Origin: Anaerolineae bacterium | GTDB taxonomy: Bacteria; Chloroflexota; Anaerolineae; JACRMK01 | Reading direction: 5' to 3' | Assembly: GCA_038198935.1 (NCBI GenBank) | Contig: JBBPZQ010000033.1 | Coordinates: 1,484 to 65,483, forward strand | Length of the DNA stretch: 64,000 bases | In this document: piece after piece, positions 1 to 64,000 of the stretch | How the letters are laid out: each line of letters begins with the position of its first letter | Numbering within the stretch: the first letter of the stretch is position 1 | The notes under the pieces: model-generated | The model's database searches: none | Seen by the model: the letters and a program-made list of their open reading frames with translations, nothing else | What the model was told of the DNA's origin: nothing | Program-made: the position numbers and the translations under genes

Positions 1-598
1 GTTTCGAGAAGCGCGTGGCGTGAAACGCGACGAGCCACGCGCTCGTCTCGAAGAAGCCGTAGGTGCGGCGCAGACGATAGCGATCCACACGCTCTAGCGG
101 CGCGTTCTCCATTTCAGACACGACCTCTTCCATCTCCTCGATACGCTCCAGCACTTCGCCCGGCGTGCGCGGCGCGTGAATGTCCGCATAGGTGCGGCGC
201 GACTGCGGGAACGTGACTTGATCGGACGGCAGTTGCGGAATCGTCGCAAAGGTCACATACGAATGCGCGAAGGCGAGCAGTTGCGTGCGCGGCAATTCGA
301 TCTCTTCGGACGGCATGAACTGCACGCCAAACACTTCTTCTGCACGTTTCCATTCGATCAAGATCGCCTTAACCAGATCGCGCAGTTCGCTCAGGCGCGG
401 CACATCCGACGCGCGCAGACTGACGACGAAGCCTTCGCGCACGTTGCCCAGATGATCGAGCGCGTGACTGAACGCCGCGTGTGCGTGATCGGGCAGGTTG
501 AGCTTTGGCGCGACAAGCCGATAGGCGAGACTGTCGCGCATCTCGCGTGCCACTGTCCCCACTTCAAGATATTCGATGAGGGAATCGAATAGTTCCAT
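1..598 (-). CDS. hypothetical protein, 5' end complete, 3' end runs off the window
   Basis: Manual translation of the minus strand from ATG at 598-596 gives about 199 codons with no stop (MELFDSLIEYLEVGTVAREMRDSLAYRLVAPKLNLP...YGFFETSAWLVAFHATRFSK). An AGGAG motif sits 7 nt upstream (rc of 601-612). The gene is absent from the ORF track, presumably because no stop lies inside the window. No family recognised. Confidence 0.45.
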   Translation of the reverse strand, partial: MELFDSLIEYLEVGTVAREMRDSLAYRLVAPKLNLPDHAHAAFSHALDHLGNVREGFVVSLRASDVPRLSELRDLVKAILIEWKRAEEVFGVQFMPSEEIELPRTQLLAFAHSYVTFATIPQLPSDQVTFPQSRRTYADIHAPRTPGEVLERIEEMEEVVSEMENAPLERVDRYRLRRTYGFFETSAWLVAFHATRFSK

Positions 599-792
599 AG
601 ATCGCTCCTGCGTCCGCCTTGCTGCGTACATTGTAGAGCATCTTTTACTGATTTCAAGTAAGCGGACGGACTCAGCCTGCCCGCTATATTCCGCCTTGCA
701 TATGCGAGGCGACTTCTAACAAATCCTCTACAACGTTCTGCGACGATTCTAACGCGCGCAGCCTAACATGAAATAGGATAAGTGGTGGAAGC

Positions 793-1035
793 ATGAACCC
801 ACACTGTGAAAATTGTGAGATCGAGATTCGCTGGCAGCCGACGCTCGTCGCGGCTCATAGCTATTGCTGTGACGGCTGCGCGGACGGCGGTCCCTGCATC
901 TGTGACTATGCCGCGCTGCCCGCACAAAACAGCGCACGGCCCCGTGCGCGTGATCCGCTTCCTTATCCCGTAGCAATTTCTAACACTTCTCCAACGGCTA
1001 TCAATTGCGCGTCTAACACGCGTCGGATAAATTGA
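793..1035 (+). CDS. SmtA/BmtA-like bacterial metallothionein (Cys-rich metal-binding protein)
   Basis: 80 aa: CENCEIEIRWQ...HSYCCDGCADGGPCICDY. The YCCDGCADGG segment matches the cyanobacterial SmtA signature YYCSEACADGH, and the N-terminal C-x2-C pairs resemble the SmtA Zn cluster. The Pro-rich C-terminal tail is atypical, so the true stop is uncertain. Confidence 0.45.
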   Translation: MNPHCENCEIEIRWQPTLVAAHSYCCDGCADGGPCICDYAALPAQNSARPRARDPLPYPVAISNTSPTAINCASNTRRIN

Positions 1036-1082
1036 AGTCAAACAAGCAAAACACTCAAGTGATTTCCTGAAGGAGGAAAAGT

Positions 1083-1559
1083 ATGGCAAACATTATTCGC
1101 TGGGAACCGTTCGATGATGTCGTTTCGCTGCGCGATGCGATGGATCGGCTGTTCGAGCAGTCGTTCATCCAGCCGCGCGTGATGGGCGCAGTGCGTGAAG
1201 GCATGATGGGCCAGCTGGCACTCGACGTGATCGAGAACCCGAACGAGTTCATCATCAAAGGGTCGGTGCCCGGACTCAAGCCCGAAGACATTGACATCAC
1301 CGTGCAGGGCGACACGCTGACCATCAAGGGACAGAGCAAGAGCGAGACGAAGCAGGAGAAGGAAAGCTACCTCTTGCAGGAGCGCCGCTTCGGTGCATTC
1401 CAGCGCTCCATTACATTGCCCGCCGGCGTGCAGGCTGACAAGGCGCATGCGGACTTCGACTACGGCGTGCTGACGCTGACGCTGCCGAAGGTCGAGGAAG
1501 TCAAGCCGAAGCAGATCAAGGTCGGCACACGCACGAACGGCAACACCCAGAACAAATAA
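1083..1559 (+). CDS. Hsp20/alpha-crystallin family small heat-shock protein
   Basis: 158 aa; the alpha-crystallin domain (FIIKGSVPGLKPEDIDITVQGDTLTIKG...GAFQRSITLP...DYGVLTLTLPK) is unmistakable. RBS GGAGGAAAAG lies before the ATG. A strong terminator follows. Confidence 0.92.
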   Translation: MANIIRWEPFDDVVSLRDAMDRLFEQSFIQPRVMGAVREGMMGQLALDVIENPNEFIIKGSVPGLKPEDIDITVQGDTLTIKGQSKSETKQEKESYLLQERRFGAFQRSITLPAGVQADKAHADFDYGVLTLTLPKVEEVKPKQIKVGTRTNGNTQNK

Positions 1560-1587
1560 CCACGCTGACATTCTCTCCTGAATGAAC

Positions 1588-1626
1588 GCGGCGAGGACAC
1601 ACTGTCCTCGCCGCGTTTTATTTTTA
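1588..1626 (+). terminator. rho-independent terminator after the Hsp20 gene
   Basis: Perfect 12-bp stem gcggcgaggaca/tgtcctcgccgc with a 3-nt loop, followed by gttttattttta. Confidence 0.75.
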
Positions 1627-1756
1627 TCTCTACACCAAGCATCTGAAACTCGACGGGCTTCGGAAGTTTAATGACCGTCAAAAGCAACGTCGCGCGTTTC
1701 CATAACCCGCGCGGTCATTGCGTTATAATGCGAGCATCTTTCTGTTGGAGTAAGCC

Positions 1757-2815
1757 GTGGACTCATATACGTTGTTGGAGCAGTTGTGCAACATTCCGGG
1801 CGTGTCGGGATTTGAGGACGACGTGCGCGAGCAGATTCTCGCATTGGTCACGCCGTTAGTGGACGAGGTGCGCGTGGACACGCTCGGCAATCTGATCGCG
1901 ACGCGGCGCGGCACGAGCGACTTCAAGTTGATGCTCGACGCGCACATGGACGAGATTGGCTTCATGGTGCAGCACGTGGACGAGCAGGGCTTCGTGCGCT
2001 TCACGCCGATCGGCGGCTGGGATGCGCGTCTGCTGCCGAGTCACTTGCTCACGATCATCACGCGCGACGGTAAGCGCGTCGAAGGCTTGATCGGCACGCA
2101 GCCGCCGCACATCTTGAAACCGTCTGACCGCGAGAAGGTGATTCAGATCGAAGACATGTTTCTCGACGTCGGTGCGATCTCGCGTGATGAAGTCACAGCG
2201 ATTGGCGTGCGCGTCGGCGACCCGATTGTGATTCACTACCCGTTCCGACGAATCGGCGCCGACAGCGTCGCAGGCAAAGCCTTGGATGATCGCGCGGGCT
2301 GTGCGGTCATCATTCAAACACTCGAAGCCTTGCGTGGCGCATCAGTGGACGCGACCATCAGCGCCGCATTCGTGGTCAGCGAGGAGCGCGGGTTGATAGG
2401 CGCGCGCACCGCCGCATTCCAGATCGAGCCAGACATGGCGATTGCAATCGAAGGCACCGTTGCCGCCGACATGCCGGGCGTGAGCGCGCAGCGGCAGCCA
2501 TCAGCGCTCGGCAAGGGACCCGCGCTTACGGTTGCCGACGGCAGCTTCATTGCGAAGCGCAAGATGGTGCGCGCGCTCGAAACTATCGCGGATCGCGAAG
2601 GCATTCCGTATCAAATCAAAGTCCCGCCCTACGGCGGGACCGATGCAGGCGCGATTCATCAATCGCGCGGCGGCGTGTTGAGCGGCGTCATCTCCGTGCC
2701 TTGCCGCTACATCCACTCGCCGTTCAACGTGTGCCGACTGAGCGACTTCGACAACTCGTGGAAGTTGCTGACCGCATTTTGTATGGAAGCCACTAAAGTG
2801 ATGGGTGGCAAGTGA
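1757..2815 (+). CDS. M42 family aminopeptidase (FrvX/YsdC-type, glutamyl aminopeptidase-like)
   Basis: 352 aa with a GTG start. M42 hallmarks are present: LDAHMDEIGFMV, GKALDDRAGCAV, VSEERGLIGA, IAIEGTVAAD. A TATAAT box lies at 1724-1729. Confidence 0.85.
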   Translation: MDSYTLLEQLCNIPGVSGFEDDVREQILALVTPLVDEVRVDTLGNLIATRRGTSDFKLMLDAHMDEIGFMVQHVDEQGFVRFTPIGGWDARLLPSHLLTIITRDGKRVEGLIGTQPPHILKPSDREKVIQIEDMFLDVGAISRDEVTAIGVRVGDPIVIHYPFRRIGADSVAGKALDDRAGCAVIIQTLEALRGASVDATISAAFVVSEERGLIGARTAAFQIEPDMAIAIEGTVAADMPGVSAQRQPSALGKGPALTVADGSFIAKRKMVRALETIADREGIPYQIKVPPYGGTDAGAIHQSRGGVLSGVISVPCRYIHSPFNVCRLSDFDNSWKLLTAFCMEATKVMGGK

Positions 2816-3094
2816 CGAGCGGGGAGCATTTAGTCGCTCGTCGCAAACTCGCTGGTTGCATCGTTTCGTTGGTGCGCGTTCACCACTATCCAGTGGATGC
2901 TTGCCGCGGATTCGTTCTCGTCGCGCGGCGCGATGAGAGCAATCGCGCCGCAGCGCGCGCAACTTGCCGCGTGGTCAAGCGACGATATGAACGTGAGCTG
3001 ATGTTCACAACAGTTTTGCGAATGAGAAGCAATCACAAGATTCCCAATCATGGACGGCAGTCAATGGTCGAGTCCCAGTCGTCAACCGTTCGTC

Positions 3095-4306
3095 TTACGT
3101 CCGATACTCCGCGTTGATGCTGACGTACTCGTGCGATAGATCGCACGTCCACATCGTCGCGCTCTCGTCACCCATGCCCAGGTCGAGCGTGATCGCGACT
3201 TCGTTCTGAGACAGATATTGCAGGGCGTCCTCTTCTGAGAAGGGCAGGGGCGTCCCCGCTTTCAATAACTGCAAGTTGCCGAATGATAAGTTGATCAGCG
3301 TCGGATTGATGGGCACGCCGCTGCGCCCCGCCGCCGCCAGCACGCGTCCCCAGTTCGCATCGCGTCCGTAGACCGCCGTCTTGACGAGCGCGGACGTTGC
3401 GATGCTGTTCGCCACTTGATGGGCTGCCTCTTCGCTCGGCGCGCCGCTCACGGTCAGCGTGATGAACTTGGTCGCGCCTTCGCCGTCCTTCACAATCTTC
3501 TTCGCCAGTTCCATACACACAAAGTTCAACGCGGCTTGAAACTCGTCAGCATCCGGCGTGATGCCGCTCGCGCCATTGGCAAGCAGTGCGAGCGTGTCGT
3601 TGGTGCTGGTGTCGCCGTCCACGCTGATGCGATTGAAACTGCACTGCACGGCGCGCGTCAACATCGTCTGCAATGGCTCGCGCTCGATCTGCGCGTCGGA
3701 CGTCAGCACGGCAAGCATCGTCGCCATGTTCGGATGAATCATGCCCGCGCCCTTGCACATGCCGGCAATCGTCACGCCGCCAACGTTGACCGATACCTCT
3801 TTCGGCTGCGTGTCCGTCGTCATGATCGCGCGCGCCGCCGCGTGACCGCCGTCGTGCGACAGTTCTTTGATCGCGGCGCGAATGCCGCGCACCAGATTCG
3901 GCATTGGCAGCTGCACGCCGATCACGCCGGTGGACATGACGAGCACGCGGCCCGACGAGATACCCAACTCCGTCGCGGCGAAGTCGGCGGTCATGTGGGC
4001 GTTGTCTGCGCCTTCTTTGCCGGTGACCGCATTCGCATTGCCGCTGTTGATCACGACGGCTTGTATGCGGTCGCCATGCGAAGCGATGTGCTCCTTGCAT
4101 ACTTGTATCGGCGCGGCTTGCACGCGATTGGTCGTGAACAGCGCCGCGCACGCGGCCGGCGCGTCGCTCATCAGCAGCGCGACATCGGGCGCGCCAGACT
4201 TCTTGATGTTGGCGGCGACGCCGCTCGCGCGAAAACCTTTTGGCGAGGTGAGCGAGCCGTCGGCGATTATGTCCATTTTCATTTGCGTGACTTCAGCAGT
4301 GGTCAT
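3095..4306 (-). CDS. argJ: bifunctional glutamate N-acetyltransferase / amino-acid N-acetyltransferase ArgJ
   Basis: 403 aa. The ArgJ autoproteolysis/active-site region (PNMATMLAVLTSDA) is present, and the protein resembles ArgJ over its full length. The start overlaps the upstream GNAT stop as ATGA. Confidence 0.92.
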   Translation of the reverse strand: MTTAEVTQMKMDIIADGSLTSPKGFRASGVAANIKKSGAPDVALLMSDAPAACAALFTTNRVQAAPIQVCKEHIASHGDRIQAVVINSGNANAVTGKEGADNAHMTADFAATELGISSGRVLVMSTGVIGVQLPMPNLVRGIRAAIKELSHDGGHAAARAIMTTDTQPKEVSVNVGGVTIAGMCKGAGMIHPNMATMLAVLTSDAQIEREPLQTMLTRAVQCSFNRISVDGDTSTNDTLALLANGASGITPDADEFQAALNFVCMELAKKIVKDGEGATKFITLTVSGAPSEEAAHQVANSIATSALVKTAVYGRDANWGRVLAAAGRSGVPINPTLINLSFGNLQLLKAGTPLPFSEEDALQYLSQNEVAITLDLGMGDESATMWTCDLSHEYVSINAEYRT

Positions 4307-4818
4307 GTTTCTCTCGGTGATTTAAGGTATCGTAGCACGGCGGTCTCGTGGCAGTTGTACAGGAACGGACAGATGATGCAGTCGCCCCAAACTTTTTGCG
4401 GCAGCACCGACTTCTTGACGACGTGGAAGCCAAGCTTCTCGAAGAAGCGCACTTGCAGCGTCAGCGCGAACGCATAGTCAAATGCGCGCGCCACGCCATC
4501 CTCAACCAGTTGATTGACGATCTGTTTTCCGAGTCCTTGGCCCGCATATTCTTCGGCGACGGCGAGCGAGCGCACCTCCGCGCTCTCTTTGTCCCACGCG
4601 TGCAGCGCGCCGCACGCGATCACTTTGCTCATCGTTTCGGCGACGATGAACTCGTGGACATTCTGCCGCACGGAATCTTCTTTGCGCGGCAGCATCTGGC
4701 CCAACGCGGCGTAGTGATTGATGAGCGCGGCGATTTCGCTCACGTCGCGCTCATCGGCACGGCGCAGCAGCGGTGCAACGACGTGAGCGCGCGGCGAGTG
4801 CAAGACAATCGTGGTCAT
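4303..4818 (-). CDS. GNAT family N-acetyltransferase (short ArgA-like acetyltransferase domain)
   Basis: GNAT acetyl-CoA motif (AVAEEYAGQGLGKQIV) and its position inside the arg operon. The start is ambiguous: ATG at 4818 or TTG at 4845. It is translationally coupled to argJ. Confidence 0.7.
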   Translation of the reverse strand: MTTIVLHSPRAHVVAPLLRRADERDVSEIAALINHYAALGQMLPRKEDSVRQNVHEFIVAETMSKVIACGALHAWDKESAEVRSLAVAEEYAGQGLGKQIVNQLVEDGVARAFDYAFALTLQVRFFEKLGFHVVKKSVLPQKVWGDCIICPFLYNCHETAVLRYLKSPRET

Positions 4819-4855
4819 GGATTCATTGATGTAGCGACGTTGCAATGCGACGTCG

Positions 4856-6073
4856 CTACACTTGCGCGCCGTCGCTGCTCATCTCCGAGAGCAGCGTGCC
4901 GAATTTGTCGGCGAACTCGTCAATGTTCTTTTCATCCACTATGAGCGGCGGCACGAGGCGGATCGTCTGCTCGCCTGCGTTGACGAGAATCAGTCCGTGC
5001 TCGTAACCTTTGTTCACGATCTGGCCGGAGTCCACCGTCACGTCAATGCCCCACATCAATCCGCGCCCACGCACGTCTGTGATCAGGATCGGGAACTCCG
5101 CCTTGAGCGCATCTAACTTCTCGCGGAGGTACGCACCTTGCGTATTGACGCGCTGCATGAATTGCGGATCGCTCAACTTGCCGAACACGACTTCGGCGAC
5201 GGCGCAGATGGTTGCGTTCGCGGCGAAGGTGCTGCCGTGATCGCCAGGCTCCATCGCCGACGCAATCTGGTCCGTCATCAATACTGCGCCAATGGGCAAG
5301 CCGCCGCCGAGCGGTTTCGCCAGCGTCATGATGTCGGGCGTGACGCCGTACCACTCGTGCGCCCACAACTTGCCGGTGCGCGACAAACCGCACTGCACCT
5401 CGTCGAAGATAAGCACCGCGTTGTGCTGATCGCACAAGTCGCGCACGCCTTGCAAAAAGTCTTGGGTGGCGATGTTGATGCCGCCTTCGCCTTGAATCGG
5501 CTCGACCATGACGGCGCAAGTGTTGTCGCCGATGACAGCCTTCACGGAGTCGAGGTCGTTGAACTCGGCGAAGCGCACGGGCGTGAGCAGCGGCTCGAAC
5601 GGTGCGCGATATTTTTCTTTGGCGGTCAATGCGAGCGAGCCAAAGGTGCGACCGTGAAACGAATGCGAGAACGAGACGAACTCGCACTTCTCGCCGTTGA
5701 AGTTTTTGCGCGACCACTTGCGCGCAAACTTCATCGCGCCTTCGTTGGCTTCGGTGCCCGAATTGGTGAAGAACACTTTCTTGGCAAAAGACTTTTCGCA
5801 CAGCGACTTGGCGAGGCGGATCATCGGCGCGGTGTAATACAAGTTCGAGGTGTGCATCAACTTGTGCGACTGCTGCTCAATCGTGGCGAGCACGTCCTTA
5901 TCGCCGTAGCCGAGCGCGTTGACGGCGATACCGGCTGTGAGGTCGAGATACTGCTTGCCCTCCGCGTCGTACAGGTACACGCCCTCGCCATGATCGAGCA
6001 CGAACGGCGGACGCTTGTACGTTTGCAGCACGTACTGCTTTTCTTCCGCGATTAGTTCTTGCGTATTCGACAT
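4856..6073 (-). CDS. argD: acetylornithine aminotransferase
   Basis: Class-III PLP aminotransferase motifs (FTNSGTEANEGAMKFARKW, DEVQCGLSRTGKLWA). ATG at 6073 has GGAGA 5 nt upstream. The ORF-track extension to GTG at 6130 reads through a palindromic repeat and is probably not translated. Confidence 0.9.
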   Translation of the reverse strand: MSNTQELIAEEKQYVLQTYKRPPFVLDHGEGVYLYDAEGKQYLDLTAGIAVNALGYGDKDVLATIEQQSHKLMHTSNLYYTAPMIRLAKSLCEKSFAKKVFFTNSGTEANEGAMKFARKWSRKNFNGEKCEFVSFSHSFHGRTFGSLALTAKEKYRAPFEPLLTPVRFAEFNDLDSVKAVIGDNTCAVMVEPIQGEGGINIATQDFLQGVRDLCDQHNAVLIFDEVQCGLSRTGKLWAHEWYGVTPDIMTLAKPLGGGLPIGAVLMTDQIASAMEPGDHGSTFAANATICAVAEVVFGKLSDPQFMQRVNTQGAYLREKLDALKAEFPILITDVRGRGLMWGIDVTVDSGQIVNKGYEHGLILVNAGEQTIRLVPPLIVDEKNIDEFADKFGTLLSEMSSDGAQV

Positions 6074-6097
6074 CGTGGTCTCCTGAACATTAGGTAT

Positions 6098-6145
6098 GAG
6101 TCCTGAGTGCTGAGTCCTGAGAAGTCCCACTCAGGACTCAGCACT
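6098..6145. repeat. palindromic tandem-octamer element (GAGTCCTGAG family) at the argB/argD junction
   Basis: gagtcctgagtgctgagtcctgagaagtcccactcaggactcagcact: tandem units plus their inverted copies. The left and right arms are reverse complements. Confidence 0.6.
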
Positions 6146-6884
6146 GGATGACAGTTCCCGTTCCGTTCCGCAGTCCATCTAAATCGCAAATCACTACTGA
6201 CTTCACGCCGGCGCTGATGGCTTCGACGGCTGACTTCACTTTCGGAATCATGCCGCCGCTGATCTGGCCCGATGCGATGTGCTCGTCAATCTCGGCGGGC
6301 GTGAGCTGAGATACGATGGCGCCATTGAGTTGCACGCCGGGCACGTTGGTCACAAAGATCAGCGCGTCGGCGTTCATCGCCTTGGCGACCGCGAGCGCAA
6401 CGTGATCGGCGTTGATGTTGTAGGCGTGCCCGTCACTGCCCACGCCGATCGGCGCAATGACGGGCACGATGTGCTCTTTCATGAAAAGTTTGAGCGCGTC
6501 CGCGTTGACGTGCGTGATGCTGCCGACGAACAACAAGTCGCCTTGCTGAATGCGCAATGGCTCACAGCGCATCAGGTTCAGGTCTGCGCCGCTCAGTCCG
6601 ATCGCTTGCGCGCCGGCATTGTTCAGCGTGCGCACCAAGCGCTTGTTGATCGTCCCGCCCAGCACCATCTCGACGATTTGCAGCGACGCTTCGTCGGTCA
6701 CGCGCAAGCCTTCAACGAAGCGCGGCGCGATGCCGAGTCTGGTTTGCAGCGCGGCGATCTCTTTGCCGCCGCCATGCACGATGATCGGCGGCGACGACTG
6801 TGTCGCAATGATCTGAGCGAATTGCTGTAGGAACTCTGGCGAGTCAATCTCGTTGCCGCCGAGCTTTATGACATTCATGGCCAC
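6138..6884 (-). CDS. argB: acetylglutamate kinase
   Basis: 248 aa; amino-acid kinase family (VIKLGG...HGGG, NINADHVALAVA, GGMIPKV). Confidence 0.92.
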   Translation of the reverse strand: MAMNVIKLGGNEIDSPEFLQQFAQIIATQSSPPIIVHGGGKEIAALQTRLGIAPRFVEGLRVTDEASLQIVEMVLGGTINKRLVRTLNNAGAQAIGLSGADLNLMRCEPLRIQQGDLLFVGSITHVNADALKLFMKEHIVPVIAPIGVGSDGHAYNINADHVALAVAKAMNADALIFVTNVPGVQLNGAIVSQLTPAEIDEHIASGQISGGMIPKVKSAVEAISAGVKSVVICDLDGLRNGTGTVIQC

Positions 6885-6895
6885 GCTATCGGTTC

Positions 6896-6952
6896 GAGGA
6901 TTTCAGATGCAAGGGACAACCTGAAATCTGATATTTGCAATCTGAATTCATA
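6896..6952. repeat. hairpin element of the AATCTGAAATCTG family filling the argC-argB intergenic space
   Basis: atttcagatgcaagggacaacctgaaatctgatatttgcaatctgaattc. Shares tgcaatctgaa / tttcagat units with the elements at 23947-24003 and 25576-25636. Confidence 0.55.
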
Positions 6953-7955
6953 GTAGCCCCGCAGTTTCCTCCAACCCGCACATCACATTCATATTCTGCA
7001 CCGCTTGGCCACTCGCGCCTTTGATAAGATTGTCGAGCGCACTGACGATAATCGCAGTTCCGTTGACGGCGGTGAGCGAGATGACGCATTGATTGTTGCC
7101 GATCACGTAGCGCATGTTCGCCAGTTTGCCCGGCGGCAGCACCTTGACGAACGGCTCAGCTTCGTAGGTCGTGCGATACAAACCGATGAGTGCGTTCGTG
7201 TCGAGATGCTCGGTCGGCTGCACGTAGATCGTCGCGAGCATGCCTTGATTGATTGGCACCAGATGCGGCGCAAACACAATCTTCGTTGGCTTGCCGGCCG
7301 CGCGTGACAACTCTTGTTCGATCTCCGGAACGTGGCGATGCGCGTGCCCAATGTTGTAGGGCGACAAGTTCTCGTGTGCCTCGACGAAATGATGCATCAG
7401 GGCCGGCTTGCGACCTGCGCCCGATACGCCGGACTTCGCGTCAATAATGATCGGCGCGTCGCCAAGCAGCCCGGCTTTGGCGAGCGGATACACGCCAAGG
7501 ATCGAGCACGTCGGATAGCAGCCCGGATTGCAAATGAGCCGCGCATTCTGGATGTGCGCGCGATTGAGCTCGACCAAGCCGTATACCGCTTCGGCGAGCA
7601 ACTGCGGCGCGAGATGCTCGTGCGCGTACCACTGCTTGTAGTCGTCAGGCGACTTTAGGCGAAAGTCCGCGCTCAGATCAATCACGCGCACGCCCGCGTC
7701 GAGCAACGTCTTCGCTTGCACCATCGCCGCTGTGTGCGGCAGACACAAGAATGCGATATCTATGTCGGTGATCGGTGCCGCATCCATCGCGACCAATTCC
7801 AACTCGTCCGTCGTCGGATACACATCGGCGAGCGTCTGGCCGCTCGAACTTTCGCTCGTGCCGAACGCAACCTCGACGTGCGGATGTCGCCGCAGGATTT
7901 TTAACAACTCGATGCCCGTATAGCCCGACGCTCCGAAGATGCCGACTCTGATCAT
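6948..7955 (-). CDS. argC: N-acetyl-gamma-glutamyl-phosphate reductase
   Basis: N-terminus MIRVGIFGASGYTGIELLKIL (Rossmann fold); catalytic Cys region (NPGCYPT). ATG at 7955. The ORF-track upstream extension is unsupported. Confidence 0.9.
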   Translation of the reverse strand: MIRVGIFGASGYTGIELLKILRRHPHVEVAFGTSESSSGQTLADVYPTTDELELVAMDAAPITDIDIAFLCLPHTAAMVQAKTLLDAGVRVIDLSADFRLKSPDDYKQWYAHEHLAPQLLAEAVYGLVELNRAHIQNARLICNPGCYPTCSILGVYPLAKAGLLGDAPIIIDAKSGVSGAGRKPALMHHFVEAHENLSPYNIGHAHRHVPEIEQELSRAAGKPTKIVFAPHLVPINQGMLATIYVQPTEHLDTNALIGLYRTTYEAEPFVKVLPPGKLANMRYVIGNNQCVISLTAVNGTAIIVSALDNLIKGASGQAVQNMNVMCGLEETAGLL

Positions 7956-7977
7956 GGTTCGCTCCGCGAGGGAGGTT

Positions 7978-8090
7978 AGGGACTTGAGACCGGAGGTTGG
8001 CATACTTCAGTCTCCGGTCTCCCATCACCCATCTCCAGATAACAAAAATCCCAGACTTGAGTCTGGGATGTGTTCGCATACGACGGACGC
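7978..8090. repeat. two hairpins (GGGACTTGAG family) in the arg operon leader / divergent promoter region
   Basis: gagaccggagg...tctccggtctc (7986-8021) and atcccagacttgagtctgggat (8048-8069). Units resemble the deoA insertions. Confidence 0.5.
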
Positions 8091-8262
8091 GCCTAACAAG
8101 CACATCCAGACACAAGGTCTGGCAAGTTGCTAGGTCGTCGGCTCAGTGATTCGATATTCATGGTCGTGTATTCCATCGAAACTGGCATCATTATAGCAAT
8201 GCGCAGTTTCGCTGTCAATCTTATGTTATAATCGGCTGAGGCATTTTAAGGTTGAGGAGCCG

Positions 8263-8931
8263 ATGTCGCCTGACTTCATTCTGAATTTTCTCCGCATTCT
8301 GATCGTCATCTTCATTTCGATTGACATCCACGAGTTCAGTCACGCGCTCACGGCGACGTGGCTCGGCGATGACCTGCCGCGCTATCAAGGACGCCTCACG
8401 CTCAATCCGCTTGCGCACCTCGACCCCATGGGCACGCTGATGATCGTGATGAGCTCGTTGAGCGGCTTTGGCTTCGGTTGGGGGCGACCCGTGCAAGTCA
8501 ACCCCGTTCGTTTGCGCTATGGACCCGCGGTCGGCATGGGCATCGTAGCTATCGCCGGTCCCATTTCCAATCTAGTGTTGGCGACGCTTGCCGCGATTGG
8601 CTATCATGTCGTCAGCCTTGCGGGACTGATGAGCAACAACGCCTTCCAATTCTTTTTGACGTTCATGTTGGTCAACGTCGGACTAGCGCTGTTCAATCTG
8701 ATTCCGATATTCCCACTCGACGGCTTTCGCGTTGCGCTGGCGCTGCTGCGGCTCGTGCGTGGACGCACCGCTATGCAAATTGCCTATCGGCTGGAGAGCA
8801 CTGCCGCCTACGGTCCTACGCTCTTCATCTTACTGATATTGGCTGACCAAGTTCTGCCATTCAATTTCTTGGGTACGCTGATTGGCGGTCCGTCCTCATT
8901 TTTGATTCGCGTGCTCTTGGGGCGAATTTGA
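8263..8931 (+). CDS. site-2 protease family (M50) zinc metalloprotease, membrane-embedded
   Basis: HEFSHAL (HExxH) lies in TM1. A second motif FNLIPIFPLDG (LDG) is present. Multiple hydrophobic helices. TATAAT at 8227-8232. Confidence 0.8.
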   Translation: MSPDFILNFLRILIVIFISIDIHEFSHALTATWLGDDLPRYQGRLTLNPLAHLDPMGTLMIVMSSLSGFGFGWGRPVQVNPVRLRYGPAVGMGIVAIAGPISNLVLATLAAIGYHVVSLAGLMSNNAFQFFLTFMLVNVGLALFNLIPIFPLDGFRVALALLRLVRGRTAMQIAYRLESTAAYGPTLFILLILADQVLPFNFLGTLIGGPSSFLIRVLLGRI

Positions 8932-9452
8932 ACACGATCGTTCATCGCGTTAAGCAATTCTTGCGCGCGCTGGATGCAGCCGTTGAGGCGCGCGAATTAA
9001 AAGAACTCTCGGAATATCTGGATGCTGCACAGCGAAAGTTGTTCGTGCGCATGAGCACGAGCGATCAGCGTCACTGCCTCGACCTGTTCTACACGTTGCG
9101 CGCACGCGGCGAGTCGGACGAGGCGCTGCTGCAAGCCGCGCTGCTGCACGATGTCGGCAAGTCGCTGGCGCGCATTCGCCTGTGGCATCGCGTCGCGTAT
9201 GTGTTGGCGGGCGCAGCGTCGGTGCATTGGCGCGAGCGATTTTGCCTCGGCGCGCGGCGCGGTTGGCGCTATCCATTTCACGTGCTGGCGCATCACACGG
9301 AACTCGGCGCTGAACTTGCGCGGGGGGCGGCGTGTAATGAAGAAGTGATTGCGCTGATTCGCAATCATCAACGTTCCCTCACGGCACAGATTCAGCTGCC
9401 CGTACCCGCGCAGCGTAAGTTGCGCGCATTGCAGGCAGCCGATGAGGATTAA
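8928..9452 (+). CDS. HD-domain phosphohydrolase-like protein
   Basis: LLHDVGK motif; 174 aa. Overlaps the upstream stop (ATGA) and the downstream start (TAATG). Confidence 0.65.
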   Translation: MNTIVHRVKQFLRALDAAVEARELKELSEYLDAAQRKLFVRMSTSDQRHCLDLFYTLRARGESDEALLQAALLHDVGKSLARIRLWHRVAYVLAGAASVHWRERFCLGARRGWRYPFHVLAHHTELGAELARGAACNEEVIALIRNHQRSLTAQIQLPVPAQRKLRALQAADED

Positions 9453-9520
9453 TGACTAGTCAATCATCCGCGCGCTCGTTCTGGCGAACCGATTACTGGC
9501 GCGGCAAAGTCGAGGTCTCA

Positions 9521-10546
9521 ATGGCACGAGCACGAGTCACCATTATTGGCTTGGGTTTGGTTGGCACGAGCATGGGCTTGGCGCTGCGTCAAGCGAAGCC
9601 TGAGCTTGAGGTCGTCGGCCACGATTTGAATCCCGACGCGACCAAGCGTGCGCAGAAGCTCGGCGCGCTTGAAAAGTCGGAATGGAATCTCATCAGCGCC
9701 GTCGCCAGTGCGGACCTGCTGATTCTCGCCACACCCGCGCTTGCCATCAAAGAAGTGTTCGAGTTGACTAAAGACGACATGAAGGAAGGCTTGGTCATCA
9801 CGGACACGGCAGGCAGCAAAGGTGACGTGCTGCGCTGGGCGAAGGAACTGCTGCCTGCGCATGTTTCGTTCGTCGGCGGCGATCCGCTTGTCGGTCCGCG
9901 CGATGGAGACTCGGTGCCGCGCGCCGACTTATTTAAAGGGGTAACGTATTGTGTCAGCCCACTGGCGACGACGCCCAACGAGGCAATCAACGTCGTCGTG
10001 GGCTTGTTGAATTTGATCGGCGCGAATGCTTACTTCGTTGATCCCGACGAGCACGACGGGTACATCGGACTGGCTGACCATCTCTCGTTCATGCTCTCGA
10101 CTGCGCTGCTGCGCATGGTGAGCAGCAATATCGCGCAGAGTCCGTCCGAGCAAGGCAACTTGCGCCTCATCGCGGACGTGCATCGCATGATCGGGCCTAC
10201 CTTCTTGCGCAGCGCAAGTTTTTCGTCGGACGATCCCAAGACATATCGTGACCTGAGCGTTACCAACCGCGAGAATATCGTGCGCTGGCTCGCCGCGCTG
10301 CGCGATAACTTGGACAGCCTGAGCGCTATCGTGCAGGCGAGCGATCCGAAAGCGTTAGAGGCATTATTTGAGGATGCGTTCACCTTGCGCCACGCCGCCG
10401 CACAGCCGTATCGTGACCGAGACCTCGAAGCCGAGGCGCAAGCCATTCGCACCACAGGCGGATTCGGCCTCAATGATCTGCTCGGCTTGCGCCGCCGCAC
10501 GCCTCCCAAAAGCGGCAAGTCAGACAACGGCAAACGTGGACGATAG
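9521..10546 (+). CDS. tyrA: prephenate/arogenate dehydrogenase
   Basis: MARARVTIIGLGLVGTSMGLAL is a Rossmann N-terminus typical of TyrA, and the rest is similar. An alternative start at 9452 (TAATG coupling) would add 23 atypical residues. Confidence 0.8.
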   Translation: MARARVTIIGLGLVGTSMGLALRQAKPELEVVGHDLNPDATKRAQKLGALEKSEWNLISAVASADLLILATPALAIKEVFELTKDDMKEGLVITDTAGSKGDVLRWAKELLPAHVSFVGGDPLVGPRDGDSVPRADLFKGVTYCVSPLATTPNEAINVVVGLLNLIGANAYFVDPDEHDGYIGLADHLSFMLSTALLRMVSSNIAQSPSEQGNLRLIADVHRMIGPTFLRSASFSSDDPKTYRDLSVTNRENIVRWLAALRDNLDSLSAIVQASDPKALEALFEDAFTLRHAAAQPYRDRDLEAEAQAIRTTGGFGLNDLLGLRRRTPPKSGKSDNGKRGR

Positions 10547-10658
10547 CATTCCTCAATCAATTCACCGCAGACGCATTAAGGGCGCAGAGAACTTGAATGG
10601 ACTCTGCGTTCTTTGTGTCCGCTCATCGTGCGGCAATATTATTCGGCGGAGTTGATAC

Positions 10659-11360
10659 TTGCCTAGCATCTCGGCAGTGATGCCTGCCTACAACGAAGAA
10701 GCGAACATTGCGCCGCAGGTGCTGGAGGTGATCGAGACGCTGCGCAGCATCACGAACGACTTTGAAGTCATCGTCGTCAACGACGGCAGCCGTGACCGCA
10801 CGGGCGCGCTCGTCCGAGAGTTGAGCATTGAGTATCCGCAGGTGCGGCTCATCACGCACGAGCAGAATCAGGGCTACGGCGCGGCGCTGTACGCTGGCTT
10901 TGTCAACGCGACGAAAGAACTCGTATTCCTCACCGATTCGGATCGTCAATTCGATCTCTCCGATGTACAAAAACTACTGCCTTTGATTGAGCAGGCGGAC
11001 ATCGTGGCAGGCTATCGCAACCCGCGCCGCGATCCACCCATTCGCGTGCTGAACGGCATCGGTTGGAGCGCGTTGGTCACCCTGTTGTTCGGCTATATGG
11101 CGCGCGACATTGACTGCGCTTTCAAATTGTTCAAGCGCGAAATCCTTCAGCACATCAAGCCCACCACACGCGGCGCAACCTTTAGCGCCGAGTTCCTTAT
11201 CCGTTCCAAGCGTGCGGGCTACAAGATTGTCGAAGTCGGCGTGAAGCACATGCCGCGCCGCGCGGGCAGCCCGACGGGCGCGCGCCGCGACGTGATCGTG
11301 CGCGCGTTCCGCGAGTTGTTCCGTTTGCGCTGGCAACTGTGGTTTGATGATAAGACATAA
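10659..11360 (+). CDS. glycosyltransferase family 2 (polyprenyl-phosphate sugar transferase-like)
   Basis: SAVMPAYNEE...VIVVNDGSRD...DSD: the GT2 DxD architecture. Confidence 0.85.
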   Translation: MPSISAVMPAYNEEANIAPQVLEVIETLRSITNDFEVIVVNDGSRDRTGALVRELSIEYPQVRLITHEQNQGYGAALYAGFVNATKELVFLTDSDRQFDLSDVQKLLPLIEQADIVAGYRNPRRDPPIRVLNGIGWSALVTLLFGYMARDIDCAFKLFKREILQHIKPTTRGATFSAEFLIRSKRAGYKIVEVGVKHMPRRAGSPTGARRDVIVRAFRELFRLRWQLWFDDKT

Positions 11361-11483
11361 TCTCCCACGCAAATAAAATTTAGAACCAATTGAACCTTTG
11401 CGCGAGTAGCCGACACAATTTGCGCTAGCCTCAATTCCGCATAGAATACCCTCCATGTTAGCCCATATCGCAAAGAGGGAAGC

Positions 11484-12710
11484 GTGAATGAAGTTGCATT
11501 GAAGATATTGATGGTCGCGCCGACCTCCTTCTTCTCATCGTATGGTTGTCACGTGCGCATCGCCGAAGAAGCCGACGGGCTGCGCGCACTCGGTCATCAC
11601 GTTAAGGTCGTCACGTATCATACCGGCGGCAGTTGGAACGGATTGCCCATCGAGCGCGCGCCTGCCATTCCATGGCGCACCGATTACGAGGTCGGATCGT
11701 CGCGGCACAAACTCGCATTCGATCTGCTGCTCGGCGCGAAGGTGCTGCAAGTCGTTGCGCGCGAACGGCCACACATCATCCACGCTCATCTGCACGAAGG
11801 CGCGCTCGTCGCTTTCCCCGCGCATTGGCTTTCGGGCGCGCCGCTCATCTTCGACTTTCAGGGCAGCCTGACAAGCGAGATGGTTGATCATCACTTCCTC
11901 AATAAAGACGGCTGGCTCTACAAGCCTGCACTGCGCGTCGAGCAAATGATTAACAACTTGCCGAATGCGGTCATCGCCTCATCGCAGCGTGGCGTGCGCT
12001 TGTTGCGCGAGCAGTTCGGCTGCCGCAAGGAGCGTATCCTCGTCGTGCCTGATTGTGTCAACGCTCACATTTTTCGTCCCGACGTGTTGAGCGCAGACGA
12101 GCGGCGCGCGCTGAAAGCGCAACTCGGCATACCCGCGGAGCGCAAGGTCGTCGTGTATCTCGGCTTGCTCGCGGAGTATCAGGGCACGGGCATGTTGCTC
12201 GCCGCGGCGCGCGAGCTGTTGAACGCGCGCGACGATCTGCACTTTTTGATCATGGGCTATCCGGGCGAGAGTCAATATCGCGCGCGAGCCGAACAACTCG
12301 GCATCGCCAATCACGTCACGTTCACGGGCCGTATCGCATACGCAGACGCGCCGCGCTATCTTGCCCTTGGCGATGCAGCCGTTGCGCCGAAGGTTTCAGC
12401 CACCGAAGGGATCGGTAAGGTGTTGAACTACATGGCGATGGCGCTGCCGACCGTCGCGTTCGACACCGAAGTGAGCCGCGAGTATCTCTCGCATTGGGGC
12501 ATTTACGCGCGCACCAGCGATGTGTCCGACCTTGCACGCGCGCTGCTATTTGCTTTAGAAGAGCGTGCGCGTCCGCGCGGCTTCGCGCTGCGTGAGCACG
12601 CGCTGCGACATTACACTTGGGAATGGGCGAGCCGAAAAATTGTTGACCTCTACGAGAGCTGCTTACCAGCACATCGCGCAGTTGTACCGCTACCGCGACC
12701 TCGTGCGTAA
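11484..12710 (+). CDS. glycosyltransferase family 4
   Basis: GT-B fold motifs (KILMVAP..., EGIGKVLNYMAMALPTVA). The start could instead be TTG at 11499, giving MKILMVAP. Confidence 0.85.
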   Translation: MNEVALKILMVAPTSFFSSYGCHVRIAEEADGLRALGHHVKVVTYHTGGSWNGLPIERAPAIPWRTDYEVGSSRHKLAFDLLLGAKVLQVVARERPHIIHAHLHEGALVAFPAHWLSGAPLIFDFQGSLTSEMVDHHFLNKDGWLYKPALRVEQMINNLPNAVIASSQRGVRLLREQFGCRKERILVVPDCVNAHIFRPDVLSADERRALKAQLGIPAERKVVVYLGLLAEYQGTGMLLAAARELLNARDDLHFLIMGYPGESQYRARAEQLGIANHVTFTGRIAYADAPRYLALGDAAVAPKVSATEGIGKVLNYMAMALPTVAFDTEVSREYLSHWGIYARTSDVSDLARALLFALEERARPRGFALREHALRHYTWEWASRKIVDLYESCLPAHRAVVPLPRPRA

Positions 12711-13470
12711 TCTGGTCGCGCGCGACCTCAAAGTCCGCTACAAAAATTCGCTGCTCGGCATCATCTGGTCCATGCTCAACCCGCTGGGCATGATGCTCGT
12801 GTTCACCGTCGTGTTCACGATCCTGATTCCGAATAACAGCATCGAACGCTTTCCAATTTTCCTGATGTGTGGGCTGCTGCCGTGGAACTGGTTCTCAGGC
12901 TCGGTTGTCGGCTCGATCTACAGCGTCGTCGGCAACGCACCACTGGTGAAGAAAGTATTTTTCCCGCGCGAGGTGCTGCCCATCTCGATGGTGCTGTCCA
13001 ACCTCGTGCACTTTCTGTTGGCGTTGATCGTTCTATTTGTGCTCATGTTCGTTTCGCAAACGCCGCCCACGCGCTGGCTGGTGTTGCTCCCTATCCTTGT
13101 CGTTATTCAACTGTTGTTCACGCTCGGGCTGGCGTTTTTCCTCTCGGCGATCAACGTGTATTATCGCGACACGGCGCAGATCATGGAAGTACTCATGTTG
13201 GCATGGTTCTTCCTAACGCCGATCTTTTACTCCACTGACCTCATTCCGCAGAGCAAAGAAATCTTCGGCGTGGTGGTGCCCGTACAGCGGCTTGCCTATA
13301 TCGTCAATCCAATGGCGTCGCTGATTGCGTCGTACCGCGTCATTCTCTATGACGGCGCGCCGCCTGCGCTGGACTTCTTCCTGCGCACCGCGCTCACGTC
13401 GCTCATCGTACTCGCGCTCGGCTACTGGTTCTTCCATCGCCTAAGCCGCGACTTCGGCGAAGTGCTCTAA
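12640..13470 (+). CDS. ABC-2 type polysaccharide/O-antigen export permease (Wzm/TagG-like); no cognate ATPase adjacent
   Basis: Signature YRYRDLVRNLVARDLKVRYKNSLLGIIWSMLNPL and six predicted TM segments. The frame opens at 12565 but overlaps the GT4 gene. A TTG at about 12640 is the probable start, though the start codon is uncertain. Confidence 0.75.
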   Translation: MLTSTRAAYQHIAQLYRYRDLVRNLVARDLKVRYKNSLLGIIWSMLNPLGMMLVFTVVFTILIPNNSIERFPIFLMCGLLPWNWFSGSVVGSIYSVVGNAPLVKKVFFPREVLPISMVLSNLVHFLLALIVLFVLMFVSQTPPTRWLVLLPILVVIQLLFTLGLAFFLSAINVYYRDTAQIMEVLMLAWFFLTPIFYSTDLIPQSKEIFGVVVPVQRLAYIVNPMASLIASYRVILYDGAPPALDFFLRTALTSLIVLALGYWFFHRLSRDFGEVL

Positions 13471-13547
13471 TTCGCAATTCGTACTACGCAATTCGTAAGT
13501 GGACATCACGCATTACGGATTGCACATCCCGCATTACGGAATTCTGC
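13471..13547. repeat. tandem/inverted repeat element (CGCAATTCGTA / CGCATTACGGA family)
   Basis: ttcgcaattcgtactacgcaattcgtaagtgg...cgcattacggattgcacatcccgcattacggaattc: two direct copies of each arm. Related to the element at 37606-37658. Confidence 0.55.
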
Positions 13548-13548
13548 T

Positions 13549-14178
13549 ATGCACCCCATCCAAAACTATCTCACCCAACTCAAACTCGTGCTCGACCAAC
13601 TCGACCAGCAGCGCATCGCAGAGTTGATTGCAATCTTGCGATGTGTGCGCGAGCAAGGCAATCACGTTTTCTTTATGGGCAACGGCGGCAGCGGCTCGAC
13701 CGCATCACACTTTGCGACGGACTTGGGCAAGGGTACTGCAATTGCGGGCAAAAAGCATTTCAAGGTGCTGCCACTGAACGATCACTTGCCGACGTTCTCC
13801 GCGTATGCGAACGACATGGGATATGAGACAGTCTTCGCGGAGCAGTTGCGCGCCTTCGTCGAGCGCGGCGATGTGGTGATCGGCTTGAGCGCGAGCGGCA
13901 ACTCACGCAACGTGCTCGAAGCGATGCGCGTCGCGGAGGACGCAGGCGCGATTCGCGTCGGCTTCAGCGGCTACGAAGGCGGCATGCTGATGCGGGCGGT
14001 TGATCTTAACTTGCACGCGCCCGCGCACAATGTGGGCCGTGCTGAAGACGCACACCACGTCATGATGCATCTCATCTGCGACTGCATTCGCAATCAGGGC
14101 GATGAAGCATATGAATTGCCGAAGTGGGTCGTGCGCGAGGATTGGGGCTTGAAAGTGATGCGCGATCATCATCGGTAG
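13549..14178 (+). CDS. gmhA: D-sedoheptulose-7-phosphate isomerase (SIS domain)
   Basis: VFFMGNGGSGSTASHFATDL, GLSASGNSRNVLEA, HHVMMHLICD: GmhA/SIS motifs. Confidence 0.85.
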   Translation: MHPIQNYLTQLKLVLDQLDQQRIAELIAILRCVREQGNHVFFMGNGGSGSTASHFATDLGKGTAIAGKKHFKVLPLNDHLPTFSAYANDMGYETVFAEQLRAFVERGDVVIGLSASGNSRNVLEAMRVAEDAGAIRVGFSGYEGGMLMRAVDLNLHAPAHNVGRAEDAHHVMMHLICDCIRNQGDEAYELPKWVVREDWGLKVMRDHHR

Positions 14179-14673
14179 TGATCACTACAGATATCGAATT
14201 ACGCACCTTGTCTCCGGTTGCAATCGAGAATACTAACGCTGCTTGCGCAAGCGGCACGTCGGAGCGCCGATATGCGCACATGACATGCCCTCTCGAATTT
14301 TGATAGCCAAATCATGGCTCCGTTCGTACTTCGGCAAAATATTCAACATTCCACGCCGCTTCATTTTTGCCGAATGGCCTTGACAATGAGCTAGCTCGCC
14401 ATTCGGTCAAATGCATATCATTCCACTCGATGCCTGCCGCGTCCGCTCCGCTTCTTCCCTCAAAGTTCAACAGCTACTGTGCGTAGAGCATTATTTTTTT
14501 CAGATCAGCCGCTTATGCACGACGGCTTGGAACAAGCGTCGGCGCTGAATGGATATTAACGTGAGCATAATCTTTCGGGGTGTTTGGAATGCGTCCGCCG
14601 TTCAGATGCGTATATAAAAACAGATGCGGAAAAATCCGCATCCTAATCCCGTTCTGTTAATAGGAGGAACGCT

Positions 14674-15339
14674 ATGCAGGCTGATGCAAAGACGGTCACG
14701 ACGAGGCGACAATTTCTAACCAGCACGGTTAAAGTCGCAGGCGGCGCAGCGCTGGCTCTTGCCATCGCAAAGTCGCCATCCGGATTGGGAACTCAGATTG
14801 CCGAAGCATCTACCAGCGGGGACATTGCCATTCTGAATTACGCACTGAAGCTTGAACGCCTCGAAAAGGCATTCTATGTGCAAGGCCAGAGTCGCTTCAC
14901 GATGACGGATTTCACTGGTGCCAATTTCATTCGCGGATTCGGCGGCAGAATCATCAGCAAGGTGTATGACTACTTCAATCTGATTCGCGATCATGAAGTG
15001 GTACACGTGGATACGCTCGTCTCGGTCATTCAGAGCCTCGGCGGCACACCGGTCGCCGCTTGCACGTACAATTTTGGCTATAGCAATGTAGACGGGTACG
15101 TGGCTGTTGCTCAAGCACTCGAAAATACCGGCGTGATGGCATACGACGGGGCGATCAAGCTGATTGAAGACCCGGAACTGCAGCAAGCAGGCGCGACGAT
15201 TGCCACCGTCGAAGCACGCCATGCGTCATACCTGAACCTCTTAAACGGCACGGTGCCGTTCCCCGCGGCATTTGACACGCCGAAAACGATGGACCAGATT
15301 TTGTTCATTGCTGGTCAGTTCATCGTTTCTTGCCCTTGA
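14674..15339 (+). CDS. Tat-signal ferritin-like domain protein (DUF4439 / Ferritin_2-like)
   Basis: Twin-arginine motif TRRQFLTSTVKVAGGAALALA. Ferritin-like four-helix features (ILNYALKLERLEKAFY...EARHASYL). Good RBS AGGAGG. Sits in an AT-rich block. Confidence 0.7.
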   Translation: MQADAKTVTTRRQFLTSTVKVAGGAALALAIAKSPSGLGTQIAEASTSGDIAILNYALKLERLEKAFYVQGQSRFTMTDFTGANFIRGFGGRIISKVYDYFNLIRDHEVVHVDTLVSVIQSLGGTPVAACTYNFGYSNVDGYVAVAQALENTGVMAYDGAIKLIEDPELQQAGATIATVEARHASYLNLLNGTVPFPAAFDTPKTMDQILFIAGQFIVSCP

Positions 15340-15476
15340 CGTTTCTCGTGCGAGCTAGGCTTTTGATAGGGTGTAGTGCTCACCGCGAGCGACGATCTGC
15401 CTGAAACCACCGGGCAGTTCGTCGCTCGCTTCAATTTTGCTACTGACATATAGTCTTGCACTGTTGAACAATGCGA

Positions 15477-15560
15477 CAATCATGGCGATGAAGCATACGA
15501 CTTGCCGAAGTGGATCGTGCGCGAGGATTGGGGCTTGAGGGTAGTCAGTGAAACGTGAGG
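15477..15560 (+). pseudogene. duplicated 3' fragment of gmhA (imperfect direct repeat of 14091-14160)
   Basis: About 62/68 nt identical to the gmhA 3' end. Translates to NHGDEAYDLPKWIVREDWGL, versus NQGDEAYELPKWVVREDWGL in gmhA. No upstream ORF continuity. Confidence 0.55.
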
Positions 15561-15660
15561 CGCGACGCACGTCGAATAGTCTGCATCAGAATGGGACGCA
15601 AGATGCAAGAAGCAGGATCCGTGCAATCCTGAATCTTGCGTCTTGCAGCCTGCATTGCAC

Positions 15661-16344
15661 TTACAGATTCTTCTCCAGAAACTCAATCGTCTGCTTCCAC
15701 GCATCGGCGGCTGCCTCGCGGTTATAGACTTCGGGGCGTGTATCGTTGAAGAACGCGTGGTGCGTGTTGGGATAGACATGTACCTCGATGTGCTTGCCGC
15801 GCTTCTGTATATCCTTTTGCAATTGATCGACCATCTCCGCCTTCGTGAAGTCGTCTTTCTCCGCATAGATGCCGAGCACCGGTGCCTGTAGTTGATCGAG
15901 GTCGCCCATTACGAATGCGTGCACGCCGTAAAAGACCACGCATGCACCAACATTGTCGGGATTGTGCGCCGCTGCAAATAGCGACAGCGCGCCGCCCATA
16001 CAGAAGCCGACCGTGCCGACTTTTTTGCTGGTCACGGCTTCGTGCGCTGAAATGTAATTGATTGCGCCGCGCAAATCTTTCTCGGCGTCGGAGATTTTCA
16101 TCCCCATCATCAACTTGCCCGCTTCGTCGGGCTCCTGATTGGATGCAGCTTTGCCATGATAAAGGTCAGGTGCGAGCGCGACGAAGCCCGCCGCCGCGAA
16201 GCGATCCGCCACATCCTTGATGTGCGGCACCAAACCCCACCACTCTTGAATCACGATCACGCCTCTGCCGCGTCCCGACGCTGGTATCGCAAGGTAGCCT
16301 TGCGCGCTCGTGCCGTTACTCGTGAATGAAACCATTTCGCCCAT
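15661..16344 (-). CDS. dienelactone hydrolase family protein
   Basis: DLH fold motifs (GVIVIQEWWGL, GFCMGG nucleophile elbow, His near the C-terminus). Confidence 0.85.
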   Translation of the reverse strand: MGEMVSFTSNGTSAQGYLAIPASGRGRGVIVIQEWWGLVPHIKDVADRFAAAGFVALAPDLYHGKAASNQEPDEAGKLMMGMKISDAEKDLRGAINYISAHEAVTSKKVGTVGFCMGGALSLFAAAHNPDNVGACVVFYGVHAFVMGDLDQLQAPVLGIYAEKDDFTKAEMVDQLQKDIQKRGKHIEVHVYPNTHHAFFNDTRPEVYNREAAADAWKQTIEFLEKNL

Positions 16345-16535
16345 GTGAAGCCTCCGCTATGAAATGAGATGTGGTAAGGGCATCGCGTATTCTGCCTCTA
16401 CCTGTATGACCTTTGCAGAAATGTTAGCAAAATTAGACGCGCGCGGTCAAGCAATTGACAGAGTCGTTGTTCGCGCGACGTGTAACGATGGGCGCGAGCG
16501 GCACTTCAACTGCTGCTCGGATAGTTAAGCATGCC

Positions 16536-17711
16536 TCACCAATCAACATCCAGCACGCGCTCCAATCGCGTCAAGCCCTCAATCAGCTTCGGCGTTTCCA
16601 CTAATGCCGAGAGCATCAAGAAGCAGCCGCGCTCTTCGTCGTAAAAGTAACCGGGATGTGCGAACAGTCCCGCCTCAAGCATATCGGCTAACAGCAAATC
16701 TTCGGCGTGGCAGTCCACCACTTCCGGAAACAGATACGTCCCGCCAAAAGGCGGCGCGACGCGCACCCAATTGATATTGTGCAAGTGGGCGAGCGCGACG
16801 AGCAAGTTGGATTGAATGCGTGCTCGCATCTGCTCCACGAATGGCCTGCCGCGCTCGAACAAGGTCGGCAGCATGAACTGAGTCAGCGAGTTTGCGCCGA
16901 GCAGTGTATCGCTCAGAAGTTCGAGCGGCTCGATATAATCGTCGGCACTGGGCCCGCTGATGGCGATCCAGCCGAGCTTTAGATCGGGCAGTGCAAACAT
17001 CTTCGAGATGCCGTTGAGATGGAACACCGTCGCGTCGGGATGCAAAGTTCCGATGGGCGGCACGCTGCGCGCGGCGAAAGGAAATTCGCAGAACACTTCG
17101 TCGGCAATGATGGGGAGGTTGGAAGTTGGAAGTCGGAGTGTTTCGGTAATGACGTGTCCCGTCGGATTGTGCGGTGAGATGAGCATGACGGCTCGTGTGC
17201 ATTCATCCATCTGCTCAGTCAATCGTGCACCATCCACTGCCCATTGCAGCGTATGTAGTGAAAACTCGGATTGCGCACCTACAATGTCCAACCAATAGTT
17301 TCGCAATTCGATGTGATTCATCGCCGCGAGGTGACTAAACAACGGGTAACTCGGAATCGGCGCGAGCACGTTGTCGCCCGGCTGTGTGAGCAAGGCGAAC
17401 AGCAGCGAGTACGCCTCATTCGTGCTCGCCGTGATGAAAATATGCTCTGGCGAAATGTCGAGCGGCGGCTCGCGGCGCGCGTAGTATCGCGCGATGGCTT
17501 CTCGGGCGCGCAGGCTGCCCTTCGGGTGCGGCTCGTAGCGCCGCGTGCGCCAATACTCTTCGGAGGCGTCGCGCAGGATGTCGGTCGGGAAGATGAAACC
17601 ATGATGCGTGGGGTTGCTGCTGCTCAGATCAATATAATCGTCGCGCTGCGCAGCTAGTCGGCGCAACTGTTCGAGTGGCGACGGCGTGAGGTCGAGCGCA
17701 GCGAGTGACAT
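16536..17711 (-). CDS. class I/II PLP-dependent aminotransferase
   Basis: SPHNPTGHV and NGISKMF (PLP lysine) motifs. Start chosen at MSLAALDL. The longer ORF-track start is unsupported. Confidence 0.8.
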   Translation of the reverse strand: MSLAALDLTPSPLEQLRRLAAQRDDYIDLSSSNPTHHGFIFPTDILRDASEEYWRTRRYEPHPKGSLRAREAIARYYARREPPLDISPEHIFITASTNEAYSLLFALLTQPGDNVLAPIPSYPLFSHLAAMNHIELRNYWLDIVGAQSEFSLHTLQWAVDGARLTEQMDECTRAVMLISPHNPTGHVITETLRLPTSNLPIIADEVFCEFPFAARSVPPIGTLHPDATVFHLNGISKMFALPDLKLGWIAISGPSADDYIEPLELLSDTLLGANSLTQFMLPTLFERGRPFVEQMRARIQSNLLVALAHLHNINWVRVAPPFGGTYLFPEVVDCHAEDLLLADMLEAGLFAHPGYFYDEERGCFLMLSALVETPKLIEGLTRLERVLDVDW

Positions 17712-17844
17712 GCGCAGAGTGTAGCGAAGAACGGAGTGGAGTACAAGAAATGGTTGGGACGGCCACAACCCTTTATCCATTCCGTACCGCTCACCAGGGG
17801 TTTCTTCCTCAGAGATCAAAATAAAAAACGCCGCCAAGATAATT

Positions 17845-17874
17845 TTGACGTTGCTGTTTTACCCCTCGTATAAT
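17845..17874 (+). promoter_or_regulatory. sigma70-like promoter for the first ABC exporter gene
   Basis: TTGACG (17845-17850), 18-nt spacer, TATAAT (17869-17874), about 38 nt before the ATG at 17912. Confidence 0.5.
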
Positions 17875-17911
17875 GATTCTTTGCCTCGCCATGTATTGTA
17901 GGACGCTGCTC

Positions 17912-19684
17912 ATGAAAATTCTGCTCCGCCTGCTCGCCAACCTCAACCGTTATCGTCTTCAGATGTTCATCACCTACGTCTGTCTGTTCGGCATCATCGC
18001 GTTGAATCTGTACGTGCCGCAGTTGATACGACGGGTAATTGACGAAGGCGTGACGCACGGCGATCGTCAGTTCCTCGTCAACGCGGGCGTGCTGATCATG
18101 GGCATCGCATTGCTGCGCGGCGCGTTCGGTTTTGGGCGCATGTACCTGACGGAGTGGCTGGCGCAGCGCATTGGCTACGACTTTCGCAATCAACTGTACG
18201 ACAAGTATCAACGTCTGTCGTTCGCGTTCCACGACCACGCGCACACGGGCGATCTGATGTCGCGCGCGACCAGCGATGTGGACGGCGTGCAGCGCTTCAT
18301 CGGCAACGGCTTGCTCGACCTCGCCAACATCGCCGTCACGCTCGTCGGCAGCATCGCCATCATGCTCACGTCCGATGTGCGGCTCACCTTGCTCACGCTC
18401 GCGCCGATTCCCGTGCTTGTGGTTGTAACCGTGCGCTTCGGATTGAATCAGCGCGTCTTGTCCAAGCGCGTGCAAGAGCAGATGGGCAAACTCAGCACGA
18501 CACTGCAAGAGAATTTGACGGGCGTGCGCGTCGTTAAAGCATTTGCGCGCGAGGCATACGAGGTCAACAAGTTCGAGACGGAGAACCGAGATTATCTCGG
18601 CAAACGTCTCGCCGTCGTGCAGTCGTGGGCGAGCACGTTCCCGTTCATGAACTTCATCATTGCGGTCTGCACCGCAGTCCTGTTGTGGTTCGGCGGGCAA
18701 GACGTGATTCGTGGCACGCTCAGCATCGGCACACTCGTGGCATTCAACGCCTATATCCTGATGCTTTCACTGCCCGTTCAGCGCCTCGGCTTTCTGGTCA
18801 ATATGATGTCGAATGCCGTCGCGTCGGGCGAGCGTTTGTTCGAGATCCTCGACCAACCATCGAAGGTGCGTGAGAGCGCAAGCGCGACGATCCTCGGCGC
18901 TGTTGATGGCTTCGTGAAATTCGAGCATGTAAATTTTTCGTTTGGCGACAATGAGGTACTTCACGATGTGTCGTTTGAGGCGCGACCAAGCGAGGCCGTC
19001 GCGCTGATGGGTCCGACCGGCGCGGGCAAGAGCAGCATCGTGAATCTGATCCCGCGCTTCTACGACGTGACGAGCGGGCGCATCACAGTGGACGGTCACG
19101 ACATCCGTAACGTGACGCTCGCCTCGCTGCGTCGTCAGATCGGCATGGTGCTGCAAGAGTCGTTTCTGTTCTCGGCGACCATTCGGCAGAACATCGCATA
19201 CGGCAATCGCAACTCTGACCTCGACGACGTGATCGCGGCGGCGAAGGCAGCGCGCGCGCATGACTTCATCATGCAACTGCCTGATGGCTATGAGACGCGC
19301 ATCGGCGAGCGCGGCATCACACTGAGCGGTGGTCAGCGGCAGCGCGTCGCCATCGCGCGTGCGCTCTTGCTTAACCCGCGCATCTTGATACTGGACGATT
19401 CGCTCTCGGCGGTGGACACCGAGACCGAGTATCTCATTCAGCAAGCGTTGGCGACCTTGATGAACGGGCGCACGACGTTCGTGATTGCGCAGCGGCTCAT
19501 CACGCTAAAAAGTGCCGATCAGATCATCGTGCTCGATCACGGGCGCATCGTGCAGCGCGGCACGCACGATGATTTGGTACAGCAGCCCGGCCTATACAAG
19601 CGCATCTACGAATTGCAGTTGAAGGATCAAGAGGAAGTGGCGAGCAGCGAGTGGCGAGTGGCGAGTGTTCAGCGGATTGGATAA
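17912..19684 (+). CDS. ABC exporter, fused permease/ATPase (MsbA/type I exporter family), subunit 1
   Basis: Six-TM domain plus NBD with Walker A GPTGAGKSS, signature LSGGQRQR and Walker B ILILDD. The C-terminal tail is encoded by a tandem GAGTGGC repeat. Confidence 0.9.
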   Translation: MKILLRLLANLNRYRLQMFITYVCLFGIIALNLYVPQLIRRVIDEGVTHGDRQFLVNAGVLIMGIALLRGAFGFGRMYLTEWLAQRIGYDFRNQLYDKYQRLSFAFHDHAHTGDLMSRATSDVDGVQRFIGNGLLDLANIAVTLVGSIAIMLTSDVRLTLLTLAPIPVLVVVTVRFGLNQRVLSKRVQEQMGKLSTTLQENLTGVRVVKAFAREAYEVNKFETENRDYLGKRLAVVQSWASTFPFMNFIIAVCTAVLLWFGGQDVIRGTLSIGTLVAFNAYILMLSLPVQRLGFLVNMMSNAVASGERLFEILDQPSKVRESASATILGAVDGFVKFEHVNFSFGDNEVLHDVSFEARPSEAVALMGPTGAGKSSIVNLIPRFYDVTSGRITVDGHDIRNVTLASLRRQIGMVLQESFLFSATIRQNIAYGNRNSDLDDVIAAAKAARAHDFIMQLPDGYETRIGERGITLSGGQRQRVAIARALLLNPRILILDDSLSAVDTETEYLIQQALATLMNGRTTFVIAQRLITLKSADQIIVLDHGRIVQRGTHDDLVQQPGLYKRIYELQLKDQEEVASSEWRVASVQRIG

Positions 19685-19707
19685 CGCACAAGGCGGTGAG
19701 CGCTGCC

Positions 19708-20250
19708 CTATCCGCTTTCAACATCCGCTGCTCTGCCCAGCGGCATCTCGCGTTCCATGCGGCCGAGATAGATGAGTGATTCGAGGTCTTCCAAGTCTTC
19801 GGGCGAGTAACGCGCCACGACGGCGCGCACGTTTTCGAGCTTCTCGTCGGATGCCCAACCAAGCATCCGCGAGACGTCGGCAAAATCTTGTGCGCGTTGT
19901 GCCGTCAGTTTCATCAGCACAAGGTACTGCAAAGCGATAACAGGGAAGCCCGCAGCATCGTATCCGGGATCAGTCAGGGCTTCTCTCAGCCAAGGATAGT
20001 TGCCGAACAGCACATCCACTTCGACGCCTTCAGGCGAGTGCAGTAGAAATCCCGGTACCGCCAAACGGGATAAGACACGAAAGCCTGCTTGTTTGAATCG
20101 TGCCATAGCTGCATCCGCGTCAGTACGATGAACTAACACATCCATGTCTTTTGTCATGCGCTCTGCCATGTACGCGCGAGTCGCAACGCCGCCGATCAAT
20201 ACCCAATTGATTCCCTTCAAAATCTCTCGCAAGTCGGGCCATGGAATCAT
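19708..20250 (-). CDS. minimal nucleotidyltransferase (Pol-beta superfamily) fold protein
   Basis: GG...DMD motif: IGGVATRAYMAERMTKDMDVLV matches G[GS]x9-13Dx[DE]. ATG at 20250 has AAGGAGA RBS. The ORF-track N-terminal extension is rejected. No HEPN partner seen. Confidence 0.6.
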   Translation of the reverse strand: MIPWPDLREILKGINWVLIGGVATRAYMAERMTKDMDVLVHRTDADAAMARFKQAGFRVLSRLAVPGFLLHSPEGVEVDVLFGNYPWLREALTDPGYDAAGFPVIALQYLVLMKLTAQRAQDFADVSRMLGWASDEKLENVRAVVARYSPEDLEDLESLIYLGRMEREMPLGRAADVESG

Positions 20251-20451
20251 CGCAGTTCTCCTTTGCAGAAACTGGACGGCGCTGCCCGCACCGGGGCGAA
20301 TGCGGCGCGTGACCATCTCAATAAGAAACCGTCGCTTCTGGCGCGGCGTGAGGTTGCCGTCAGGTGCGATCTTGGCTATTGCGGGGGGAATGCGTTCGTT
20401 GTCCACAACATTTATTATACAGAGCGGCAGCAAATCTAACCGAGATTCACC

Positions 20452-22305
20452 ATGGGCATGAGAGGCGGCATGACGTTCGGGCGCGGCGGGCCCGACGACG
20501 ACATTCTCGGCAAGGCATACGACCCGCGCGTGATGAATCGGCTGATGGAATTCTTGCAGCCGTATCGCCGCCAGATCGTGCTCGCGTTTTTTATCATGAT
20601 CGTGCGCGCGACATCGGGACTGGCGGGACCCTACATCATTCGCCTTGCGATTGATCAAGGCATCGGCAAGAACGATCTCAACTTTCTAGGTCAGATGGTG
20701 CTCGCCTATTTGGCTGCGACGGGCGTGAACTGGATCACGAGCTTCGCCCAGATTTACACGATGTCGTGGGCTGGGCAGCACCTGATCTTCAACATGCGCA
20801 ATCGGCTTTTCGCGCATCTGCAAGCATTGACGCTTTCGTTCTACGATCACTACGAAGTTGGCCGCGTCATCTCGCGCGTGATCGGCGACGTGGGCGTGAT
20901 GCAGGAATTCGTGACGTGGGCAATCGTCGGGCTGTTTAGCGACATCTTCATTCTGGTCGGCATCGTGTTCGCGATGCTTTCGCTCAACGTGCCGCTGTCG
21001 CTGCTCACGTTCACGGTCATTCCGCTCATGTTCATGGTGACCGTCGTGTGGCGCACGCGCGCGCGCGAGGCGTTCCGTCAGGTGCGGCGCAAGATCGCCA
21101 TCGTGAATGCGAATTTGAATGAGAACATCACCGGTGTGCGCGTCGTGCAGGCGTTCGTACGCGAGACCACCAACCTCGCACACTTCGAGCGACTCAATCG
21201 CGACAACCTGACCGCGAATCTGGACGCAGCGCGATTGTCCGCCTTGTTCTTCCCGACGGTGGACCTCATCTCGTCGCTGGCGACGGCGCTCGTGATCGGG
21301 TTCGGCGGTATCGCGGTGCTCGAAGGAAACCTGACGGCGGGCGTGCTGGTGGCGATGGTGCTGTACGTGGATCGTTTCTTCGATCCGATCCGCGACCTCA
21401 CGCAGCGCTACACCACCTTCCAGCAGACGATGGCGAGCGGCGAGCGCATCATCGAGTTGCTGGACACACAGCCAGACATTCTTGAAGAGCCCGATGCGAT
21501 TGACTTGCCGCCCATCGTCGGTAACGTCCGCATCAATCACGTGACGTTCGGCTACGGTGATCGCTCGGCTACGCTCGGCACAGGCACGGACGTGTTGCAC
21601 GATATCGTCCTCGATGTGCCTGCGGGCCAGACCGTCGCGTTCGTCGGCGAGACGGGCGCGGGCAAGTCGTCGCTAGTCGCTTTGCTCAGTCGCTTCTACG
21701 AAGTCCGCAAAGGCAGCATCACGATTGACGGGTACGACATCCGCCACGTCACGAGCGACTCGCTGCGGCGGCAGATGGGTGTGGTGCTGCAATCAACCTT
21801 TCTGTTCAGCGGTACGGTCTTGGAAAACCTTCGCTTCGGGCGGCTGGACGCGAGCGAGGATGAGGTGATCGCAGCGGCGCAGACTGTGGGCGCGCACGAA
21901 TTCATCTCCCAGCTGCCGAACGGCTATGAGACGCAAGCGGGCGAGGGCGGCAATTCGCTGTCCGTGGGCCAACGACAACTGGTGTCGTTCGCGCGCGCGC
22001 TGCTCGCCAATCCCCACATCCTCATCCTCGACGAGGCGACCTCCTCGATTGACACGCACACCGAGCAGATCATCCAGCGCGCGCTGGAGAAACTGCTCAA
22101 GGGTCGCACCTCATTCGTGATCGCGCACCGCCTCAGCACGATCACGCGCGCCGATCAAATCGTCGTCATCCACGACGGGCGCATCGTGGAGCGCGGCACG
22201 CATCAAGAGTTGTTGGCGAAGCGTGGAATGTACTTCAATCTCTACACGATGAGCTTCCGCCGCGAGCGGCAGCAGAAGGCGCTGGCGGCACTCGACGCCG
22301 AGTAG
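20452..22305 (+). CDS. ABC exporter, fused permease/ATPase, subunit 2 (likely heterodimer partner of 17912-19684)
   Basis: Walker A GETGAGKSS, signature LSVGQRQL, Walker B ILILDE. The TMD resembles subunit 1. Confidence 0.9.
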   Translation: MGMRGGMTFGRGGPDDDILGKAYDPRVMNRLMEFLQPYRRQIVLAFFIMIVRATSGLAGPYIIRLAIDQGIGKNDLNFLGQMVLAYLAATGVNWITSFAQIYTMSWAGQHLIFNMRNRLFAHLQALTLSFYDHYEVGRVISRVIGDVGVMQEFVTWAIVGLFSDIFILVGIVFAMLSLNVPLSLLTFTVIPLMFMVTVVWRTRAREAFRQVRRKIAIVNANLNENITGVRVVQAFVRETTNLAHFERLNRDNLTANLDAARLSALFFPTVDLISSLATALVIGFGGIAVLEGNLTAGVLVAMVLYVDRFFDPIRDLTQRYTTFQQTMASGERIIELLDTQPDILEEPDAIDLPPIVGNVRINHVTFGYGDRSATLGTGTDVLHDIVLDVPAGQTVAFVGETGAGKSSLVALLSRFYEVRKGSITIDGYDIRHVTSDSLRRQMGVVLQSTFLFSGTVLENLRFGRLDASEDEVIAAAQTVGAHEFISQLPNGYETQAGEGGNSLSVGQRQLVSFARALLANPHILILDEATSSIDTHTEQIIQRALEKLLKGRTSFVIAHRLSTITRADQIVVIHDGRIVERGTHQELLAKRGMYFNLYTMSFRRERQQKALAALDAE

Positions 22306-22432
22306 AACGAAAATCAGGGAGATAAGAGGCGATTGGCTGCCTTTATCTCCCAGAGGTCTGCTCAGCTCCGTCATCGCGGTTCACACCCCGTTTGACACGT
22401 CTCGTACTTACATCTAATATCCCCGCCGTCAT

Positions 22433-23473
22433 ATGAGGAACAAAGACCGCAGCCTCACCATTCTGGTCGTGCCGCACAACGACAGCCCGACCATCACGCT
22501 GCGCTTTCCGCGCTGGCTTGTGCCGTCGCTGATCGTGCTCATCCTCACGCTGGTGGGGTTGGTTGGCTACTTCGCCGTGCGCTACTGGCAGCTAGCAGAA
22601 CGCTTCGACGAGCAAACGCGCGAGCAGCAGACCAATTTCGAGCGCGTGCGCGGAATGCGGACGACCATCCTAACCCAGCAAGACGACGTGAAAGCACTGA
22701 GCGATGAGGTGACGCAGGTCGAATCCGAGATGGAGAGCCTGCGCAAATTGAGCGAGCAAGTGCGCCAATTGCTCAGTCTGCCGAAGGCGACTCCGCCGAC
22801 CGTGACACCCGCGCCGACGCCGCAATCGTTCTTCATGCTGCCCGACGTGACGGGGCGTGTGAGCGGCAATGCGTTCGTGCCGAGCGCGCCGCAGCCCTCT
22901 ATGCTGCTCGTCGCGGAAAGCACCGCAAAAGTCGAGGCAGCGCGGCGGCTCGTTCCATGGATGGAAAAAGAATTGCAGTACCTCGCGTACCAATCGCTCA
23001 AGCGGCTGGCAAAAGTTGATCCCAGCAAAGAATACACACAAGATGAATTGCAAGCGCAATTAAAACTGCTCGCGGCTGCGCCCGCGCTGTGGCCCGTGCG
23101 CGGACCCATCACCTCGGATTTCGGCTGGCGGCGTGCGCTATTCAATTCGAGCGCGCGCGAGTTCCACTCGGGCATTGACCTTGGGGTGTGGTATTACACG
23201 CCGGTGCGTGCCACCAAAGACGGCGTGGTCGTCGCGGCAGGTTGGATGCAAGGCTACGGCAATGCCGTCGAGATCGCGCACGAGATGGGCTATAGCACGC
23301 TTTACGGTCACAACACATCGCTTAATGTGAAAGTCGGGCAGCAGGTGAAAGCCGGCGACGTGATCGCGCGGTCAGGACAGACCGGCTACGCGAATGGGCC
23401 GCACGTCCATTACGAGATTCGAATGAACGGCAAGCCCGTTGACCCGATGCGCTTCCTCGACCTCGCGCCATAA
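22433..23473 (+). CDS. M23 family metallopeptidase (LytM domain) with N-terminal TM helix and coiled coil
   Basis: HSGIDLG...GYGNAVEIAHEMGYSTLYGHN...GPHVHYEI: canonical M23 HxxxD / HxH motifs. Confidence 0.88.
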   Translation: MRNKDRSLTILVVPHNDSPTITLRFPRWLVPSLIVLILTLVGLVGYFAVRYWQLAERFDEQTREQQTNFERVRGMRTTILTQQDDVKALSDEVTQVESEMESLRKLSEQVRQLLSLPKATPPTVTPAPTPQSFFMLPDVTGRVSGNAFVPSAPQPSMLLVAESTAKVEAARRLVPWMEKELQYLAYQSLKRLAKVDPSKEYTQDELQAQLKLLAAAPALWPVRGPITSDFGWRRALFNSSAREFHSGIDLGVWYYTPVRATKDGVVVAAGWMQGYGNAVEIAHEMGYSTLYGHNTSLNVKVGQQVKAGDVIARSGQTGYANGPHVHYEIRMNGKPVDPMRFLDLAP

Positions 23474-23563
23474 TGGTCTGAGCCGTTAGTCACTGGTCGT
23501 TGGTCGCTTGTCTTCCTCGTGATGGGTTCAGCGATTTCAATCGCAAGAAATAGAAAGGAATGT

Positions 23564-23947
23564 ATGCTGAACGTCCAGAAACGCATTTTCAAAGATAGCA
23601 AGTCGCCGGACAAGTTTGAGACGCTGCTCGGTCCGAGCGCGAACTTTGACGGCCAACTGAAGTGCTCCGGCGGCGTGCGCGTGGAAGGCGACTTCAAGGG
23701 CGGAATCGAGACCGATGGCAATATCATCGTCGGCAAAGCCGCAAACGTTAGCGCCGATTTGCGCGGCCACAACATGTTAATCGCGGGCAAAGTGAACGGC
23801 AACATCTTCGCGCATGGTCAGCTCGCCATACTCTCGACGGGGCAAGTACTCGGCGATGTCGAGGTCGGCTCGATCTTGATCGAAGAAGGTGGCGTGTTCA
23901 GCGGACGCAGCACGGTGCACACGAATGGACACGGGGCTAACGCTTGA
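23564..23947 (+). CDS. bactofilin family cytoskeletal protein
   Basis: DUF583 beta-helical repeats (GGVRVEGDFKGGIETDGNIIVGKAANVSADLRGHNMLIAGKVNGNIFA...). ATG at 23564 with AAAGGA RBS. Confidence 0.85.
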   Translation: MLNVQKRIFKDSKSPDKFETLLGPSANFDGQLKCSGGVRVEGDFKGGIETDGNIIVGKAANVSADLRGHNMLIAGKVNGNIFAHGQLAILSTGQVLGDVEVGSILIEEGGVFSGRSTVHTNGHGANA

Positions 23948-24003
23948 TTTCAGATTGCAGATTGAGCGAGCAAATCTGCAATCTGAAATCTGAAATCTAA
24001 AAT
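23947..24003. repeat. hairpin element, AATCTGAAATCTG family
   Basis: tttcagattgcagattg agcgagc aaatctgcaatctgaaatctgaaatc: tandem heptamers with inverted copies. Confidence 0.6.
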
Positions 24004-24007
24004 ACCT

Positions 24008-24700
24008 GTGACTCGTCAGCAAGCTATCTTCCTCATCGTCGTTAACGCATTCGTGTCGGCGGTTATCAGTGCCCTCGTCGTACTCCTCGCGTTTTCGCTG
24101 TATGCACCGCCCCCGCCTCCCGTTGTCGCCGTCGCGGGCACGCCGCTGCCGCCAACGCCGACCCGCCGCACGCAGCCACTCACTTATATCGTCAAACCCG
24201 GCGATACACTCTCGACGATTGCGGCGCAGTTCAACATCTCAACCGCCGCGCTGATGCAGGCAAACGGCATTACCAATCCCAACGTGCTTGCCGTCGGTCA
24301 GCAGCTCATCATCCCGCCTCCCGATCTCACGCCAGTGGTCTCCATTCCTGCGACGCCTAGCACTGCCGTCGCCTCACCCGTGCCGATCTTGCGCATTACC
24401 GCGATCTTGCGCTCCAGTTCGCCGCAAACGTCTGTGGGCGAGATGGTCATCATTCAGAATATCGGCGTGCGCATTAATATGAAAGGCTGGACGCTCGCCG
24501 ATCTGCGCGGCAGTATCTACGTGTTCCCCGACGTGGTACTCGACAATAATTCTGGGGTGCGCGTACACACTGAAGGCGGACTCGACACCGCGACAGATTT
24601 GTACTGGGGACGCTCCGCGCCAGTCTGGGACGCGACGGACACCGCGACGCTGAAGGATCGTAGCGGTGTAGTGATTGACTCGTATACGATACGCAAGTAA
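24008..24700 (+). CDS. membrane-anchored LysM domain plus lamin-tail-domain (LTD) protein
   Basis: GTG start and N-terminal TM. The LysM domain is YIVKPGDTLSTIAAQFNISTAALMQANGI. The C-terminal segment (ILRITAI...EMVIIQNIG...MKGWTLADL...VLDNNSGVRVHT) resembles an LTD. Confidence 0.65.
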   Translation: MTRQQAIFLIVVNAFVSAVISALVVLLAFSLYAPPPPPVVAVAGTPLPPTPTRRTQPLTYIVKPGDTLSTIAAQFNISTAALMQANGITNPNVLAVGQQLIIPPPDLTPVVSIPATPSTAVASPVPILRITAILRSSSPQTSVGEMVIIQNIGVRINMKGWTLADLRGSIYVFPDVVLDNNSGVRVHTEGGLDTATDLYWGRSAPVWDATDTATLKDRSGVVIDSYTIRK

Positions 24701-24816
24701 TGTGCAATGCGTCAGTGGCAGCGCGCATATAAGGCATTACGAATCACTTGTTACGCATCACGCTATGTTATAATAGCCGCAGACCACATTCCTTTTTCTA
24801 GAAAACGAGGTGTCCC

Positions 24817-25569
24817 GTGTCTGGGCATTCCAAGTGGGCGACGATTAAACGCAAAAAGGGCGCTGCGGATGCTAAGCGCGGCCAGATGTTCACCAAGATT
24901 GGACGCGAGTTGACGATGGCGGCGCGCAGCGGCGGCGGTGATCCCGAGGCGAACATCACGCTGCGCATGATCGTCCAGAAAGCGCGCGCGAGCAACATGC
25001 CGAAGGATAACATCGAGCGCGCCATCAAGCGCGGCACTGGCGAACTGGAAGGCGCGGCGCTCGAAGAGGCGATGTACGAAGGCTATGGTCCGCACGGTTC
25101 GGCGCTGATGATCAAGGCGCTGACCGATAACCGCAATCGCACCGTCGCCGAGATTCGCGCTACGCTCAGTCGGCACGGCGGGCGCATGGCCGAGGCGGGC
25201 GCGGTAGCGTGGATGTTCGATCACAAGGGCGTGATTGCAGTGGACGCGCGAGGCAAAGACCCAGACGAGCTCGCGCTCGAAATCATTGATCTCGGCGCGG
25301 ACGACGTGAATGTGGAACAAAACGCGCTCGAAGTTTATACGATGCCGACCGACTTGCACAAGGTGCAGCAGGCGCTCGATCAAAAGAAGATTCGCTACGA
25401 GTCCGCCGACTTGGAAATGGTGCCGAAAAATCCGCTCGACCTGCCGCCGTCCGAAGCGGCTTCGACGGTGAAGTTGATCGAAATTCTCGAAGAACTCGAT
25501 GACGTGCAACAAGTCTATACCAACGTCGAAATCACCGACGAAACGATGCAGCAGTTGGAAACAGCGTAG
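24817..25569 (+). CDS. yebC: YebC/PmpR family DNA-binding transcriptional regulator
   Basis: MSGHSKWATIKRKKGAADAKRGQMFTKIGREL is the canonical N-terminus. Confidence 0.93.
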   Translation: MSGHSKWATIKRKKGAADAKRGQMFTKIGRELTMAARSGGGDPEANITLRMIVQKARASNMPKDNIERAIKRGTGELEGAALEEAMYEGYGPHGSALMIKALTDNRNRTVAEIRATLSRHGGRMAEAGAVAWMFDHKGVIAVDARGKDPDELALEIIDLGADDVNVEQNALEVYTMPTDLHKVQQALDQKKIRYESADLEMVPKNPLDLPPSEAASTVKLIEILEELDDVQQVYTNVEITDETMQQLETA

Positions 25570-25575
25570 GACCCA

Positions 25576-25636
25576 ATTCAGATTTTAGATTTTGGCGCTG
25601 CCATTGCAGTTTGCATGCCCTAAAATCTGCAATTAG
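25576..25636. repeat. hairpin element, AATCTGAAATCTG family (degenerate)
   Basis: ttcagattttagatttt...ctaaaatctgcaatt, between yebC and ruvC. Confidence 0.45.
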
Positions 25637-25638
25637 CA

Positions 25639-26142
25639 ATGATCAGAGTTTTGGGCCTCGACCCGGGTACGGCGACGACCGGGTACGGCGTAGTAGAAGA
25701 ATCCGCAAACGTGCTTGGCTTGATCGCATATGGAACAATTCTCACACCCGCCGATATGCCCATGCCTCAGCGGTTGCGGCTCATTTTTTTGCGCGTGACC
25801 GAGTTGCTTGGTAAGTTTCAGCCACAAGCGATGTCGGTCGAAAAACTTTTCTTCAATCGCAACGTGACCACCGCGCTCAGCGTCGGGCAGGCGAGGGGCG
25901 TCGCGCTGCTGGCTGCTGCCAACGCCGAGCTGCCCGTGTTCGAGTACACGCCGCTCGAAGTGAAGCAAGCAATCACTGGTTACGGTCGCGCGACGAAAGA
26001 TCAGATTCAGCAGATGGTGCGCATGCTGCTGCAATTGGATCACATCCCCAAACCCGACGACGCAGCCGACGCGCTCGCCATCGCTATCTGCCACATCCAA
26101 TCGGCGCAAATGCGCGCGTTAATCGAAAGGGAAACGGGGTGA
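25639..26142 (+). CDS. ruvC: crossover junction endodeoxyribonuclease RuvC
   Basis: MIRVLGLDPGTATTGYGVV...; RuvC catalytic Asp pattern. Confidence 0.92.
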   Translation: MIRVLGLDPGTATTGYGVVEESANVLGLIAYGTILTPADMPMPQRLRLIFLRVTELLGKFQPQAMSVEKLFFNRNVTTALSVGQARGVALLAAANAELPVFEYTPLEVKQAITGYGRATKDQIQQMVRMLLQLDHIPKPDDAADALAIAICHIQSAQMRALIERETG

Positions 26143-26182
26143 TGGGGGTAACGAGTCTGAACTCCAACAGCCCGTTTCCCAA

Positions 26183-26794
26183 TCAGCTGTTCTCCGGTTC
26201 ACCGCTCAGCCTCTCCAGCACTTTCCTTGCCTCGCGCGCGGCACGTCCGCGATGACTAATCTCGTGTTTCTGCGCTGACGACAACTCCGCCGTCGTTCGT
26301 CCCAATTCAGGTAAATAGAATATCGGGTCGTAGCCGAAGCCGCCCGCACCGCGCGGCGCAGACGCAATGACGCCTTCGCATTTGCCTTCGACGATCTCGA
26401 TGCCGTTATCCGGTATCGCAATCGCAATCACGCAGCGATAGCGTGCCGTGCGCTGTGATGGCAGCATCGCCGCGAGGCGCTCCAATAGGATGTGGTTGCG
26501 TTTCTCGCCACTCGTGTTCGGGCCCGCAAAGCGCGACGACAGCACGCCGGGTTCCCCGCCGAGCGCGTCAACCTCGATGCCGGAATCGTCTGCGAGCGTG
26601 AGCAGACCTGTGGCTGCGCCGTAAGCGCGCGCCTTTAGGATGGCATTCGCCTCAAAGGTGCTGCCCGTCTCTTCAACCTCCACGGTCACGCCCACGTCGC
26701 CGAGCGAGACGAGGACGAGCGGCAACTCGGCAAAGATTTCGCGGAACTCGCGCAGCTTATCTGGATTGTGAGTTGCAATCAACAATTGTCTCAC
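26183..26794 (-). CDS. rdgB: non-canonical purine NTP pyrophosphatase (RdgB/HAM1)
   Basis: LLIATHNPDKLREF...EETGSTFEANA...ADDSGIEVDALGGEPGV: Ham1 motifs. Confidence 0.9.
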   Translation of the reverse strand: MRQLLIATHNPDKLREFREIFAELPLVLVSLGDVGVTVEVEETGSTFEANAILKARAYGAATGLLTLADDSGIEVDALGGEPGVLSSRFAGPNTSGEKRNHILLERLAAMLPSQRTARYRCVIAIAIPDNGIEIVEGKCEGVIASAPRGAGGFGYDPIFYLPELGRTTAELSSAQKHEISHRGRAAREARKVLERLSGEPENS

Positions 26795-26869
26795 GCTTCA
26801 TCCTTCGTGTGGTGATTTTGCGCGCTCATCGCTTTACACTACAATAGTTCGCGCACGGAGGTTACGATT

Positions 26870-27346
26870 GTGGATGGACTGAATCAATTCTTTCAAGCCA
26901 ACGCGGCGCAGATGTGGATTGTGCTCGCGTGTCTCGTCTTTCTTGTGGAAGTATGGGTCGTCGTGCTAACGTGGCGCGTCTTTCGCGCGCGCTCCGTGCT
27001 CGCACCGCAGGCTGCTGATGCGCCCGCGGCGTTCGCTGCAGATCATAATAGTCTCACCCATCTGCAAGAGCAGATATTCTACAGTTTGCAGCGCGTCGGC
27101 ATCGTGCGCTTCAATCCCTTCGACGACACGGGCGGCGATCAAAGTTTTGCAATGGTACTCACCGATGCGTATGGCAACGGCGTCGTGATGAGCAGTCTGT
27201 ACCGGCGCGGCGACAGCCGCATCTTCGCCAAGCCGCTGACACAGTGGCAATCGTCCTACGCGCTCTCGACCGAAGAGCAGCAAGCCATCGCGCACGCGCG
27301 CGGTGAAGAGCATGCAGAAACTGAATTGACCGAGACACCGGCGTAA
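26870..27346 (+). CDS. DUF4446 family protein (N-terminal TM)
   Basis: VRFNPFDDTGGDQSFAMVLTDAYGNGVVMSSLYRRGDSRIFAKPL resembles the DUF4446 core. Confidence 0.65.
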   Translation: MDGLNQFFQANAAQMWIVLACLVFLVEVWVVVLTWRVFRARSVLAPQAADAPAAFAADHNSLTHLQEQIFYSLQRVGIVRFNPFDDTGGDQSFAMVLTDAYGNGVVMSSLYRRGDSRIFAKPLTQWQSSYALSTEEQQAIAHARGEEHAETELTETPA

Positions 27347-27354
27347 TTTATAAT
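27326..27354 (+). promoter_or_regulatory. sigma70-like promoter for tRNA-Gly
   Basis: TTGACC (27326-27331), 17-nt spacer, TATAAT (27349-27354). The tRNA 5' end lies 11 nt downstream. Confidence 0.5.
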
Positions 27355-27364
27355 AGCACTCGCT

Positions 27365-27435
27365 GCGGGTATGGTTCAGTGGTAGAACGCGAGCTTCCCA
27401 AGCCTGAAACGCGGGTTCGATTCCCGCTACCCGCT
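27365..27435 (+). tRNA. tRNA-Gly (anticodon CCC)
   Basis: Cloverleaf by hand: acceptor GCGGGTA/TACCCGC, D arm GTTC-AGTGGTA-GAAC, anticodon loop TTCCCAA, T arm GCGGG-TTCGATT-CCCGC. One A-C mismatch in the anticodon stem. CCA is not encoded. Confidence 0.85.
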
Positions 27436-27443
27436 TCACAAAT

Positions 27444-27472
27444 CCCTGAGCGTAATCGGGGTTTTTTTCTAC
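27444..27472 (+). terminator. terminator after tRNA-Gly
   Basis: ccctgagcgtaatcgggg followed by ttttttt. Confidence 0.55.
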
Positions 27473-27774
27473 ATCAGACTTGCGCAGCGGTGGGCAGGCC
27501 CGTGAGGCTCAACGCTCTCCGTCGCCTCGCGGGTCTCCTCAACTGACGATATGTTGAGCCGAAAAGTGCTAGCATGAGTCGAACGCAAATGCGTTTGGAG
27601 TGCTGCGGGTTGTGCGGTACGCGTGTCCTCGTGGGTTTCCAAAACCCGCGAGGTTTGCAGTGAAAGGAGGACGCCGATAGGCCAAGCGACCTAAGCTACT
27701 CCCATCTTGCTTGCTGCCAACCATCGGTGCGTGCTGTTACGAATCGCATCCAATTCACATAAGGAGAATATCTC

Positions 27775-28191
27775 ATGTCAACCGAAAAGAGCCTTTACGA
27801 ACGACTCGGCGGCGATTTCGCCATCGCGGCGGTAGTGGACCGCTTCAGCGACCAGCTTCTGAAAAATCCGAAGATTGTTAACGCAAACCCCGAACTGAAG
27901 AAATGGCACACGGAGGAATACAAAGTGCGGTTGCCAGGCCTCAAGTTCCTGCGGACCCTGTGGGTCTGCGCGGTGGCAGGCGGACCGTTTCAATACACCG
28001 GCAAACCTCTGGGCGACGCCCATTCCCATTTACACATTCCACCCGAAGTGTTCGACGAGGTCGCTGCGGAGCTTGGCCTCGCCCTTGATTACTTCAAAGT
28101 GCCCAAGCGCGAAAAGGACGAAGCCATGGCTGCCTTCAACGCACAAAAGCCCGACGTGACGGCCGGTTCCAAGGACATGGCGAAGCACTGA
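27775..28191 (+). CDS. truncated hemoglobin (2/2 Hb, group II-like)
   Basis: LYERLGG near the N-terminus is the trHb signature. 138 aa. RBS AAGGAGA. Confidence 0.85.
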   Translation: MSTEKSLYERLGGDFAIAAVVDRFSDQLLKNPKIVNANPELKKWHTEEYKVRLPGLKFLRTLWVCAVAGGPFQYTGKPLGDAHSHLHIPPEVFDEVAAELGLALDYFKVPKREKDEAMAAFNAQKPDVTAGSKDMAKH

Positions 28192-28494
28192 ATTCGTTGA
28201 CACCCGAAGATTTCGACGAGATCGGAGCGGCGGTCGGGGGCGCGCGTGAGCGGGCGCACGCAGCGCGAAATCTCCGTGCAAGCGCGCGACGGCGGGCGAG
28301 TAACTATTGCATCTGTTGCAAGCGCCGCCGCCGCCGCACGTGAACGCGCGCGGCAAATGACGAACCACGATGACGCAAACACACAACGTCATCCAGAGAA
28401 AAGACTTTCGATTTCCTTGTGTCTTCGTGGCTAAACCGCATGAGCGAGACGCTGGTAGCGATACCTGCATGAATACTCTGCGCGAGTGTCCTCA

Positions 28495-30987
28495 ATGAAA
28501 GCCGTCGTCATGGCGGGCGGCACAGGCTCGCGGCTGCGCCCGCTCACCGTCGCGCGCCCCAAGCCGCTGGTGCCCATCGCGAACAAGCCGGTGATGGAGC
28601 ACATCCTCACGCTGCTCAAACGTCATGGCATTGACGACGTCATCGTCACGCTGCAATTCATGGCGCCCGCCATCCAGAATTATTTCGGCGATGGCGAGGC
28701 GTTCGGCCTGAAGATTCATTACTCGATTGAAGAGACGCCGCTCGGCACCGCAGGCTCAGTCAAACTCGCGCAAGAGTTGTTGAGCGAGCCATTCCTCGTT
28801 ATCTCTGGCGACGCCATAACCGACATCAATCTCACGGAGCTGATCGCGTTTCATCGGCAGAAGTCTACGGTTGCCACCTTGCTGCTTTACCGCGTTCCGA
28901 ATCCGCTCGAATTTGGCGCGGTCATCACCGACGGCGACGGCCGCATCGTGCAGTTCGTCGAGAAGCCGTCGTGGGGCGAAGTGATCAGCGACACCGTGAA
29001 TACCGGCATTTATGTTCTGGATCCGAGCGTACTCGACGGTTTCGAGCGCGATCAGGTATTCGATTTCAGCCAAGACGTGTTCCCGTTGCTATTGCAGCAA
29101 GGAGTGCCGCTGTTCGGTTACACTGCGTCGGGCTACTGGTGTGATATCGGCGATCACGCCAGCTACGTGCAAGCCAACGCCGATTTCTTGTCGGGCCGCG
29201 TGCAACTGCCGATTCCGGGCAATCGCATCGGCGGCAGCATTTGGGCGGCCGACGACGTGGAGGTCGCACCTGATGCGCAATTGTATGGGCCCATTTTGCT
29301 GGGCAGAGGCGTCAAGATCAAAGACAATGTGATCGTGCAAGGTCCGAGCATTGTCGGCGACTACACCGTGCTGGATTCGCGCGCGCATGTTGATCGTTCC
29401 ATCATCTGGCGAAATTCGTACATCGGCGAACGCGTCGAGGTGCGTGGTGCGGTCATCTGCCGCCAATGCCGCGTCAAATCGAATGCGGCGGTCTTCGAGG
29501 GCGCAATTTTGGGCGATAACTGCGTGGTCGGCGAAGACGCGATCATTCATCCTAACGTGCGCATCTGGCCCGACAAAGAGATTGACACGGGCGCGACGGT
29601 GAAGAATTCGATCATCTGGGGCACGCACGGGCGGCGCATCATCTTCGGGCGTTTCGGCGTGACGGGTCTGGTCAACATTGACCTCACGCCGGAGTTCGCA
29701 GCCAAGTTGGGCGCGGCATTCGGCGCGATGCACCAGATCGGAACGGTCATCACCGTCAATCGCGACCTGAACAAGACCTCGCGCATGATCAAGCGTGCGA
29801 TTGTGGCGGGTCTGCCGGCTGCTGGCGTGAACGTGGCAGACCTCGAAAATGTTCCGATTCCCGTCGCGCGCTACTACACAAAGATCACGAACGCGAAGGG
29901 CGGCGTGCACGTGCGGCTGTCGCCATATGATCGGCGCGTGGTGGACGTAAAGTTTTTCAACGACAGTGGCTTGAGCATCAGCCGCGCACTGGAGCGCGAC
30001 GTAGAGCGCGCGTTCTTCCGCGAGGATTTTCGGCGCGTCTATCTCGACGACATTGGCAAGATAAGTCTCGCGACTGAAGTGATCGAACGCTACCATGCAA
30101 ATTTTATCAATGCGCTGAATGCCAATGCGATCAGAACACGCAAGTTCAATATCGTGGTGGACTACGCGCACGCGCCCGTTAGTCTCGTGCTGCCGAGACT
30201 GTTCGACGAAATGAACTGCCGCGTCATCGCGTTGAACAGCACGCTCGATCCCGAAAAGATGTCCATCCTGCGCGCCGAGTTTGAAAATGGTTTGGATGTG
30301 CTGGGCCGCATCACGGGCGCAACCAAAGCCGATTTCGGCGTGCGCTTCGACGTGGGCGGCGAAAAAATTTTTATGGTCAACGCACGCGGCGAACTCATCG
30401 CCGAGCCTGTGCTGTCATTGGCGCTGACGGAATTGAGCTTGCGCGCGCGAAGCGGCAAGACATTGATCGTGCCTGCCAATGCCTCGCACGTCGTGGATCG
30501 CATCGCCGCCGCACACGAAACGAAAGTCGAGCGCACCAAGCTGGATACCAACGCTTTGATGAGCGCGGCAGCGCGAGACGGCGTGCTGCTCGCGGTGGAT
30601 GGCGGCGGCAACTTCGTCTTCCCTGAATTTCAGTCCGCGATTGATGGATTGTTCGCGCTGTTCAAATTGATGGAATTGCTGGCGACACAGGACACGACGC
30701 TCCACGACGTGATCGCGACGCTGCCACCGCTCACGGTCGAGCATTTGGCGGTCGCGTGCCCGTGGGACTCGAAGGGGCGCGTGATGCGCCGTCTCAACGA
30801 AGATTATAGCTCGTATAGGGCCGAGCAGATTGACGGCATTAAGATTGACTTCGGGCACGAGTGGGTGCTCGTGCTGCCCGACCCCGATCAGCCGCAGTGC
30901 CACATTTGGGCGGAATCTACGACCCATGACAACTCGCGCGCGCTGTGCGAAAAATTCAAAGCGATCGTGCAGCAATATCAAGAGTGA
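28495..30987 (+). CDS. fusion of sugar-1-phosphate nucleotidyltransferase (GDP-mannose pyrophosphorylase-like), left-handed beta-helix and phosphohexomutase-like domain
   Basis: N-terminus [18 protein letters not shown]...KPL is the NTP-transferase G-loop. The middle hexapeptide repeats are LbH. The C-terminal ~450 aa resemble the PGM/PMM alpha/beta domains. Confidence 0.8.
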
Positions 30988-31044
30988 CGTGCGACGATTA
31001 CCTGAGCGTCATTTACCGCGCTTCGTTTCGATTTCCACTTCTTC

Positions 31045-31824
31045 ATGCAGTCCGTCTTCTTTTTCAAGATTTTCGGCGTTCCGTTCTTCTCCTACACAAC
31101 GTGCATCGGCGTGAGCGTGGTCGTGGCGCTGCTTGCCGCCGCTTCGCAATTGCAGCGTGAGCGTGGCGATGCACGTTGGCTCGCAGTGTCGTTCGCGTGG
31201 CTTGCGGCATTTGCTATGCTGGGCGGGCGCGTGGCTCACCTGTTGCTCAATGCGGATTACTACCGCGAACGTCCAACGCAGATGTTGAACTTTTACGACG
31301 GCGGCTTGAGTTTCGTCGGCGTGTTTATCGGCGGCACTTTCGCCTTGTGGCTGTCGAGTCGCCTCGCACGCGTTCCGTTCGCACGCGTGACTGATGTTGC
31401 GGCGTTGCCGACGTGCATCGTCGCGTGTGGCGCGTGGCTCGGCGCGTTCATGCGCGGCAGCGAATACGGAACGATTGCAGACAACGTGTTTGCGCTGGAG
31501 TTACACGATACTTACGGCGTGGTAGATGTGCGCTGGGCAACGCAAGTATTGGCGGCACTGTGGTGTGCGTTGCTGGGTTTATTGTTGATGGTCATCAATA
31601 CGAGGGGAAGGGCGGGACAAAGTTCGTCGGCGTCAGCGTTTATTGGGCTTTACGCGTTGGGCTTGTTCTGGCTGGACTTCACGCGTGGTGATGCGACGCT
31701 CTACATCTTGGGTTTGCGACCGACCCAATGGCTATATGTTGTGTTGATTGTCGCGAGTATTTTTGTGATAGGGCGAAGATTGCTGAGTCTCTTGACGAAC
31801 CCGCGAAAAACCAATAGAATTTGA
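31045..31824 (+). CDS. lgt: prolipoprotein diacylglyceryl transferase-like membrane protein
   Basis: Multi-TM with FGVPFFSY...GGRVAHLL...YDGGLSFVGVFIGG, reminiscent of Lgt signature regions. Assignment moderate. Confidence 0.6.
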   Translation: MQSVFFFKIFGVPFFSYTTCIGVSVVVALLAAASQLQRERGDARWLAVSFAWLAAFAMLGGRVAHLLLNADYYRERPTQMLNFYDGGLSFVGVFIGGTFALWLSSRLARVPFARVTDVAALPTCIVACGAWLGAFMRGSEYGTIADNVFALELHDTYGVVDVRWATQVLAALWCALLGLLLMVINTRGRAGQSSSASAFIGLYALGLFWLDFTRGDATLYILGLRPTQWLYVVLIVASIFVIGRRLLSLLTNPRKTNRI

Positions 31825-31852
31825 GTATATTTCCCATCAAGGAGAGCAGCTT

Positions 31853-32146
31853 ATGGCAATGACGAAGAGCCAAATCACCGCCACGCTCGCGGATCGAGTT
31901 GGCATCAGCAAGAAACAGAGCGCGCAATTTTTGGAAGAGTTAGCCAACCTGGCATATGCCGAAGCATCGAACACGTTTACGCTGCCGGGCTTGGGAAAGC
32001 TCGTCATGCAGCACCGAGCTGCGCGCGAGATCACGCTCACGCTGGGGCCCAACAAAGGCGAGAAGAAAATGGTGCCCGCCAAGAACGTGGTCAAGTTCCG
32101 CGTTGCGAAAGCCGCCAAGGATGCAATTACGGGCGGCAAGAAATAG
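31853..32146 (+). CDS. hup: HU family nucleoid-associated DNA-binding protein
   Basis: MTKSQITATLADRVGISKKQSAQFLEEL...GKLVMQHRAAREITLTLGPNKGEKKMVPAKNVVKFRVAKAAK: the HU/IHF fold including the arm. RBS AAGGAGA. Confidence 0.92.
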   Translation: MAMTKSQITATLADRVGISKKQSAQFLEELANLAYAEASNTFTLPGLGKLVMQHRAAREITLTLGPNKGEKKMVPAKNVVKFRVAKAAKDAITGGKK

Positions 32147-32172
32147 ATTTTTCAGTCTGTTGCCCACATTAC

Positions 32173-32210
32173 AAAAACCACCAATGCAATCTCACGCTTG
32201 GTGGTTTTTG
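32173..32210. terminator. bidirectional rho-independent terminator between hup (+) and the PfkB kinase gene (-)
   Basis: aaaaaccaccaa-tgcaatctcacgc-ttggtggttttt: a stem flanked by A-run and T-run. Confidence 0.75.
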
Positions 32211-32266
32211 TGCCTGCGACGGCATCCGTCGTCACACATTTCGTCGTCGCTAAACGCTGCAATTCT

Positions 32267-33238
32267 TCAGCGCTGGATGTTGCTGCTGCTGCCGCTTATC
32301 AGCGCCCCGACTTCCGCGTGCGTGACGAGCGCGTAATCACCGCGAATGGTCAATTTTAGCGCGGCTATAGCGTTGCCCATCTGCAAGCCGCGCGTAACGC
32401 CCGCTTCCATGTAGCCTGCGATGAAACCCGCCGCGAATGCGTCGCCTGCGCCGACCCGATCCACGATAAAGGGGACAGGGTAGGCGGGCGCGTGTACCAC
32501 TACGCCATCTGTCTTGTCGAGCACCAGTGCGCCTTGCGCGCCAAGCGTAAGCACGACGACGCGCCGCGCGAATTGGTCCGCGAGCGTGCGCAACATCTCG
32601 GCGGGTTGTGCGTGCGCGATTCCAAACACGACTTGTGCGTCGGCTTGTTTGACGATCAGCATGTCCGCCTCGCGGCACAATGGCTCCAGTACTTCGCGTG
32701 CAACAGCGGGCGACCACAGCCGCATGCGATAGTTTACGTCGAACGACACCTGCACGCCTTGCTCGTGCGCGCGCCGCAGTGCGACCTCGACCAGTTCTCG
32801 ACATGAATCGCTCAAGGCGGCTGTAATGCCGGTCAGGTGCAGCCAGCGAGTGTGCGCCAACACGTCCCAAGGAAAATCAGCAACCGACATCTCACTCATG
32901 CTCGATTGCTTGCGGTCGTACAGCACCGACGACGCACGCGGCGCGCTGCCCATTTCAAGAAAGAACACGCCAATACGCCCATCCCTCGTCCAAACCACAT
33001 GGCTCGTATCTACACCATGTGTTGCCAACTCGCCGGCGATCTTGTGACCGAGTGCGTTGTCGCTGAGACGTGACAACCACGCCGAGCGCAGACCCACGCG
33101 CGCCAATGCCACCGCGACGTTCGCTTCTGCGCCGCCGTGCTTGAAGTCGAGCGTCTGCGCTTGCTCCAAGCGCTCGAAGTCACGCGTCGAGAGGCGGATC
33201 ATGTTCTCACCGAACGTAAGCACGTCATAGCGGGTCAT
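32267..33238 (-). CDS. PfkB family carbohydrate kinase (KDG kinase / ribokinase-like)
   Basis: N-terminal GG motif (FGENMIRL...GGAEANVAVALARVG) and C-terminal DRVGAGDAFAAGF anion-hole motif. Confidence 0.88.
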   Translation of the reverse strand: MTRYDVLTFGENMIRLSTRDFERLEQAQTLDFKHGGAEANVAVALARVGLRSAWLSRLSDNALGHKIAGELATHGVDTSHVVWTRDGRIGVFFLEMGSAPRASSVLYDRKQSSMSEMSVADFPWDVLAHTRWLHLTGITAALSDSCRELVEVALRRAHEQGVQVSFDVNYRMRLWSPAVAREVLEPLCREADMLIVKQADAQVVFGIAHAQPAEMLRTLADQFARRVVVLTLGAQGALVLDKTDGVVVHAPAYPVPFIVDRVGAGDAFAAGFIAGYMEAGVTRGLQMGNAIAALKLTIRGDYALVTHAEVGALISGSSSNIQR

Positions 33239-35889
33239 GGCGCGAATCCGCGCAGCATGATCGCATCGCCGCCGCTTGAGCTGGACAGCCGCCCTCCGTC
33301 GCTCAACGTGTACATGCCGACCGCGATGTGGTCGAGCCGAGCAAGCGAATCGGCGCTCAAAGCAATTGCGTGCACATCATAGATCACCTCGCCGCGTGCC
33401 CACGCGTGCGTCGGATAACGACCCGCCAGCGGCTGTGCGTCGCCTTGCGCGATGATGCGATTCTGGGCGTCGAGCAGATGCACGAACACAGTATAGTCTG
33501 TGCTGATCGCCGTATCGGCACGCCAAGTGAGCGCGAGCGATGCGCCGCCCGCCTCACGCACCAAGCGATACTCCAGCAGCGAAGCCTGTCCCGCCAAGGT
33601 AGCAAACACGTCCTTGGATGACGGCATTGTGTCTGGAGCGCGCTTGAGTTCCGTAATGATGCCGTTATTTACCGACGCGGGAAGTCGCTTGTTGGCTTGC
33701 GCGTCGAACACCTCTACACGCAAGCGCAGCAGGCTTGGCGTCGGCAGTGCACTCAGTGGAATTTCTTGCTCGTCGCTCATCAGTGTTTTCGGCAGCCACC
33801 ACGTCATCGGGAAGGGATCGAGTCCGCGCGCGGGCGATGTGCGCGCCACCACTTGCCCGCTCGTATCGAGCAGTAACACGCCCACATCGTAGTCAGCGGA
33901 TAGTCGCTCGGTCGCGCGCCACAGCAAGCGCACCCTCAGCGTGCACGTCGCCAACCTAGTTGCGCAGTCGTCGACCACAATCGGACGCGCATCGGCGCGC
34001 GCGTCGTCGCCAACACCTTCGATGCGATAGCCGACGAGTTGCAGCGCGTCGCCGAACTGCACGGCGAGCGATTGGAATTGTCCTGCATCGCCTTCGATGA
34101 CTAATGCTCGGGTGTGCACGTTCCACAAGGCGAGCGCGCGCTGCATGTCCGAGCGCGCAGCATCTGACTGGCCGAGCGCATCGTCGTAGCGCGCGCGCTC
34201 GACGTACTCGTTGCTGAATTGCTCGAAGTCATTTTCGGCGCGCGCCAGATTTTGCTCGTAGTAGCCCGACTCGGCCAGTTCGCGTTTGTGCGCTTCACCT
34301 GACGGGATCGTGCTCAGCAGAAACAGCGCGAACGCAGCGGGCACGCACGCGAGCACGACGAGCCAGCGCGCCTGCCGACCCATGCCGCCATCCAGCAGCC
34401 AGCGCGCGCCCAAGCGCACGACGACGAGCGAGCTGAGACCAAACAGCAGCAGGCTGTCCATCAAAAACGGCGCGCGCGGCGCGAGCCAGTGCGCCGCCAG
34501 CAATTCTGGCAGGCGACGCAGCACGATGGCTTGGTACGAGATCCACTGCCGCGCCGAATGATATTCTGAAAACGACGTGAGCGCGCCGAAGGCTTGCAGG
34601 AAATAACCGTAGCTCCAGAGCGCGCAGAAAATTCCGAACAGGATTGCAGGCTTCGCAACGAGTGACGAGAGACTAGAGACTCGCTTCGTCACCCGTCGCC
34701 AGCCCCTCGACTCGATCAGTTCTGCGAAGCCCATCACAAAAAGCGGCGTGAGTCCGATGAAGTAGCGTGCGCCGAACGAGACGCCCGCCCACCAGCCGAT
34801 GCGTGTTGCGCTGCTGTACGCAATCGCGAGCAAGGCGATGAGCGCGCCGCCGTACAATGCACGCTCGCGATTGAAGCCGACGAGCCAACCGAGTGTTGCG
34901 ACCAGCAAGATCGGCGCGGTGAAATACAGACCGTGATACGATGAGAACAGCACGTCGAGCAAATGCGCGCCGCTCCAATTTGATTCGAGCGTGTACGGAT
35001 TGGCGAGTGGACTGCCCAAAGTGATCCACCACGCGACGAGTTGCGGGAGCAGGGGAAGGAAAACGCCTAATGCGACGGCGCAGACAGTCAAGAGCCATTT
35101 TTGATCTATTATTTTGAAGTTTGGATTGAGCGAAGAAATTACCAACCGAAAGTCAAAGATTAAGAATACGCCGAGCACAGCGTGGTATTGCGCCACGCTC
35201 ATCAGCAAGCCGAGCAGCAAGCCAAGTCCGAACCATTGCCGGGACGTACGACGCGCGCGCGTCGTGTGCCACAGGTAAAGGTACAGCGCGCACAGCAGCG
35301 CCGAGATTGTGTGATAACTCGGCGCGAGCGCCGTAGCGTAATAAATGAATGAGGAGCCGAACGCGACGAGCAGCGTGGCGATGAGCGCGGTGCGTCGCGT
35401 GAAGCGCGTGCACGCCCAGCGGTACATCACCACTAATGCAAGCAACCCATAGACCCAATCGCCGAAGTCGAGCCACAGCGCATAGTTCATCGCCAGCCCG
35501 CTGCCGATGCCGCCGTGCAGCCATGCAGCGAGCACGCCAAGCAAATAGAATGGCAGCCAGAATGGAATCACGCCGACGTTTGCAATTTGCGCGGCGTAGC
35601 CCGTCGAGGTGATGATGATGCGCTGCCCGTAATGCTGGAGCTCATTCATCAGCAGCAGGTCGTGGTCGAACACCAGCGAACGCAGGTAAGACGTGTAGCG
35701 CGTGCCGTCGGGTCCGCCAAGCGTCGAGCGCACGAGCAGCACGAATGCGACGAACCACACGAGCCATGCCACATAAATTTTGAGGTTGGCGCGCAGCTCG
35801 GCGCGCAGTACGGTGAAGGACAGCGAAGGGTAGTGAGATTGGCGAACGCGCAACGGCAGCGCGCGAGCGATCAGGTCAAAACGTCGCAT
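33235..35889 (-). CDS. GT39/ArnT-like membrane glycosyltransferase with large C-terminal extracytoplasmic domain containing an internal tandem duplication
   Basis: 884 aa. About 12 N-terminal TM helices in GT-C/PMT_2-like topology. The C-terminal half contains two similar segments (DYDVGVLLLDTSGQVVARTSPARGLDPFPMTWW... and DYTVFVHLLDAQNRIIAQGDAQPLAGRYPTHAW...). Confidence 0.7.
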   Translation of the reverse strand: MRRFDLIARALPLRVRQSHYPSLSFTVLRAELRANLKIYVAWLVWFVAFVLLVRSTLGGPDGTRYTSYLRSLVFDHDLLLMNELQHYGQRIIITSTGYAAQIANVGVIPFWLPFYLLGVLAAWLHGGIGSGLAMNYALWLDFGDWVYGLLALVVMYRWACTRFTRRTALIATLLVAFGSSFIYYATALAPSYHTISALLCALYLYLWHTTRARRTSRQWFGLGLLLGLLMSVAQYHAVLGVFLIFDFRLVISSLNPNFKIIDQKWLLTVCAVALGVFLPLLPQLVAWWITLGSPLANPYTLESNWSGAHLLDVLFSSYHGLYFTAPILLVATLGWLVGFNRERALYGGALIALLAIAYSSATRIGWWAGVSFGARYFIGLTPLFVMGFAELIESRGWRRVTKRVSSLSSLVAKPAILFGIFCALWSYGYFLQAFGALTSFSEYHSARQWISYQAIVLRRLPELLAAHWLAPRAPFLMDSLLLFGLSSLVVVRLGARWLLDGGMGRQARWLVVLACVPAAFALFLLSTIPSGEAHKRELAESGYYEQNLARAENDFEQFSNEYVERARYDDALGQSDAARSDMQRALALWNVHTRALVIEGDAGQFQSLAVQFGDALQLVGYRIEGVGDDARADARPIVVDDCATRLATCTLRVRLLWRATERLSADYDVGVLLLDTSGQVVARTSPARGLDPFPMTWWLPKTLMSDEQEIPLSALPTPSLLRLRVEVFDAQANKRLPASVNNGIITELKRAPDTMPSSKDVFATLAGQASLLEYRLVREAGGASLALTWRADTAISTDYTVFVHLLDAQNRIIAQGDAQPLAGRYPTHAWARGEVIYDVHAIALSADSLARLDHIAVGMYTLSDGGRLSSSSGGDAIMLRGFAP

Positions 35890-35960
35890 GGCGCGCTATT
35901 ATAGCATGGGGCTATCCGTTCGCGGACAAGCGGGTCAGTAGCGGACTGTATTGCTCAGAC

Positions 35961-36788
35961 TTATGTCTCGCTGAAGAACTTCAACGCGAGCGCGTTGAAC
36001 TCGTCGGCGTGTTCCAGAAACGGCATATGTCCACAGTCGTCATAGATCGTCAGCTGCGCGTTGGGCATTGCCTTGAGCGCGCGCTCGCCGTGCCACGCCG
36101 GAATAATTTTGTCTTGCCTGCCCCAAACCATCTGCACGGGCATCGTCAATTCGCGCACGCGCTCGTGCACGTCCACACGCTTCTGTCCTTCTTGCAGCGC
36201 GCGATTGACTCGCACGGTCTTGAGCACGCTTTGCTGGTGCCAAGGTTGTCTCACCGCTTGGAGCGCCTGCTTCAGAAATGCATCCGTGACTGCGCGATGG
36301 CGCTGCGTGTACAACACGCGATAGTTCACGATGAGCGTCAACATGTTCGGTAATGTTAGCAACTCGCCGAGCACAGGTACGCCAATCGCACGAAAGATTG
36401 GATGCACTTCCACGCCGAGTCCGGCTGGGTCCACCAACATCAAGCGCGTGAAACGCTGCGGCGCTTTGAGCACGGCGTTCAACGTCGCCGCGCCGCCGAG
36501 CGACCAGCCGACGACGTTCGTCTGCGCGAGTCCCAGCGCGACCATGAACGCCAGGATGAAATCGCCGAGACTGTCGGCGCTGTAGGAGTGCTCGCGCGAT
36601 GGCGGCGTGTATGCCCAGCCGACGAGATCCGGCACGATGACGTGAAATTTCTCCGCCAGTACGTCCGAGTTTGCCGACCAGCTGTACGCGCTCTCGCCGA
36701 TGCCGTGAATCAACAGCAGCGGCTCACCGTGTCCACCGTCGAGGAAGTGGACATTCGTGCCGTAGGCGGGAATGGTTTTGGATTGCAT
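35961..36788 (-). CDS. alpha/beta hydrolase fold protein
   Basis: LLIHGIGES..., nucleophile elbow GWSLGG, C-terminal His (DDCGHMP). Confidence 0.8.
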   Translation of the reverse strand: MQSKTIPAYGTNVHFLDGGHGEPLLLIHGIGESAYSWSANSDVLAEKFHVIVPDLVGWAYTPPSREHSYSADSLGDFILAFMVALGLAQTNVVGWSLGGAATLNAVLKAPQRFTRLMLVDPAGLGVEVHPIFRAIGVPVLGELLTLPNMLTLIVNYRVLYTQRHRAVTDAFLKQALQAVRQPWHQQSVLKTVRVNRALQEGQKRVDVHERVRELTMPVQMVWGRQDKIIPAWHGERALKAMPNAQLTIYDDCGHMPFLEHADEFNALALKFFSET

Positions 36789-37021
36789 GGGTTTCTTACC
36801 TTCCTTCAGGACCTGCGCCCTGCCATAGCTTCAGCCCATCGCGCACTTGGGTAACGCCCCCAGCATCACGATAGCAATCATGACGAACACCATCAGCAGA
36901 TTCGCACCGCTGAATCCTGTCGCACCCCACACGCGACCACGACTGCGCCCCTGCTACAGCACGCGCTCGTCGGGCAAAAGGTAAGGTGTGATAATGCTCG
37001 CGTCCATCCTGTCCGCCTCCG

Positions 37022-37600
37022 TCAATTGCTCTTCATTGATAGCGCCGAACGGTCTTTCGTTGTGGCGCGCGCATGTGCCGCGCTTCGTTCGCGCCACGCT
37101 TGAATGAGCGCGAGCGCGCACAGCAGCATGAGCGGTACGTTGAGAAGCATGTCAATCGCCGCGACGGTTGTGGACCACCAAACGTGCGAGTGCTGGCTTG
37201 TTACGCCGCAGCCCAGCATGGCCAGCACGCCGCTGACGAAGCCGTGACCGCGCACGTTCAAGCAGTCCACGCCCAGCGCTGTTAGCGCGCGCCCAACCAC
37301 GCCCAGCCCGCCGAACTCACCTGACAGATGGCGCATGTGATTTAGTCCCGCACCGTAAAACGCCTGAAAGGCATAAAGCAATACGATCACGAAGCCCCAC
37401 ATGCGGCCGCGCCGTGCGAGCAATGCGCCGAACGGCGGGACGATCAAATACATCGAAGCGACGATCAGCAGAAATTCTGGAATGCTCACGCCCCAATCGC
37501 GCGGCTCGCCGAGATTGAGCGCGTCGTCGAGGACGTGAACGATCAAGAAGAAAAGACTGACGATGAATAGGCGTGGAACCCAGCTTTGATAGCGGGACAC
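37022..37600 (-). CDS. hypothetical integral membrane protein
   Basis: 192 aa with four or five hydrophobic helices. No family recognised. Confidence 0.5.
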   Translation of the reverse strand: MSRYQSWVPRLFIVSLFFLIVHVLDDALNLGEPRDWGVSIPEFLLIVASMYLIVPPFGALLARRGRMWGFVIVLLYAFQAFYGAGLNHMRHLSGEFGGLGVVGRALTALGVDCLNVRGHGFVSGVLAMLGCGVTSQHSHVWWSTTVAAIDMLLNVPLMLLCALALIQAWRERSAAHARATTKDRSALSMKSN

Positions 37601-37605
37601 GAGAA

Positions 37606-37658
37606 CTCCGAAGCGTGATGCGTAATCCGTAATTCGTGCTGCGTGTTGCGAATCAATT
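37606..37658. repeat. inverted-repeat element (CGTAATCCGTAATTCG family)
   Basis: tgatgcgtaatccgtaattcg...cgaatcaattacgcgtca. Related to the element at 13471-13547. Confidence 0.5.
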
Positions 37659-37663
37659 ACGCG

Positions 37664-38641
37664 TCATGCATGGATGAACTGCTCAAGCGCTTCACTCGCG
37701 CGCTCCGCTGCATGTTCGTCGGCGTCAAGCCACAAGATTTGCGGGTCGTCAAGCGCGAACCACGCGTACTGACGGCGTACGAAGCGGCGGGTTTCCTTTT
37801 TCGTTTCGCTCACGACGTCTTCGAGTGACCGTGCGCCGTGCAGATGTTGGATCAACTGCCGATAACCGAAGCCGGACAGCGCGGGCAGATTTTCGTCGTA
37901 GCCGCGCGCGAGCAGGTCACGCACCTCGTCGAGTAAACCGTCCCGCATCATCTGATCAACGCGTGCATCTATGCGGCGATACAATTTTTCGCGCGGCAGC
38001 GTCAGTCCGAGTTGTAGAATGCGGTAAGGCGGCGGCGCTTTACGCTGACGCGACGAGATCGGCTGGCCCGTCGTATGATAGACTTCGAGGTAGCGGATCA
38101 CGCGGCGGATGTTGCGCGCATCCACCTTCTGGGCGGCAATCGGGTCCACCTGCTGCAATTGCCGATAGAGAGAATCGCTGCCGTATGTCTGCACTTCGCG
38201 CTCGAGTTGGCCGCGCAATAGAAAGTCCGGAGCGACTTCGGGAATCGTCCAACCTTCCAGCACCGTCTTGACGTACAAGCCCGTGCCGCCGACGAGCAGC
38301 GGCAATTTACCGCGCGCGTGAATGTCGTGAATCTTCTGGTTGGCAAGCTGTTTATATTGCGCGAGCGTGAGCGTTTCGTCGGGATCAACGAGATCAATCA
38401 GGTGATGCGGCACACGCGCGCGGTCGTCGCGCGTCGGCTTCGCCGTGCCAATGTCCATGCAGCGATAAATCTGCCGCGAGTCCGCGCCGATGATTTCACC
38501 AGCAAACTTTTTGGCGAGTGCAATCGAAAGCGCAGTCTTGCCGACGGCAGTGGGCCCCACGACGGCGGCAAGTTTGATTCGGCAGGAATCCTCCCCTGCG
38601 GAGAGGGAGATGGCAGGGTGGGGGTCAACGTTGGACTGCAT
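37664..38641 (-). CDS. miaA: tRNA dimethylallyltransferase
   Basis: P-loop VVGPTAVGKTALSIALA...DSRQIYRCMDIGTAKP. The first about 20 codons (MQSNVDPHPAISLSAGEDS) are encoded by a repeat element, so the true start may be internal. Confidence 0.85.
   Translation of the reverse strand: MQSNVDPHPAISLSAGEDSCRIKLAAVVGPTAVGKTALSIALAKKFAGEIIGADSRQIYRCMDIGTAKPTRDDRARVPHHLIDLVDPDETLTLAQYKQLANQKIHDIHARGKLPLLVGGTGLYVKTVLEGWTIPEVAPDFLLRGQLEREVQTYGSDSLYRQLQQVDPIAAQKVDARNIRRVIRYLEVYHTTGQPISSRQRKAPPPYRILQLGLTLPREKLYRRIDARVDQMMRDGLLDEVRDLLARGYDENLPALSGFGYRQLIQHLHGARSLEDVVSETKKETRRFVRRQYAWFALDDPQILWLDADEHAAERASEALEQFIHA
38590..38625. repeat. short GC-rich element, CCCTCTCC-GGGAGAGGG...CAGGGTG family
   Basis: ctcccctgcggagagggagatggcagggtggggg. 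Resembles 62433-62470 (ccctctcccagcgggagagggcagggtgaggg). Confidence 0.45.
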
Positions 38642-39002
38642 TCTCGATCACGTCCACGCGAAGCAGTTTGCCGCTCCCGTCCATTTCAATCGCCACCACA
38701 TCGATGCGCCAGTCCACATCGTCGAGTGACTGCTCCTGCAAATATGTTTCCGCGATAGCGATCAATTTCTGCTGCTTGCGCGGATGCACGGCGTCTTCGG
38801 GTGAGCCGAAGCGATTGCCGCGCCGCGTCTTGACTTCAATGAACACAAGTGCGTCTGCCTCGCGCGCAATTAAATCCATCTCGCCGGCTTCACAGCGATA
38901 GTTGCTCGCGATGATGCTCATGCCGCGCGACTGCAACTCGCGCACGGCGAGTCGCTCGCCCGCGTTACCGAGCTGCCGCTTGATTGACGGACGCTTGGTC
39001 AT
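38625..39002 (-). CDS. yraN: YraN family (UPF0102) endonuclease
   Basis: GERLAVRELQSRGMSIIASNYRC...MDLIA...VFIEVKTR: the YraN signature. Confidence 0.85.
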   Translation of the reverse strand: MTKRPSIKRQLGNAGERLAVRELQSRGMSIIASNYRCEAGEMDLIAREADALVFIEVKTRRGNRFGSPEDAVHPRKQQKLIAIAETYLQEQSLDDVDWRIDVVAIEMDGSGKLLRVDVIENAVQR

Positions 39003-39684
39003 AGTAATAGCTGGATGGCACGTTGGTTGGTTGGTTAGTACTCTCGACCTCGTGACCTTGCGAGCATGCGACCAACTGGCGAATCGGTGCCCACGATTGA
39101 CGGTGCACGGGCGTGACCCCGAATGCTTGCAGTGCGCGCTGATGCGCTTCGGTTCCGTAACCCTTGTTGCTGTCGAAGCCGTATTGCGGATAGTGCGCGC
39201 TCAACTCGCGCATCATCTGATCGCGCTCGGTCTTGGCGATGATCGAAGCGGCAGCAATGCTGAACGAGTAGGAGTCGCCGCGAATGATCGCCCGCTGCGG
39301 CAGCGGCGACAAGGGCAATGGAAACGCATCGAGCAGCAACGCTTGCGGCGCAACTGACAACGCATTGATCGCGCGGCGCATGGCTTCGTGCGTTGCGCGT
39401 GTCATGCCCCACACATCCAGCTCGCGCACGCTCACAATCCCAATCGCGTGCGTAACGGCGAGCGCGCGAATGAGCGCGGCACAGCCTTCGCGCTGCTCCG
39501 CTGAAAGTTGTTTCGAGTCATCCACATCCGCCAGACAGCGGCGCATCGTGCGCGTCGGCTCTGGCAGAATCACGGCACCCGCGACCAAGGGACCCGCCCA
39601 CGCGCCGCGTCCAACTTCATCCAGCCCCGCGACGAGCCGCAAAGCTTGTTTGCGAAATTTTATTTCCGCCCTGAATGTTGGCAT
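38965..39684 (-). CDS. rnhB: ribonuclease HII
   Basis: VAGLDEVGRGAWAGPLVAGAVIL and DDSKQLS motifs. Confidence 0.9.
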   Translation of the reverse strand: MPTFRAEIKFRKQALRLVAGLDEVGRGAWAGPLVAGAVILPEPTRTMRRCLADVDDSKQLSAEQREGCAALIRALAVTHAIGIVSVRELDVWGMTRATHEAMRRAINALSVAPQALLLDAFPLPLSPLPQRAIIRGDSYSFSIAAASIIAKTERDQMMRELSAHYPQYGFDSNKGYGTEAHQRALQAFGVTPVHRQSWAPIRQLVACSQGHEVESTNQPTNVPSSYYYDQASVNQAAAR

Positions 39685-39702
39685 GTGTCAAAAAGAAAAT
39701 TA

Positions 39703-39760
39703 GGGGAGATTAGAACAAACTAGCGGAAGCGCGCTTCCCTAATCTCCCCTAATGTCCCCT
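39703..39760 (-). terminator. rplS terminator hairpin built from tandem TAATCTCCCC units
   Basis: ggggagattag...ctaatctcccc with inner palindrome ggaagcgcgcttcc. A T-rich run follows on the minus strand. Confidence 0.65.
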
Positions 39761-39788
39761 AATTTCATTGCGTTGGTGGTACGGAGGG

Positions 39789-40181
39789 TTATGATGGCTG
39801 CGCTGTGGTTTCCGGTTCGTCGTAGCGCTTCTCACGCAGGCGCGCTTTCTTGCCGACACGCCCACGCAAGAAGTACAGCTGCGCACGGCGCACTTGGCCG
39901 TGTCGCAGCACCTTAACGTCGTCGAGGCGCGGCGAGTTCGTCACAAACGTGCGCTCGACGCCGACGCCGTGCGCCGCGAGGCGTCGCACCGTGAAGCGCT
40001 GCGTGGGTCCATTGCCGCGCAAGCGCATCACGACACCCTGAAACGGCTGAAGACGCTCGCGGTCGCCTTCGACGATACGATACATCACACGCACCGTGTC
40101 GCCTGGCCGCAGCAAGGGCATCTCGCCGTTGCGGCCGTCTCGCGTCGGCATTTTAGATAGCGAGCGAATAATATCCTGCAT
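39789..40181 (-). CDS. rplS: 50S ribosomal protein L19
   Basis: [25 protein letters not shown]...[18 protein letters not shown]. Confidence 0.92.
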
Positions 40182-40297
40182 AGCACACAACCTTTCACAA
40201 TTCAGATTGACAGGAGAACATTATAGTATGGGAACAGGCCATCGGCAAAACGCATTGCATATTCTGTGATGCGTACGTCGTAATCACGTAGCGCGCA

Positions 40298-41044
40298 TCA
40301 GGTATCACGTTCAGCCCAGCCGAGCGTGCTCAGGTATTTTCGATCCTCGTCGCTCAAGGTTGCCGCGCGCAGCAACTCGGGCCGCTGTTCGAGCGTGCGC
40401 CGCAGCGATTCACGTCTGCGCCATTTGCTGATCTCGGCATGGTGCCCCGACACCAGCACGTCGGGTACGCGCCAGCCACGAAATTCGGCGGGGCGCGTGT
40501 AATGCGCGCCTTCGAGCAAACCGTCGGCATGCGAATCGTTCGCAGGCGCATTTGGATCGCCGAGCGCGCCGGGCAGCAGGCGTGTCACCGCGTCCACAAG
40601 CACCATCGCGGGAATCTCGCCGCCAGACAGCACATAATCGCCAATCGAGATTTCATCAGTCGCCAGATGCTCACGCACGCGCTCATCCACGCCTTCGTAG
40701 CGTCCGCAGATCAGCGCAACGCGCGGACGATGTGCGAGTTCGTGCGCAACAGTCTGCGTGAACAAGCGTCCCTGGGGTGTGAGCAGCACGACGGTGCGCG
40801 GCGAGTCTGACACATCGGCGAACACGCTCTCGACTGCCGCGAAGATCGGCTCGGCTTTCATCACCATCCCACCGCCGCCGCCATACGGCACATCGTCGGT
40901 GAGGTGATGTTTGTCCGACGTGAAGGCGCGGACGTCGTGAATGTGGATTTCAACCAATCCCTTGTCGCGTGCACGCTGGATGATGCTGTCGTCGAACGCG
41001 CCGCGAAACATGTCGGGAAAGAGGGTGAAGATGTCGAATCGCAT
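40298..41044 (-). CDS. trmD: tRNA (guanine37-N1)-methyltransferase
   Basis: [13 protein letters not shown]...[14 protein letters not shown]: the SPOUT/TrmD signature. Classic rplS-trmD linkage. Confidence 0.92.
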
Positions 41045-41235
41045 GACCTGATTTTACAAGTGTCAGGTCTCAAGTGCCAAGTGTTCAATATCAACTTTAG
41101 CATCGCACATCTACATGTCGGTTGAAACCTGATACGTGGCTGATGGCAATTCGCATAGGCTCTTACTTATGTCCCTTTGTCCCCATCATTCATGTCGCTT
41201 ATAATCGAAACGATATTGAAGTTGAGGAGTGAGTA

Positions 41236-41949
41236 ATGCCCGTGATTGAAGTCGGCGCGCTGCTGACGCTCGGTTTGGTCGCGCTGCTGGACAGCATGCT
41301 GTCGGTGGACAACGCGCTGGTGCTTGCCGTCGTCGTCGAGCATCTGCCCCTGCATCAGCGTGCGCGTGCGCTGCGCTACGGCATCCTGGGCGCGTACCTG
41401 ATGCGCGGATTCAGCATTCTCTTCATCTCCTTTCTCGTGCATTTTTGGCCCCTCAAGCTTGTCGGCGCGCTCTACCTCGTGTGGCTTGGCGGTTCGCATT
41501 TCATGTCGCGCGCGGGGAGCGGTGAGGATGGGCCCAAGAAAAAAGTGGCTGGCTTCTGGCGCACCGTCATTCAAGTCGAATGGCTCGATCTGACATTCTC
41601 GCTCGACAACATCATCGCCACCGTCGCGCTCGCCCCACGTCCCGATCAATTGTGGATCGTGATCACCGGCGTGTGCATTTCTATCCTTGCCATGCGCTTT
41701 GTCGCGGGTCTGTTCCTGAAACTGGTTGACCGCTTTCCAATCTTACGCACGACGGCGTATGTGCTGGTGATATTCATTGGCTTAAAGTTACTGCTCTCGC
41801 TGATCACCGGCTTCGAGCTGCCTGAAGTCGAAACATTCATCCTCATCGTCTTCATCATCGTCGGCTCAATCCTCTACGAGCGCGCTCGAAAAAATTGGGA
41901 CGTCAGGCACGCAGCGCGGCAACCGCAGCCCATTCCCGACGAATCTTGA
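41236..41949 (+). CDS. TerC family integral membrane protein
   Basis: LDSMLSVDNALVLAVV and LTFSLDNIIATVAL: the two TerC repeat motifs. Confidence 0.85.
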   Translation: MPVIEVGALLTLGLVALLDSMLSVDNALVLAVVVEHLPLHQRARALRYGILGAYLMRGFSILFISFLVHFWPLKLVGALYLVWLGGSHFMSRAGSGEDGPKKKVAGFWRTVIQVEWLDLTFSLDNIIATVALAPRPDQLWIVITGVCISILAMRFVAGLFLKLVDRFPILRTTAYVLVIFIGLKLLLSLITGFELPEVETFILIVFIIVGSILYERARKNWDVRHAARQPQPIPDES

Positions 41950-42995
41950 ATACCTCCCGCAGTCCTCTGGTCCTGCCGACACTCACATCGCTGGCACTGC
42001 TGCTCAGTCTCGCGCTGAGCGCGCGCGCGTTCGCGCAGACGCCAGCGCCGCAAGGGGTGATCGAAGGTCAAGCAGTGATTGCCAGCGCCAACTCGAACGC
42101 ACCGCTCGACGCGCTGCCCGCCTCGCTATTCACGTTCATTGACGGTGCTCGCCAAGTGCCACCCGCGACTGCGTTGACGGACGCGCGCGGGCACGTGCGC
42201 TTCGTGAATCTGAACACGACCAGCCACTTCACCTACACGCTGTTCATCAAGTTTCAGGATACGATTTACGGCAGCGGCGCGATCTCGTTCGCGAGCGGCC
42301 GCAACGTCGCAGAAGCCACCGTGAAAGTCTTCGATGTGACGAGCGATCAGCGTGCGCTGCGTGTGGACCAACATCATCTCATCATTGATGTTGACGAGAC
42401 CGCGCACGCGCTGGACGTGCTCGAATTTTATCAGCTGACCAACACGGGCGACCGCGCCATCGTCGGCGCGACGGAGCCGAGCGCAAGCAACAAGCGCGTC
42501 TCGTTCCGCGCGCCGATTCCGCCAGACGCGCAAGTGCAAACCATCGAAGAGCGCACGCCGAACACAAACATCTTCCAAGCAAATAACGAACTGCTCGATA
42601 CCGTGCCGATCGCACCCGGTCCCGCCGAACTCGTCTTTGAATATCGCGTGCCCTATCAACGCGCGACAATTGCGCTGGCTCTGACCTCGCCATATTCAGT
42701 GACGATGCTGAACGTGTTGGTTGCGCCGAACGTGAGAGTGCGCAGTCCGCGCCTGACGTTCCAGCAAAACGTGGATGCGAATGGTCGTTCGTTCCAGCAC
42801 TACAGCGCACGCGACCTGCCGCCGAACACGAGCATCGCTATCGAGTTGAACAACTTGCCCGCACCGCTCATTCCCCTCGACGTGCTGCAATGGCTACCGC
42901 TCGCCGCAGTCAGCGTCGCGCTCGCCGTCGCGCTGTTCGTTGCCTATCGCAGGACCCCCGATCATGCCGCTCCGCGCCGGCAAACTCCCGCCTGA
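41946..42995 (+). CDS. secreted protein with signal peptide and C-terminal membrane anchor
   Basis: TTG start overlaps the TerC stop (TTGA). Signal peptide LVLPTLTSLALLLSLALSARAFAQT. C-terminal TM LQWLPLAAVSVALAVALFVAY. No family recognised. Confidence 0.5.
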   Translation: MNTSRSPLVLPTLTSLALLLSLALSARAFAQTPAPQGVIEGQAVIASANSNAPLDALPASLFTFIDGARQVPPATALTDARGHVRFVNLNTTSHFTYTLFIKFQDTIYGSGAISFASGRNVAEATVKVFDVTSDQRALRVDQHHLIIDVDETAHALDVLEFYQLTNTGDRAIVGATEPSASNKRVSFRAPIPPDAQVQTIEERTPNTNIFQANNELLDTVPIAPGPAELVFEYRVPYQRATIALALTSPYSVTMLNVLVAPNVRVRSPRLTFQQNVDANGRSFQHYSARDLPPNTSIAIELNNLPAPLIPLDVLQWLPLAAVSVALAVALFVAYRRTPDHAAPRRQTPA

Positions 42996-43956
42996 ATTAC
43001 TGCGCTCGATTATCGCGCGCGTGCCGGCGCTCGATCTGCGCGTGCTGGTGGGACCCGCCGTCGGGCGCGATGCGGCGGTCATCGAGCTGGCGGATCGCTA
43101 TCTCGTCGTCAAGACTGATCCGATCTCGTTCGCCACCGACGAGATCGGCTGGTACGTCGTGCAGGTCAACGCCAACGACATCGCCTGCATGGGCGCGCGC
43201 CCGCTCTGGTTCATGCTCACTAGTTTGCTGCCCGCAGGCTGCGACGCATCATTGCCGCAAACGATTGCCGCGCAGGTGATCGAGGCGTGTTCGGCGCAAG
43301 GCATCGCGTTCGTCGGTGGGCATACGGAAGTCACCATAGGCTTGGATCGTCCCATCGTGTGCGGTACGATGATCGGCGAAGCGGCGCGCGACGAACTGAT
43401 CGCGCCGGGGCGCGCGAAAATTGGCGACTTGATTTTGCTGACCAAAGGCGTGCCGCTTGAAGGTGCGGCGCTCATCGCGCGCGAAATGGAAAGTGAATTG
43501 ATAGCGCGCGGCATTGATCGCCAACTGATTCAGCGGGCGAAAAACTTGTTGCGCGAGCCGGGCATTAGCATAACCCGCGAGGCGCGCATCGCTGCACGCG
43601 CCCACGCAAGCGCGTTGCACGACCCCACCGAGGGCGGCTTGGCAACGGCGCTGTGGGAACTGTGTGAGGCCAATCAACTGGGCGCGCACATCGAACGCGC
43701 CGCGATTCCGATTCTGCCCGACGCGTCAAGACTTTGCGATGCGCTCGCACTCGATCCGCTTGGCACGATTGCGTCGGGCGCGCTGCTGATTGCGATTGCG
43801 CCAGCGCGCGCGGATGCGCTGCAAGCCGAAATCTCTCGCGTCGGTATTGCGTGCGCGCGTATTGGGCAGTTCGTCGCAACCGAGCGTGGCGTGCTGCTCG
43901 ACGGCATACCGATGGCGCGCTTCGTTGCGGACGAGATCACAAAAATATTTGCGTGA
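42964..43956 (+). CDS. AIR synthase-related (PurM-like fold) protein
   Basis: MPLRAGKLPPELLRSII N-terminus. PurM-like N- and C-domains (GPAVGRDAAVI...DIACMGARPLWF...GGHTEV...). Exact function (HypE/ThiL/SelD-like) not resolvable. Confidence 0.65.
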   Translation: MPLRAGKLPPELLRSIIARVPALDLRVLVGPAVGRDAAVIELADRYLVVKTDPISFATDEIGWYVVQVNANDIACMGARPLWFMLTSLLPAGCDASLPQTIAAQVIEACSAQGIAFVGGHTEVTIGLDRPIVCGTMIGEAARDELIAPGRAKIGDLILLTKGVPLEGAALIAREMESELIARGIDRQLIQRAKNLLREPGISITREARIAARAHASALHDPTEGGLATALWELCEANQLGAHIERAAIPILPDASRLCDALALDPLGTIASGALLIAIAPARADALQAEISRVGIACARIGQFVATERGVLLDGIPMARFVADEITKIFA

Positions 43957-44047
43957 GCCGGTCTGACTGCACAAGGGTTTGCTGAAAAAAATATCGCGCA
44001 CAGCATGTGCCTGTGCGCGATCCGAACTTTCAGTGCGCCGCAGCGCG

Positions 44048-44716
44048 TTATGCTTGAGCTTGTTGACCCAGCGCATTGAATGCGAATTGCAGCGCCTGCG
44101 CGCTCGTGTTCGCATCCAGTCCGGTGCGCTCCGCTAATTCGTGCGATAGTCCAGCGTTGTGCAGCAGGTCGGTACTTACGCCAGTCGGGCTACCCATGTG
44201 CGTCATGATTTGATTTGTTTGGAACGTGCCGCGCGAGGTCTGGCCCTTGCCGCCCTGCATGTGCGACTGCACCAATTGGGCGATGGCGAAAGCGACGATC
44301 ATTTGCGCGATTCGCGGCGGAATGTTGAAGCGCTGCGCGATCTGTGTGATGATCGGCGCGAGCACGGTGTTAGCGGCGACGCTGCCCAAGCCCGCGCCCA
44401 TCATCGTGCCGAGGATGTCGCCCCAAGGCATGCCGCCTTTTGTGTTGGACGAGGTGCCGCCGCTTGGTGCGGTCGGCGTATGCGACGTACCCGAGGGGTG
44501 TCGGCCGAGTACGCCGCCGAGAATGTCGCCGAGCACATCGCCGCTCGGTTGTGTCGGTGATGGCATCTGTGATGGCATCGGCTGCGAACTGGCCGTACCG
44601 CCTTTCTCATGACTGATCACGCGCGGCGGTAACGAACCTTGCGGCAGTGACTGTTCTGAATTTTGATTCGCTGGCGAACCATTCAGCACGGCGCGAATAA
44701 CGTCGTTAATATCCAT
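44048..44716 (-). CDS. hypothetical Gly/Ser/Thr/Pro-rich protein
   Basis: ATG at 44716 with strong GGGAGGG RBS. Low-complexity middle. The C-terminal region is helical. Confidence 0.55.
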   Translation of the reverse strand: MDINDVIRAVLNGSPANQNSEQSLPQGSLPPRVISHEKGGTASSQPMPSQMPSPTQPSGDVLGDILGGVLGRHPSGTSHTPTAPSGGTSSNTKGGMPWGDILGTMMGAGLGSVAANTVLAPIITQIAQRFNIPPRIAQMIVAFAIAQLVQSHMQGGKGQTSRGTFQTNQIMTHMGSPTGVSTDLLHNAGLSHELAERTGLDANTSAQALQFAFNALGQQAQA

Positions 44717-44866
44717 CGTTCCCTCCCAAGGTGTATTTTGATGTCGGCACATGATATGCAGCAACATCTCCTTTCAGTCTAGCACAGCGCCTTCCAATTT
44801 CACAATGGACGAAGGAAAATGCAATTCGCATTAGCGGCACGATCACCCTTTAACTTTCGATCAGCC

Positions 44867-45136
44867 TTACGTCGCACCTAGCAGCTGCCGCATGAGGTTG
44901 TCGGCATTGCTCGGCGAATCCGTCAGCAGGGCGCGCAGCTCAGGCGCGTGCATGCTGATGCGCTGACACGGTGGGCAGCTAGCGACATGCGTGCTGATGT
45001 GGGCGAGGAGTGCATCCATGACTTGGAGCGCGCTCGTGAATCGGGACTCGGCTTGCTCGGCGCGGGCGAGCAAGGCTTGATTCTCCTCGACCAGTTCGTT
45101 GAACAACTTCTCACTCATGCCAACCAACTTTTTCAT
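44867..45136 (-). CDS. small hypothetical protein (about 89 aa)
   Basis: ATG at 45136 with GAGGT RBS. Coiled-coil N-terminus and a CPPC motif. Confidence 0.4.
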   Translation of the reverse strand: MKKLVGMSEKLFNELVEENQALLARAEQAESRFTSALQVMDALLAHISTHVASCPPCQRISMHAPELRALLTDSPSNADNLMRQLLGAT

Positions 45137-45464
45137 TTCAACCTCTACGCGGTGCAGATGGCAAAACGTATCCGGTCCTACGCGACGTCGCCCAGTTGGT
45201 ACTGATATGGAAATTATACTGTAATCGTGCAAACGACAATAGGACGCTGGCGACAGATCTGTAGGTGCCCACGGAATGCTGTTATCGTCCCTAATCGTAT
45301 TCACGCCGTTCACGATTAGGGCACTCCGACTTGTGATCGGCGCCAGAGTGATGACGATGCAGAAGACTTTGGCCGTAAGTCTTCCGCACCTTGTTGACTG
45401 TCGAAGCTATAAGCAAACGCCCGTCTTACAGCAAATTGAGAATTGCGGGATGTGGTACGCTGAC

Positions 45465-45494
45465 TTAGGCAAGCGACAGGCTGAGTGGTATAAT
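45465..45494 (+). promoter_or_regulatory. putative promoter with extended -10
   Basis: TTAGGC, 18-nt spacer, TGgTATAAT (45486-45494), about 50 nt upstream of the ATG at 45545. Confidence 0.4.
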
Positions 45495-45544
45495 CGCGCC
45501 CTGTATTGAGCACGGCCTGCCACATCATGCACGAGGAGCGATCC

Positions 45545-45940
45545 ATGAGCAATTCTCAGCAGCGTGAAAAAGTCAGAGTCCTGTTAGTAGATCACACACC
45601 AGTAATTCTGGATACGCTGGAGCGCATGCTGTCCGGCTATCCCGAACTTGAAGTGATTGCCGCGGTCACGACCGTAGATGTGGCGTTGGGACGCGCGCAG
45701 GAGCTCGAGCCCGACGTAGTCATGTATGGTTTCAGTATGCGCCTGACGAAGACGGTGGAGGCACTGCCGCAAGTGCGTGACGCATTTCGCGACTGCTTCG
45801 TCGTCGCATCGAGCTTCGAGCCTGACGACGCGGGCAAGCACAAAGCTCTCGCGGCCGGTATGGACGCCTACGTGTCGGGCTTCGAACTGGACACCAAGCT
45901 GCGTCCGCTACTTCAGGAACAGTTCGCCGAAGAGAATTGA
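45545..45940 (+). CDS. stand-alone receiver-like (CheY fold) protein, probably a pseudo-receiver
   Basis: KVRVLLVDH...PDVVMYGFSM...: receiver-domain layout. The second acidic-pocket Asp is His, the phospho-acceptor position aligns to Gly, and no conserved K-P is present. RBS GAGGAG. Confidence 0.6.
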   Translation: MSNSQQREKVRVLLVDHTPVILDTLERMLSGYPELEVIAAVTTVDVALGRAQELEPDVVMYGFSMRLTKTVEALPQVRDAFRDCFVVASSFEPDDAGKHKALAAGMDAYVSGFELDTKLRPLLQEQFAEEN

Positions 45941-46076
45941 GTTGGTTGAACCTCGTGATAGGTGAACCACCCGATGGATAATGGCCCAAGCGCAGACAGT
46001 AATCGAATATGTTGCCGCTCCGGCTGATTAACAACCAAAGAATCCCCTCGCGTTCGGTTTTGACACGACACGTCGT

Positions 46077-47006
46077 ATGGAATTTACACTCACCGCACGA
46101 CCACCCTTCAACTTTCGCTCAGTCGTGAAATCACATGGTTGGTATCAGCTTGCGCCTTTCGCGTGGGATGACGCGAGCGGAACGCTCATGCGCGTCGAGC
46201 GGTTGAACAGCGGTCGCGTGATCGCACTTGCGCTTACGGGTGATATGCATAGCGTGCGCGTGATGAGCGCGGGCCGATTCAGCAAGCGCGAGCAGCAAGA
46301 GATCGCCGACAAGCTGCGCTGGATGTTCATGCTTGACGCCAATCTCGACGGCTTCTACGCGCTCGCCGATGAGGAGCCTCGCCTCGCACACTGCCGCGCG
46401 AATGCGCACGGCCGATTGCTGCGCTCGTCGTCACTGTGGGAAGACGTGGTCAAGGTGATGATGACGACGAACATCCAATGGAGCGGCACGAAGCGATTGG
46501 TCGCGGCGCTGGCCAATCGCTTCGGCGAGGCGTTGGTAGATGATTCCGCGCACCGCGCGTTCCCCATGGCAGAGCCAATTGCGCGCACGCGCGAGAGCAC
46601 GTTGCGCAAACTAGGACTCGGTTACCGTGCGCCGTACTTGCTGCAACTCGCGCGCGACGTCGTGTCGGGCCAATATGATCTGGACGCGTTGAAGGATGAA
46701 ACGCGGCCGACAGACGAGATTCGTCGCGCCCTGATCGCGCTGCCCGGTATTGGACCCTATGCGGCGGCGACACTGCTCGGCATTTTGGGCCGCTATGATT
46801 TCATTGGTGTGGACACTGAAGCGATCAGTGCAGTGTCGAAGGGCTTCTATGAAGGCAAGCCCATCGGCGCGAAGGAGATCGAAGTCGTGTTCGCGCGCTG
46901 GGGCAAGTTCAAATCGCTGGCTTACTGGTTCTGGGATTGGGACGGTCAGCAGCAAGCGCCGATGGAGGCGTATGAGAATCGGCTGATTGCCAATGTTGTA
47001 AAGTGA
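46077..47006 (+). CDS. HhH-GPD superfamily DNA glycosylase (AlkA-like 3-methyladenine glycosylase)
   Basis: LPGIGPYAAATLL helix-hairpin-helix followed by a catalytic Asp (GVDTEA). N-terminal AlkA-like domain. Confidence 0.75.
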   Translation: MEFTLTARPPFNFRSVVKSHGWYQLAPFAWDDASGTLMRVERLNSGRVIALALTGDMHSVRVMSAGRFSKREQQEIADKLRWMFMLDANLDGFYALADEEPRLAHCRANAHGRLLRSSSLWEDVVKVMMTTNIQWSGTKRLVAALANRFGEALVDDSAHRAFPMAEPIARTRESTLRKLGLGYRAPYLLQLARDVVSGQYDLDALKDETRPTDEIRRALIALPGIGPYAAATLLGILGRYDFIGVDTEAISAVSKGFYEGKPIGAKEIEVVFARWGKFKSLAYWFWDWDGQQQAPMEAYENRLIANVVK

Positions 47007-47106
47007 ATGTGGACAAGCGCATGAGGTCTTCCCATGTGCTTATTCTTTCGGTTCTGGATGTGTTACAATTTTTTCAACAGATCACATTCGTCTTGGAGGC
47101 AGTCAC

Positions 47107-47892
47107 ATGCAAGCAACCGTCAATGGAATCAAGATGATGTTCACCGACGAAGGGCAGGGGATGCCGCTGGTGTTCGTGCATGGCTTTCCGCTCTCGCGCG
47201 GCGCGTGGCAAAAGCAAGTCGAGGCGCTCAAGTCGTCGTATCGCGTAATTGCGCCAGACCTGCGCGGATTAGGCGAATCGGAAGCACGCGTGGGAACAAA
47301 CACGATGACGCAACTCGCCGACGACACTCATGCGCTGCTGAAGCAATTGAACACGGGACGCATCGTACTGATCGGTCACTCGATGGGCGGTTATGTCGCG
47401 CTCGCATTTGCGCGCCAGCACCCAGAGATGCTGCGCGGCTTGGTGCTGGTGGGCACGAAAGCGGGCGCGGACTCCGCCGAGGCAGCAGCGGGCCGTCGCG
47501 CAACAGCGGAGAAGGTGAAGATAGAAGGGTCGAGCGTCGTCGTGAACCCAATGGCGCCGAAGATGCTCGCGGCGAGCAACAGCGACCAGACGATGGCGCA
47601 GCACGTGCGCGGCTTCATGGAACGGTCGCAGCCCCAAGGCGTGATCGGCGCGCTGCTCGGCATGGCGGAGCGCGAGGACTCGACGCCGCACCTCGCGCAG
47701 CTCAAGATGCCGACGCTTATCATTGCGGGCGCAGATGATACGATCATCCCGTCCGGCGAATCGGAGAAGTTGGCGAGCGCGGTCAATGGCGCGCGACTGG
47801 AAATGATTCCCAATGCGGGCCATCTCGTCGCGTTCGAGAAAGCCGACGAGTTCAATCGAGTGCTGCGCGAGTGGCTGAAAACAATTTCTTGA
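47107..47892 (+). CDS. alpha/beta hydrolase
   Basis: LVFVHGFPLS..., GHSMGG nucleophile elbow, and C-terminal His (NAGHLV). Confidence 0.85.
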   Translation: MQATVNGIKMMFTDEGQGMPLVFVHGFPLSRGAWQKQVEALKSSYRVIAPDLRGLGESEARVGTNTMTQLADDTHALLKQLNTGRIVLIGHSMGGYVALAFARQHPEMLRGLVLVGTKAGADSAEAAAGRRATAEKVKIEGSSVVVNPMAPKMLAASNSDQTMAQHVRGFMERSQPQGVIGALLGMAEREDSTPHLAQLKMPTLIIAGADDTIIPSGESEKLASAVNGARLEMIPNAGHLVAFEKADEFNRVLREWLKTIS

Positions 47893-47952
47893 TCTCACGC
47901 ACTGGCGCAATAAAAAGTTTGCCGGGCTTGGCGGTTTCGTTGAAAAGACAAA

Positions 47953-47975
47953 AGCCTCTTCACATTGAAGAGGCT
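47953..47975. terminator. hairpin terminator shared by the hydrolase gene (+) and tRNA-Arg (-)
   Basis: agcctcttca-cat-tgaagaggct. On the minus strand it is followed by ttttgtctttt. Confidence 0.6.
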
Positions 47976-47982
47976 CTTCGTT

Positions 47983-48054
47983 TGCCCCCGGGGCGACTCG
48001 AACGCCCGCACATGGCTCCGGAGGCCACTGCTCTATCCACTGAGCTACGGGGGC
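47983..48054 (-). tRNA. tRNA-Arg (anticodon CCG)
   Basis: Reverse complement folds as a cloverleaf: acceptor GCCCCCG/CGGGGGC, D arm GCTC-AGTGGATA-GAGC, anticodon loop CTCCGGA, T arm GGGCG-TTCGAGT-CGCCC. Confidence 0.85.
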
Positions 48055-48109
48055 GGATAGGCATCGTGCAGAGTCCATTCTAGCAGAAGGCGCGCTCGGC
48101 TCCCAACTC

Positions 48110-48355
48110 TCAGCCTGTCGCCTTGGTCGGACGGCTGCGCAGCGCTCTGACCTCGTTCAGCAATTGGTAGCGCGTCAGCGATGTGGGCGTCGCGACGTCA
48201 TCGGCGCCGTCCATGAGCGCCAGCGTAATCTGATTCTCGGTCACGGATATTACTGGCGCAACCTTGTCGCCCGCGGCGCGACCATAAACCCGCGCGACTT
48301 CATCGCGGTACAAGTTGGCTAACTCCAAATTGCTCAGCGCATGCAAATCTTCCAT
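48110..48355 (-). CDS. small hypothetical protein
   Basis: Open frame only. Start guessed at MEDLHALS. No recognisable domain. Confidence 0.3.
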   Translation of the reverse strand: MEDLHALSNLELANLYRDEVARVYGRAAGDKVAPVISVTENQITLALMDGADDVATPTSLTRYQLLNEVRALRSRPTKATG

Positions 48356-48457
48356 CAGACTCTCCTCTTCCGCAAAACGGAAAATCACATCGGACGGACA
48401 TCACTGCTGTCAGTATATCGGAAGCATACGAGCAGAGCAAACGCGTCTCAGGCGCAT

Positions 48458-49735
48458 CTACGTGACTGCCAATCGCTCCGGCGGCATCGCTTCGTGAATT
48501 CGTTCGTCCACAATCTGTGCGATGCGCTGTACCGCATTGTGCACGTCGCCGAACGTCGTGTAGAGCGGCGCGAGTCCGAGCCGAATGTTGTCCGGTGTGC
48601 GAAAGTCGGGAACGATGTTCATGCGCTCGATCATCGCGCGGTCAATGCGATACGCGTCGGCGTGCCGAATCGAAACGTGCGAGCCGCGATAAGTTACATC
48701 GCGCGGCGTGCCGAGCGTGAATCCGCGCGACGCGAGTTGCCGATCGTGGAGAAAGATCAGGTACTCGCTCAGCAACTCCGATTTGCGGCGAATGCGCTCG
48801 ATGCCCGCGCGCAAAATCAAGTCCACCGACGGCTCGACGGCAGACACAGCCAAGATGTTCGGCGTGCCTGCCATGAAGTGCTGGATGCCGCGCGCGGGTG
48901 CGTAGCGCAAATCGAAGTCGAATGGCTGCTGCTGGCCGAACCAGCCCCAGATCGGCTGAGTGAGTTTGTCTTGCAGGTCTGCGCGTACATACAAGAACGC
49001 GGGCGAGCCGGGTCCGCCGTTCAGATATTTGTAGGTGCAGCCAATCGCCATGTCTGCTTCGCACGCATCGAGTTCAATTGGCAGCGCCCCGACCGAGTGA
49101 CACAAGTCCCAAATGACGAGCGCGCCGACTTCGTGCGCGCGCCGCGTGACCGCGCGCATGTCGTAGCGGTAGCCGCTCTTGAACACGACGTGCGACAGCT
49201 CGACCACCGCCGTGCGCTCGTCAATGCTCTCGTACAGTTGATCGGGATCCGGCGTGATGCCGTCGTCGCTGTGCACGAGAACGAGTTCATGCTGGTTGCC
49301 GAGCAGCTCAAGCGTGCCTTGAATGATGTACAGATCGGAAGGAAAATTGAACTCGTCGCTCACGATGCGCATGCGACCCGTCTGCAAGCGCAGTGCGGCG
49401 ACGATCAGCTTGAACAAGTTGACCGAGGTCGAATCCGAGACGACGACTTGGCCCGCTTTCGCACCGACCAGTTCCGCGATTTTGTCGCCAATGCGGCGCG
49501 GCGCGTCAAACCAGCCTTCGTTCCAACCAGCGATGACGCGCTGGCCCCACTCGCGCTCGACCACCGCGCGCATTCGTGCGGCGGTTACCTTTGGCAAGCG
49601 GCCCAGCGAGTTGCCATCAAGATAAATCAAGTTAGGGTCGCTGATGACGAATTCATCGCGAAACGCTTTCAGTTCGTCTTGCTCGTCAAGCGTGCGCGCA
49701 AAGTCTGCGCCGAGTTGGAAGTTGATCATCGTCAT
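48458..49735 (-). CDS. kynU: kynureninase
   Basis: Full-length similarity pattern to kynureninase (LDGNSLG, SDEFNFPSDLY, CTYKYLNGGPGSPAFLYV PLP-lysine region). Confidence 0.88.
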   Translation of the reverse strand: MTMINFQLGADFARTLDEQDELKAFRDEFVISDPNLIYLDGNSLGRLPKVTAARMRAVVEREWGQRVIAGWNEGWFDAPRRIGDKIAELVGAKAGQVVVSDSTSVNLFKLIVAALRLQTGRMRIVSDEFNFPSDLYIIQGTLELLGNQHELVLVHSDDGITPDPDQLYESIDERTAVVELSHVVFKSGYRYDMRAVTRRAHEVGALVIWDLCHSVGALPIELDACEADMAIGCTYKYLNGGPGSPAFLYVRADLQDKLTQPIWGWFGQQQPFDFDLRYAPARGIQHFMAGTPNILAVSAVEPSVDLILRAGIERIRRKSELLSEYLIFLHDRQLASRGFTLGTPRDVTYRGSHVSIRHADAYRIDRAMIERMNIVPDFRTPDNIRLGLAPLYTTFGDVHNAVQRIAQIVDERIHEAMPPERLAVT

Positions 49736-49747
49736 GCTATAGGCAGT

Positions 49748-50818
49748 TCACGGTCTGACTTCATACACTGCACTAATCGAATCCTTCAACGCTAATTTGC
49801 GAACGCTGCCAAAGCCGGCATCGTTGCACAGCGCGCGCATCTTTGATTCGGTCAAGCCGAGTGTGCCCATGCCTTCGCCGCCGCTGGCAAGTGATGTCGT
49901 CATGCAGTACAGCACACTGTAGGAATAACGCAACGCCGCGAGCGGGCCCACATTCTCATCAACGCCGTCCGAACATTCAATGTCCATGCAGACGTAAATG
50001 CCATCGTGCTTGAGCGCATCGTGAATACCGCGCAGCAAGTCCACTGGTTGCGCGGCGTCGTGGATGACGTCGAACGTGGTGATGATGTCGAGAGGTTCTG
50101 GCACTCCGTGCGTGATGTCGCGCTGCTCGAAGCGCACGCGCTCTGCAACGCCGGCGGCGTGCGCATTCGCCGTCGCATGTGCAAGCGTCGGCGCGTACAC
50201 GTCATAGCCGACGTAACGCGAGTTCAGAAATGTCTGCGCGAGTTTGATGAGCGCGCGTCCATGACCGCAGCCCACGTCGGCGACGAGCGCACCGCCCTCA
50301 AGTTTGGCGATCACGTCCGGCATGTGCTGCAGCCACTGCTGCACGATCAAGTTCTCGGCGGTCACACCCGAATCGCGCTCCAGTCCGTGCCACCAATTCT
50401 GATCGTAATGCGATTGCGGCACGCCAGCGCCAGTGCGAAACGCAGCGAGCACAGGCTCAACCGCTTTGGTAAGTCCGATCAACATTTGATGCACGCCGCC
50501 GAAGAACACGCGCCCATCTTCTTGCGCCAGCACCGCGCGATGCTCCGCAGGCAATGCGAAGCGTTCGCTCGCCGAATCGTATCCGAGATAGCCCGCTGCG
50601 ACCATTGCGCGCAGCCATTCGCGTGCGTAGCGCTCGTTGGTGTGCGTGCGTGCGGCGAGTTCGCCGCTGGTCGCTGCGCCTCGTTCGGCCAAGTCTTTGA
50701 ACAAACCGAGTTGATCGCCGATGAATGCGAGCATCGTCACACCCATGCCGCTCGTGTCGGCCAGCACTTTGTTGGTGAACGCTTTGGCTTTTTCTTTATT
50801 GAACGCCGATTGAGACAT
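49748..50818 (-). CDS. class I SAM-dependent methyltransferase with N-terminal winged-helix-like domain
   Basis: Motif I VADVGCGHG and motif II FDVIHD. Confidence 0.8.
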   Translation of the reverse strand: MSQSAFNKEKAKAFTNKVLADTSGMGVTMLAFIGDQLGLFKDLAERGAATSGELAARTHTNERYAREWLRAMVAAGYLGYDSASERFALPAEHRAVLAQEDGRVFFGGVHQMLIGLTKAVEPVLAAFRTGAGVPQSHYDQNWWHGLERDSGVTAENLIVQQWLQHMPDVIAKLEGGALVADVGCGHGRALIKLAQTFLNSRYVGYDVYAPTLAHATANAHAAGVAERVRFEQRDITHGVPEPLDIITTFDVIHDAAQPVDLLRGIHDALKHDGIYVCMDIECSDGVDENVGPLAALRYSYSVLYCMTTSLASGGEGMGTLGLTESKMRALCNDAGFGSVRKLALKDSISAVYEVRP

Positions 50819-50854
50819 GAACTGGTCCAGTGAATGTTACACTGACGAAATGAT

Positions 50855-51667
50855 TCACTCGCGCTGTGCCATTCGTTTCGTCGCGTCCAATATGACCTGC
50901 CACTCGCGCGTCTGCGGGTCAACGACCTCGAAGTGACCTGCGCCGTCGAGCGCAATCAATTCAGCGCGATCACCTTTCGCGCGCGCTGCATCGTAATAGC
51001 GTTGGCTGATCTCGAACGGCACGTTCGCATCGGCGGTGCCTTGAATCAATACTTGCGGGACGCCGAGTGGCAGCAATTCGTATGGCGAGGCGGCGTCGTA
51101 GCGTGTCGGCACGTCAGCGGGCGCGCCGCCAAGTAGCGATTCGATGACGTTGTTGCTCAAGCGCATCTGCCAGCCGCGCCGCAGGTCGAGCACGCCCGCG
51201 AGCGAGACGACGCCTGTGATGGGCAGCGGGTCTTTGTCGTGCAGTGGGTCGGATTGCATGATGCGGTGACGACCCGCGAGCCAACACGCGAGATGCCCGC
51301 CCGCAGAGTGGCCAAGCGTAACGACGCGCGTGAGGTCGAGATCATAGTGGGGCGAAAGTGCGCGCACGTGGTCCGCTGCCCGCGCGACATCGAGCAACGT
51401 GCCGGGATATCCGCCGCCGTCATGCCCGATTCGGCGATACTCGATGTTCCATGTCGCCAGCCCGGCCTCTCGCAGCGACTCGCACACATGACCCATGTAG
51501 TCGAATCCGTATTGCGCGCGCCAGTAGCCCCCGTGGATGACAATCACAATCGGATGTGGAGCGCCGCCGCCCGGCAGGCGCAATTCGCCGAAGTGATGCT
51601 CGCCGTCGCCATACGCCATTCGCATGTCGGCGCTTGGAGCAGGTTGTGTCAGGATGTTAATGCTCAT
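50855..51667 (-). CDS. alpha/beta hydrolase with HGGYW motif; candidate eukaryote-type kynurenine formamidase (arylformamidase)
   Basis: IVIVIHGGYWRAQY (the HGGxW oxyanion motif of the AFMID/Bna7 esterase clan), nucleophile GHSAGG, Asp/His later. Located 2 genes from kynU. Confidence 0.7.
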   Translation of the reverse strand: MSINILTQPAPSADMRMAYGDGEHHFGELRLPGGGAPHPIVIVIHGGYWRAQYGFDYMGHVCESLREAGLATWNIEYRRIGHDGGGYPGTLLDVARAADHVRALSPHYDLDLTRVVTLGHSAGGHLACWLAGRHRIMQSDPLHDKDPLPITGVVSLAGVLDLRRGWQMRLSNNVIESLLGGAPADVPTRYDAASPYELLPLGVPQVLIQGTADANVPFEISQRYYDAARAKGDRAELIALDGAGHFEVVDPQTREWQVILDATKRMAQRE

Positions 51668-51952
51668 CGGCGCATCATCGGAGTTGAGTTGAGTTGAGCG
51701 CTAGATCGCTGCGCGTAGGCAATCACTTATCCGCACGCGAAAAATATTTGTTCTCCAACACAAGCCAACCAACGGAGTATTCATACGAGGAAGTCAACGC
51801 ACGCAAAAACAAAAAATCGCCTACGAGGAAAAAGCGTGCAAGCAGAGGTCTCTGCAAATGGTGGCTGTCACCAATTTGCAATCTCGAACCACTCGCAACG
51901 AGCGATGGTCGAGACCGGACAGGTGATACAGACCTGTCCGGTCTCAGCACTC

Positions 51953-52942
51953 TTACTCACACTTAATGACCGGCGCGCGGCTGACCGCTGGCAGCGACTT
52001 GATGTACAGATAGATCGCTTTCAAGTCGTTATCTGTTGTGGCCGCAGTAATTTCATTGTATGGCATCCCATCGCACAACTGATGGCCAGTCGGGTCCTTG
52101 CCGGAATGAATCGTGTTGATGAAGTCGGTGTCGCTCCACTTCGCTATTATTTGTGTCAGGTTGGGACCAGAGGGGGGGAAGCCTTGCGGATTGCCGCCGC
52201 CCAAGTCGGGACCGTGACAAGCCGAACAGCCGATGATACTAGCGAGGTACTTGCCGTATTCGGCCGTTGCGGCACGAGGCGGCGCAGTAACGGGCTGCGT
52301 TGTCGGCGGTTGTGCACTTGTCGGCAATACACCGGCGCCAATCAGCAGCGCGCCGATAGTATTGATGCTGGTCGGTGCGGTGTCGTGAGGCGTCGCCGGC
52401 TGCGAGCGCAAGAACGCTACGACAGACTGCACGTCGCCATCGCTCATCACGTGAAATTGTTCTGACGGCATGATGATCAGCGGGCGACCACTCTTCTCCA
52501 CGCCATCACGAATCGCGCGAATGATCTCGCCGTCCGTCCAATCTTTCAACGGACCCGCAGGCGTGAGGTTGGGCGGCTGCACGACACCAGCCGGTGGGCC
52601 ACCTGCGAGGAAGTTGCCGGGCGCGCCATCGAGCGGGAACTTGTTCGCCGTGGAATGGCAGCCGACACAGATATTGGCGATCTGCTGGCCGCGCGCCACT
52701 TGGTCGGAACTGGCTTGCACTTTGATGGCGGCTGGCGTGGCGACGGGCACAATGTTCAAGCGATAGAACCCGATCAACGCGACGACGAGCACGAGCAGCA
52801 ACAAGAGCGTGAGCAGCGTCGCCAAGACGCCGCCCACCCACTTGATCAGGCCGTTGCGCGCTCGCCACGCGCGCGAGGCCAGAAATCCGAACAGCAGCAG
52901 CAGTACGAGCAGGACCAGTACGCCGACAATATCAATCATCAT
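51953..52942 (-). CDS. membrane-anchored diheme cytochrome c
   Basis: Two CxxCH motifs (CVGCHS, CSACHG). N-terminal hydrophobic anchor. Pro/Thr-rich linker. Confidence 0.8.
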   Translation of the reverse strand: MMIDIVGVLVLLVLLLLFGFLASRAWRARNGLIKWVGGVLATLLTLLLLLVLVVALIGFYRLNIVPVATPAAIKVQASSDQVARGQQIANICVGCHSTANKFPLDGAPGNFLAGGPPAGVVQPPNLTPAGPLKDWTDGEIIRAIRDGVEKSGRPLIIMPSEQFHVMSDGDVQSVVAFLRSQPATPHDTAPTSINTIGALLIGAGVLPTSAQPPTTQPVTAPPRAATAEYGKYLASIIGCSACHGPDLGGGNPQGFPPSGPNLTQIIAKWSDTDFINTIHSGKDPTGHQLCDGMPYNEITAATTDNDLKAIYLYIKSLPAVSRAPVIKCE

Positions 52943-53017
52943 TCCTCCTCGATCAATTATTGTGTGCCATCATACCATCGTGAACTAGCGGCTGTCAACG
53001 TATGCAGCGCCCATTGA

Positions 53018-53047
53018 TTGACAATTTCGACTGCACTCCATTACAAT
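53018..53047 (+). promoter_or_regulatory. sigma70-like promoter for alaS
   Basis: TTGACA (53018-53023), 17-nt spacer, TTACAAT. Confidence 0.5.
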
Positions 53048-53106
53048 CATCCCAGCCGTATTGTTGTTTATTTTTGGTTGAAAGCGATTTGTGCATGGTC
53101 AAGCGC

Positions 53107-55845
53107 ATGACGAGCGCGCAGATTCGCCGCGCGTTCCTCGATTATTTCAAACGCAACGCACACACCGAAGTTCCATCCTCGTCGCTGATCCCCGGCGATC
53201 CCACGCTGCTGTTCACCAATGCCGGCATGGTGCAGTTTAAGGACACGTTTCTCGGCTTAGAGAAGCGCGCCTACTTGCGCGTGACCACCGCACAGAAGAG
53301 TATGCGCGTAAGCGGCAAGCACAACGATCTCGAAAATGTGGGACCCTCGCCGCGTCATCATACCTTCTTCGAGATGCTCGGCAACTTTTCGTTCGGCGAT
53401 TACTTTAAGCGCGACGCGATTCGCTTCGCGTACGAGTTGCTGACGCAAGTGTACGGCTTGCCACCCGACCGACTCGCGTACACGGTCTATGAAAACGACG
53501 ACGAAGCGTACAACGTCTGGGTTAACGAGATCGGCGTGGACCCGCGCCGCGTCGCGCGTATGGGCGCAAAGACGAATTTCTGGCAGATGGCGGACACGGG
53601 ACCCTGCGGGCCCACCAGCGAAATTCACTGGGACATCCATCCCGAACTCGGCGTGGACAGCATCATCCCGCTGGTACAAGCCGAAGACGATCGCTTCCTC
53701 GAATTGTGGAACCTCGTCTTCATGCAGTTCAATCGCAAGCAAACGCCCGACGGATTCGTGGACGAGCCGCTGCCGAAACCTGGCGTGGATACGGGCATGG
53801 GCTTGGAGCGCATCAGTGCCGTCGTGCAAAATGTGCCATCCAACTACGACACCGATCTGTTCATGCCGATCATGGACGCGATTCAGGAAATCTTGCATCA
53901 CGACGATACGACGCGCGAGAAGAATTACATCGCCTACCGCGTGATCGCCGATCATGGCCGCGCGATGACGTTCCTGCTTGCGGACGGTGTGCTGCCGGGC
54001 AATGAGGGCGCGACGTATGTGCTGCGTATGGTGATGCGGCGCGCGATGCGCTTTGCAAAAATGATGGGCGTGGATCGGCCATTCCTCGGCGAGGTCGCGC
54101 GCGCGATTGTGCACGAGATGTCGAGCCACTACACCGAGTTGTCGGCGAAGCAGGACTTCATCATCAAAGCGATTGCGCAAGAAGAAGAACGCTTCCGCCA
54201 GACGCTGGAAAATGGTTTAACGATTCTCGACGATATCACGGTTGATCTGCAAGCGCGCGGCGAGGCCATCATTCCGGGCGACGCAGTGTTCCGCTTGTGG
54301 GATACCTACGGTTTCCCGATTGACCTCACGCGCGATGTGGCGCACGAGCGCGGGCTGACGCTGGACGAAGACGGATTCCGCACGGCGATGGAGCGGCAGC
54401 GCAAACAGTCGCAAGCGGCGGGCAAGTTCACGTTCGGCGAACAACAGGATGTGTATCGCGCGCTGAATTTGCCCGAAACAAAATTTCTTGGCTACACGAC
54501 AACACGCGCGAGCGGAACGCTGATCGCAATTCTGCGCGACGGCGAATCGGTGGAGCAGGCGAGGGTAGGGGACACGATTGAACTCGTGCTCGATCAAACA
54601 CCGTTCTATGCCGAGTCAGGTGGCCAAGTGGGCGATACGGGCGTCATCGAAACGTTGCATGGCGCAGCCGCGTCTTTACAAAATGCAGTGGTGCAAATTG
54701 TAGATACACAGAAGCCGGTGGCTGGACTGATTGCACATCGCGGACGCGTCGTGTCCGGAGCGCTCCGCGTCGGCGACACGGTGAGTGCGCGCGTGGACGA
54801 ACAGCGCTGCGCCGACATCATGCGCAATCATACGGCGACGCACCTGCTACACAAAGCACTGCATGAGATTCTGGGCCCACACGCCACGCAGAAAGGCTCT
54901 CTCGTTGCGCCCGACCGCTTGCGCTTTGATTTCAACCATCTCGCGCCGATCACGCGCGAAGAGTTGCAAACGATCGAATCGCGCGTCAACGACATGATCC
55001 TGCGCAACTTGCCCGTGCATTGGTACGTGACCACCAAAGCAGAAGCAATGCGCGCCGGTGCGATGGCGCTCTTCGGTGAGAAGTACGGTGACGAAGTGCG
55101 CGTCGTGTGTGTCGCAGATCGTCCACTGTCTGAGAACCAACGAGCAAACCAACCAACTCCCCAACTTCCAGATTGTTACTCTCGCGAATTGTGCGGCGGC
55201 ACACATCTCGACTCGACGGGCCAGATCGGCTTGTTCCTGATCTTGAGCGAAAGTTCCGTCGGTGCGGGTTTGCGCCGCATCGAGGCGCTGAGCGGTCGAG
55301 GCGCGCAGCAATTCGTGCGCGAGCGGCTGTCGCTTCTCAATGATCTATCCGCACAATTGGGCGCACCGCCGGAGCAAGTCGTTAAGCGCCTGAAGGCACT
55401 GCAGGATGAACTCGACGCACGCAAGAAGGAATTGGGGCAATTACAGCGCGCCTCCGCCAAGTCCGACCTCGATTCGTTGTTGGGCCGCGCTCAGCGCGTG
55501 GAAGGCGTTTCCGTCATCGCCGAAGCGGTGAACGCGGCGAGCGCCGACGTGCTGCGCGAGATGAGCGACGCGCTGCGCGATAAACTCGGCTCGGGTGTGG
55601 TAGCCTTGGGCGCGGTCATCAACGACAAACCGTCACTCATCGTTTCGATCACCCCAGACCTGATCGCTCGCGGCTTACGTGCGGGCGATCTGATCAAGCA
55701 GCCCGCCCGACTGATGGGCGGTAGCGGCGGTGGCAGACCGAACATGGCACAGGCTGGCGGCAAGGACGCGGCGAAGTTGGGCGATGTACTGTCGCTAATT
55801 CCAAGCGTCATCGAAAATACGCTCAAGGGACACAACGGAGATTAA
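53107..55845 (+). CDS. alaS: alanine--tRNA ligase
   Basis: Class II aaRS catalytic core (FTNAGMVQFKD, GNFSFGDYFK), editing domain (HTATHLLH...CGGTH) and C-terminal DHHA1. The start is ATG at 53107 or 53095. A low-complexity insertion of about 20 aa lies before ELCGGTH. Confidence 0.93.
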   Translation: MTSAQIRRAFLDYFKRNAHTEVPSSSLIPGDPTLLFTNAGMVQFKDTFLGLEKRAYLRVTTAQKSMRVSGKHNDLENVGPSPRHHTFFEMLGNFSFGDYFKRDAIRFAYELLTQVYGLPPDRLAYTVYENDDEAYNVWVNEIGVDPRRVARMGAKTNFWQMADTGPCGPTSEIHWDIHPELGVDSIIPLVQAEDDRFLELWNLVFMQFNRKQTPDGFVDEPLPKPGVDTGMGLERISAVVQNVPSNYDTDLFMPIMDAIQEILHHDDTTREKNYIAYRVIADHGRAMTFLLADGVLPGNEGATYVLRMVMRRAMRFAKMMGVDRPFLGEVARAIVHEMSSHYTELSAKQDFIIKAIAQEEERFRQTLENGLTILDDITVDLQARGEAIIPGDAVFRLWDTYGFPIDLTRDVAHERGLTLDEDGFRTAMERQRKQSQAAGKFTFGEQQDVYRALNLPETKFLGYTTTRASGTLIAILRDGESVEQARVGDTIELVLDQTPFYAESGGQVGDTGVIETLHGAAASLQNAVVQIVDTQKPVAGLIAHRGRVVSGALRVGDTVSARVDEQRCADIMRNHTATHLLHKALHEILGPHATQKGSLVAPDRLRFDFNHLAPITREELQTIESRVNDMILRNLPVHWYVTTKAEAMRAGAMALFGEKYGDEVRVVCVADRPLSENQRANQPTPQLPDCYSRELCGGTHLDSTGQIGLFLILSESSVGAGLRRIEALSGRGAQQFVRERLSLLNDLSAQLGAPPEQVVKRLKALQDELDARKKELGQLQRASAKSDLDSLLGRAQRVEGVSVIAEAVNAASADVLREMSDALRDKLGSGVVALGAVINDKPSLIVSITPDLIARGLRAGDLIKQPARLMGGSGGGRPNMAQAGGKDAAKLGDVLSLIPSVIENTLKGHNGD

Positions 55846-55881
55846 CGGAATTCTCCTGATCTCCTGCTTGCATACGCATCC

Positions 55882-57393
55882 ATGAACGGCCAACAAAACC
55901 CACAGTCCCTCACAGAACAAATCATTCAGATCAATCCAAACGACGAGATTGCGACGATCCGCGACAAGATTCAGTGGGCGAGTGCGCCGCGCGTCGTGCT
56001 GTACGTAGCGCACCGCAACAAGGCGCTGCGCGACAAAATGAATCTGAAACTTGTGCAGCGCACGGCAATTGACAACGCGATACAGATCGCGCTCGTCGCG
56101 CGTCATCCCGAAACGGTGCGGCTCGCCCAAGAGATTGGCTTGCCCGTGTTCTGGACGGCGCGTTCGCTCTTGCCGTGGCGCAAGTGGAATAGCCCCGCGC
56201 CCGTCTTTGTGCCCGACGACGACGGCGACGTGCTGACCGTCGTGACGCCGAGCGAATCACGCATGCACAAAGACTATCGCCTCGCCAGCGCGATTGGGGG
56301 CGGTATCTTCATCTTGGTGATCGGCACGCTCGTGTTGATGCTGCTGCCGACCGCCAAGATCAGCATCGCACCGATGACCGACGAACTGGCAGTAGATCAC
56401 ATCCAGATCAGCGCAAGCTCAAATGTAAAATCGGTGAATATAACCATCGGACAGATTCCTGCGCGGCTCGACACTGTAACGCTCGACGGTAGCGAGCAGT
56501 TGGTACCGAGTGCGAAAAAAGATGTGCCCGACGCGAAAGCGAGCGGCACAGTTCTGTTCACCAACCGCACCAATCAAGCGATACATATTTCAAAAGGGAC
56601 AGTCGTCGCCACGTCGTCGGGCGCACCAATCCGATTCCAAACGACGCAAGATGCGGATGCTGCGCCTGCCGCGCGCGTCGAGGTACCGATTCAGGCGCTC
56701 GAAGGCGGGCCCAACGGCAACGTCGCGCGTTTCACCATCAACTCCATCGAAGGCCCGCTGGCTGTAGCATTAATTGCGCTCAACCAAAATCCAACCGGCG
56801 GCGGCACGGTCAGGCGCGCGAGCGTGGTCTCGGAAGAAGATAAGAAGCGGCTCGAAGATACGTTAGCCAATCGCTTCCGCCAAGAAGCGATCACGAAACT
56901 GCAAGGCAAGCAGTTGGAAAATGAATTTCTGGCCGCCGAGACAATCAGCGTCACGCTGGATACGAAGACGTTCGACAAATTCGTGGACGAACCGGCCGAC
57001 TTGTTGACGTTGACCGCGCACGCAACGGCACAAGGCTTGATCGTCAACGGCGCGAACGCGAACATCATCGCGCTCAAACGCTTGGAGAGCAAACTGCGCA
57101 CGGGCTTCGAGTTGCTGCCCAACAGCATCACGTTCGTGCCGGGCGGCATACTGGCTGCCGACCCGACGAGCATCAAGTTCGAGATGAACGCGAAGGGCAA
57201 AGCCGCCGAGGCGATTGACCGCTTTGCAATTGCGAACAGTGTGCGCGGCATGACGACGAAGGAAGCGACGGCTTGGTTGCAGCAGCACTACTCGTTGCGC
57301 CGCGAGCCCGACTTCGACATCAAGCCCGACTGGATCGGCAGCGGTCGTCTGCCGTTCTTCAACTTCCGCATCAACGTGGACGTGACGCAGTAG
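55882..57393 (+). CDS. hypothetical membrane protein (single TM, large extracytoplasmic domain)
   Basis: 503 aa. Cytoplasmic N-terminal about 130 aa, TM IGGGIFILVIGTLVLMLL, no recognised domain. Confidence 0.55.
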   Translation: MNGQQNPQSLTEQIIQINPNDEIATIRDKIQWASAPRVVLYVAHRNKALRDKMNLKLVQRTAIDNAIQIALVARHPETVRLAQEIGLPVFWTARSLLPWRKWNSPAPVFVPDDDGDVLTVVTPSESRMHKDYRLASAIGGGIFILVIGTLVLMLLPTAKISIAPMTDELAVDHIQISASSNVKSVNITIGQIPARLDTVTLDGSEQLVPSAKKDVPDAKASGTVLFTNRTNQAIHISKGTVVATSSGAPIRFQTTQDADAAPAARVEVPIQALEGGPNGNVARFTINSIEGPLAVALIALNQNPTGGGTVRRASVVSEEDKKRLEDTLANRFRQEAITKLQGKQLENEFLAAETISVTLDTKTFDKFVDEPADLLTLTAHATAQGLIVNGANANIIALKRLESKLRTGFELLPNSITFVPGGILAADPTSIKFEMNAKGKAAEAIDRFAIANSVRGMTTKEATAWLQQHYSLRREPDFDIKPDWIGSGRLPFFNFRINVDVTQ

Positions 57394-57404
57394 CGGCAGC
57401 CCGT

Positions 57405-58835
57405 GTGCTTGCCTTTACGCCACGCACGGTATTCGGTTTGCAATCCACCCATTTCTTTCGTGCGCTGCTCAGGTCACGGCGCAAGCGCAGACGCGTGCTG
57501 CCGTTGCTGGCGCTGGCGTCGCTGCTGCAAGTTGGCGCACTGCAAGCCGTCGCTCTCACTGCTGTTGTCTTCTTCGTGGTGAGCAATCAGAATGACTCGT
57601 GCGCCACGACTCCTTTCATTATTCCGGCCGATGCGCCCGGCCACGCGACGTACCTCGACCTCAGCGTACCGTTTGAGACACTCGCCAGTGCGTGCGCGTC
57701 GCCTCAGCCGATTTCGGCTCCGCCGACCGTTGAGACTCAGCCCGCCAATAGTGCGCTCGTCAACGAGTTGCTCGCGCCGCTCGTCAACGAAGCGCAGCAG
57801 CGGCGCGAGGCGCGTGTCGAGAGCGAGCCGCAGGTCGCGAAGCGCGTTGATCCTGCGCTGAACGATGGGCGCATCAACTTCCTGTTTTTCGGCTACGGCG
57901 ACACATACGAGCCGCCCGAGCCTGTTCACTTCAAAGGATCCATCAACCTGTTCTCGCTCGACCTGCGCACACTGAACATCTCCAGCATCACGCTCAACCA
58001 CGATATTCGCGCGCCTGAAGTCGAGCATTTTCAGCAGACGAACATCCCGACGAAAATCCACATGGCGTATCCCGTCGGCGGATTTGATTTGATGCGCGAC
58101 ACGGTCGAGGATGCCACCGGCTTGTCGGTGGACTTTCAACTCACGATGGAAGATGGCGTGATCGCGCGCGCAGTGGACGACGTGTTCGGCGCACTTGACG
58201 TTGATTCGCCTTTTGATCTCGACGCGCGCCCCATCTATTTGGATGGCGTCGAGTATCCTGAATTCCATTTCGCAGCGGGCACGCAAAAGCTCGACGGCTT
58301 GCACGCGCTGCAATACATCAAAGCCGTGATGAAGGGCGAATACGATGCGAGCAAAGAATTAACCGTACGCAAACAAATTGTCGTCAAAGCGCTGGTGCAA
58401 GCCACGCAGCGCGAAGTGCTCAATCCGCTCTTTTGGACAAGAGTGCTGCGCTTCATGCACAATGAAGTGGCTCGCCATTCGATTGGCTACGACTTTGACG
58501 TGCCCGCGCTGGTATTTGCGGCGGCGCAGAAGTTTGCCGCGTTGGGCACTTTCCTGCCAATTTCTGAACAGGCGCGCGGCAACATGATCCTGCCGCGCAT
58601 GGGGCAGAGTCTTTACGTCGTGGATTATCTGAGCGGCGATGGCGGCGTCGAGTGGGTAACCGGCAGCCTTAACCCGCTCATGCAGCACGACGTCGCGAGC
58701 GGAGTGTATGCGGCTGACCAATCGTTCTCGGTGCCGAAGGGCGACGCCGACCCATACGCCGACGATCTGGTCGCAAATTATTGGACGTCGGTGCGTGAGT
58801 TGGTGAAGCAGCGATTGCTGACGAACGATGAATAA
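57405..58835 (+). CDS. LytR-CpsA-Psr (LCP) family cell-envelope phosphotransferase
   Basis: LCP core (RINFLFFGYGDTY...SINLFSLD...LNHDIRAPE, downstream R/D-rich catalytic segments). N-terminal TM. The frame opens at 57273 overlapping the previous gene, so a GTG at about 57405 was chosen and the start is uncertain. Confidence 0.7.
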   Translation: MLAFTPRTVFGLQSTHFFRALLRSRRKRRRVLPLLALASLLQVGALQAVALTAVVFFVVSNQNDSCATTPFIIPADAPGHATYLDLSVPFETLASACASPQPISAPPTVETQPANSALVNELLAPLVNEAQQRREARVESEPQVAKRVDPALNDGRINFLFFGYGDTYEPPEPVHFKGSINLFSLDLRTLNISSITLNHDIRAPEVEHFQQTNIPTKIHMAYPVGGFDLMRDTVEDATGLSVDFQLTMEDGVIARAVDDVFGALDVDSPFDLDARPIYLDGVEYPEFHFAAGTQKLDGLHALQYIKAVMKGEYDASKELTVRKQIVVKALVQATQREVLNPLFWTRVLRFMHNEVARHSIGYDFDVPALVFAAAQKFAALGTFLPISEQARGNMILPRMGQSLYVVDYLSGDGGVEWVTGSLNPLMQHDVASGVYAADQSFSVPKGDADPYADDLVANYWTSVRELVKQRLLTNDE

Positions 58836-58914
58836 GGAGTGACGACAGACGTTGGACGGTTGACGGCACACTACGACCTGCCGTCCGCCGTTCGCCGTCT
58901 GGCGTCGCGCAACT

Positions 58915-59376
58915 ATGCCCCGCATCATGGCACTCGATCTCGGCGAGAAGCGCGTCGGCGTCGCATTGAGCGACGAGAGCGAAACACTCGCCACGCCGTA
59001 TGAAGTCGTGCAGCGCGTGTCGCTGGCAAAGTTGATCGCGCGTCTCGCGGAGATCGTCGCGCGAGAAGACGTGGTCGCGCTCGTGATCGGTGATCCGCGC
59101 AGTCTAAGCGGTGAAGAGGGTCCGCAGTCGCGGCATTTGGTGGACGAGGGGCGGCGCATCGCCGAAGAACTCGCTCTGCCGCTGACGCACTGGGACGAAC
59201 GCTTGACGACCGTGCGTGCGGAGCAACTGCTCGCGGAGCGTGGGGGACGCCACGCACGCCGCAAGCCAGTGTTGGATGCGATGGTCGCCGCGCTCATCCT
59301 GCAAGAATATCTCGACGCGCGCCGCGCCGCGCAGTCATCGAATCTATTGTATGAGGACTTGAACCCTGATGGCTAG
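58915..59376 (+). CDS. ruvX: Holliday-junction resolvase-like RuvX/YqgF
   Basis: IMALDLGEKRVGVALSD...VIGDP: the YqgF signature. Confidence 0.85.
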   Translation: MPRIMALDLGEKRVGVALSDESETLATPYEVVQRVSLAKLIARLAEIVAREDVVALVIGDPRSLSGEEGPQSRHLVDEGRRIAEELALPLTHWDERLTTVRAEQLLAERGGRHARRKPVLDAMVAALILQEYLDARRAAQSSNLLYEDLNPDG

Positions 59377-60565
59377 ACAGAACACTTTTCGGGAACGACA
59401 CGAAGCGAAACATCGCCCGCGTTGGTCGCCGCTGCGCGCACTGATGTTCCTCGCCGTGCTCGCCGTGTGCGGCGGCGTCGGCTACCTGATTTTCTCCCCT
59501 TTACTGCAAACCGCCAGACCCGCATCCAGCGCGCCGAGCGCCTCGACCAGCAATCAGCCTGCCGGGCGCGGCTCTTCGATTGATCAAGTGTTGCTCAACA
59601 TCTATCTCAGTCTCAAGCAGAGCGAAATTGACGCGCGCTCGAGCGGCACGGGCGACGTGCCGTTCGCGGTGCAAAATGGCGACACGCCCGCGACGATAGG
59701 CACTCGGCTGAAAAGCATGGGCATGTTGAGCGACGCAGAATTATTCCGGCTGCTGGCGCGCGCACGCGGCGTGGAGAACAACTTGCAGGCGGGTGAATAC
59801 ACATTGAAGCGCGGCATGACGATGGACGAAATCCTCATCGCGCTGCAACACGGACGCGACCGTCCGAATGTGCTGACCATCGTCGAGGGGCGGCGCGTCG
59901 AAGAGATCGCGGGCTTGCTCGACAAGCAAGGCATCGCCAAAGCCAGCGACTTCATCAACGCCACGAAGATGAGCGCCACGTACAACATTCCTGAACTAAA
60001 CGGCCGCCCGAACGGCTCGACGCTGGAAGGCTTCTTGTTCCCCGACACCTACGACCTGCCGAAGGACGCGACGGCGCAGCAACTCGTGCAGTTGATGCTT
60101 CGCAACTTCGACAAGAAAGCCGGCGGCGATCAGTGGAGCAAACCACCGCAAGGACTGACGGCGTATCAGACGCTCATCATCGCGTCCATCGTCGAGCGTG
60201 AGGCGCAGGTGCCGAGCGAGCGGCCCATCATTGCCAGCGTGTATGAGAATCGCATCAAGCAGGGGATGCGTCTCGAAGCCGACCCGACCGTGCAGTACGG
60301 CATGGGCTTGCAGCCGAATGGCTCGTGGTGGAAGACGCCCGTCATGCTCGAAGAGTATCAGCGTGTCAACTCGCCATACAACACGTACACCAACGACGGC
60401 TTGCCGCCCACGCCGATTTGCAGTCCCGGTGCGGATGCGATCAAAGCTGCGTTCCAACCCGCGAAGACGGAATTCCTCTTCTTCGTCGGCAAGGGCGACG
60501 GCACCCACGCCTTCGCCAAGACGTTCGAGGAACATCAGGCGAACGTTGCGAAGTATCAGAAGTAG
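59369..60565 (+). CDS. mltG: endolytic murein transglycosylase MltG (YceG family)
   Basis: N-terminal TM. The YceG domain ends ...YNTYTNDGLPPTPICSPG... with catalytic Glu region LIIASIVEREAQ. Confidence 0.88.
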   Translation: MARQNTFRERHEAKHRPRWSPLRALMFLAVLAVCGGVGYLIFSPLLQTARPASSAPSASTSNQPAGRGSSIDQVLLNIYLSLKQSEIDARSSGTGDVPFAVQNGDTPATIGTRLKSMGMLSDAELFRLLARARGVENNLQAGEYTLKRGMTMDEILIALQHGRDRPNVLTIVEGRRVEEIAGLLDKQGIAKASDFINATKMSATYNIPELNGRPNGSTLEGFLFPDTYDLPKDATAQQLVQLMLRNFDKKAGGDQWSKPPQGLTAYQTLIIASIVEREAQVPSERPIIASVYENRIKQGMRLEADPTVQYGMGLQPNGSWWKTPVMLEEYQRVNSPYNTYTNDGLPPTPICSPGADAIKAAFQPAKTEFLFFVGKGDGTHAFAKTFEEHQANVAKYQK

Positions 60566-60640
60566 GGCGGACGACGGACGACGGACGACCGACGACGGAT
60601 GGTCAATCGTCAATCCTCGGTCGTCCGTCGTTTGCGTGCT
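60566..60640. repeat. tandem GACGACG heptamer hairpin after mltG (terminator-like)
   Basis: gacgacggacgacggacgaccgacgacgg...ggtcgtccgtcgt followed by ttgcgtg. Confidence 0.55.
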
Positions 60641-61166
60641 TGTTGGATTGTGGCTGCTCGCCGCCTGCGCTCCCATCCAACTCACTCGCCCCGTATTCAA
60701 GCTCGGCTTACTCGCGCCGTTCGAGGGTAAAGGGCGCGCGAGCGGCTACGAAGCACTCTATGCGGCCAAACTCGCGCTTCAAGAGCGGAACGCCACAGGT
60801 GGCATCGCGGGTTGGTCGGCCGAGTTGGTTGCCCTAGACGATGGCGACGACTTCGCGCAGACGATCCAGCAGGCGCGCGTGCTTGCGGCCGATCCCGACG
60901 TGATGCGGATGCTCGTCGTGATCCCTTCAAATGAGATGCAACGCGCGAACACGCGACTGGTGTCGCTCGGATTGGCGTTTGATATGGTTGCACCGCAAGC
61001 GACTGATGGCAATACTGCGAACAGCGCCGCATTCATCGCTGCCTATCACTCCATCTCTGGTGGCATCACACCCGGCGCGCTCGCCGCGCAAACATATACA
61101 ATGACGCAGTCCGCGCTCGCGCAAATCGAGCAGCGCATCCGCGCGCAAGGTCATCCGTCTCGCTAA
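60636..61166 (+). CDS. truncated periplasmic-binding-protein type 1-like lipoprotein fragment (LivJ-like N-terminal domain only)
   Basis: Lipobox LWLLAAC. KLGLLAPFEGKGRASGYEALYAAKLALQERNATGGIAGW..VALDDGDD resembles a branched-chain amino-acid-binding protein N-lobe but stops after about 176 aa. Start codon (GTG 60636) uncertain. The ORF-track upstream extension overlaps mltG and is rejected. Confidence 0.4.
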   Translation: MLVGLWLLAACAPIQLTRPVFKLGLLAPFEGKGRASGYEALYAAKLALQERNATGGIAGWSAELVALDDGDDFAQTIQQARVLAADPDVMRMLVVIPSNEMQRANTRLVSLGLAFDMVAPQATDGNTANSAAFIAAYHSISGGITPGALAAQTYTMTQSALAQIEQRIRAQGHPSR

Positions 61167-61200
61167 CCACATCCATACTTCATCGTTAATACTTTACCAG

Positions 61201-62427
61201 ATGCGAATTCTCGAACTCACGTGGGAGTATCCCCCGCACGTCGTCGGCGGCGTCGGCACACACATCGCGGCGCTTGCGCCGATGCTTGCGCACTTAGGCA
61301 ATAACGTGACGCTCGTCACGCCGCTGATGGGTGGCACAGCGCTCGAAAGCGCCGATGGCTTGACCGTCCAGCGTGTCGAGACTGCGCCGTGGCTCGACGA
61401 CCTGCTGAGCGATGTGCAGCAGACCAACGCGCGCATGACCTCATTCGTCGCCCAACTGATTGAAGGCGGCGCTGCGTTCGACGTCATTCACGCGCACGAT
61501 TGGCTCGTCTGCTTCGCCGCGATTGCGCTCAAGCAGCAATACAAACTGCCGCTGCTCGCCACTATCCACGCCACCGAGCGCGGCCGCTGGCGCGGCTATC
61601 TCGGCGGCGATCCTTCGCGGCAGATCGCCGACGCCGAGTGGCAGATGACGTTCGAGGCGTGGCGCGTCATCACGCCCAGTCGCTCGATGGCAAACGAGAT
61701 TCACAACTATTTTAAGTTGCCCGCCAACAAGATTGACGTGATCCCCAACGGCATTGACACGCGGACATTCGACGCGCTCGACGGCGACCCTTCGACGGCA
61801 CGGTATCAACGCCGCTCAGGGCAAACTCTGAGCGACTTCCGCGCACAATATGCGCCGCCCGATGCACCGCTCGTCTTCAGTGTCGGCCGCCTCACGTACG
61901 AAAAGGGCGCGCACGTACTGATCGAAGCCGTGCCGCGCGTGCTGGCACAGCATCCGACGACGACGTTCGTCATCGCGGGCACAGGTGCAATGGGCGATGG
62001 CTTGAAGGAGCGCGTGAACGAATTGAATGTGAGCGAGAGTGTGCGCTTCGTCGGCTTCATTTCGGACGAGGAGCGCAATAAACTCTACAAGGTGGCGACC
62101 TGTGCCGTGTTCCCGTCGCTGTACGAGCCGTTCGGCATCGTCGCGCTGGAGGCAATGGCGGCGACGTGTCCGCTGGTCGTCGCCAGCACCGGTGGACTGG
62201 CGGAGGTCGTGCAGCATCACGTCACGGGCGTGACGGTCTATCCTAATTCGGCCGATTCGCTCGCCGACGGCATTTTGCACGTGCTTGACCATCCCAACTG
62301 GGCGCGCGAGCGCGCGCAAGTCGCCTACCAAAGGGTCGTGCAGAAATTCAACTGGCGCGAAATCGCGGAGCGCACGCTGCGAGTGATGGAGCGGATTGTG
62401 GAGGAGCGGAAGAGCGCGGATTGGTAA
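61201..62427 (+). CDS. glycosyltransferase family 4 (retaining GT-B)
   Basis: MRILELTWEYPPHVVGGVGTH... N-terminus and C-terminal E-x7-E region (FPSLYEPFGIVALEAMA). Confidence 0.85.
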   Translation: MRILELTWEYPPHVVGGVGTHIAALAPMLAHLGNNVTLVTPLMGGTALESADGLTVQRVETAPWLDDLLSDVQQTNARMTSFVAQLIEGGAAFDVIHAHDWLVCFAAIALKQQYKLPLLATIHATERGRWRGYLGGDPSRQIADAEWQMTFEAWRVITPSRSMANEIHNYFKLPANKIDVIPNGIDTRTFDALDGDPSTARYQRRSGQTLSDFRAQYAPPDAPLVFSVGRLTYEKGAHVLIEAVPRVLAQHPTTTFVIAGTGAMGDGLKERVNELNVSESVRFVGFISDEERNKLYKVATCAVFPSLYEPFGIVALEAMAATCPLVVASTGGLAEVVQHHVTGVTVYPNSADSLADGILHVLDHPNWARERAQVAYQRVVQKFNWREIAERTLRVMERIVEERKSADW

Positions 62428-62432
62428 GAGCA

Positions 62433-62500
62433 CCCTCTCCCAGCGGGAGAGGGCAGGGTGAGGGAGAGCTCTCCCTCATCCCCAACCCTTCTCCCGCAAG
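62433..62500. repeat. two adjacent perfect hairpins between convergent genes (bidirectional terminator; CCCTCTCC family)
   Basis: ccctctccc-agc-gggagaggg and gagggagag-ctctccctc. Similar to 38590-38625. Confidence 0.6.
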
Positions 62501-62510
62501 CAGAAGAGAA

Positions 62511-63965
62511 TCAGCGAATGATTCTGTGAACATGCAGCGGCATCGCCACCGCCTCGTCTGCAAACGTGTACGCGCCGAGCAGGGCTTCCCGCTCGGCGTT
62601 GGCTTTGCTCTCGTCGTTGGCGTGGATGGTGAACAGCGGTTCACCGCATGTCAGCTTGTCGCCAACTTTCTTGTGCAACACGACGCCCACTGCAAGATCG
62701 ATGGAGTCGCCTTTCTTCATGCGACCAGCGCCCAGCCGCATCGCGCTTAAACCGACCGCGAGCGCATCGAGCGCGGCGACATAACCATCATGCGGAGCGG
62801 GCACCGCTTCGATCAGGTTCGCGTGCGGCAGCAGCGAAAAATCGTCGGCCACGCGCGCATCGCCACCCTGGGCCGCAATCCACTCGCGGAATTTTTGCAG
62901 CGCGCGGCCGCTCGAAATCGCTTCGTTCAAAATCTGTCGCGCCTCTGCTTCGTCCTTCGCGCGGCCAACCAGTTGCAACAATTCGGTGGCGACGGCGAGG
63001 CAATGCTCTCGGAAATCCTGTCCAACGTCGAAGCCAATGTCCCGTGTCCCATGTCCGATGTCCTCTGAGCGATATGGGGCTTGGGACTTGGGACTTAGGA
63101 CTTGGGACATCGTACGCAGCGCAGTAATCGCTTCCATCACCTCCAGCGCGTTGCCGACCGTCGCGCCGAGCGGCTGATTCATGTCGGCGATGACCGCGCT
63201 AACCTTGCGCCCTACGCCTTGCCCGATCTCGACCATCGTCTGTGCGAGCGCGATGGCCTCTGCCTCGGTCTGCATGAACGCGCCGCGTCCCACTTTCACG
63301 TCCAGCACAATCGCATCTGCGCCCGCCGCGATCTTTTTGCTCATGATTGACGACGCGATGAGCGGCATCGAAGCGACCGTCGCGGTGACATCGCGCAGGG
63401 CGTAGAGCCGACCATCGGCGGGCGCGAGCTCATGTGTTTGCCCCGCTAGCACGATGCCAACATCCAGAATATTTTTCTTGAACTGCGCGACGCTCAGCTC
63501 GCTGCTGAAGCCAGCAATCGAATCGAGCTTGTCGAGCGTGCCGCCGGTGTGCCCAAGCCCGCGCCCGCTCATTTTAGCAATAGCGACGCCACACGCCGCG
63601 ACCAACGGCGCGACCATGATCGTCGTCTTGTCGCCGACGCCGCCGGTGGAGTGTTTGTCGGCGATCAAAATGTCCGAAGTCCCATGTCCGAAGTCCCATG
63701 TCGAGGTTCGGACTTTGGACTTTGGACTTTGGACTTTGGACTTCACATCGCTCAGGTCAAGCACTATGCCGCTATGCGCCATCGCCAGCGTCAGCGCGAC
63801 CATTTCCTGTTTGCTCATGCCGCGCAGGTAAACGGCCATCAGCCACGCGGCCACTTGGTAATCGGGGATGTCGCCGCGCGTGAAGCCTGCGACGAGGAAT
63901 TTGATTTCGTCGTCGGACAGTTCGCCGCCGTCGCGCTTCTTGGCGATGAGGTCAAGTGCGCGCAT
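62511..63965 (-). CDS. deoA: thymidine / pyrimidine-nucleoside phosphorylase carrying two in-frame repeat-element insertions
   Basis: Canonical motifs are present (DKHSTGGVGDKTTI, SGRGLGHTGGTLDKL, C-terminal PYNP domain). Two inserts of about 25 aa are encoded by palindromic tandem-repeat DNA: KSKVQSPKSKVRTSTWDFGHGTSDI and TMSQVLSPKSQAPYRSEDIGHGTRDIGFDV. Confidence 0.88.
   Translation of the reverse strand: MRALDLIAKKRDGGELSDDEIKFLVAGFTRGDIPDYQVAAWLMAVYLRGMSKQEMVALTLAMAHSGIVLDLSDVKSKVQSPKSKVRTSTWDFGHGTSDILIADKHSTGGVGDKTTIMVAPLVAACGVAIAKMSGRGLGHTGGTLDKLDSIAGFSSELSVAQFKKNILDVGIVLAGQTHELAPADGRLYALRDVTATVASMPLIASSIMSKKIAAGADAIVLDVKVGRGAFMQTEAEAIALAQTMVEIGQGVGRKVSAVIADMNQPLGATVGNALEVMEAITALRTMSQVLSPKSQAPYRSEDIGHGTRDIGFDVGQDFREHCLAVATELLQLVGRAKDEAEARQILNEAISSGRALQKFREWIAAQGGDARVADDFSLLPHANLIEAVPAPHDGYVAALDALAVGLSAMRLGAGRMKKGDSIDLAVGVVLHKKVGDKLTCGEPLFTIHANDESKANAEREALLGAYTFADEAVAMPLHVHRIIR
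63036..63112. repeat. intragenic palindromic tandem-octamer element (copy A) inside deoA, in frame
   Basis: atgtcccgtgtcccatgtccgatgtcc-tctgagcgatatgg-ggcttgggacttgggacttaggacttgggacat: the arms are near reverse complements. Confidence 0.75.
63669..63740. repeat. intragenic palindromic tandem-octamer element (copy B) inside deoA, in frame
   Basis: tgtccgaagtcccatgtccgaagtcccatgtcgag-gttcggactttggactttggactttggacttcacatcg. Homologous to copy A (shared SPKS...GHGTxD peptide). Confidence 0.75.
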
Positions 63966-64000
63966 ACAAACCCTTGTTGGGTGGCATTGGCATCAATTAT

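Follow-up and report, generated by a model that had tools for sequence, protein, structure and literature searches.

Heptanucleotide hairpin elements at gene boundaries, and within an enzyme gene, in a 64-kb window of an Anaerolineae genome

The window analysed here is a single 64-kb stretch of an Anaerolineae genome, taken from a contig of a metagenome-assembled genome (MAG), in which short hairpin-forming elements and direct arrays of 7-nt units lie between and within arg, ABC exporter, bactofilin, miaA, rplS, yceG, pyrimidine-nucleoside phosphorylase (PyNP) and other genes (Table 1). The hairpin-forming elements are real. The window has 20 arrays of period 7, where shuffles that preserve dinucleotides give 3.2±1.4; periods 8, 9 and 10 are represented by one array each, which is background level, and the array count at period 5 shows no excess over the shuffles. 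Non-coding DNA makes up 9.9% of the window and holds 13 of the 20 period-7 arrays (binomial P = 3.5e-9). An earlier note on this DNA had described units of 7-9 nt occupying most gene junctions. The unit length is 7, the sole exception being one element of period 10, and the occupancy was overstated, since about 16 of roughly 62 junctions bear an element. The same note had distinguished families of elements. Resemblances exist, but the families are loose: five element pairs in the window have units matching within one mismatch vs 2.3 expected (P = 0.07), only marginally above chance. Its list lacked the strong heptamer hairpins at 15592-15648 and 58838-58908 and the direct arrays at 17112-17139 (in-frame in an aminotransferase gene) and 23474-23518. 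Its repeat in the tail of the ABC exporter (about 19640-19685) is a direct-only AGTGGCG array at 19636-19668 encoding the last residues, its rplS element (39703-39760) is indeed a hairpin, of 10-nt units, at 39697-39765, and its 62433-62500 element is a simple GC-rich double palindrome.

Table 1. Repeat elements and arrays in the 64-kb window, with fold z-scores
Element	Position	Strand	Type and units	Location	z
E1	6095..6147	-	heptamer hairpin, TGAGTCC units, 16/16 bp stem	argB/argD junction; argB TGA stop within arm	-5.6/-6.7
E2	6893..6950	-	AATCTG-type heptamers, weak hairpin	argC/argB junction; argC stop codon within first unit	-1.6/-1.4
E3	7962..8038	-	degenerate heptamer hairpin, GGAC/GTCC + CTCC units	argC leader, immediately upstream of argC ATG (7955)	-3.2/-3.3
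E4	13469..13547	+	TTCGCAA/CGCATTA heptamer element, weak hairpin	whole gap from ABC-2 permease stop to SIS-domain gene start	-2.8/-1.9
E5	15592..15648	-	heptamer hairpin, GACGCAA GATGCAA GAAGCAG + inverse	convergent junction, 13 nt downstream of dienelactone-hydrolase gene	-6.1/-6.0
	17112..17139	-	direct heptamer array GGAAGTT	in-frame within aminotransferase gene	
	19636..19672	+	direct heptamer array AGTGGCG x4.6	end of ABC exporter 1 gene, coding for its C-terminal tail	
	23474..23563	+	degenerate direct heptamers TTAGTCA CTGGTCG TTGGTCG CTTGTCT (array 23474-23518)	M23 peptidase/bactofilin spacer	
E6	23944..24005	+	heptamer hairpin, GATTTCA GATTGCA / AAATCTG CAATCTG..., 18/18 bp	exactly at bactofilin stop / LysM start	-7.5
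E7	25573..25637	+	AATCTG-type element, weak-moderate hairpin	yebC stop to ruvC ATG	-2.2/-3.9
E8	37603..37663	-	about six direct GCGTAAT-type heptamers, no significant folding	miaA/next-gene junction	-1.0/-0.5
E16	38588..38627	-	partial palindrome copy, CCCTCC...GGAGAGGG..CAGGGTG family, weak	UPF0102 gene/miaA junction	
E9	39695..39767	-	hairpin of 10-nt units CCCCTAATNT / ATTAGGGGAG	rplS/rnhB junction	-6.5/-7.1
E10	41045..41095	.	small hairpin + direct CAAGTGT-type heptamers, weak	upstream of trmD	
E11	58838..58908	+	heptamer hairpin, GACGNNN x4 / GCCGTCN x4, 27 pairs	between lineage-specific LytR-family gene and ruvX	-5.5/-3.7
E12	60564..60633	+	heptamer hairpin, CGGACGA x4.6 + inverse	begins immediately past yceG TAG, stops 4 nt short of next gene	-3.1/-5.7
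E15	62431..62502	.	GC-rich double palindrome CCCTCTCCC-GGGAGAGGG-CAGGGTGAGGG..., not heptameric	between convergent GT4 and PyNP genes	-5.2/-4.7
E13	63034..63112	-	heptamer hairpin	PyNP coding sequence (in-frame), site 2, residues ~285-311	-5.1/-6.2
E14	63668..63747	-	heptamer hairpin, GGACTTT x5 / ATGTCCG-AAGTCCC	PyNP coding sequence (in-frame), site 1, residues ~74-100	-6.6/-5.9

Ten elements are strong folders, with RNA fold z-scores of -3.1 to -7.5, and six are weak folders; stem energies are -27 to -43 kcal/mol as RNA, and as DNA the z-scores are -2.6 to -7.4. The tandem-unit hairpins noted earlier at 6098-6145, 23947-24003 and 60566-60640, as well as both intragenic copies, hold up, while five others (6893-6950, 13469-13547, 25573-25637, 37603-37663 and 38588-38627) have the period of 7 or a family resemblance yet fold weakly, their z staying above -3 for one strand or both. 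In E1, E6, E12, E13 and E14 three to five tandem units are followed by a short loop and the inverted tandem units. Complementarity between arms is 0.8-1.0 and for most elements at least equals the identity of units within an arm, and in E1 and E6 variant units are mirrored in the opposite arm. In E14 one arm is fully homogenised (1.00) and arm complementarity is 0.81, so that slippage and arm-to-arm copying are both visible. Sense and antisense folding energies show no consistent difference among the elements, and this symmetry between strands suggests an origin at the DNA level.

The elements sit at stop codons, as had been claimed, the gap from stop codon to element being -8 to +6 nt in 9 of 10. 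The next start codon follows the element at a distance of -1 to 21 nt; six elements lie 1-6 nt before the start, and no Shine-Dalgarno sequence lies between element and start in these six. Pfam domain starts place the starts of argD near 6075, argC near 7955 and miaA near 38590, which means that the longer open reading frames run through the elements; the artificial extension proposed earlier for argD and miaA is thereby borne out and applies to argC likewise. Of the 16 extragenic elements, 11 separate closely packed genes that run in the same direction (argC/argB/argD, yebC/ruvC, rplS/rnhB, yceG/next gene, bactofilin/LysM). Convergent junctions are not preferred, with an element at 2 of about 9 (E5 and E15).

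Orthologous junctions of relatives are occupied in some lineages and empty in others, an insertion polymorphism that the earlier note had proposed to look for. Five syntenic loci with 64-70% PyNP identity have no elements, their genes abut or overlap at the orthologous junctions, and heptamer seed sites number 0 in 73 kb of them; a relative with 88% YebC identity likewise has 0 in 28 kb of loci, and there too the genes at the orthologous junctions abut or overlap. Seed-site density is 0.34 per kb in the window and 0.5-3.5 per kb in the closest array-rich relatives. In relative L093 the E6 site is empty, the bactofilin and LysM genes overlapping at ATGA, the E7 site is empty (TGAATG), and the M23 peptidase/bactofilin spacer is 10 nt vs 90 nt in the window. 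The closer, array-rich relative L096 (GCA_020199845.1) has a diverged homologue of E6 at the orthologous junction, but its E7 site is an empty 10-nt spacer, so E6 is shared and neighbouring E7 is not. The E12 site is empty in L026, L028 and L090, with genes that overlap or abut, and the GT4/PyNP gap, the site of E15, is 83 nt in the window vs 5-21 nt in L026, L028 and L029.

The reading frame of the PyNP gene is intact through E13 and E14. In an AlphaFold model both inserts are low-confidence coil and the rest of the fold is confident; the loops containing the hairpins are modelled as disordered. The two inserts have common ends (…CGATGT / GGACATT…) and a common mix of units. At the same two sites the close relatives L029, L030 and L031 have different arrays or palindromes: L030 has an in-frame copy of the E15-type palindrome family and a CAATTAC array flanked by residues conserved across the clade, and in L031 the unit family of E9 recurs in-frame. 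In more distantly related members of the clade the inserts at these sites are unstructured.

A further Chloroflexota MAG, Acidobacteriota and viral contigs have comparable arrays, and the specificity for period 7 holds in related and unrelated array-rich loci. Unit sequences are highly diverse: the 616 sites in array-rich loci comprise 223 distinct units, and those of the window are hardly ever found outside it; such diversity speaks against an enzyme with a specific recognition sequence. An Acidobacteriota gene for a chorismate-binding enzyme (L025) has an in-frame hairpin very like E13 and E14 (GGACTT/GGACAT) adjoining an AAATCTG palindrome, both types being the two main families of the window. 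Forty-seven viral-contig stretches, array-rich overall, carry GGACTTN x3; as the GGACTT motif led to L024, L025 and the viral loci, these are an ascertained sample.

Among known repeats the elements most resemble the STRR heptamer repeats of cyanobacteria, which are themselves unexplained. STRR hairpins, according to work attributed to Vioque in 1997, reportedly lengthen helix P12 of RNase P RNA. Both kinds consist of tandem 7-nt units with many unit sequences per genome, are dispersed, mostly intergenic and of unexplained function, and in both an array with its inverse can form hairpins tolerated inside structured genes. STRRs are the short tandemly repeated repetitive heptanucleotides described from heterocystous cyanobacteria by Mazel et al. 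1990 (as cited in PMC4692102), whereas the hosts here are Chloroflexota, plus Acidobacteriota and viral contigs, and the unit sequences are others; the palindromic layout is the rule in the window and the exception in STRRs, and the window elements are placed precisely where one gene stops and the next starts, some copies being carried in-frame by an enzyme gene. A general excess of heptameric SSRs is attributed to Mrazek 2007, as cited in PMC4692102. The GGGAATC repeats of Xanthomonas and GGGGA(C/T)T repeats of Nostoc (PMC4692102) share the intergenic, period-7-specific excess, some inverted pairs able to form stem-loops, and strong variation in length and sequence among close relatives, but are G-rich and quadruplex-forming with one dominant unit per genome, while the window units are diverse and mostly unable to form G4. 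The TAACTGA direct repeats of Beggiatoaceae, cyanobacteria and Bacteroidetes (PMC4679880) are likewise heptamer arrays, patchy across phyla and adjoining start codons, some within ORFs where they give 7-residue peptide repeats. They differ in their single dominant unit, their direct arrangement with only one inverted case reported, and their position upstream of start codons, the window elements filling stop-to-start gaps.

The elements are of the STRR or long-SSR kind, the constants being the 7-nt period and usually a mirror second arm, and they are short non-essential DNA with no defining conserved sequence. As an explanation, we give about an even chance to STRR-like heptanucleotide palindromes with fast turnover that gene boundaries can tolerate, within a known but unexplained kind of repeat. 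A short array would arise in unconstrained DNA of a lineage prone to slippage in a 7-nt register and would then lengthen or shorten by replication slippage, and strand-switch or hairpin-templated copying of the quasipalindrome-correction type may make an inverted copy and keep it matched. Such elements would persist where a folded-out hairpin does little harm, as exactly between a stop and the next start, or in-frame in a surface loop of an enzyme, provided that the insert is divisible by 3 in length and reads through without a stop codon. In RNA they would form stable stem-loops lacking U-tracts, from which at most modest effects on mRNA decay or translational coupling, and no termination, are expected. 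In Xanthomonas and Nostoc, where heptameric SSR excess, inverted array pairs and high length variation among close relatives are also found, polymerase slippage is the proposed cause (PMC4692102). Against this explanation, slippage comes with no demonstrated mechanism favouring period 7 over 5, 6, 8 or 9, and the start of elements within a few nt of stop codons is more regular than tolerance alone obviously predicts. Growth by single units in coding sequence would pass through frameshifted intermediates; for the in-frame copies in PyNP, single insertions or 3-unit steps offer a simpler account. The likeness of E13 and E14 and the pairing of hairpin and AAATCTG palindrome in L025 hint, from the sequences, that copying or horizontal spread may contribute and that birth was not purely local.

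These last observations would suit non-autonomous mobile elements (MITE-, REPIN- or RPE-like hairpins) copied in trans by an enzyme of the genome or of phages, with a preference for stop/start boundaries or existing hairpins, which we consider possible but rather unlikely. Insertions are precise against relatives, the two PyNP sites hold three different repeat families in close relatives, the spread across phyla is patchy, and the Acidobacteriota gene and array-rich viral stretches can be read in the same way. However, the cross-phylum matches were ascertained by motif search, the copies have no full-length consensus and differ in loops, unit order and unit number, the units vary extremely in sequence, comparison of E6 and E7 with the empty L093 sites shows no clear target-site duplication, and no transposase or RAYT was seen within the window. 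REP, BIME and REPIN elements with their RAYT transposases (PMC3116915, PMC3733652) are also short extragenic palindromes at gene ends and within operons, whose hairpin RNA can stabilise upstream mRNA, but REPs have a conserved 20-40-nt consensus per genome and a cognate RAYT, while the window elements have no common consensus and internally periodic arms. Rickettsia palindromic elements (RPE) and other MITEs insert in-frame (PMC10969869), and RPEs, too, are palindromic repeats in-frame in housekeeping genes at fold-compatible positions; they are, however, 100-150-bp families with conserved sequence and conserved encoded peptide, while the window elements are heptamer-built, 50-80 bp long, and the same two PyNP loops hold different repeat types in sister lineages.

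We think it improbable that the elements are selected stem-loops of operon RNA, acting as 3'-5' exonuclease barriers or RNase processing sites that set cistron stability (as REP/BIME), or as translational-coupling spacers holding a start beside a stop. The strong stems, the stop and start flanking the stem base with the close spacing described above, and the translational coupling (overlap) of the genes concerned in relatives would fit such a role; against it, close relatives manage without the elements, G-U wobble pairs show no transcribed-strand bias, copies lie in coding sequence, some arrays have only one arm, and the elements turn over rapidly and differ widely in their units.

The proposal of the earlier note that the elements serve or replace terminators, whether Rho-independent or U-tract-less and "I-shaped", is very unlikely, although stable hairpins do begin at or right after stop codons, E5 and E15 occupy convergent junctions and the inner stem of E9 is weakly terminator-like. 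No heptamer hairpin in the window has a T-tract, and none was listed by a terminator scan of the window that detected canonical terminators at 1584-1618, 27444-27461, 44021-43993 and 47978-47950. Most sites lie between co-directional genes of conserved operons and two are intragenic; relatives with the same gene order have no elements, and, as the same genes overlap or abut there, a strong terminator at these junctions would break the operon. Assembly or amplification artefacts are hardly credible: the source is a MAG contig and contigs of related array-rich genomes break near such repeats, but the same architecture occurs in independent assemblies (NCBI, JGI, ENA, Logan), the PyNP frame is preserved through both hairpins, and the diverged homologue of E6 lies at the orthologous junction of another MAG.

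The window is tightly packed with housekeeping genes (G+C content 59%, coding density about 90%), according to a gene map of long ORFs with high GC3 that was verified against Pfam. Repeat architecture is present where the earlier note had placed it (see table), and TRF reports 13 rows of period 7. With a single detector and dinucleotide-preserving shuffles of the 64-kb window we counted 20 arrays of period 7 against 3.2±1.4 in the shuffles. The same detector gave one array each at periods 8, 9 and 10, which is background, and period 5 showed no excess over the shuffles in the window. As the excess is confined to period 7, the units of 7-9 nt described earlier should be read as units of 7 nt; 8 and 9 nt drop out, and the exception is one hairpin of 10-nt units (E9). 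Thirteen of the 20 arrays lie in non-coding DNA, which makes up 9.9% of the window (P = 3.5e-9), and the units in the window are diverse, with at least 11 distinct canonical heptamers, several of them unrelated. RNA folding places ten elements far below their own shuffles (z -3.1 to -7.5), single-stranded DNA folding does the same for the eight elements tested (z -2.6 to -7.4), and six stretches have weak RNA folds. In an Rfam 15 scan of the window no element reached the gathering score, the matches being two tRNAs alone. Elements occupy about 16 of about 62 junctions, so the claim that they fill most gene junctions was too strong, and two strong heptamer hairpins had been overlooked. The sequence families proposed at the same time hold loosely: five pairs of elements have units within one mismatch of each other against 2.3 expected, which is marginal (P = 0.07). 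A pattern search for the CCCTCTCC family found two copies in the window; across the other loci it had no match because the length of the spacer varies.

Coordinates of repeat elements and accompanying features in the window, and repeats at comparison loci carrying the pyrimidine-nucleoside phosphorylase (PyNP) gene
Feature	Position (strand)	Units or detail
E1, heptamer hairpin	6098-6145	GAGTCCT GAGTGCT GAGTCCT GAG - loop - CTC AGGACTC AGCACT
E6, heptamer hairpin	23946-24003	GATTTCA GATTGCA GATTG - loop - AAATCTG CAATCTG AAATCTG AAATCTA
E9, hairpin of 10-nt units	39695-39767	
E12, heptamer hairpin	60566-60631	CGGACGA x4.6, then inverse copy
E13	63034-63112	within last gene, PyNP site 2
E14	63668-63747	within last gene, PyNP site 1
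Strong heptamer hairpin, overlooked earlier	15592-15648	
Strong heptamer hairpin, overlooked earlier	58838-58908	
Weak RNA fold	6893-6950	
Weak RNA fold	13469-13547	
Weak RNA fold	25573-25637	
Weak RNA fold	37603-37663	
Weak RNA fold	38588-38627	
Weak RNA fold	41045-41095	
Pentamer array	51681-51698	perfect GAGTT x3.6, just upstream of gene 50855-51667
Stem with T-run	1584-1618 (+)	
Stem with T-run	27444-27461 (+)	after tRNA
Stem with T-run	44021-43993 (-)	
Stem with T-run	47978-47950 (-)	
argC leader	7956-8218 (-)	
Promoter-like site in argC leader	8218-8190	TTGACA-17-TATAAT, upstream TG
Second hairpin in argC leader	8069-8048	followed by T-run
ORF with weak AbiEii match	19708-20658 (-)	
Extended -10-like motif upstream of yebC	24770-24790	TGTTATAATAGCC
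Extra segment of about 1 kb	27347-28470	tRNA at 27365-27435
Baseplate_J-like gene	55882-57393 (+)	
LytR_cpsA_psr-family gene	~57400-58835 (+)	
L029, PyNP site 2		CGTCCAA x4, partial inverse
L030, PyNP site 1		CAATTAC x4
L030, PyNP site 2		CCCTC.../GGGAGAG/GGGGTGAGG palindrome, -42.7 kcal/mol, E15 family
L030, tandem units	1-200	two of ~98 nt, each with GGAGAGGGGCCGGGGGTGAGG-type palindrome (E15 family)
L031, PyNP site 2		GGGGAAATTA x3, unit family of E9
L031, PyNP/GT4 junction	1092-1224	long hairpin of ~10-nt units (CACGAAAGAC-type), not heptamers

The arms of the hairpins mirror each other closely. Arm-to-arm complementarity is 0.80-1.00 and in most hairpins equals or exceeds the identity of the units within an arm; in E1 and E6 even variant units have a mirror copy across the loop, and in E14 one arm is perfectly homogeneous while the other alternates two units. 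This points to two processes, one that alters the number of units in an arm and one that copies from arm to arm. When folding energies of the sense and antisense strands were compared for a sign of RNA-level selection, the transcribed strand had no consistent advantage, which fits an origin at the DNA level. We read the elements as heptanucleotide-repeat palindromes of the STRR or long-SSR kind, and see about an even chance that they are made by slippage and strand-switch copying and survive where they do no harm. Slippage in a 7-nt register would generate and remodel the arrays, strand-switch copying would act together with it, and the products would persist where a fold-out hairpin is harmless.

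The nearest relatives of the window are Chloroflexota MAGs, and the comparison with them that the earlier note had suggested reveals insertion polymorphism: the junctions of E6, E7, E11, E12 and E15 are tight in relatives. Over 73 kb, the syntenic loci L026/L027, L028, L090 and L091 (64-70% PyNP identity) are free of heptamer seed sites, which the window has at 0.34 per kb. In these loci yceG and the next gene overlap or abut, ruvX lies 10-21 nt from its upstream gene or slightly overlaps it, and the gap between the GT4 and PyNP genes is 5-16 nt in L026 and L028. This makes E11, E12 and E15 additions specific to the lineage. A closer relative (L092-L094, 88% YebC identity) has full synteny with the window from 22.4 to 35.9 kb and no heptamer sites across that region. 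In its locus L093 an ATGA overlap joins the bactofilin and LysM genes at the position of E6, and the TGA of yebC is directly followed by the ATG of ruvC at the position of the 69-nt E7, so that E6 and E7 are inserted exactly between stop and start. Against these empty sites no clear target-site duplication is seen at E7, and an ambiguous TGA...TGA alone at E6. This relative separates its M23 peptidase and bactofilin genes by 10 nt, the window by 90 nt. The array-rich GCA_020199845.1 (85% YebC and 78% PyNP identity) has a diverged AATCTG-type element between bactofilin and LysM and a spacer of only 10 nt between yebC and ruvC. Taken together, these sequences show gain and loss of elements at individual junctions, with some elements persisting while their arrangement of units shifts. 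Palindromes wedged exactly at the stop/start overlaps of conserved operons also provide natural pairs of insertions and empty sites, with which the influence of an element on transcription, on mRNA decay and on translational coupling can be measured.

There are practical consequences as well. The closest relatives are represented by very short contigs (1.3-2.3 kb) that frequently end beside these genes, as expected if repeats break assemblies, and the elements appear to fragment MAG assemblies. They also inflate ORF calls. The longer calls for argD, argC and miaA pass through elements, and Pfam domain starts put the true start codons downstream, so the earlier remark on artificial N-terminal extensions holds. 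The same comparisons uncovered some differences in gene content. The LytR_cpsA_psr-family gene that lies between a Baseplate_J-like gene and ruvX, with E11 directly after it, is absent at the syntenic loci L026, L028 and L090. The Baseplate_J-like gene, situated between alaS and ruvX, is conserved in L026/L027, L028 and L090, an odd housekeeping neighbourhood for a phage baseplate family. From the DUF4446 gene to the NTP-transferase/PGM gene the window is about 1 kb longer than L092, and the added DNA holds a tRNA, its canonical terminator and two small minus-strand ORFs.

The last gene of the window encodes, by Pfam, a pyrimidine-nucleoside phosphorylase, with 1BRW as its best solved relative. 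The protein has 484 residues compared with 433-436 in most homologues, those without inserts, and the extra length consists of two segments (residues ~74-100 and ~285-311) that are the two hairpins translated in frame; they map between 1BRW residues 75/79 and 261/262. Because 7 and 3 have no common factor, each arm reads as a 7-residue repeat (KSKVQSPKSKV...). In the AlphaFold model (pLDDT 86 and pTM 0.88 overall) pLDDT below 50 with no secondary structure occurs at residues 81-96 and 291-310 only, that is, within the inserts. Every member of the clade with at least 64% PyNP identity has extra residues at both sites. Given the inserts of L029-L031, all three intergenic repeat types of the window recur in frame in the same enzyme loop of some sister lineage. 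A housekeeping enzyme thus tolerates in-frame elements in two loops, where sister lineages have other repeat families, and PyNP could serve as a model for selfish or slippage-derived DNA creating disordered protein loops. We also considered the older inserts of the more distant relatives L026, L028, L090 and L091 as decayed palindromes, but they are not significantly structured, save weakly at site 1 of L026. Searches with PyNP returned, among genome contigs, relatives of at most 53% identity plus two Acidobacteriota loci matched through the element-encoded peptide, and among metagenome contigs distant relatives (at most 56%), which are uninformative on turnover. At L030 the tandem units lie directly upstream of PyNP and a GAACAGT heptamer hairpin immediately follows the PyNP stop codon; at L031 PyNP and GT4 are convergent. 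In-frame palindromic insertions are known from the RPEs of Rickettsia (PMC10969869). Like RPE-like elements, the PyNP inserts lie in frame in a conserved gene at structurally permissive positions; unlike RPEs, which have a conserved consensus of ~100-150 bp encoding a conserved peptide, the window elements are 50-80 bp long and the occupants of a site vary among relatives.

Arrays of this kind occur well beyond the close relatives. HGW-Chloroflexi-1 (L004), a Chloroflexota MAG, has 1.0 heptamer sites per kb with units such as GGGTATT, GGGGTCA, GCAATCT and GACGAAT, many of which make up hairpins abutting gene ends. It has 22 period-7 sites and also 15 period-8 seed sites, of which there are none in the window or in other array-rich loci. 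The Acidobacteriota loci L024 (a Pyrinomonadaceae) and L025 have 0.7 heptamer sites per kb, and in L025 a gene for a chorismate-binding enzyme contains both a GGACTT/GGACAT hairpin and an AAATCTG palindrome in frame. Viral contigs scanned for GGACTTN x3 yielded 47 stretches, array-rich overall at 0.5 per kb. One IMG/VR viral contig (L062) has dense arrays of TGATTAC, TGATAAC and TGATCAC, the second of which is the TAACTGA unit known from Beggiatoaceae and cyanobacteria in rotated form. As it was the GGACTT motif that led to L024, L025 and the viral loci, sharing of that motif is no independent evidence, and apart from it the window units almost never recur at other loci. A heptamer vocabulary shared across genomes is unproven: with the search motif excluded, window units recur at much the same rate as letter-permuted controls (1 versus 2.2), a null that is inflated in that permutation leaves the controls with the base composition of the abundant GGACTT-family units. 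The 472 kb of array-rich loci hold 616 sites and 223 distinct units, compared with 33 sites in 537 kb for the remaining loci. Across loci the period and the mirrored layout stay constant; the sequence does not.

Bacteria have been known to carry heptamer repeats since 1990, and we know of no established cause of the 7-nt period and no established function. The window arrays agree with the heptanucleotide long-SSR/STRR class in having head-to-tail 7-nt units, in being dispersed, multi-copy and mainly intergenic (as seen in one 64-kb window) and in the coexistence of unrelated units in a genome. The strict STRRs (STRR1-3 of Calothrix and Nostoc) have cyanobacterial hosts and the units CCCCAGT, TTGGTCA and CAACAGT, whereas the window comes from Chloroflexota and has other units, TTGGTCG at 23490 and the GAACAGT of L030 bearing a loose resemblance only. 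An excess of heptameric SSRs, cyanobacterial STRRs, G-rich heptamers in Xanthomonas and Nostoc (including inverted pairs) and the TAACTGA repeats of Beggiatoaceae have been described, and the function and origin of heptamer repeats are still open (PMC4692102, PMC4679880, bioRxiv 10.1101/2022.06.06.494920). We therefore regard the window elements as a variant within a class of repeats that is known but unexplained. New is its occurrence in Chloroflexota and Acidobacteriota, for which our literature search found no report of such elements, and viral contigs are a further host. Since close relatives differ nearly all-or-none in array content, phylogenetic profiling for a causal gene or replisome trait is feasible.

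The main rival explanation, unlikely in our judgement though deserving of attention, is that hairpin elements are mobilised in trans. In its favour, E13 and E14 have common ends, the pair GGACTT/GGACAT plus AAATCTG recurs across phyla, and unit-by-unit growth of heptamers is difficult inside a coding frame. REPs and REPINs have a conserved consensus and an associated RAYT (PMC3116915), whereas the window elements differ in units, loops and unit order. No RAYT (IS200/IS605-like) gene was detected among the window ORFs scanned with Pfam. MITE copies share the full-length sequence of a parent IS, whereas the window elements lack full-length similarity; as for terminal repeats, the whole window element is itself an inverted repeat.

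Another, quite improbable alternative to slippage with strand-switch copying is that a dedicated activity, capable of horizontal transfer, writes DNA in a register of 7 nt and leaves the hairpins as its footprints. It might, for example, come from a variant component of the replisome or of DNA repair, or from an enzyme that adds template repeats or targets hairpins. It is suggested by the period, constant despite unit sequences that are not, and by the sharp split between array-rich and array-poor genomes, with no heptamer sites in close relatives and 0.3-3.5 per kb in scattered Chloroflexota, Acidobacteriota, cyanobacteria and their phages. If it existed, the presence of different repeat families in the same PyNP loops would reflect active targeting of existing hairpins and not selection alone.

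The placement of the elements relative to genes is exact. The location at stop codons described in the earlier note is borne out, as nine of ten intercistronic elements are -8 to +6 nt away from the upstream stop codon; the next start codon follows at -1 to 21 nt, and the first unit of E1, E2, E4 and E6 contains the stop codon. Of the 16 extragenic elements, eleven separate co-directional genes within recognisable operons (argC-argB-argD, yebC-ruvC, rplS-rnhB, ruvX-yceG-next gene and bactofilin-LysM). A selected mRNA stem-loop or coupling device at these sites is possible, but is not required. The evidence goes against the suggestion that the elements serve as or replace terminators, as intrinsic terminators combine a GC-rich stem-loop with an immediate U-tract at the end of a transcription unit, whereas the heptamer hairpins all lack a T-tract, with tails that are not T-rich (for example ATACCTGTG and TTGCGTGC), lie mostly within operons whose genes overlap or abut in relatives, and are missing altogether from a terminator scan of the window that found four canonical sites; a strong terminator at the argC-argB or yebC-ruvC junction would interrupt these operons.

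Some of the neighbouring DNA has a regulatory look of its own. In the argC leader the perfect promoter-like site is followed by two CCAGAC/GTCTGG hairpins and then by E3, a heptamer hairpin, and the ATG of argC; arginine biosynthesis could thus have a leader of the attenuator type. The -10-like motif upstream of yebC is kept in all close relatives (L093, L095, L096), which suggests a separate promoter for yebC downstream of the LysM gene. An ORF with a weak match to AbiEii, a type IV toxin nucleotidyltransferase, lies on the opposite strand between the two ABC exporter genes.

Follow-up and report, generated by a model that had tools for sequence, protein, structure and literature searches.

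How did a ferritin-like gene come to lie between a SIS-domain gene and a convergent dienelactone hydrolase (DLH) gene, bracketed by two copies of the end of the SIS gene? We examined this locus within a stretch of 64 kb from an uncultured bacterium, probably of the Chloroflexota (hereafter the window). With moderate confidence, we favour the explanation that a horizontally acquired module was inserted at the SIS/DLH junction by homology-anchored recombination, and that the resident tail of the SIS gene was thereby displaced.

The left side of the locus is formed by an intact GmhA-like gene (13549-14178, forward strand, 209 amino acids; Pfam SIS_2 and SIS). It is the last gene of a conserved GT2-GT4-ABC2-SIS set, whose synteny is kept in the related loci L007, L010, L012, L013, L014, L018, L019 and L030. 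An earlier note on this DNA had called the gene gmhA and had placed an acquired cassette inside a glycan-biosynthesis cluster. The SIS_2 and SIS domains are present, but the protein is GmhA-like only: it scores 106.8 bits against the TIGR00441 gmhA model, below the curated equivalog cut-off of 209.45 bits by which we judged assignment as GmhA (D-sedoheptulose 7-phosphate isomerase), and the match covers residues 35-180 only. Some sources do label homologues of this protein as D-sedoheptulose 7-phosphate isomerase, and the nearest named homologues come from Chloroflexi MAGs. The second claim does not hold, as the block lies where the four-gene set ends on its 3' side and meets a convergent gene. 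Upstream of it, the SIS core shares synteny and 75-79% nucleotide identity with relatives, up to positions 14090-14105. The protein then continues into a lineage-specific C-terminal extension, with a motif, YxLPxWxxxExWGLRV, that is kept in about 30 homologues. The intact gene retains this extension in full, which suggests that it is functionally needed.

It is within this extension that the direct repeat lies. Copy 1 (14091-14152, forward strand) spans codons 182-201 (NQGDEAYELPKWVVREDWGL) and copy 2 occupies 15477-15538; each is 62 nt long and 58 of the 62 positions are identical (94%). The repetition of the gene end proposed earlier is thus real, but over the 70 nt then suggested the identity is 61/70, or about 87%, rather than about 90%. 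A degenerate pattern of 55 nt built on the repeat has exactly two matches within the 64-kb window and none in 100 shuffles. A dispersed repeat or MITE can be ruled out, as there are two repeat copies in 64 kb and the rest of the block recurs only as chance matches of 12-15 nt.

Copy 2 and its own tail (15477-15558, forward strand) form an orphan 3' fragment, NHGDEAYDLPKWIVREDWGLRVVSET, closed by a stop. The in-frame reading ends in CDNHGDEAYDLPKWIVREDWGLRVVSET with the stop codon at 15556-15558, while the intact GmhA-like protein ends in CIRNQGDEAYELPKWVVREDWGLKVMRDHHR and a stop. A TAG stands in frame eight codons 5' of the start of homology. When 120 GmhA homologues were compared by tblastn with 14100-15700, the match to copy 2 comprised residues 177-204, at 15472-15546, and no GmhA-like sequence was found 5' of 15472. 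Because of the upstream in-frame TAG and the lack of GmhA homology upstream of 15472, copy 2 is a fragment, as the earlier note had proposed, and a degraded gmhA paralog is ruled out: the tail residues are there alone. Copy 2 nevertheless keeps the GLRV typical of the family and a reading frame that is intact to its own stop. From there to the DLH stop are 102 nt with one strong hairpin in between. In its position before the DLH stop the tail matches the real end of the SIS gene in L010 and L012, and tail, hairpin and DLH stop together repeat the ancestral layout of the gene end. Copy 2 probably represents the end that the SIS gene originally had, since displaced.

The right conserved anchor of the junction is the DLH-family gene (15661-16344, reverse strand; Pfam DLH, 197 bits), with an amino-acid identity of 81% to L010, 68% to L012, 94% (over 18 amino acids) to L013 and 76% to L030. 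In L010/L011 and L012 the convergent DLH gene directly follows the SIS gene, after a gap of 42 nt (L010/L011) or 240 nt (L012). In L013 and L030, the closest relatives, a GNAT acetyltransferase gene stands between SIS and DLH; its translation is coupled to that of SIS, and no repeat flanks it. Neither the ferritin-like gene nor a second tail copy is present in any of the relatives compared (63-80% GmhA identity), and the comparison that the earlier note had called for thus shows that the repeat and the gene order are not shared. The strong hairpin that separates the remnant of the tail from DLH (15595-15645; -34.5 kcal/mol, z -4.9) has an analogue between the SIS and DLH stops of L010, and is likely an ancestral terminator shared by both genes. 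Among relatives, the convergent SIS/DLH junction is a variable slot.

The block that fills this slot here differs from its surroundings in composition. The GC content of 14091-15476 is 0.519, at the 0.15th percentile of all windows of 1386 nt in the 64 kb, which places the block among the most AT-rich of them, and the ferritin-like coding sequence has the lowest GC of 51 ORFs (0.541 vs 0.597 ± 0.020). By segment, the values are 0.496 for 14179-14587, 0.453 for the leader of the gene and 0.541 for its coding sequence, against 0.589 for the whole window. The block described earlier as AT-rich is thus atypical as a whole and in its gene, but the non-coding part by itself lies within the range of intergenic gaps (GC 0.42 to 0.62). 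Together with the absence of the block from relatives and of extended GmhA homology upstream of 15472, this atypical GC bears out the idea of a small acquired cassette.

What has been acquired can be delimited. The non-coding spacer of 410 nt that follows the intact SIS gene (14179-14587) has several stops in every reading frame. Ten translated fragments were searched for protein remnants (integrase, GNAT, other) and gave no Pfam match at E <= 10 beyond one at chance level; nothing in the spacer matches the GNAT protein of L013, none of the fetched loci shows nucleotide homology to it, and the 495-nt upstream region has no Rfam match to a riboswitch or known RNA at E <= 1. Nucleotide homology with three loci, L015, L016 and L017, begins at 14588 in all of them, at the start of a conserved leader of 86 nt (14588-14673, forward strand). 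The leader contains TATATAAAAA at 14611-14620, a hairpin GATGCGGA-AAAA-TCCGCATC at 14623-14642 (fold z -2.93) and the ribosome-binding site AGGAGG at 14663-14668. The pairing of the hairpin is kept through compensatory changes in L017 and L015, and the leader is not kept in more distant homologues. Downstream of the gene, an intrinsic terminator (15385-15437, forward strand) combines a 17-bp stem with TTCAATTTT (-36.1 kcal/mol, z -7.0); the end of its stem and its T-run recur 3' of the L017 homologue. Ferritin homologues at 80-83% amino-acid identity stand in other genomic contexts and the sequence in common is confined to 14588-15345/15393, which defines the mobile unit. Leader, coding sequence and strong terminator make up a self-contained expression module. 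A short segment (15438-15476) leads from the terminator to the right-hand joint of the insert, at 15476/15477 (or 15470/15471).

The small features listed in the earlier note, namely AGGAGG, TRRQFL, TATATAAAAA, the hairpin at 14623-14642 and an inverted repeat around TTGACA, were all found as described. For the last of these (14365-14378/14398-14411) a role as promoter or operator had also been put forward, and that role finds no support. The repeat folds no better than shuffles (z -1.66) and the TTGACA lies about 290 nt 5' of the start of the ferritin-like gene, outside the conserved leader and without a -10 partner. A sigma-70-type promoter at this site was not called by the promoter scan, in which the total of promoter-like sequences equalled the expectation from shuffles.

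The sole gene of the block (14674-15339, forward strand, 221 amino acids) encodes a protein with a TRRQFL twin-arginine motif and a Ferritin_2 domain (PF13668, the FeMP or desiccation-related family; 130.3 bits against a cut-off of 24.7, over profile positions 1-135 of 138). The candidate Tat signal, TRRQFLTSTVKVAGGAALALAIA, was seen in the sequence, the mark of such a signal being an S/T-R-R-x-F-L-K motif with a hydrophobic stretch and then an A-x-A site behind it; the protein has no NCBIfam match at E <= 0.01. Its closest solved structure is RvY_06210/RvFeMP-1 (E 4.5e-27, residues 51-221), and tardigrade RvFeMP-1 (PDB 8kce/8x1k), Deinococcus DRB0118 and plant PCC13-62 belong to the same PF13668 family (PMC11616004). 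E61, E107xxH110, E150 and E187xxH190 align with the dimetal ligand positions of RvFeMP-1 (ligand list in PMC11616004). The E / ExxH / E / ExxH site is thus complete, RvFeMP-1 has DxxH where this protein has ExxH, and one second-site Asp of RvFeMP-1 (Asp135) aligns with Gly. Unlike the RvFeMP-1 group, the protein has a predicted bacterial twin-arginine signal and lacks the IgG-like domain. Phosphatase activity on (damaged) nucleotides or metabolites has been shown for RvFeMP-1/2 and DRB0118 only (PMC11616004). By its sequence, the cargo is a relative of the tardigrade and Deinococcus ferritin-like metabolite phosphatases and not an iron-storage ferritin. The Tat-signal ferritin-like gene of the earlier description is thereby corrected in its group, and with membership of the PF13668/FeMP group the rationale for an iron metalloregulator is gone.

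No collection searched holds a close relative with more than 80% GmhA identity, and no empty site or donor arrangement was seen. A scan of GTDB genomes for such a site or donor returned relatives at 40% identity or less only, and a search of 5.8 billion proteins returned nothing above 80% (GmhA-like) or 82% (ferritin-like). At the best other loci for either protein (80% and 82%, respectively) the SIS-ferritin arrangement is absent, and the ferritin homologues found in a scan of JGI metagenomes do not exceed 71% and lack the leader. Nor is there a sign of a known vehicle. No integrase, recombinase or other element gene was found in the 1.39-kb block or among the called genes within 6 kb on either side, and the ends of the insert carry no terminal inverted repeats (412/500 and 491/500 shuffles score equally well). 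A transposon or insertion sequence, for which we looked for a transposase gene, terminal inverted repeats and a short target duplication (2-14 bp), can be rejected, as neither the gene nor the inverted repeats are present and the repeat is 62 nt long. A phage origin was likewise rejected, with no match to a 34-nt degenerate core of the repeat in 2.9 million viral contigs, and so was a plasmid origin, as the plasmid collection yields only distant haloarchaeal ferritin-like genes.

The way in which the two copies differ tells something of their history. Over a block of 23 codons, the substitutions are biased to third codon positions (p ~0.03) and the five amino-acid changes are all conservative (Q/H, E/D, V/I, K/R, M/V); in simulations of random mutation, protein similarity this high was reached in 0.3-0.9% of runs. 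For the strict 62-nt block alone, the signature of selection is not significant (p 0.07-0.16). The boundaries are unequal. At the left, the 60 nt upstream of each copy show no similarity (the alignment score is reached in 773 of 2000 shuffles), giving a sharp boundary at 15476/15477. At the right, a core with 58/62 identical positions gives way abruptly to 4/9 (Fisher p 0.001), divergence being 6.5% within the core and more than 50%, plus an indel, immediately beyond; the flanks downstream still align with a score reached in 55 of 2000 shuffles (p ~0.03), and homology decays through the indel. By eye, a possible TGCGAC match before an in-frame gap of 9 nt and a duplicated CAAT can be seen in the sequence, which may or may not represent the microhomology of a few bases that is usual at an illegitimate joint. 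A sharp left and a decaying right boundary are what one illegitimate junction between two diverged alleles should leave. On these patterns, the copies resemble alleles whose divergence took place under selection more than they resemble a new duplication of the target, and they would derive from two alleles. An insertion at the gene end, as proposed earlier, is retained, with a new target duplication as the less fitting source of the copies.

We therefore picture the event as follows, with the identity of the original copy and the recombination pathway being what we infer. A foreign module (leader, PF13668 gene and terminator) would have entered the convergent SIS/DLH junction with DNA from a closely related lineage. 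One endpoint of the recombination would fall within the SIS gene, where its conserved C-terminal extension begins (codon ~181, within the last 30 codons), and the incoming DNA would have brought its own version of the extension, which as copy 1 now completes the SIS gene. The extension already in place would have been shifted 1.39 kb downstream together with its stop and the former terminator hairpin, and left as the non-functional copy 2. Such a C-terminal displacement would most likely proceed by homology-facilitated illegitimate recombination, in which one crossover, a homologous one, falls within the SIS gene or 5' of it and the other joint, at 15476/15477, is illegitimate. Displaced 3' ends that lie 3' of newly acquired DNA at Vibrio T6SS and Rhs loci have been attributed to this process (PMC5361080, citing de Vries & Wackernagel 2002 and Prudhomme et al. 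2002). As in Rhs loci and the effector-immunity arrays of the Vibrio cholerae T6SS (PMC5361080), recombination would be anchored by homology in the conserved upstream part of the gene, the former 3' end stands behind the new DNA as an orphan, there is no integrase, and the slot differs between relatives. Unlike in those systems, the displaced piece is a tail of 20-26 codons of a housekeeping-type SIS protein and not a toxin domain with its immunity gene, there is a single displacement and not an array, and the incoming tail hardly differs from the displaced one, the two not being alternative functional variants.

Displacement is supported by the comparison of the slot among relatives, the ancestral layout of the displaced end, the low GC, the modular cargo, the conservative changes between copies and the shapes of the boundaries, as well as by the lack of integrase, transposase and terminal inverted repeats, the same sequence in a second assembly and the published precedent. 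Against it count the lack of a close relative, an empty site or a donor arrangement in the collections searched, the signature of selection that falls short of significance in the strict 62-nt block, and the weak statistical backing (p ~0.03) for homology downstream of the core. The abrupt drop from 58/62 to 4/9 also fits a discrete crossover core, an additional step is needed to put the ferritin block 3' of SIS in the donor lineage beforehand, and the 410-nt spacer is not accounted for.

Alternatively, the block may be a decayed or non-autonomous site-specific integrative element, whose integrase was later deleted or acts in trans; we regard this as unlikely, though it is the rival that fares best. 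The model is the 3' end of E. coli icd, into which the e14 prophage and phage 21 integrate: the element supplies a slightly different 3' end so that the gene stays intact, and the original end is left as a pseudogene fragment, icdC, in direct repeat over about 165 nt. Here, the crossover would have fallen within the 62-nt core, the gene being rebuilt with an element-borne end (KVMRDHHR and a stop) and its original end displaced. As at icd, the block sits in the 3' end of a protein-coding gene, and the layout is exactly attL-cargo-attR, with one copy in the intact gene and the other as an orphan tail at the far end. The abrupt change in identity at the right edge of the core, the sharp left edge of copy 2 and the variation of the slot among relatives all suit this model, and conservative substitutions fit too, as an element-borne tail would also be under purifying selection. 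However, the insert measures no more than 1.39 kb, with a single cargo gene and a repeat of 62 nt, and against an integrative element stand the missing integrase, recombinase or other element gene in and around it, the spacer without a protein remnant and the core that has no match among viral contigs. Moreover, the K/R, V/V and M/V similarity and the weak gapped homology past the core are not predicted by a pure att model, and in the relatives the GNAT gene of this slot shows translational coupling to SIS and no repeat at its flanks. A variant, in which the unit of 1386 nt (62-nt core plus cargo) would be a minimal integrase-less cassette, mobilised in trans by a recombinase with specificity for the sequence that encodes the conserved C-terminal extension of this SIS family, seems to us improbable.

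A duplication in situ is somewhat more doubtful than an integrative element. Through a break in the SIS tail, or a template switch there during replication, foreign DNA would have been taken up and ~62-100 nt of the target duplicated on both sides, in the manner of a very long target-site duplication, after which copy 2 would decay neutrally while copy 1 was held under selection. This requires a single step and no donor with a prior SIS-ferritin arrangement, the insert is flanked exactly by the direct repeat, and the substitutions in the 62-nt core are compatible with neutral decay. Yet a duplication of 62 nt far exceeds those made by known transposases, and neither a transposase nor terminal inverted repeats are present. 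Uniform neutral decay does not predict the uneven divergence within and beyond the core, copy 2 retains GLRV and an intact frame, and conservative changes are over-represented in the 23-codon block (p 0.003-0.009). Finally, an artefact of metagenome assembly, in which two strains or loci were joined chimerically to give an apparent repeat, is very improbable even though the window comes from a metagenome-assembled contig and the contigs of L014 and L018 end just past the SIS gene: a chimeric join at a shared k-mer yields one copy and not two diverged copies 1.39 kb apart, both flanks are syntenic with relatives, and a contig of the independent Logan assembly (SRR24807095) is 100% identical over 14000-15700, both junctions included, so that the arrangement does not depend on a single assembly.

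We continue to favour displacement of the SIS tail. In annotation, the cargo is better named a PF13668 ferritin-like (FeMP or desiccation-related family) protein than a ferritin, and 15477-15558 should be flagged as a pseudogene remnant. If the reading of a cassette moved in trans were true, Chloroflexota-like genomes of this kind would have in the SIS/DLH junction a slot dedicated to cargo, and the GNAT gene of the closest relatives would be another occupant. As an ordinary scar of horizontal gene transfer, the event leaves current understanding unchallenged. It offers a small, clean case in which a stress-related gene would have entered the chromosome of an uncultured bacterium without visible mobile-element machinery, and in which an orphan gene tail marks the site of the insertion.

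The recurrence of the gmhA 3' end described in the earlier note was confirmed as a 62-nt direct repeat at 14091-14152 (copy 1) and 15477-15538 (copy 2), both on the forward strand, with 58/62 positions identical. A degenerate 55-nt version gave exactly two matches in the 64 kb and none in 100 shuffles. A Logan contig, assembled independently, is 100% identical across 14000-15700, which argues against an assembler-specific artefact; the repeat-bracketed block as first observed is real. Copy 1 spans codons 182-201 of an intact 209-amino-acid SIS-domain protein (13549-14178), and copy 2, translated in the same frame, reads ...CDNHGDEAYDLPKWIVREDWGLRVVSET* and ends at a stop codon of its own (15556-15558). 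Given this stop, an in-frame TAG eight codons upstream of the homology, the lack of any other GmhA-like remnant within 14100-15700 (tblastn, 120 homologues) and the unrelatedness of the 60-nt flanks upstream of the two copies (773/2000 shuffles reach the score), copy 2 is a 3' fragment and not a decayed paralog. The earlier reading as a gene fragment thus held, and no extended gmhA homology was found upstream. Copy 2 retains the GLRV typical of the SIS family and is followed by 102 nt that include a strong hairpin (z -4.9); the stop of a convergent dienelactone hydrolase (DLH) gene comes next, and this order is the ancestral gene-end arrangement.

All relatives for which enough sequence exists keep the gene order M50 peptidase, HD, prephenate dehydrogenase, GT2, GT4, ABC-2 permease and SIS; gene content 3' of the SIS gene is variable. 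The earlier note had proposed checking whether gmhA is followed directly by the DLH gene. This is so in L010/L011 (GmhA identity 69%; 42 nt and a hairpin, then convergent DLH) and L012 (63%; 240 nt), and not in L013 (80%) and L030 (76%), where a translationally coupled GNAT gene precedes convergent DLH, or in L007 and L019 (both 70%), where an aminotransferase gene follows directly. None of the loci compared has a ferritin-like gene 3' of the SIS gene or a second tail copy. Since both are absent from relatives and the window keeps the ancestral gene-end order, the block is an insertion when set against every known relative, with copy 2 in the place expected for the original SIS gene end. The GNAT genes of L013 and L030, the two closest relatives (Acetyltransf_3; L013 1242-1895, L030 692-1357), whose start overlaps the SIS stop, show that the same junction was occupied independently by different cargo. 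The main interpretation of the earlier note, an inserted or acquired cassette, is therefore supported by the relatives' slots, by copy 2 position and by composition. Further along the window, a 232-amino-acid ORF between two ABC-transporter genes (19685-20451, reverse strand; L001 11035-11733) has no Pfam family, and the L007 gene at the matching position gives a faint AbiEii match.

The gene upstream of the block is GmhA-like and carries SIS_2 and SIS domains. Its TIGR00441 equivalog score is 106.8 bits against a cut-off of 209.45, and the match stops at residue 180, so the repeated segment is the start of a C-terminal extension that lies beyond the isomerase domain. The motif YxLPxWxxxExWGLRV in this extension is common to ~30 homologues from Chloroflexi-type MAGs; in the clade's GmhA-like proteins (window 14089-14178; P0002-P0031) the extension measures ~29 residues. 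All proteins of the clade score below the gmhA cut-off, and their substrate may thus differ from that of classical GmhA. The 78-nt gap between permease and SIS genes (13468-13540) holds two tandem direct repeat sets, TAATTCGCAATTCG/TACTACGCAATTCG and TGGACATCACGCATTACGGA/TGCACATCCCGCATTACGGA. A perfect 14-nt palindrome, GTAGTGATCACTAC (14175-14188), overlaps the SIS stop codon, and 60 nt beyond it lies a perfect 12-nt one, GCTTGCGCAAGC (14241-14252); neither folds significantly (z -0.3).

The 1386-nt unit 14091-15476 has a GC of 0.519, at the 0.15th percentile of all same-size windows (mean 0.589, sd 0.020). The ferritin-like coding sequence (14674-15339, forward strand) is likewise atypical, with the lowest GC among 51 long ORFs (0.541) and a GC3 of 0.613 vs 0.72 +/- 0.05. 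The AT-rich character noted earlier thus holds for the unit and the gene. The spacer alone has a GC of about 0.49, which is typical of the window's intergenic DNA. This spacer (14179-14587, 410 nt from SIS stop to leader) has several stop codons in each frame, and it matched nothing in Pfam, in Rfam or at the nucleotide level. It contains the TTGACA with flanking inverted repeat that had been taken as promoter-like, a reading we do not uphold, nor one as operator: the spacer is unconserved, the promoter scan gave no -10 partner, and the inverted repeat folds no better than shuffles (z -1.7).

Nucleotide similarity to homologues at 80-83% amino-acid identity (L015/L016, L017) is limited to 14588-15345/15393, and the conserved unit consists of leader, coding sequence and terminator. 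The 86-nt leader (14588-14673, forward strand) contains TATATAAAAA, a hairpin and the RBS AGGAGG, and is conserved in the three closest homologues (L017 125-206; L015 1964-2065); it has no Rfam match, and homologues at <=71% identity lack it upstream. The 8-bp hairpin pointed out earlier (14623-14642; z -2.9) is present, its pairing kept by compensatory changes, C-G to T-A in L017 and G-C to T-A in L015. A strong intrinsic terminator lies at 15385-15437 on the forward strand (z -7.0). Its own leader may suffice for transcription of the cargo gene, presumably ending at this terminator; read-through from the SIS operon is also possible, because the SIS stop has no terminator behind it (z -0.3 for 14170-14260).

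Upstream of the L015/L016 gene lies a carboxylesterase gene. In these two identical sequences the terminal 17 nt of the ferritin-like gene (ATCGTTTCCTGCCCGTA) form three tandem copies that span the stop codon (L015 2705-2755), and both contigs, from different samples, end 64 nt past this stop. The window holds a weak echo (15322-15351), with CGTTTCTTGCCC at 15322 and CGTTTCTCGTGC at 15340. The closest homologue, L017 (83%), has an in-frame TAA (334-339) vs GAA in the window, which splits the gene; it marks a pseudogene or else stems from an error in sequencing.

How did the block arrive? Three mechanisms would yield the A-cargo-A topology. We lean towards homology-facilitated illegitimate recombination, or C-terminal displacement, in which recombination is anchored by homology with a close relative's DNA and has one illegitimate joint. 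Differences between the copies fall mainly at third codon positions, with five amino-acid changes, all conservative. Over 23 codons the observed protein similarity was reached in 0.3-0.9% of random-mutation simulations and the third-position bias has a p of about 0.03; over the strict 20 codons the signature is not significant (p 0.07-0.16). The left edge of homology is sharp, and right of the core identity drops abruptly (4/62 vs 5/9 mismatches, Fisher p 0.001), with weak gapped similarity persisting beyond an indel (55/2000 shuffles). The searched collections held no genome nearer than 80% (SIS) or 82% (ferritin-like) protein identity. The same logic, an old 3' end displaced downstream, was proposed for orphan 3' ends at Vibrio T6SS and Rhs loci (PMC5361080).

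Site-specific integration seems unlikely. The block would then have entered at an att core that imitates the gene 3' end, as e14 does in icd, and the integrase would have been lost later. Neither a recombinase nor a transposase is present, there are no terminal inverted repeats, and a degenerate 34-nt version of the core did not match viral contigs. In-situ duplication at the insertion point is the least likely of the three. Rare RecA-dependent loss of the block through the 62-nt repeats could occur, and the restored SIS gene would carry the tail of copy 2.

The ferritin-like gene with its twin-arginine motif (TRRQFL) and AGGAGG is present as first described. Its product matches Pfam Ferritin_2 (PF13668, 130 bits) and has a complete dimetal site (E / ExxH / E / ExxH); among solved structures it is closest to tardigrade RvY_06210 (E 4.5e-27). 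RvY_06210 and Deinococcus DRB0118 were characterised as ferritin-like metabolite phosphatases, the former being related to plant desiccation-related protein PCC13-62 (PMC11616004). An iron-storage ferritin is rejected on this family match and nearest structure, leaving the suggested iron metalloregulator operator without particular basis. The product is probably exported folded, metals included, via the Tat pathway, and by family membership it may serve in the cell envelope as a dimetal phosphatase or in stress protection. The block represents a known type of scar left by horizontal gene transfer, here in a lineage that has been poorly sampled.

Follow-up and report, generated by a model that had tools for sequence, protein, structure and literature searches.

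The pyrimidine-nucleoside (thymidine) phosphorylase gene in the 64-kb stretch of DNA analysed here (the window) carries two 75-nt segments, S1 and S2, each of which has a short centre flanked by two arrays of 7-nt units in inverted orientation, with GTCC/GGAC as the unit core (Table 1). Both segments span exactly 25 codons and start in codon phase 0. They are best read as repeats that behave like Rickettsia palindromic elements (RPEs) yet lie outside the RPE family, and that are related to cyanobacterial STRRs and heptanucleotide microsatellites. With a probability of about 0.55, S1 and S2 are selfish or neutral hairpin repeats at the DNA level, maintained by 7-nt slippage, copied by an unspecified route and tolerated in permissive loops of the encoded enzyme.

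The 484-residue host protein matches the structure 1brw in the PDB (E = 2e-127) and contains three Pfam domains, Glycos_trans_3N (residues 5–66), Glycos_transf_3 (residues 101–356) and PYNP_C (residues 395–467). Its closest homologues are labelled as Chloroflexi/Chloroflexota MAGs. The catalytic core aligns throughout with solved PyNP/TP structures despite the presence of S1 and S2, both of which are extra sequence in the alignment to 1brw and the other solved structures. S1 falls between two Pfam domains, in the linker that connects the N-terminal helical domain to the α/β domain, three residues ahead of DKHSTGG. S2 stands in place of the short KGNGPH loop that follows EAIxxL in the solved structures (the EAITAL helix in this enzyme). 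In the AF2 model (pTM 0.88), the core is confident and is superposed by Foldseek on 1brw_A with a TM value of 0.92; pLDDT values below 50 are observed at residues 81–89 and 93–96 of S1 and at residues 291–310 of S2. The enzyme core is thus predicted to be intact, with both inserts modelled as low-confidence loops. The model and the 1brw alignment agree with the initial annotation, made from the sequence alone, in placing the segments in loops. Its proposal that they are lineage-specific is likewise corroborated, as both are absent from more than 100 Chloroflexota/Anaerolineae homologues of 434–436 residues.

Tandem Repeats Finder (TRF) calls period 7 at four places in the gene (63037-63063, 63075-63108, 63670-63702 and 63710-63743), with units of exactly 7 nt rather than the 7–8 nt given earlier. 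The units of S1 and S2 include AAAGTCC, CAAGTCC, ATGGGAC and TTCGGAC. In S1, the arm at 63710..63743 is uniform (100% matches at period 7, score 68), and the arm at 63669..63702 has a 14-nt super-period, with 73% matches at period 7 and 100% at period 14. The arms of the inverted repeats (pairs I2-I4) are 78–83% complementary. Without gaps, S1 and S2 are identical at 55/75 positions (left arm, 28/34; centre, 3/13; right arm, 24/28), so that the arms match at 82–86% and the centres are unrelated. An irregular right-arm order, CGGACATGGGAC...GGACATT, is common to both. The initial description of two homologous palindromic repeats, in frame and in the same phase, is borne out by these features; its boundaries (63036-63112 and 63669-63740) shift slightly, to 63036-63110 and 63669-63743. 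A motif in which three GTCC units are followed, after a gap, by three GGAC units gives four overlapping matches, which are S1 and S2 themselves, versus none in 100 shuffles. A CRISPR-like array was rejected because spacers of regular size are absent. An assembly artefact was also rejected, because the frame is intact, S2 is common to an orthologue and more than 120 independent contigs have a like architecture.

Table 1. Positions of the host gene, the S1 and S2 segments with their arms, and further period-7 arrays and hairpins in the window.
Feature	Position	Strand	Remarks
Pyrimidine-nucleoside (thymidine) phosphorylase gene	62511..63965	-	484 aa; carries S1 and S2
S1, 75-nt heptamer-array hairpin	63669..63743	-	Residues 75-99 (KSKVQSPKSKVRTSTWDFGHGTSDI)
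S2, 75-nt heptamer-array hairpin	63036..63110	-	Residues 286-310 (MSQVLSPKSQAPYRSEDIGHGTRDI)
S1 arm, (GGACTTT) x 4.9 on the plus strand	63710..63743		TRF; (AAAGTCC)n in mRNA sense
S1 arm, GTCCGAA/GTCCCAT alternating on the plus strand	63669..63702		TRF; inverted repeats I2, I4
S2 arm, (ATGTCCC) x 3.9 on the plus strand	63037..63063		TRF; inverted repeat I3
S2 arm, (TGGGACT) x 4.9 on the plus strand	63075..63108		TRF; inverted repeat I3
TGAGTCC-unit hairpin, argB-argD spacer	6097..6160		14/14 inverted match; S1/S2 class
Degenerate heptamer-like hairpin, argC 5' end	7971..8036		GGGACTT/GAGACCG ... GGTCTCC/CATCACC
GGAAGTT x 3.4, in frame in class I/II aminotransferase gene	17114..17137	-	Encodes RLPTSNLP
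AGTGGCG x 4.6, in frame, C-terminal tail of ABC transporter	19636..19667	+	
GATTGCA / AAATCTG hairpin	23946..24003		Arms 100% complementary; S1/S2 class
Weak period-7 array, in frame in 884-aa PMT_2-type membrane glycosyltransferase gene	34658..34681	-	
GCCGTCC array, spacer ahead of ruvX	58840..58899		Weaker inverted partner (11/14); probable class member
CGGACGA-unit hairpin	60564..60631		Immediately past yceG stop codon; S1/S2 class

The window contains nine period-7 arrays versus 0.25 expected, and every other period occurs at expectation. The GTCC core is present in six of the nine arrays. The hairpin at 23946..24003 occupies the whole bactofilin-LysM gene spacer, and the array in the aminotransferase gene has no clear inverted partner. 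A pattern search of the window found no third full copy of the S1/S2 type, and related arrays are present there. S1 and S2 are no isolated oddity, and arrays of this kind are not specific to coding DNA. The suggestion that the element targets coding DNA does not hold, since the majority of the window arrays lie between genes and at most 29/106 hairpins from a metagenome scan lie inside reading frames.

At both sites, all close orthologues of the phosphorylase (65–78% identity, with conserved synteny) carry loops that are extended and hypervariable. Their content ranges from other heptamers and a decamer array to a REP-like palindrome and sequence free of repeats; the repeats include (CAATTAC)x4, (CGTCCAA)x4 and (GGGGAAATTA)x3. 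Where relatives have repeats inside the phosphorylase gene, further arrays lie close by, and no period-7 array occurs in 12–21 kb of the three relatives whose loops are non-repetitive. Because the loops are extended in every close orthologue, S1 and S2 cannot be viewed simply as recent insertions into an otherwise unaltered gene. Sequence comparison suggests that both sites were lengthened, hypervariable loops already in the clade ancestor. The insert of one orthologue, P0037, is homologous to S2, with GACATCGGACAT and a GTCC-type left arm in common, and S2 probably already existed when the P0037 lineage branched off. S1, which lies 633 nt away and agrees with S2 in length and codon phase, most likely arose later by copying.

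A purely local origin of each array, by 7-nt slippage from native seeds and subsequent inverted duplication with no copying between sites, is distinctly unlikely. It is consistent with the P0037 array, (CGTCCAA)n, which begins within the conserved Leu-Arg codons CTG CGT, with the unrelated repeats at the same sites in relatives and with the high unit diversity. Polymerase slippage that favours 7-nt units has also been proposed for heptamer repeats in bacteria (Mrazek et al. 2007, as cited in PMC4679880 and PMC4692102). However, the equal length and phase of S1 and S2 and their shared, non-homogeneous right arm argue against independent local events. The same applies to a metagenome contig (L159) with two hairpins, whose centres differ and whose arms have the same irregular unit order. 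Moreover, there is no obvious seed in conserved genes, for example in a kinase gene whose hairpin is placed between the HRDLKPANILL and DFG motifs.

One scan of metagenome contigs, many of them of soil type, yielded more than 120 GTCC-type hairpins. Their two arms match each other closely: the left and right unit counts are within one of each other in 103 of 121 hairpins, and complementarity at the three free positions of the unit is 0.70 in true arms versus 0.36 for arms randomly paired between hairpins. Perfect arm complementarity at these positions is observed in 30 of the 121 hairpins versus 3.5 expected. The hairpin-bearing metagenome contigs (562 kb) contain 77 further period-7 arrays of diverse units, and an inverted partner of at least 12/14 within 70 nt accompanies 39/84 arrays versus 3/84 in the control. 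Many period-7 arrays lack the GTCC core, which is found in 12/77 unselected arrays versus ∼5% by chance. Identical units occur in 28 pairs of unrelated contigs, a count partly inflated by two related phage contigs, versus 8.0 ± 2.7 pairs for base-shuffled units. The core enrichment and the unit sharing hint at sequence-specific machinery or horizontal spread, which the slippage and conversion model leaves unexplained.

All seven of the in-frame hosts tested in the metagenome contigs are real enzyme genes. The in-frame hosts encode a DnaE-type polymerase (two copies), a Ser/Thr kinase, a GH57 enzyme, a penicillin amidase, CobN, TGT and a HemN-like enzyme; an eighth, from an Acidobacteriota genome, encodes a chorismate-binding enzyme. 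A search of 5.8 billion proteins with a hairpin-peptide profile gave 167 matches of only 30–76 residues, most of those listed being labelled 'hypothetical protein', and revealed no hosts. These short matches are taken to be spurious ORFs called over hairpins. The in-frame hosts also bear on a contingency (phase-variation) switch, in which the reversible gain or loss of one 7-nt unit would shut off pdp by frameshift. Seven is not divisible by three, and heptanucleotide repeats drive switching in Haemophilus influenzae according to the accounts in PMC8262952 and PMC12721329. Such a switch is nevertheless extremely improbable here: the arrays are short (4–5 units), no frameshifted allele was seen, and similar hairpins reside in essential genes (DnaE-type polymerase and TGT) of free-living soil bacteria.

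A mobile, non-autonomous element similar to RPEs, REPs or REPINs, moved by an enzyme acting in trans and landing in frame in genes in some copies, is an unlikely source of S1 and S2. The most plausible enzyme would be a HUH/Y1 (RAYT/TIRYT-like) transposase that is specific for single-stranded DNA hairpins and generates no target duplication. Several observations point in this direction. Copies on the same contig are alike in unit type and even in irregular unit order, units are common to unrelated contigs above expectation, and heptamer hairpins are present in genomes from Chloroflexota and Acidobacteriota as well as in 16 contigs of viral or prophage type. Flanking direct repeats occur at 5.2% of sites versus 4.6% in the control (n = 134), with none at S1 or S2; this lack of target-site duplication is as in Y1-type transposition, and it led to the rejection of a MITE. 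Intragenic REPs and RAYT/TIRYT genes are documented, the latter including TIRYT genes in Acidobacteria (PMC3733652). On the other hand, a Pfam scan of 59 of the 60 genes called in the window detected no transposase and no RAYT gene. The S1 and S2 sequences also lack a terminal GTAG or CGTC tag, although some GTCCGTA-type metagenome hairpins contain GTAG within every unit. Furthermore, the centres are unrelated between copies, the unit sequences vary extremely, with 32 majority types in 121 hairpins, and the GTCC core is missing from many arrays. The same two phosphorylase loops hold different repeat types in orthologues, and hairpins are kept without turnover at orthologous sites over 13–27% flank divergence even as their loops change, as in the pairs L034/L108, L055/L151 and L103/L119 (73–87% flank identity). 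The palindrome runs into the flanks in 19% of cases versus 7%.

A broader form of this idea, in which GTCC-core hairpins are cross-phylum mobile 'foldback' elements that are defined by structure and whose modular 7-nt arms are recognized and propagated by a putative enzyme system, is similarly doubtful. If it were true, the three free bases per unit would give rise to genome-specific variants, and soil bacteria, Chloroflexota and Acidobacteriota among them, would routinely gain new surface loops in their housekeeping proteins.

In the preferred reading, that of DNA-level hairpin repeats tolerated in loops, S1 and S2 would be members of a population of period-7 arrays spread over the genome, with roughly half of the arrays forming inverted pairs. 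Each element consists of inverted arrays of 4–5 heptamers, with a GTCC/GGAC core and three freer bases per unit, around a short, unconstrained centre. Replication slippage in 7-nt steps may account for the growth, shrinkage and homogeneity of the arrays, and correction of one arm by the other within the hairpin may also keep them uniform. New copies could arise without target duplication through ectopic gene conversion, template switching or single-strand hairpin transposition. A copy would survive inside a gene only if its unit is free of stop codons in all three frames traversed, if the whole copy is divisible by three in length and if the site tolerates extra residues. The 25-residue peptides, modelled as disordered loops, would be passengers that are dispensable to the enzyme, and they are considered neutral or mildly costly. 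Pure neutrality is questionable because a coding heptamer array is a frameshift hazard.

Heptanucleotide long SSRs and STRRs resemble the S1/S2 class in their tandem 7-nt units, a strong period-7 excess, many unit variants per genome and a mostly intergenic location. STRR1-3 have the units CCCCAGT, TTGGTCA and CAACAGT. The S1 and S2 units differ from all three, with only the GTCC core in common with a rotation of STRR1; one metagenome hairpin (L090) has the unit GTCCCCA, which we take to be a rotation of STRR1 CCCCAGT. STRRs are hosted by heterocystous cyanobacteria, with repeats also in Xanthomonas, whereas the hairpins described here come from a Chloroflexota MAG and an Acidobacteriota genome. 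A heptamer-repeat excess in bacteria is already documented, as summarized in PMC4679880 and PMC4692102, and inverted array pairs were noted in Xanthomonas and Nostoc (PMC4692102). The window and the metagenome contigs both contain long SSRs as defined by Mrazek et al. 2007 in the summary of PMC4679880 (units of 5–11 nt, period 7 dominant, exceeding chance in length and frequency). TAACTGA heptamer direct repeats of Beggiatoaceae, Cyanobacteria and Bacteroidetes are also similar, in that a heptamer is found across distant phyla, mostly between genes, and its mechanism of transfer is not known (PMC4679880). These arrays are translatable in one orientation, but they differ from S1 and S2 in being direct (169 direct sets and one indirect), in having one dominant unit and in lying just upstream of start codons (PMC4679880). 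No literature description of regular hairpins residing in frame in conserved enzyme genes was found for STRRs or heptanucleotide repeats, and no paper with the repeat or peptide strings emerged from a full-text literature search.

RPEs are sequence-defined families that are conserved over their full length in AT-rich Rickettsia. S1 and S2 behave like them, as the initial annotation recognized, in that the palindrome is in frame and the conserved motifs of the product are kept. In the account of RPEs available through PMC3184786 and PMC3733652 (Ogata et al. 2000), an in-frame palindrome is translated at tolerant sites and is also found between genes, as in the S1/S2 class. In contrast to RPEs, which are about 105–146 bp long (PMC3184786), S1 and S2 have 75 nt, tandem-heptamer arms, centres identical at only 3/13 positions and units that differ widely between genomes. 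A single RPE-like sequence family, as first envisaged, is at odds with the unrelated centres and the dozens of unit variants; the class is defined by its architecture. Nor are in-frame palindromic repeats confined to Rickettsia, since intragenic cases are documented elsewhere (PMC3733652). The REP/BIME-RAYT system (REPIN; PMC3733652, PMC3116915) resembles the S1/S2 class in its short palindromes, which often form inverted pairs and lack target duplication. REPs lie mostly downstream of genes, with some wholly within ORFs of known proteins (PMC3733652, PMC3116915). REPINs have a unique 20–40-nt stem tagged with GTAG (or CGTC), unlike the untagged tandem 7-nt arms of S1 and S2. MITEs are also small, non-coding, dispersed and occasionally intragenic, with inverted termini. 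The S1/S2 class differs from MITEs in that it has neither target-site duplications nor a conserved internal sequence and in that its 'termini' are tandem repeats.

The present result joins the heptanucleotide excess of bacteria with palindromic repeats that genes translate as part of their products. What connects the two is an architecture that can be searched for, namely 7-nt arrays in inverted pairs whose units share a GTCC/GGAC core. This architecture is abundant in environmental genomes and is found in frame in the genes for polymerase III alpha, TGT, a protein kinase and a nucleoside phosphorylase. It provides a tractable system for the origin and spread of repeats, for the gain of protein loops from non-coding repeat DNA and for the handling of such stretches by gene callers.

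S1 and S2 form very stable RNA folds (-35 to -44 kcal/mol; z-scores of -3.9 to -6.8), and none of 200 shuffles is as stable. The plus-strand fold, earlier said to be the better one, is clearly so for positions 63663-63750 (-43.6 versus -34.8 in the mRNA sense) and only marginally so for positions 63030-63118 (-40.1 versus -38.3). In nine of ten Pfam-verified intragenic hairpins, the sense strand folds less stably than the antisense strand. Over all 21 intragenic candidates, this asymmetry is not significant (Wilcoxon p = 0.23) and is therefore treated as suggestive only. Selection looks to act at the DNA rather than the mRNA level, in line with the hint in the initial annotation. The fold stability is compatible with a hairpin selected as an RNA or DNA element, for instance because it stabilizes the mRNA or marks it for processing, pauses translation where two domains meet, gives an antisense transcript or acts like a terminator; the loop peptide may instead be what is adaptive for the enzyme. 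The exact position of S1 at the interdomain linker fits this explanation, as do the intergenic members, which fill co-directional gene spacers or follow stop codons like REP-type stabilizers. The persistence of hairpins at orthologous positions could likewise be caused by selection for a function. Such a functional structure is nonetheless very unlikely, given the weaker sense folds, the mutually unrelated host proteins and the hypervariable sequence and length of the inserts among orthologues, some of which have no repeat at all. An adaptive insert at the protein level was rejected on the basis of these hypervariable loops and the disorder in the AF2 model. No terminator or promoter was flagged at the hairpins in a scan of the phosphorylase gene region. 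Searches against Rfam 15 at gathering or permissive thresholds assigned no family to the hairpins and gave only sub-threshold hits resembling miRNA precursors. The window's only Rfam 15 matches at gathering score are two tRNAs.

The open reading frame at 62511-63965 (minus strand) encodes a 484-residue pyrimidine-nucleoside (thymidine) phosphorylase, which aligns with the Geobacillus enzyme 1brw (E = 2e-127) and contains all three expected Pfam domains. Homologues are usually 434-436 residues long, and alignments of the product with solved structures break at two loops. At the first break (site 1), the insert S1 adds ~25 residues between ...LDLSDVK and DKHSTGG. At the second break (site 2), the short KGNGPH loop after EAIxxL is swapped for ~25 other residues encoded by S2. 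Each insert is composed at the DNA level of two mutually inverted period-7 tandem arrays, is exactly 75 nt long and starts at codon phase 0. The initial annotation of two palindromic repeat segments in the pdp frame was thus accurate, with the unit length, given there as 7-8 nt, fixed at 7. S1 and S2 are identical at 55 of 75 ungapped positions (28/34 and 24/28 in the arms; 3/13 in the 13-nt centre), and their units contain no stop codon on either strand. The composite pattern of three GTCC units, a gap and three GGAC units was absent from 100 dinucleotide shuffles of the window. Either strand of S1 and S2 folds into a stable, long imperfect hairpin (RNA energy -35 to -44 kcal/mol; z-scores -3.9 to -6.8). 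The plus strand, which is antisense to the mRNA, had been claimed to pair better than the sense strand, and it is more stable clearly in S1 but only marginally in S2.

Period-7 arrays and hairpins in the window
Feature	Position	Strand	Context
S1	63669-63743	-	residues 75-99; upstream insert in the protein
S1 array pair	63670-63702 with 63710-63743		period 7, inverted
S2	63036-63110	-	residues 286-310; downstream insert in the protein
S2 array pair	63037-63063 with 63075-63108		period 7, inverted
TGAGTCC hairpin	6097-6160		between argB and argD
GATTGCA/AAATCTG hairpin	23946-24003		fills the bactofilin-LysM spacer
CGGACGA hairpin	60564-60631		immediately 3' of the yceG stop
Weaker inverted pair	58840-58899
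Degenerate inverted pair	7971-8036
In-frame array	17114		aminotransferase gene
In-frame array	19636		C-terminal tail of ABC transporter
In-frame array	34658		membrane glycosyltransferase gene

An AlphaFold2 model built with 116 homologues (pTM 0.88) has a confident core that superposes on 1brw with a TM score of 0.92, and pLDDT falls below 50 in both inserts (residues 81-89, 93-96 and 291-310). S1 lies exactly between the Pfam N-terminal helical domain (residues 5-66) and the α/β domain (residues 101-356). The low pLDDT beside an intact predicted core, the interdomain position of S1 and the hypervariability of the orthologous loops argue that the inserted peptides are probably tolerated passengers.

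The nearest relatives (65-78% identity; named Chloroflexi/Chloroflexota MAGs) retain the pdp-GT4-...-YceG-RuvX-...-AlaRS synteny and all have extended loops at both sites, unrelated in length and sequence. More distant homologues (>100 aligned) have neither insert; the inserts are therefore lineage-specific, as originally supposed. At site 2, the orthologue P0037 carries (CGTCCAA)x4 followed by GACATCGGACAT. Because S2 has the same GACATCGGACAT and a GTCC-type left arm in common with this insert, S2 predates the split of the window and P0037 lineages. In P0002, (CAATTAC)x4 occupies site 1 and site 2 has a REP-like CCCTC.../...GAGGG palindrome; site 2 of P0062 contains an array of decamers, (GGGGAAATTA)x3. 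The loops of P0005, P0006 and P0008 are free of repeats, and no period-7 arrays were found in 12-21 kb of DNA flanking these genes; genomes with repeats in pdp also have heptamer arrays adjoining pdp. Since loop content varies among relatives and matches the presence or absence of nearby arrays, both sites are permissive loops older than their present elements, with content that follows the active repeat dynamics of each genome. Two orthologues also have heptamer arrays at the pdp stop codon or shortly after it: the P0002 contig L027 has two related-unit arrays, (AGTGAAC)n and (CACTGTT)n, at 1591-1676, and the P0062 contig L028 has a GACGGAA/GACGGAC array at 1088-1110. An HGW-Chloroflexi-1 contig (L004) has long runs of heptamers at 6020-6176, (GCAACCC)n and (TTACTCG/TTACTCA)x12, which shows that period-7 arrays are also present in other Chloroflexota.

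S1 and S2 belong to a genome-wide phenomenon. The window contains nine period-7 arrays of at least three copies against 0.25 expected, with periods 4-6 and 8-15 at expectation in the same scan. Several of the other arrays are likewise inverted pairs, with units that differ from those of S1 and S2. The architecture also recurs in metagenomes, viral contigs and Acidobacteriota. In a protein-pattern scan of reference genomes, the insert peptide led to two contigs from Acidobacteriota: one from a Pyrinomonadaceae genome, with an intergenic GTCC-type hairpin (L024), and one with an in-frame hairpin in a chorismate-binding enzyme gene, peptide PSPKSNVQGHGPTWDFGHGTLD (L025). The latter gene has a second in-frame heptamer stretch at 2246-2295, with AAATCTG/AGATTTC units and the peptide FKSEISDFKSKISD. 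The pattern GTCCNNNGTCCNNNGTCC-N(8-38)-GGACNNNGGACNNNGGAC matched at least 120 metagenome contigs (GC 0.40-0.73), and a viral-contig scan yielded 16 stretches.

Among the 121 listed metagenome hairpins, arm lengths agree within one unit in 103, and complementarity at the three free positions per unit is 0.70, compared with 0.36 for randomly paired arms. Perfect hairpins number 30, against 3.5 expected, and 32 different majority unit types are represented. Another 77 period-7 arrays, varied in their units and only 12 of them GTCC-type, lie on the hairpin-bearing contigs; an inverted partner lies within 70 nt in 39 of 84 unselected arrays, versus 3 of 84 controls. Because units are diverse, few are GTCC-type and inverted partners are frequent, the class is defined by its architecture and not by a single sequence. 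A profile of hairpin peptides matched 167 database proteins at E <= 10. The best 120 of these are 30-76 residues long and mostly labelled 'hypothetical protein', with one from a Blastocatellia MAG. They are interpreted as translated hairpins of the present class, and such short 'proteins' look like a systematic gene-calling artefact.

Long coding-like frames house 29 of the 106 metagenome hairpins with adequate flanks, and all seven host frames tested are bona fide genes. A gene for a DnaE-type polymerase III alpha subunit has two hairpins, and in a Ser/Thr kinase gene the hairpin separates HRDLKPANILL from DFG. The other hosts encode CobN, a GH57 enzyme, a penicillin amidase, a HemN-like radical-SAM enzyme and a tRNA-guanine transglycosylase. 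The DnaE-type gene (metagenome contig L038) parallels the two-copy pdp, with in-frame GTCC-type hairpins at 1649-1710 and 1921-2003, one inside the HHH_6 region. Bacterial genomes are mostly coding, and gene calls cover 86% of the window. That at most 27% of hairpins lie in frames therefore means that they are strongly depleted from genes, contrary to the proposal that the element targets coding DNA. Some units are untranslatable; GTCCGTA, for instance, has a stop codon when read forward. GTCCAAA and GTCCAAG are stop-free on either strand. Of ten intragenic hairpins in Pfam-verified hosts (eight metagenome cases plus S1 and S2), nine fold less stably in the mRNA sense than in the antisense direction; the same holds for 15 of all 21 intragenic candidates, where the difference is not significant. 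These values agree weakly with the suggested constraint at the DNA rather than the mRNA level. Overall, the observation in the initial annotation is confirmed, and its interpretation is partly supported.

S1 and S2 behave similarly to Rickettsia palindromic elements (PMC3184786, PMC3733652) and to REPs that are known inside genes of several phyla (PMC3733652), but lack the whole-length sequence conservation, size and GTAG/CGTC tag that define those families. They qualify as heptanucleotide long SSRs and are similar to cyanobacterial STRRs, from which they differ in units and hosts. Inverted heptamer arrays are mentioned in passing for Xanthomonas and Nostoc (PMC4692102). In the literature covered, which was incomplete, heptamer-array hairpins are nowhere described as inserts that recur in-frame in conserved Chloroflexota/Acidobacteriota genes.

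Hairpins at orthologous sites persist at 73-87% flank identity, with the arm type kept and the loops diverged. Copies on the same contig have their unit type, and even an irregular order of units, in common, and their centres differ (S1/S2; two L159 copies). Slippage in 7-nt steps, a mechanism put forward for heptamer repeats of bacteria in studies that PMC4679880 and PMC4692102 summarise, would resize the arrays and keep them homogeneous, and intrastrand pairing with correction would keep the arms complementary. No target-site duplication is evident (5.2% versus 4.6% in the control), and the palindrome reaches into the flanks in 19% of cases versus 7% of controls. New copies may be made by a duplication-free route; on the simplest account, S1 would derive from S2 or a sibling copy and have landed at a distance of 633 nt with its phase unchanged. 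The main rival, an enzyme-mediated element that spreads horizontally, is unlikely; no transposase was detected among the 59 Pfam-scanned genes (60 called) of the window. The rival stays alive because of the enrichment of the GTCC core, the recurrence of identical units in unrelated contigs (28 pairs, a figure that two related phage contigs partly inflate, versus 8.0 +/- 2.7 for base-shuffled units) and the presence of the AAATCTG-type unit both in an intergenic hairpin of the window and in the in-frame stretch of the Acidobacteriota gene. These three open points count against a purely passive model.

Other repeats accompany the heptamer arrays in the window. A strong REP-like double palindrome (62430-62500; CCCTCTCCC...GGGAGAGGG, GGGTGAGGGAGAG/CTCTCCCTCATCCC; -43 to -47 kcal/mol) is the window's only copy and lies where the GT4 and pdp genes converge, and the in-frame element at site 2 of P0002 is related to it. 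Between rplS and rnhB, a period-10 array, (CCCTAATCTC)x3 with the inverted partner AAATTAGGGGAGATTAG just upstream (39697-39763), resembles the in-frame decamer of P0062. The CGGACGA hairpin stands at the start of a ~630-nt gap without a called gene (60566-61200), where a small gene, Peripla_BP_6-like or lacking a Pfam match, separates yceG from GT4 in the relatives. Two tRNA genes, at 27365-27435 (plus strand) and 47983-48054 (minus strand), are the sole Rfam matches in the window. The alanyl-tRNA synthetase (53002-55845) has 947 residues, compared with 891-916 in the syntenic relatives L029-L031.
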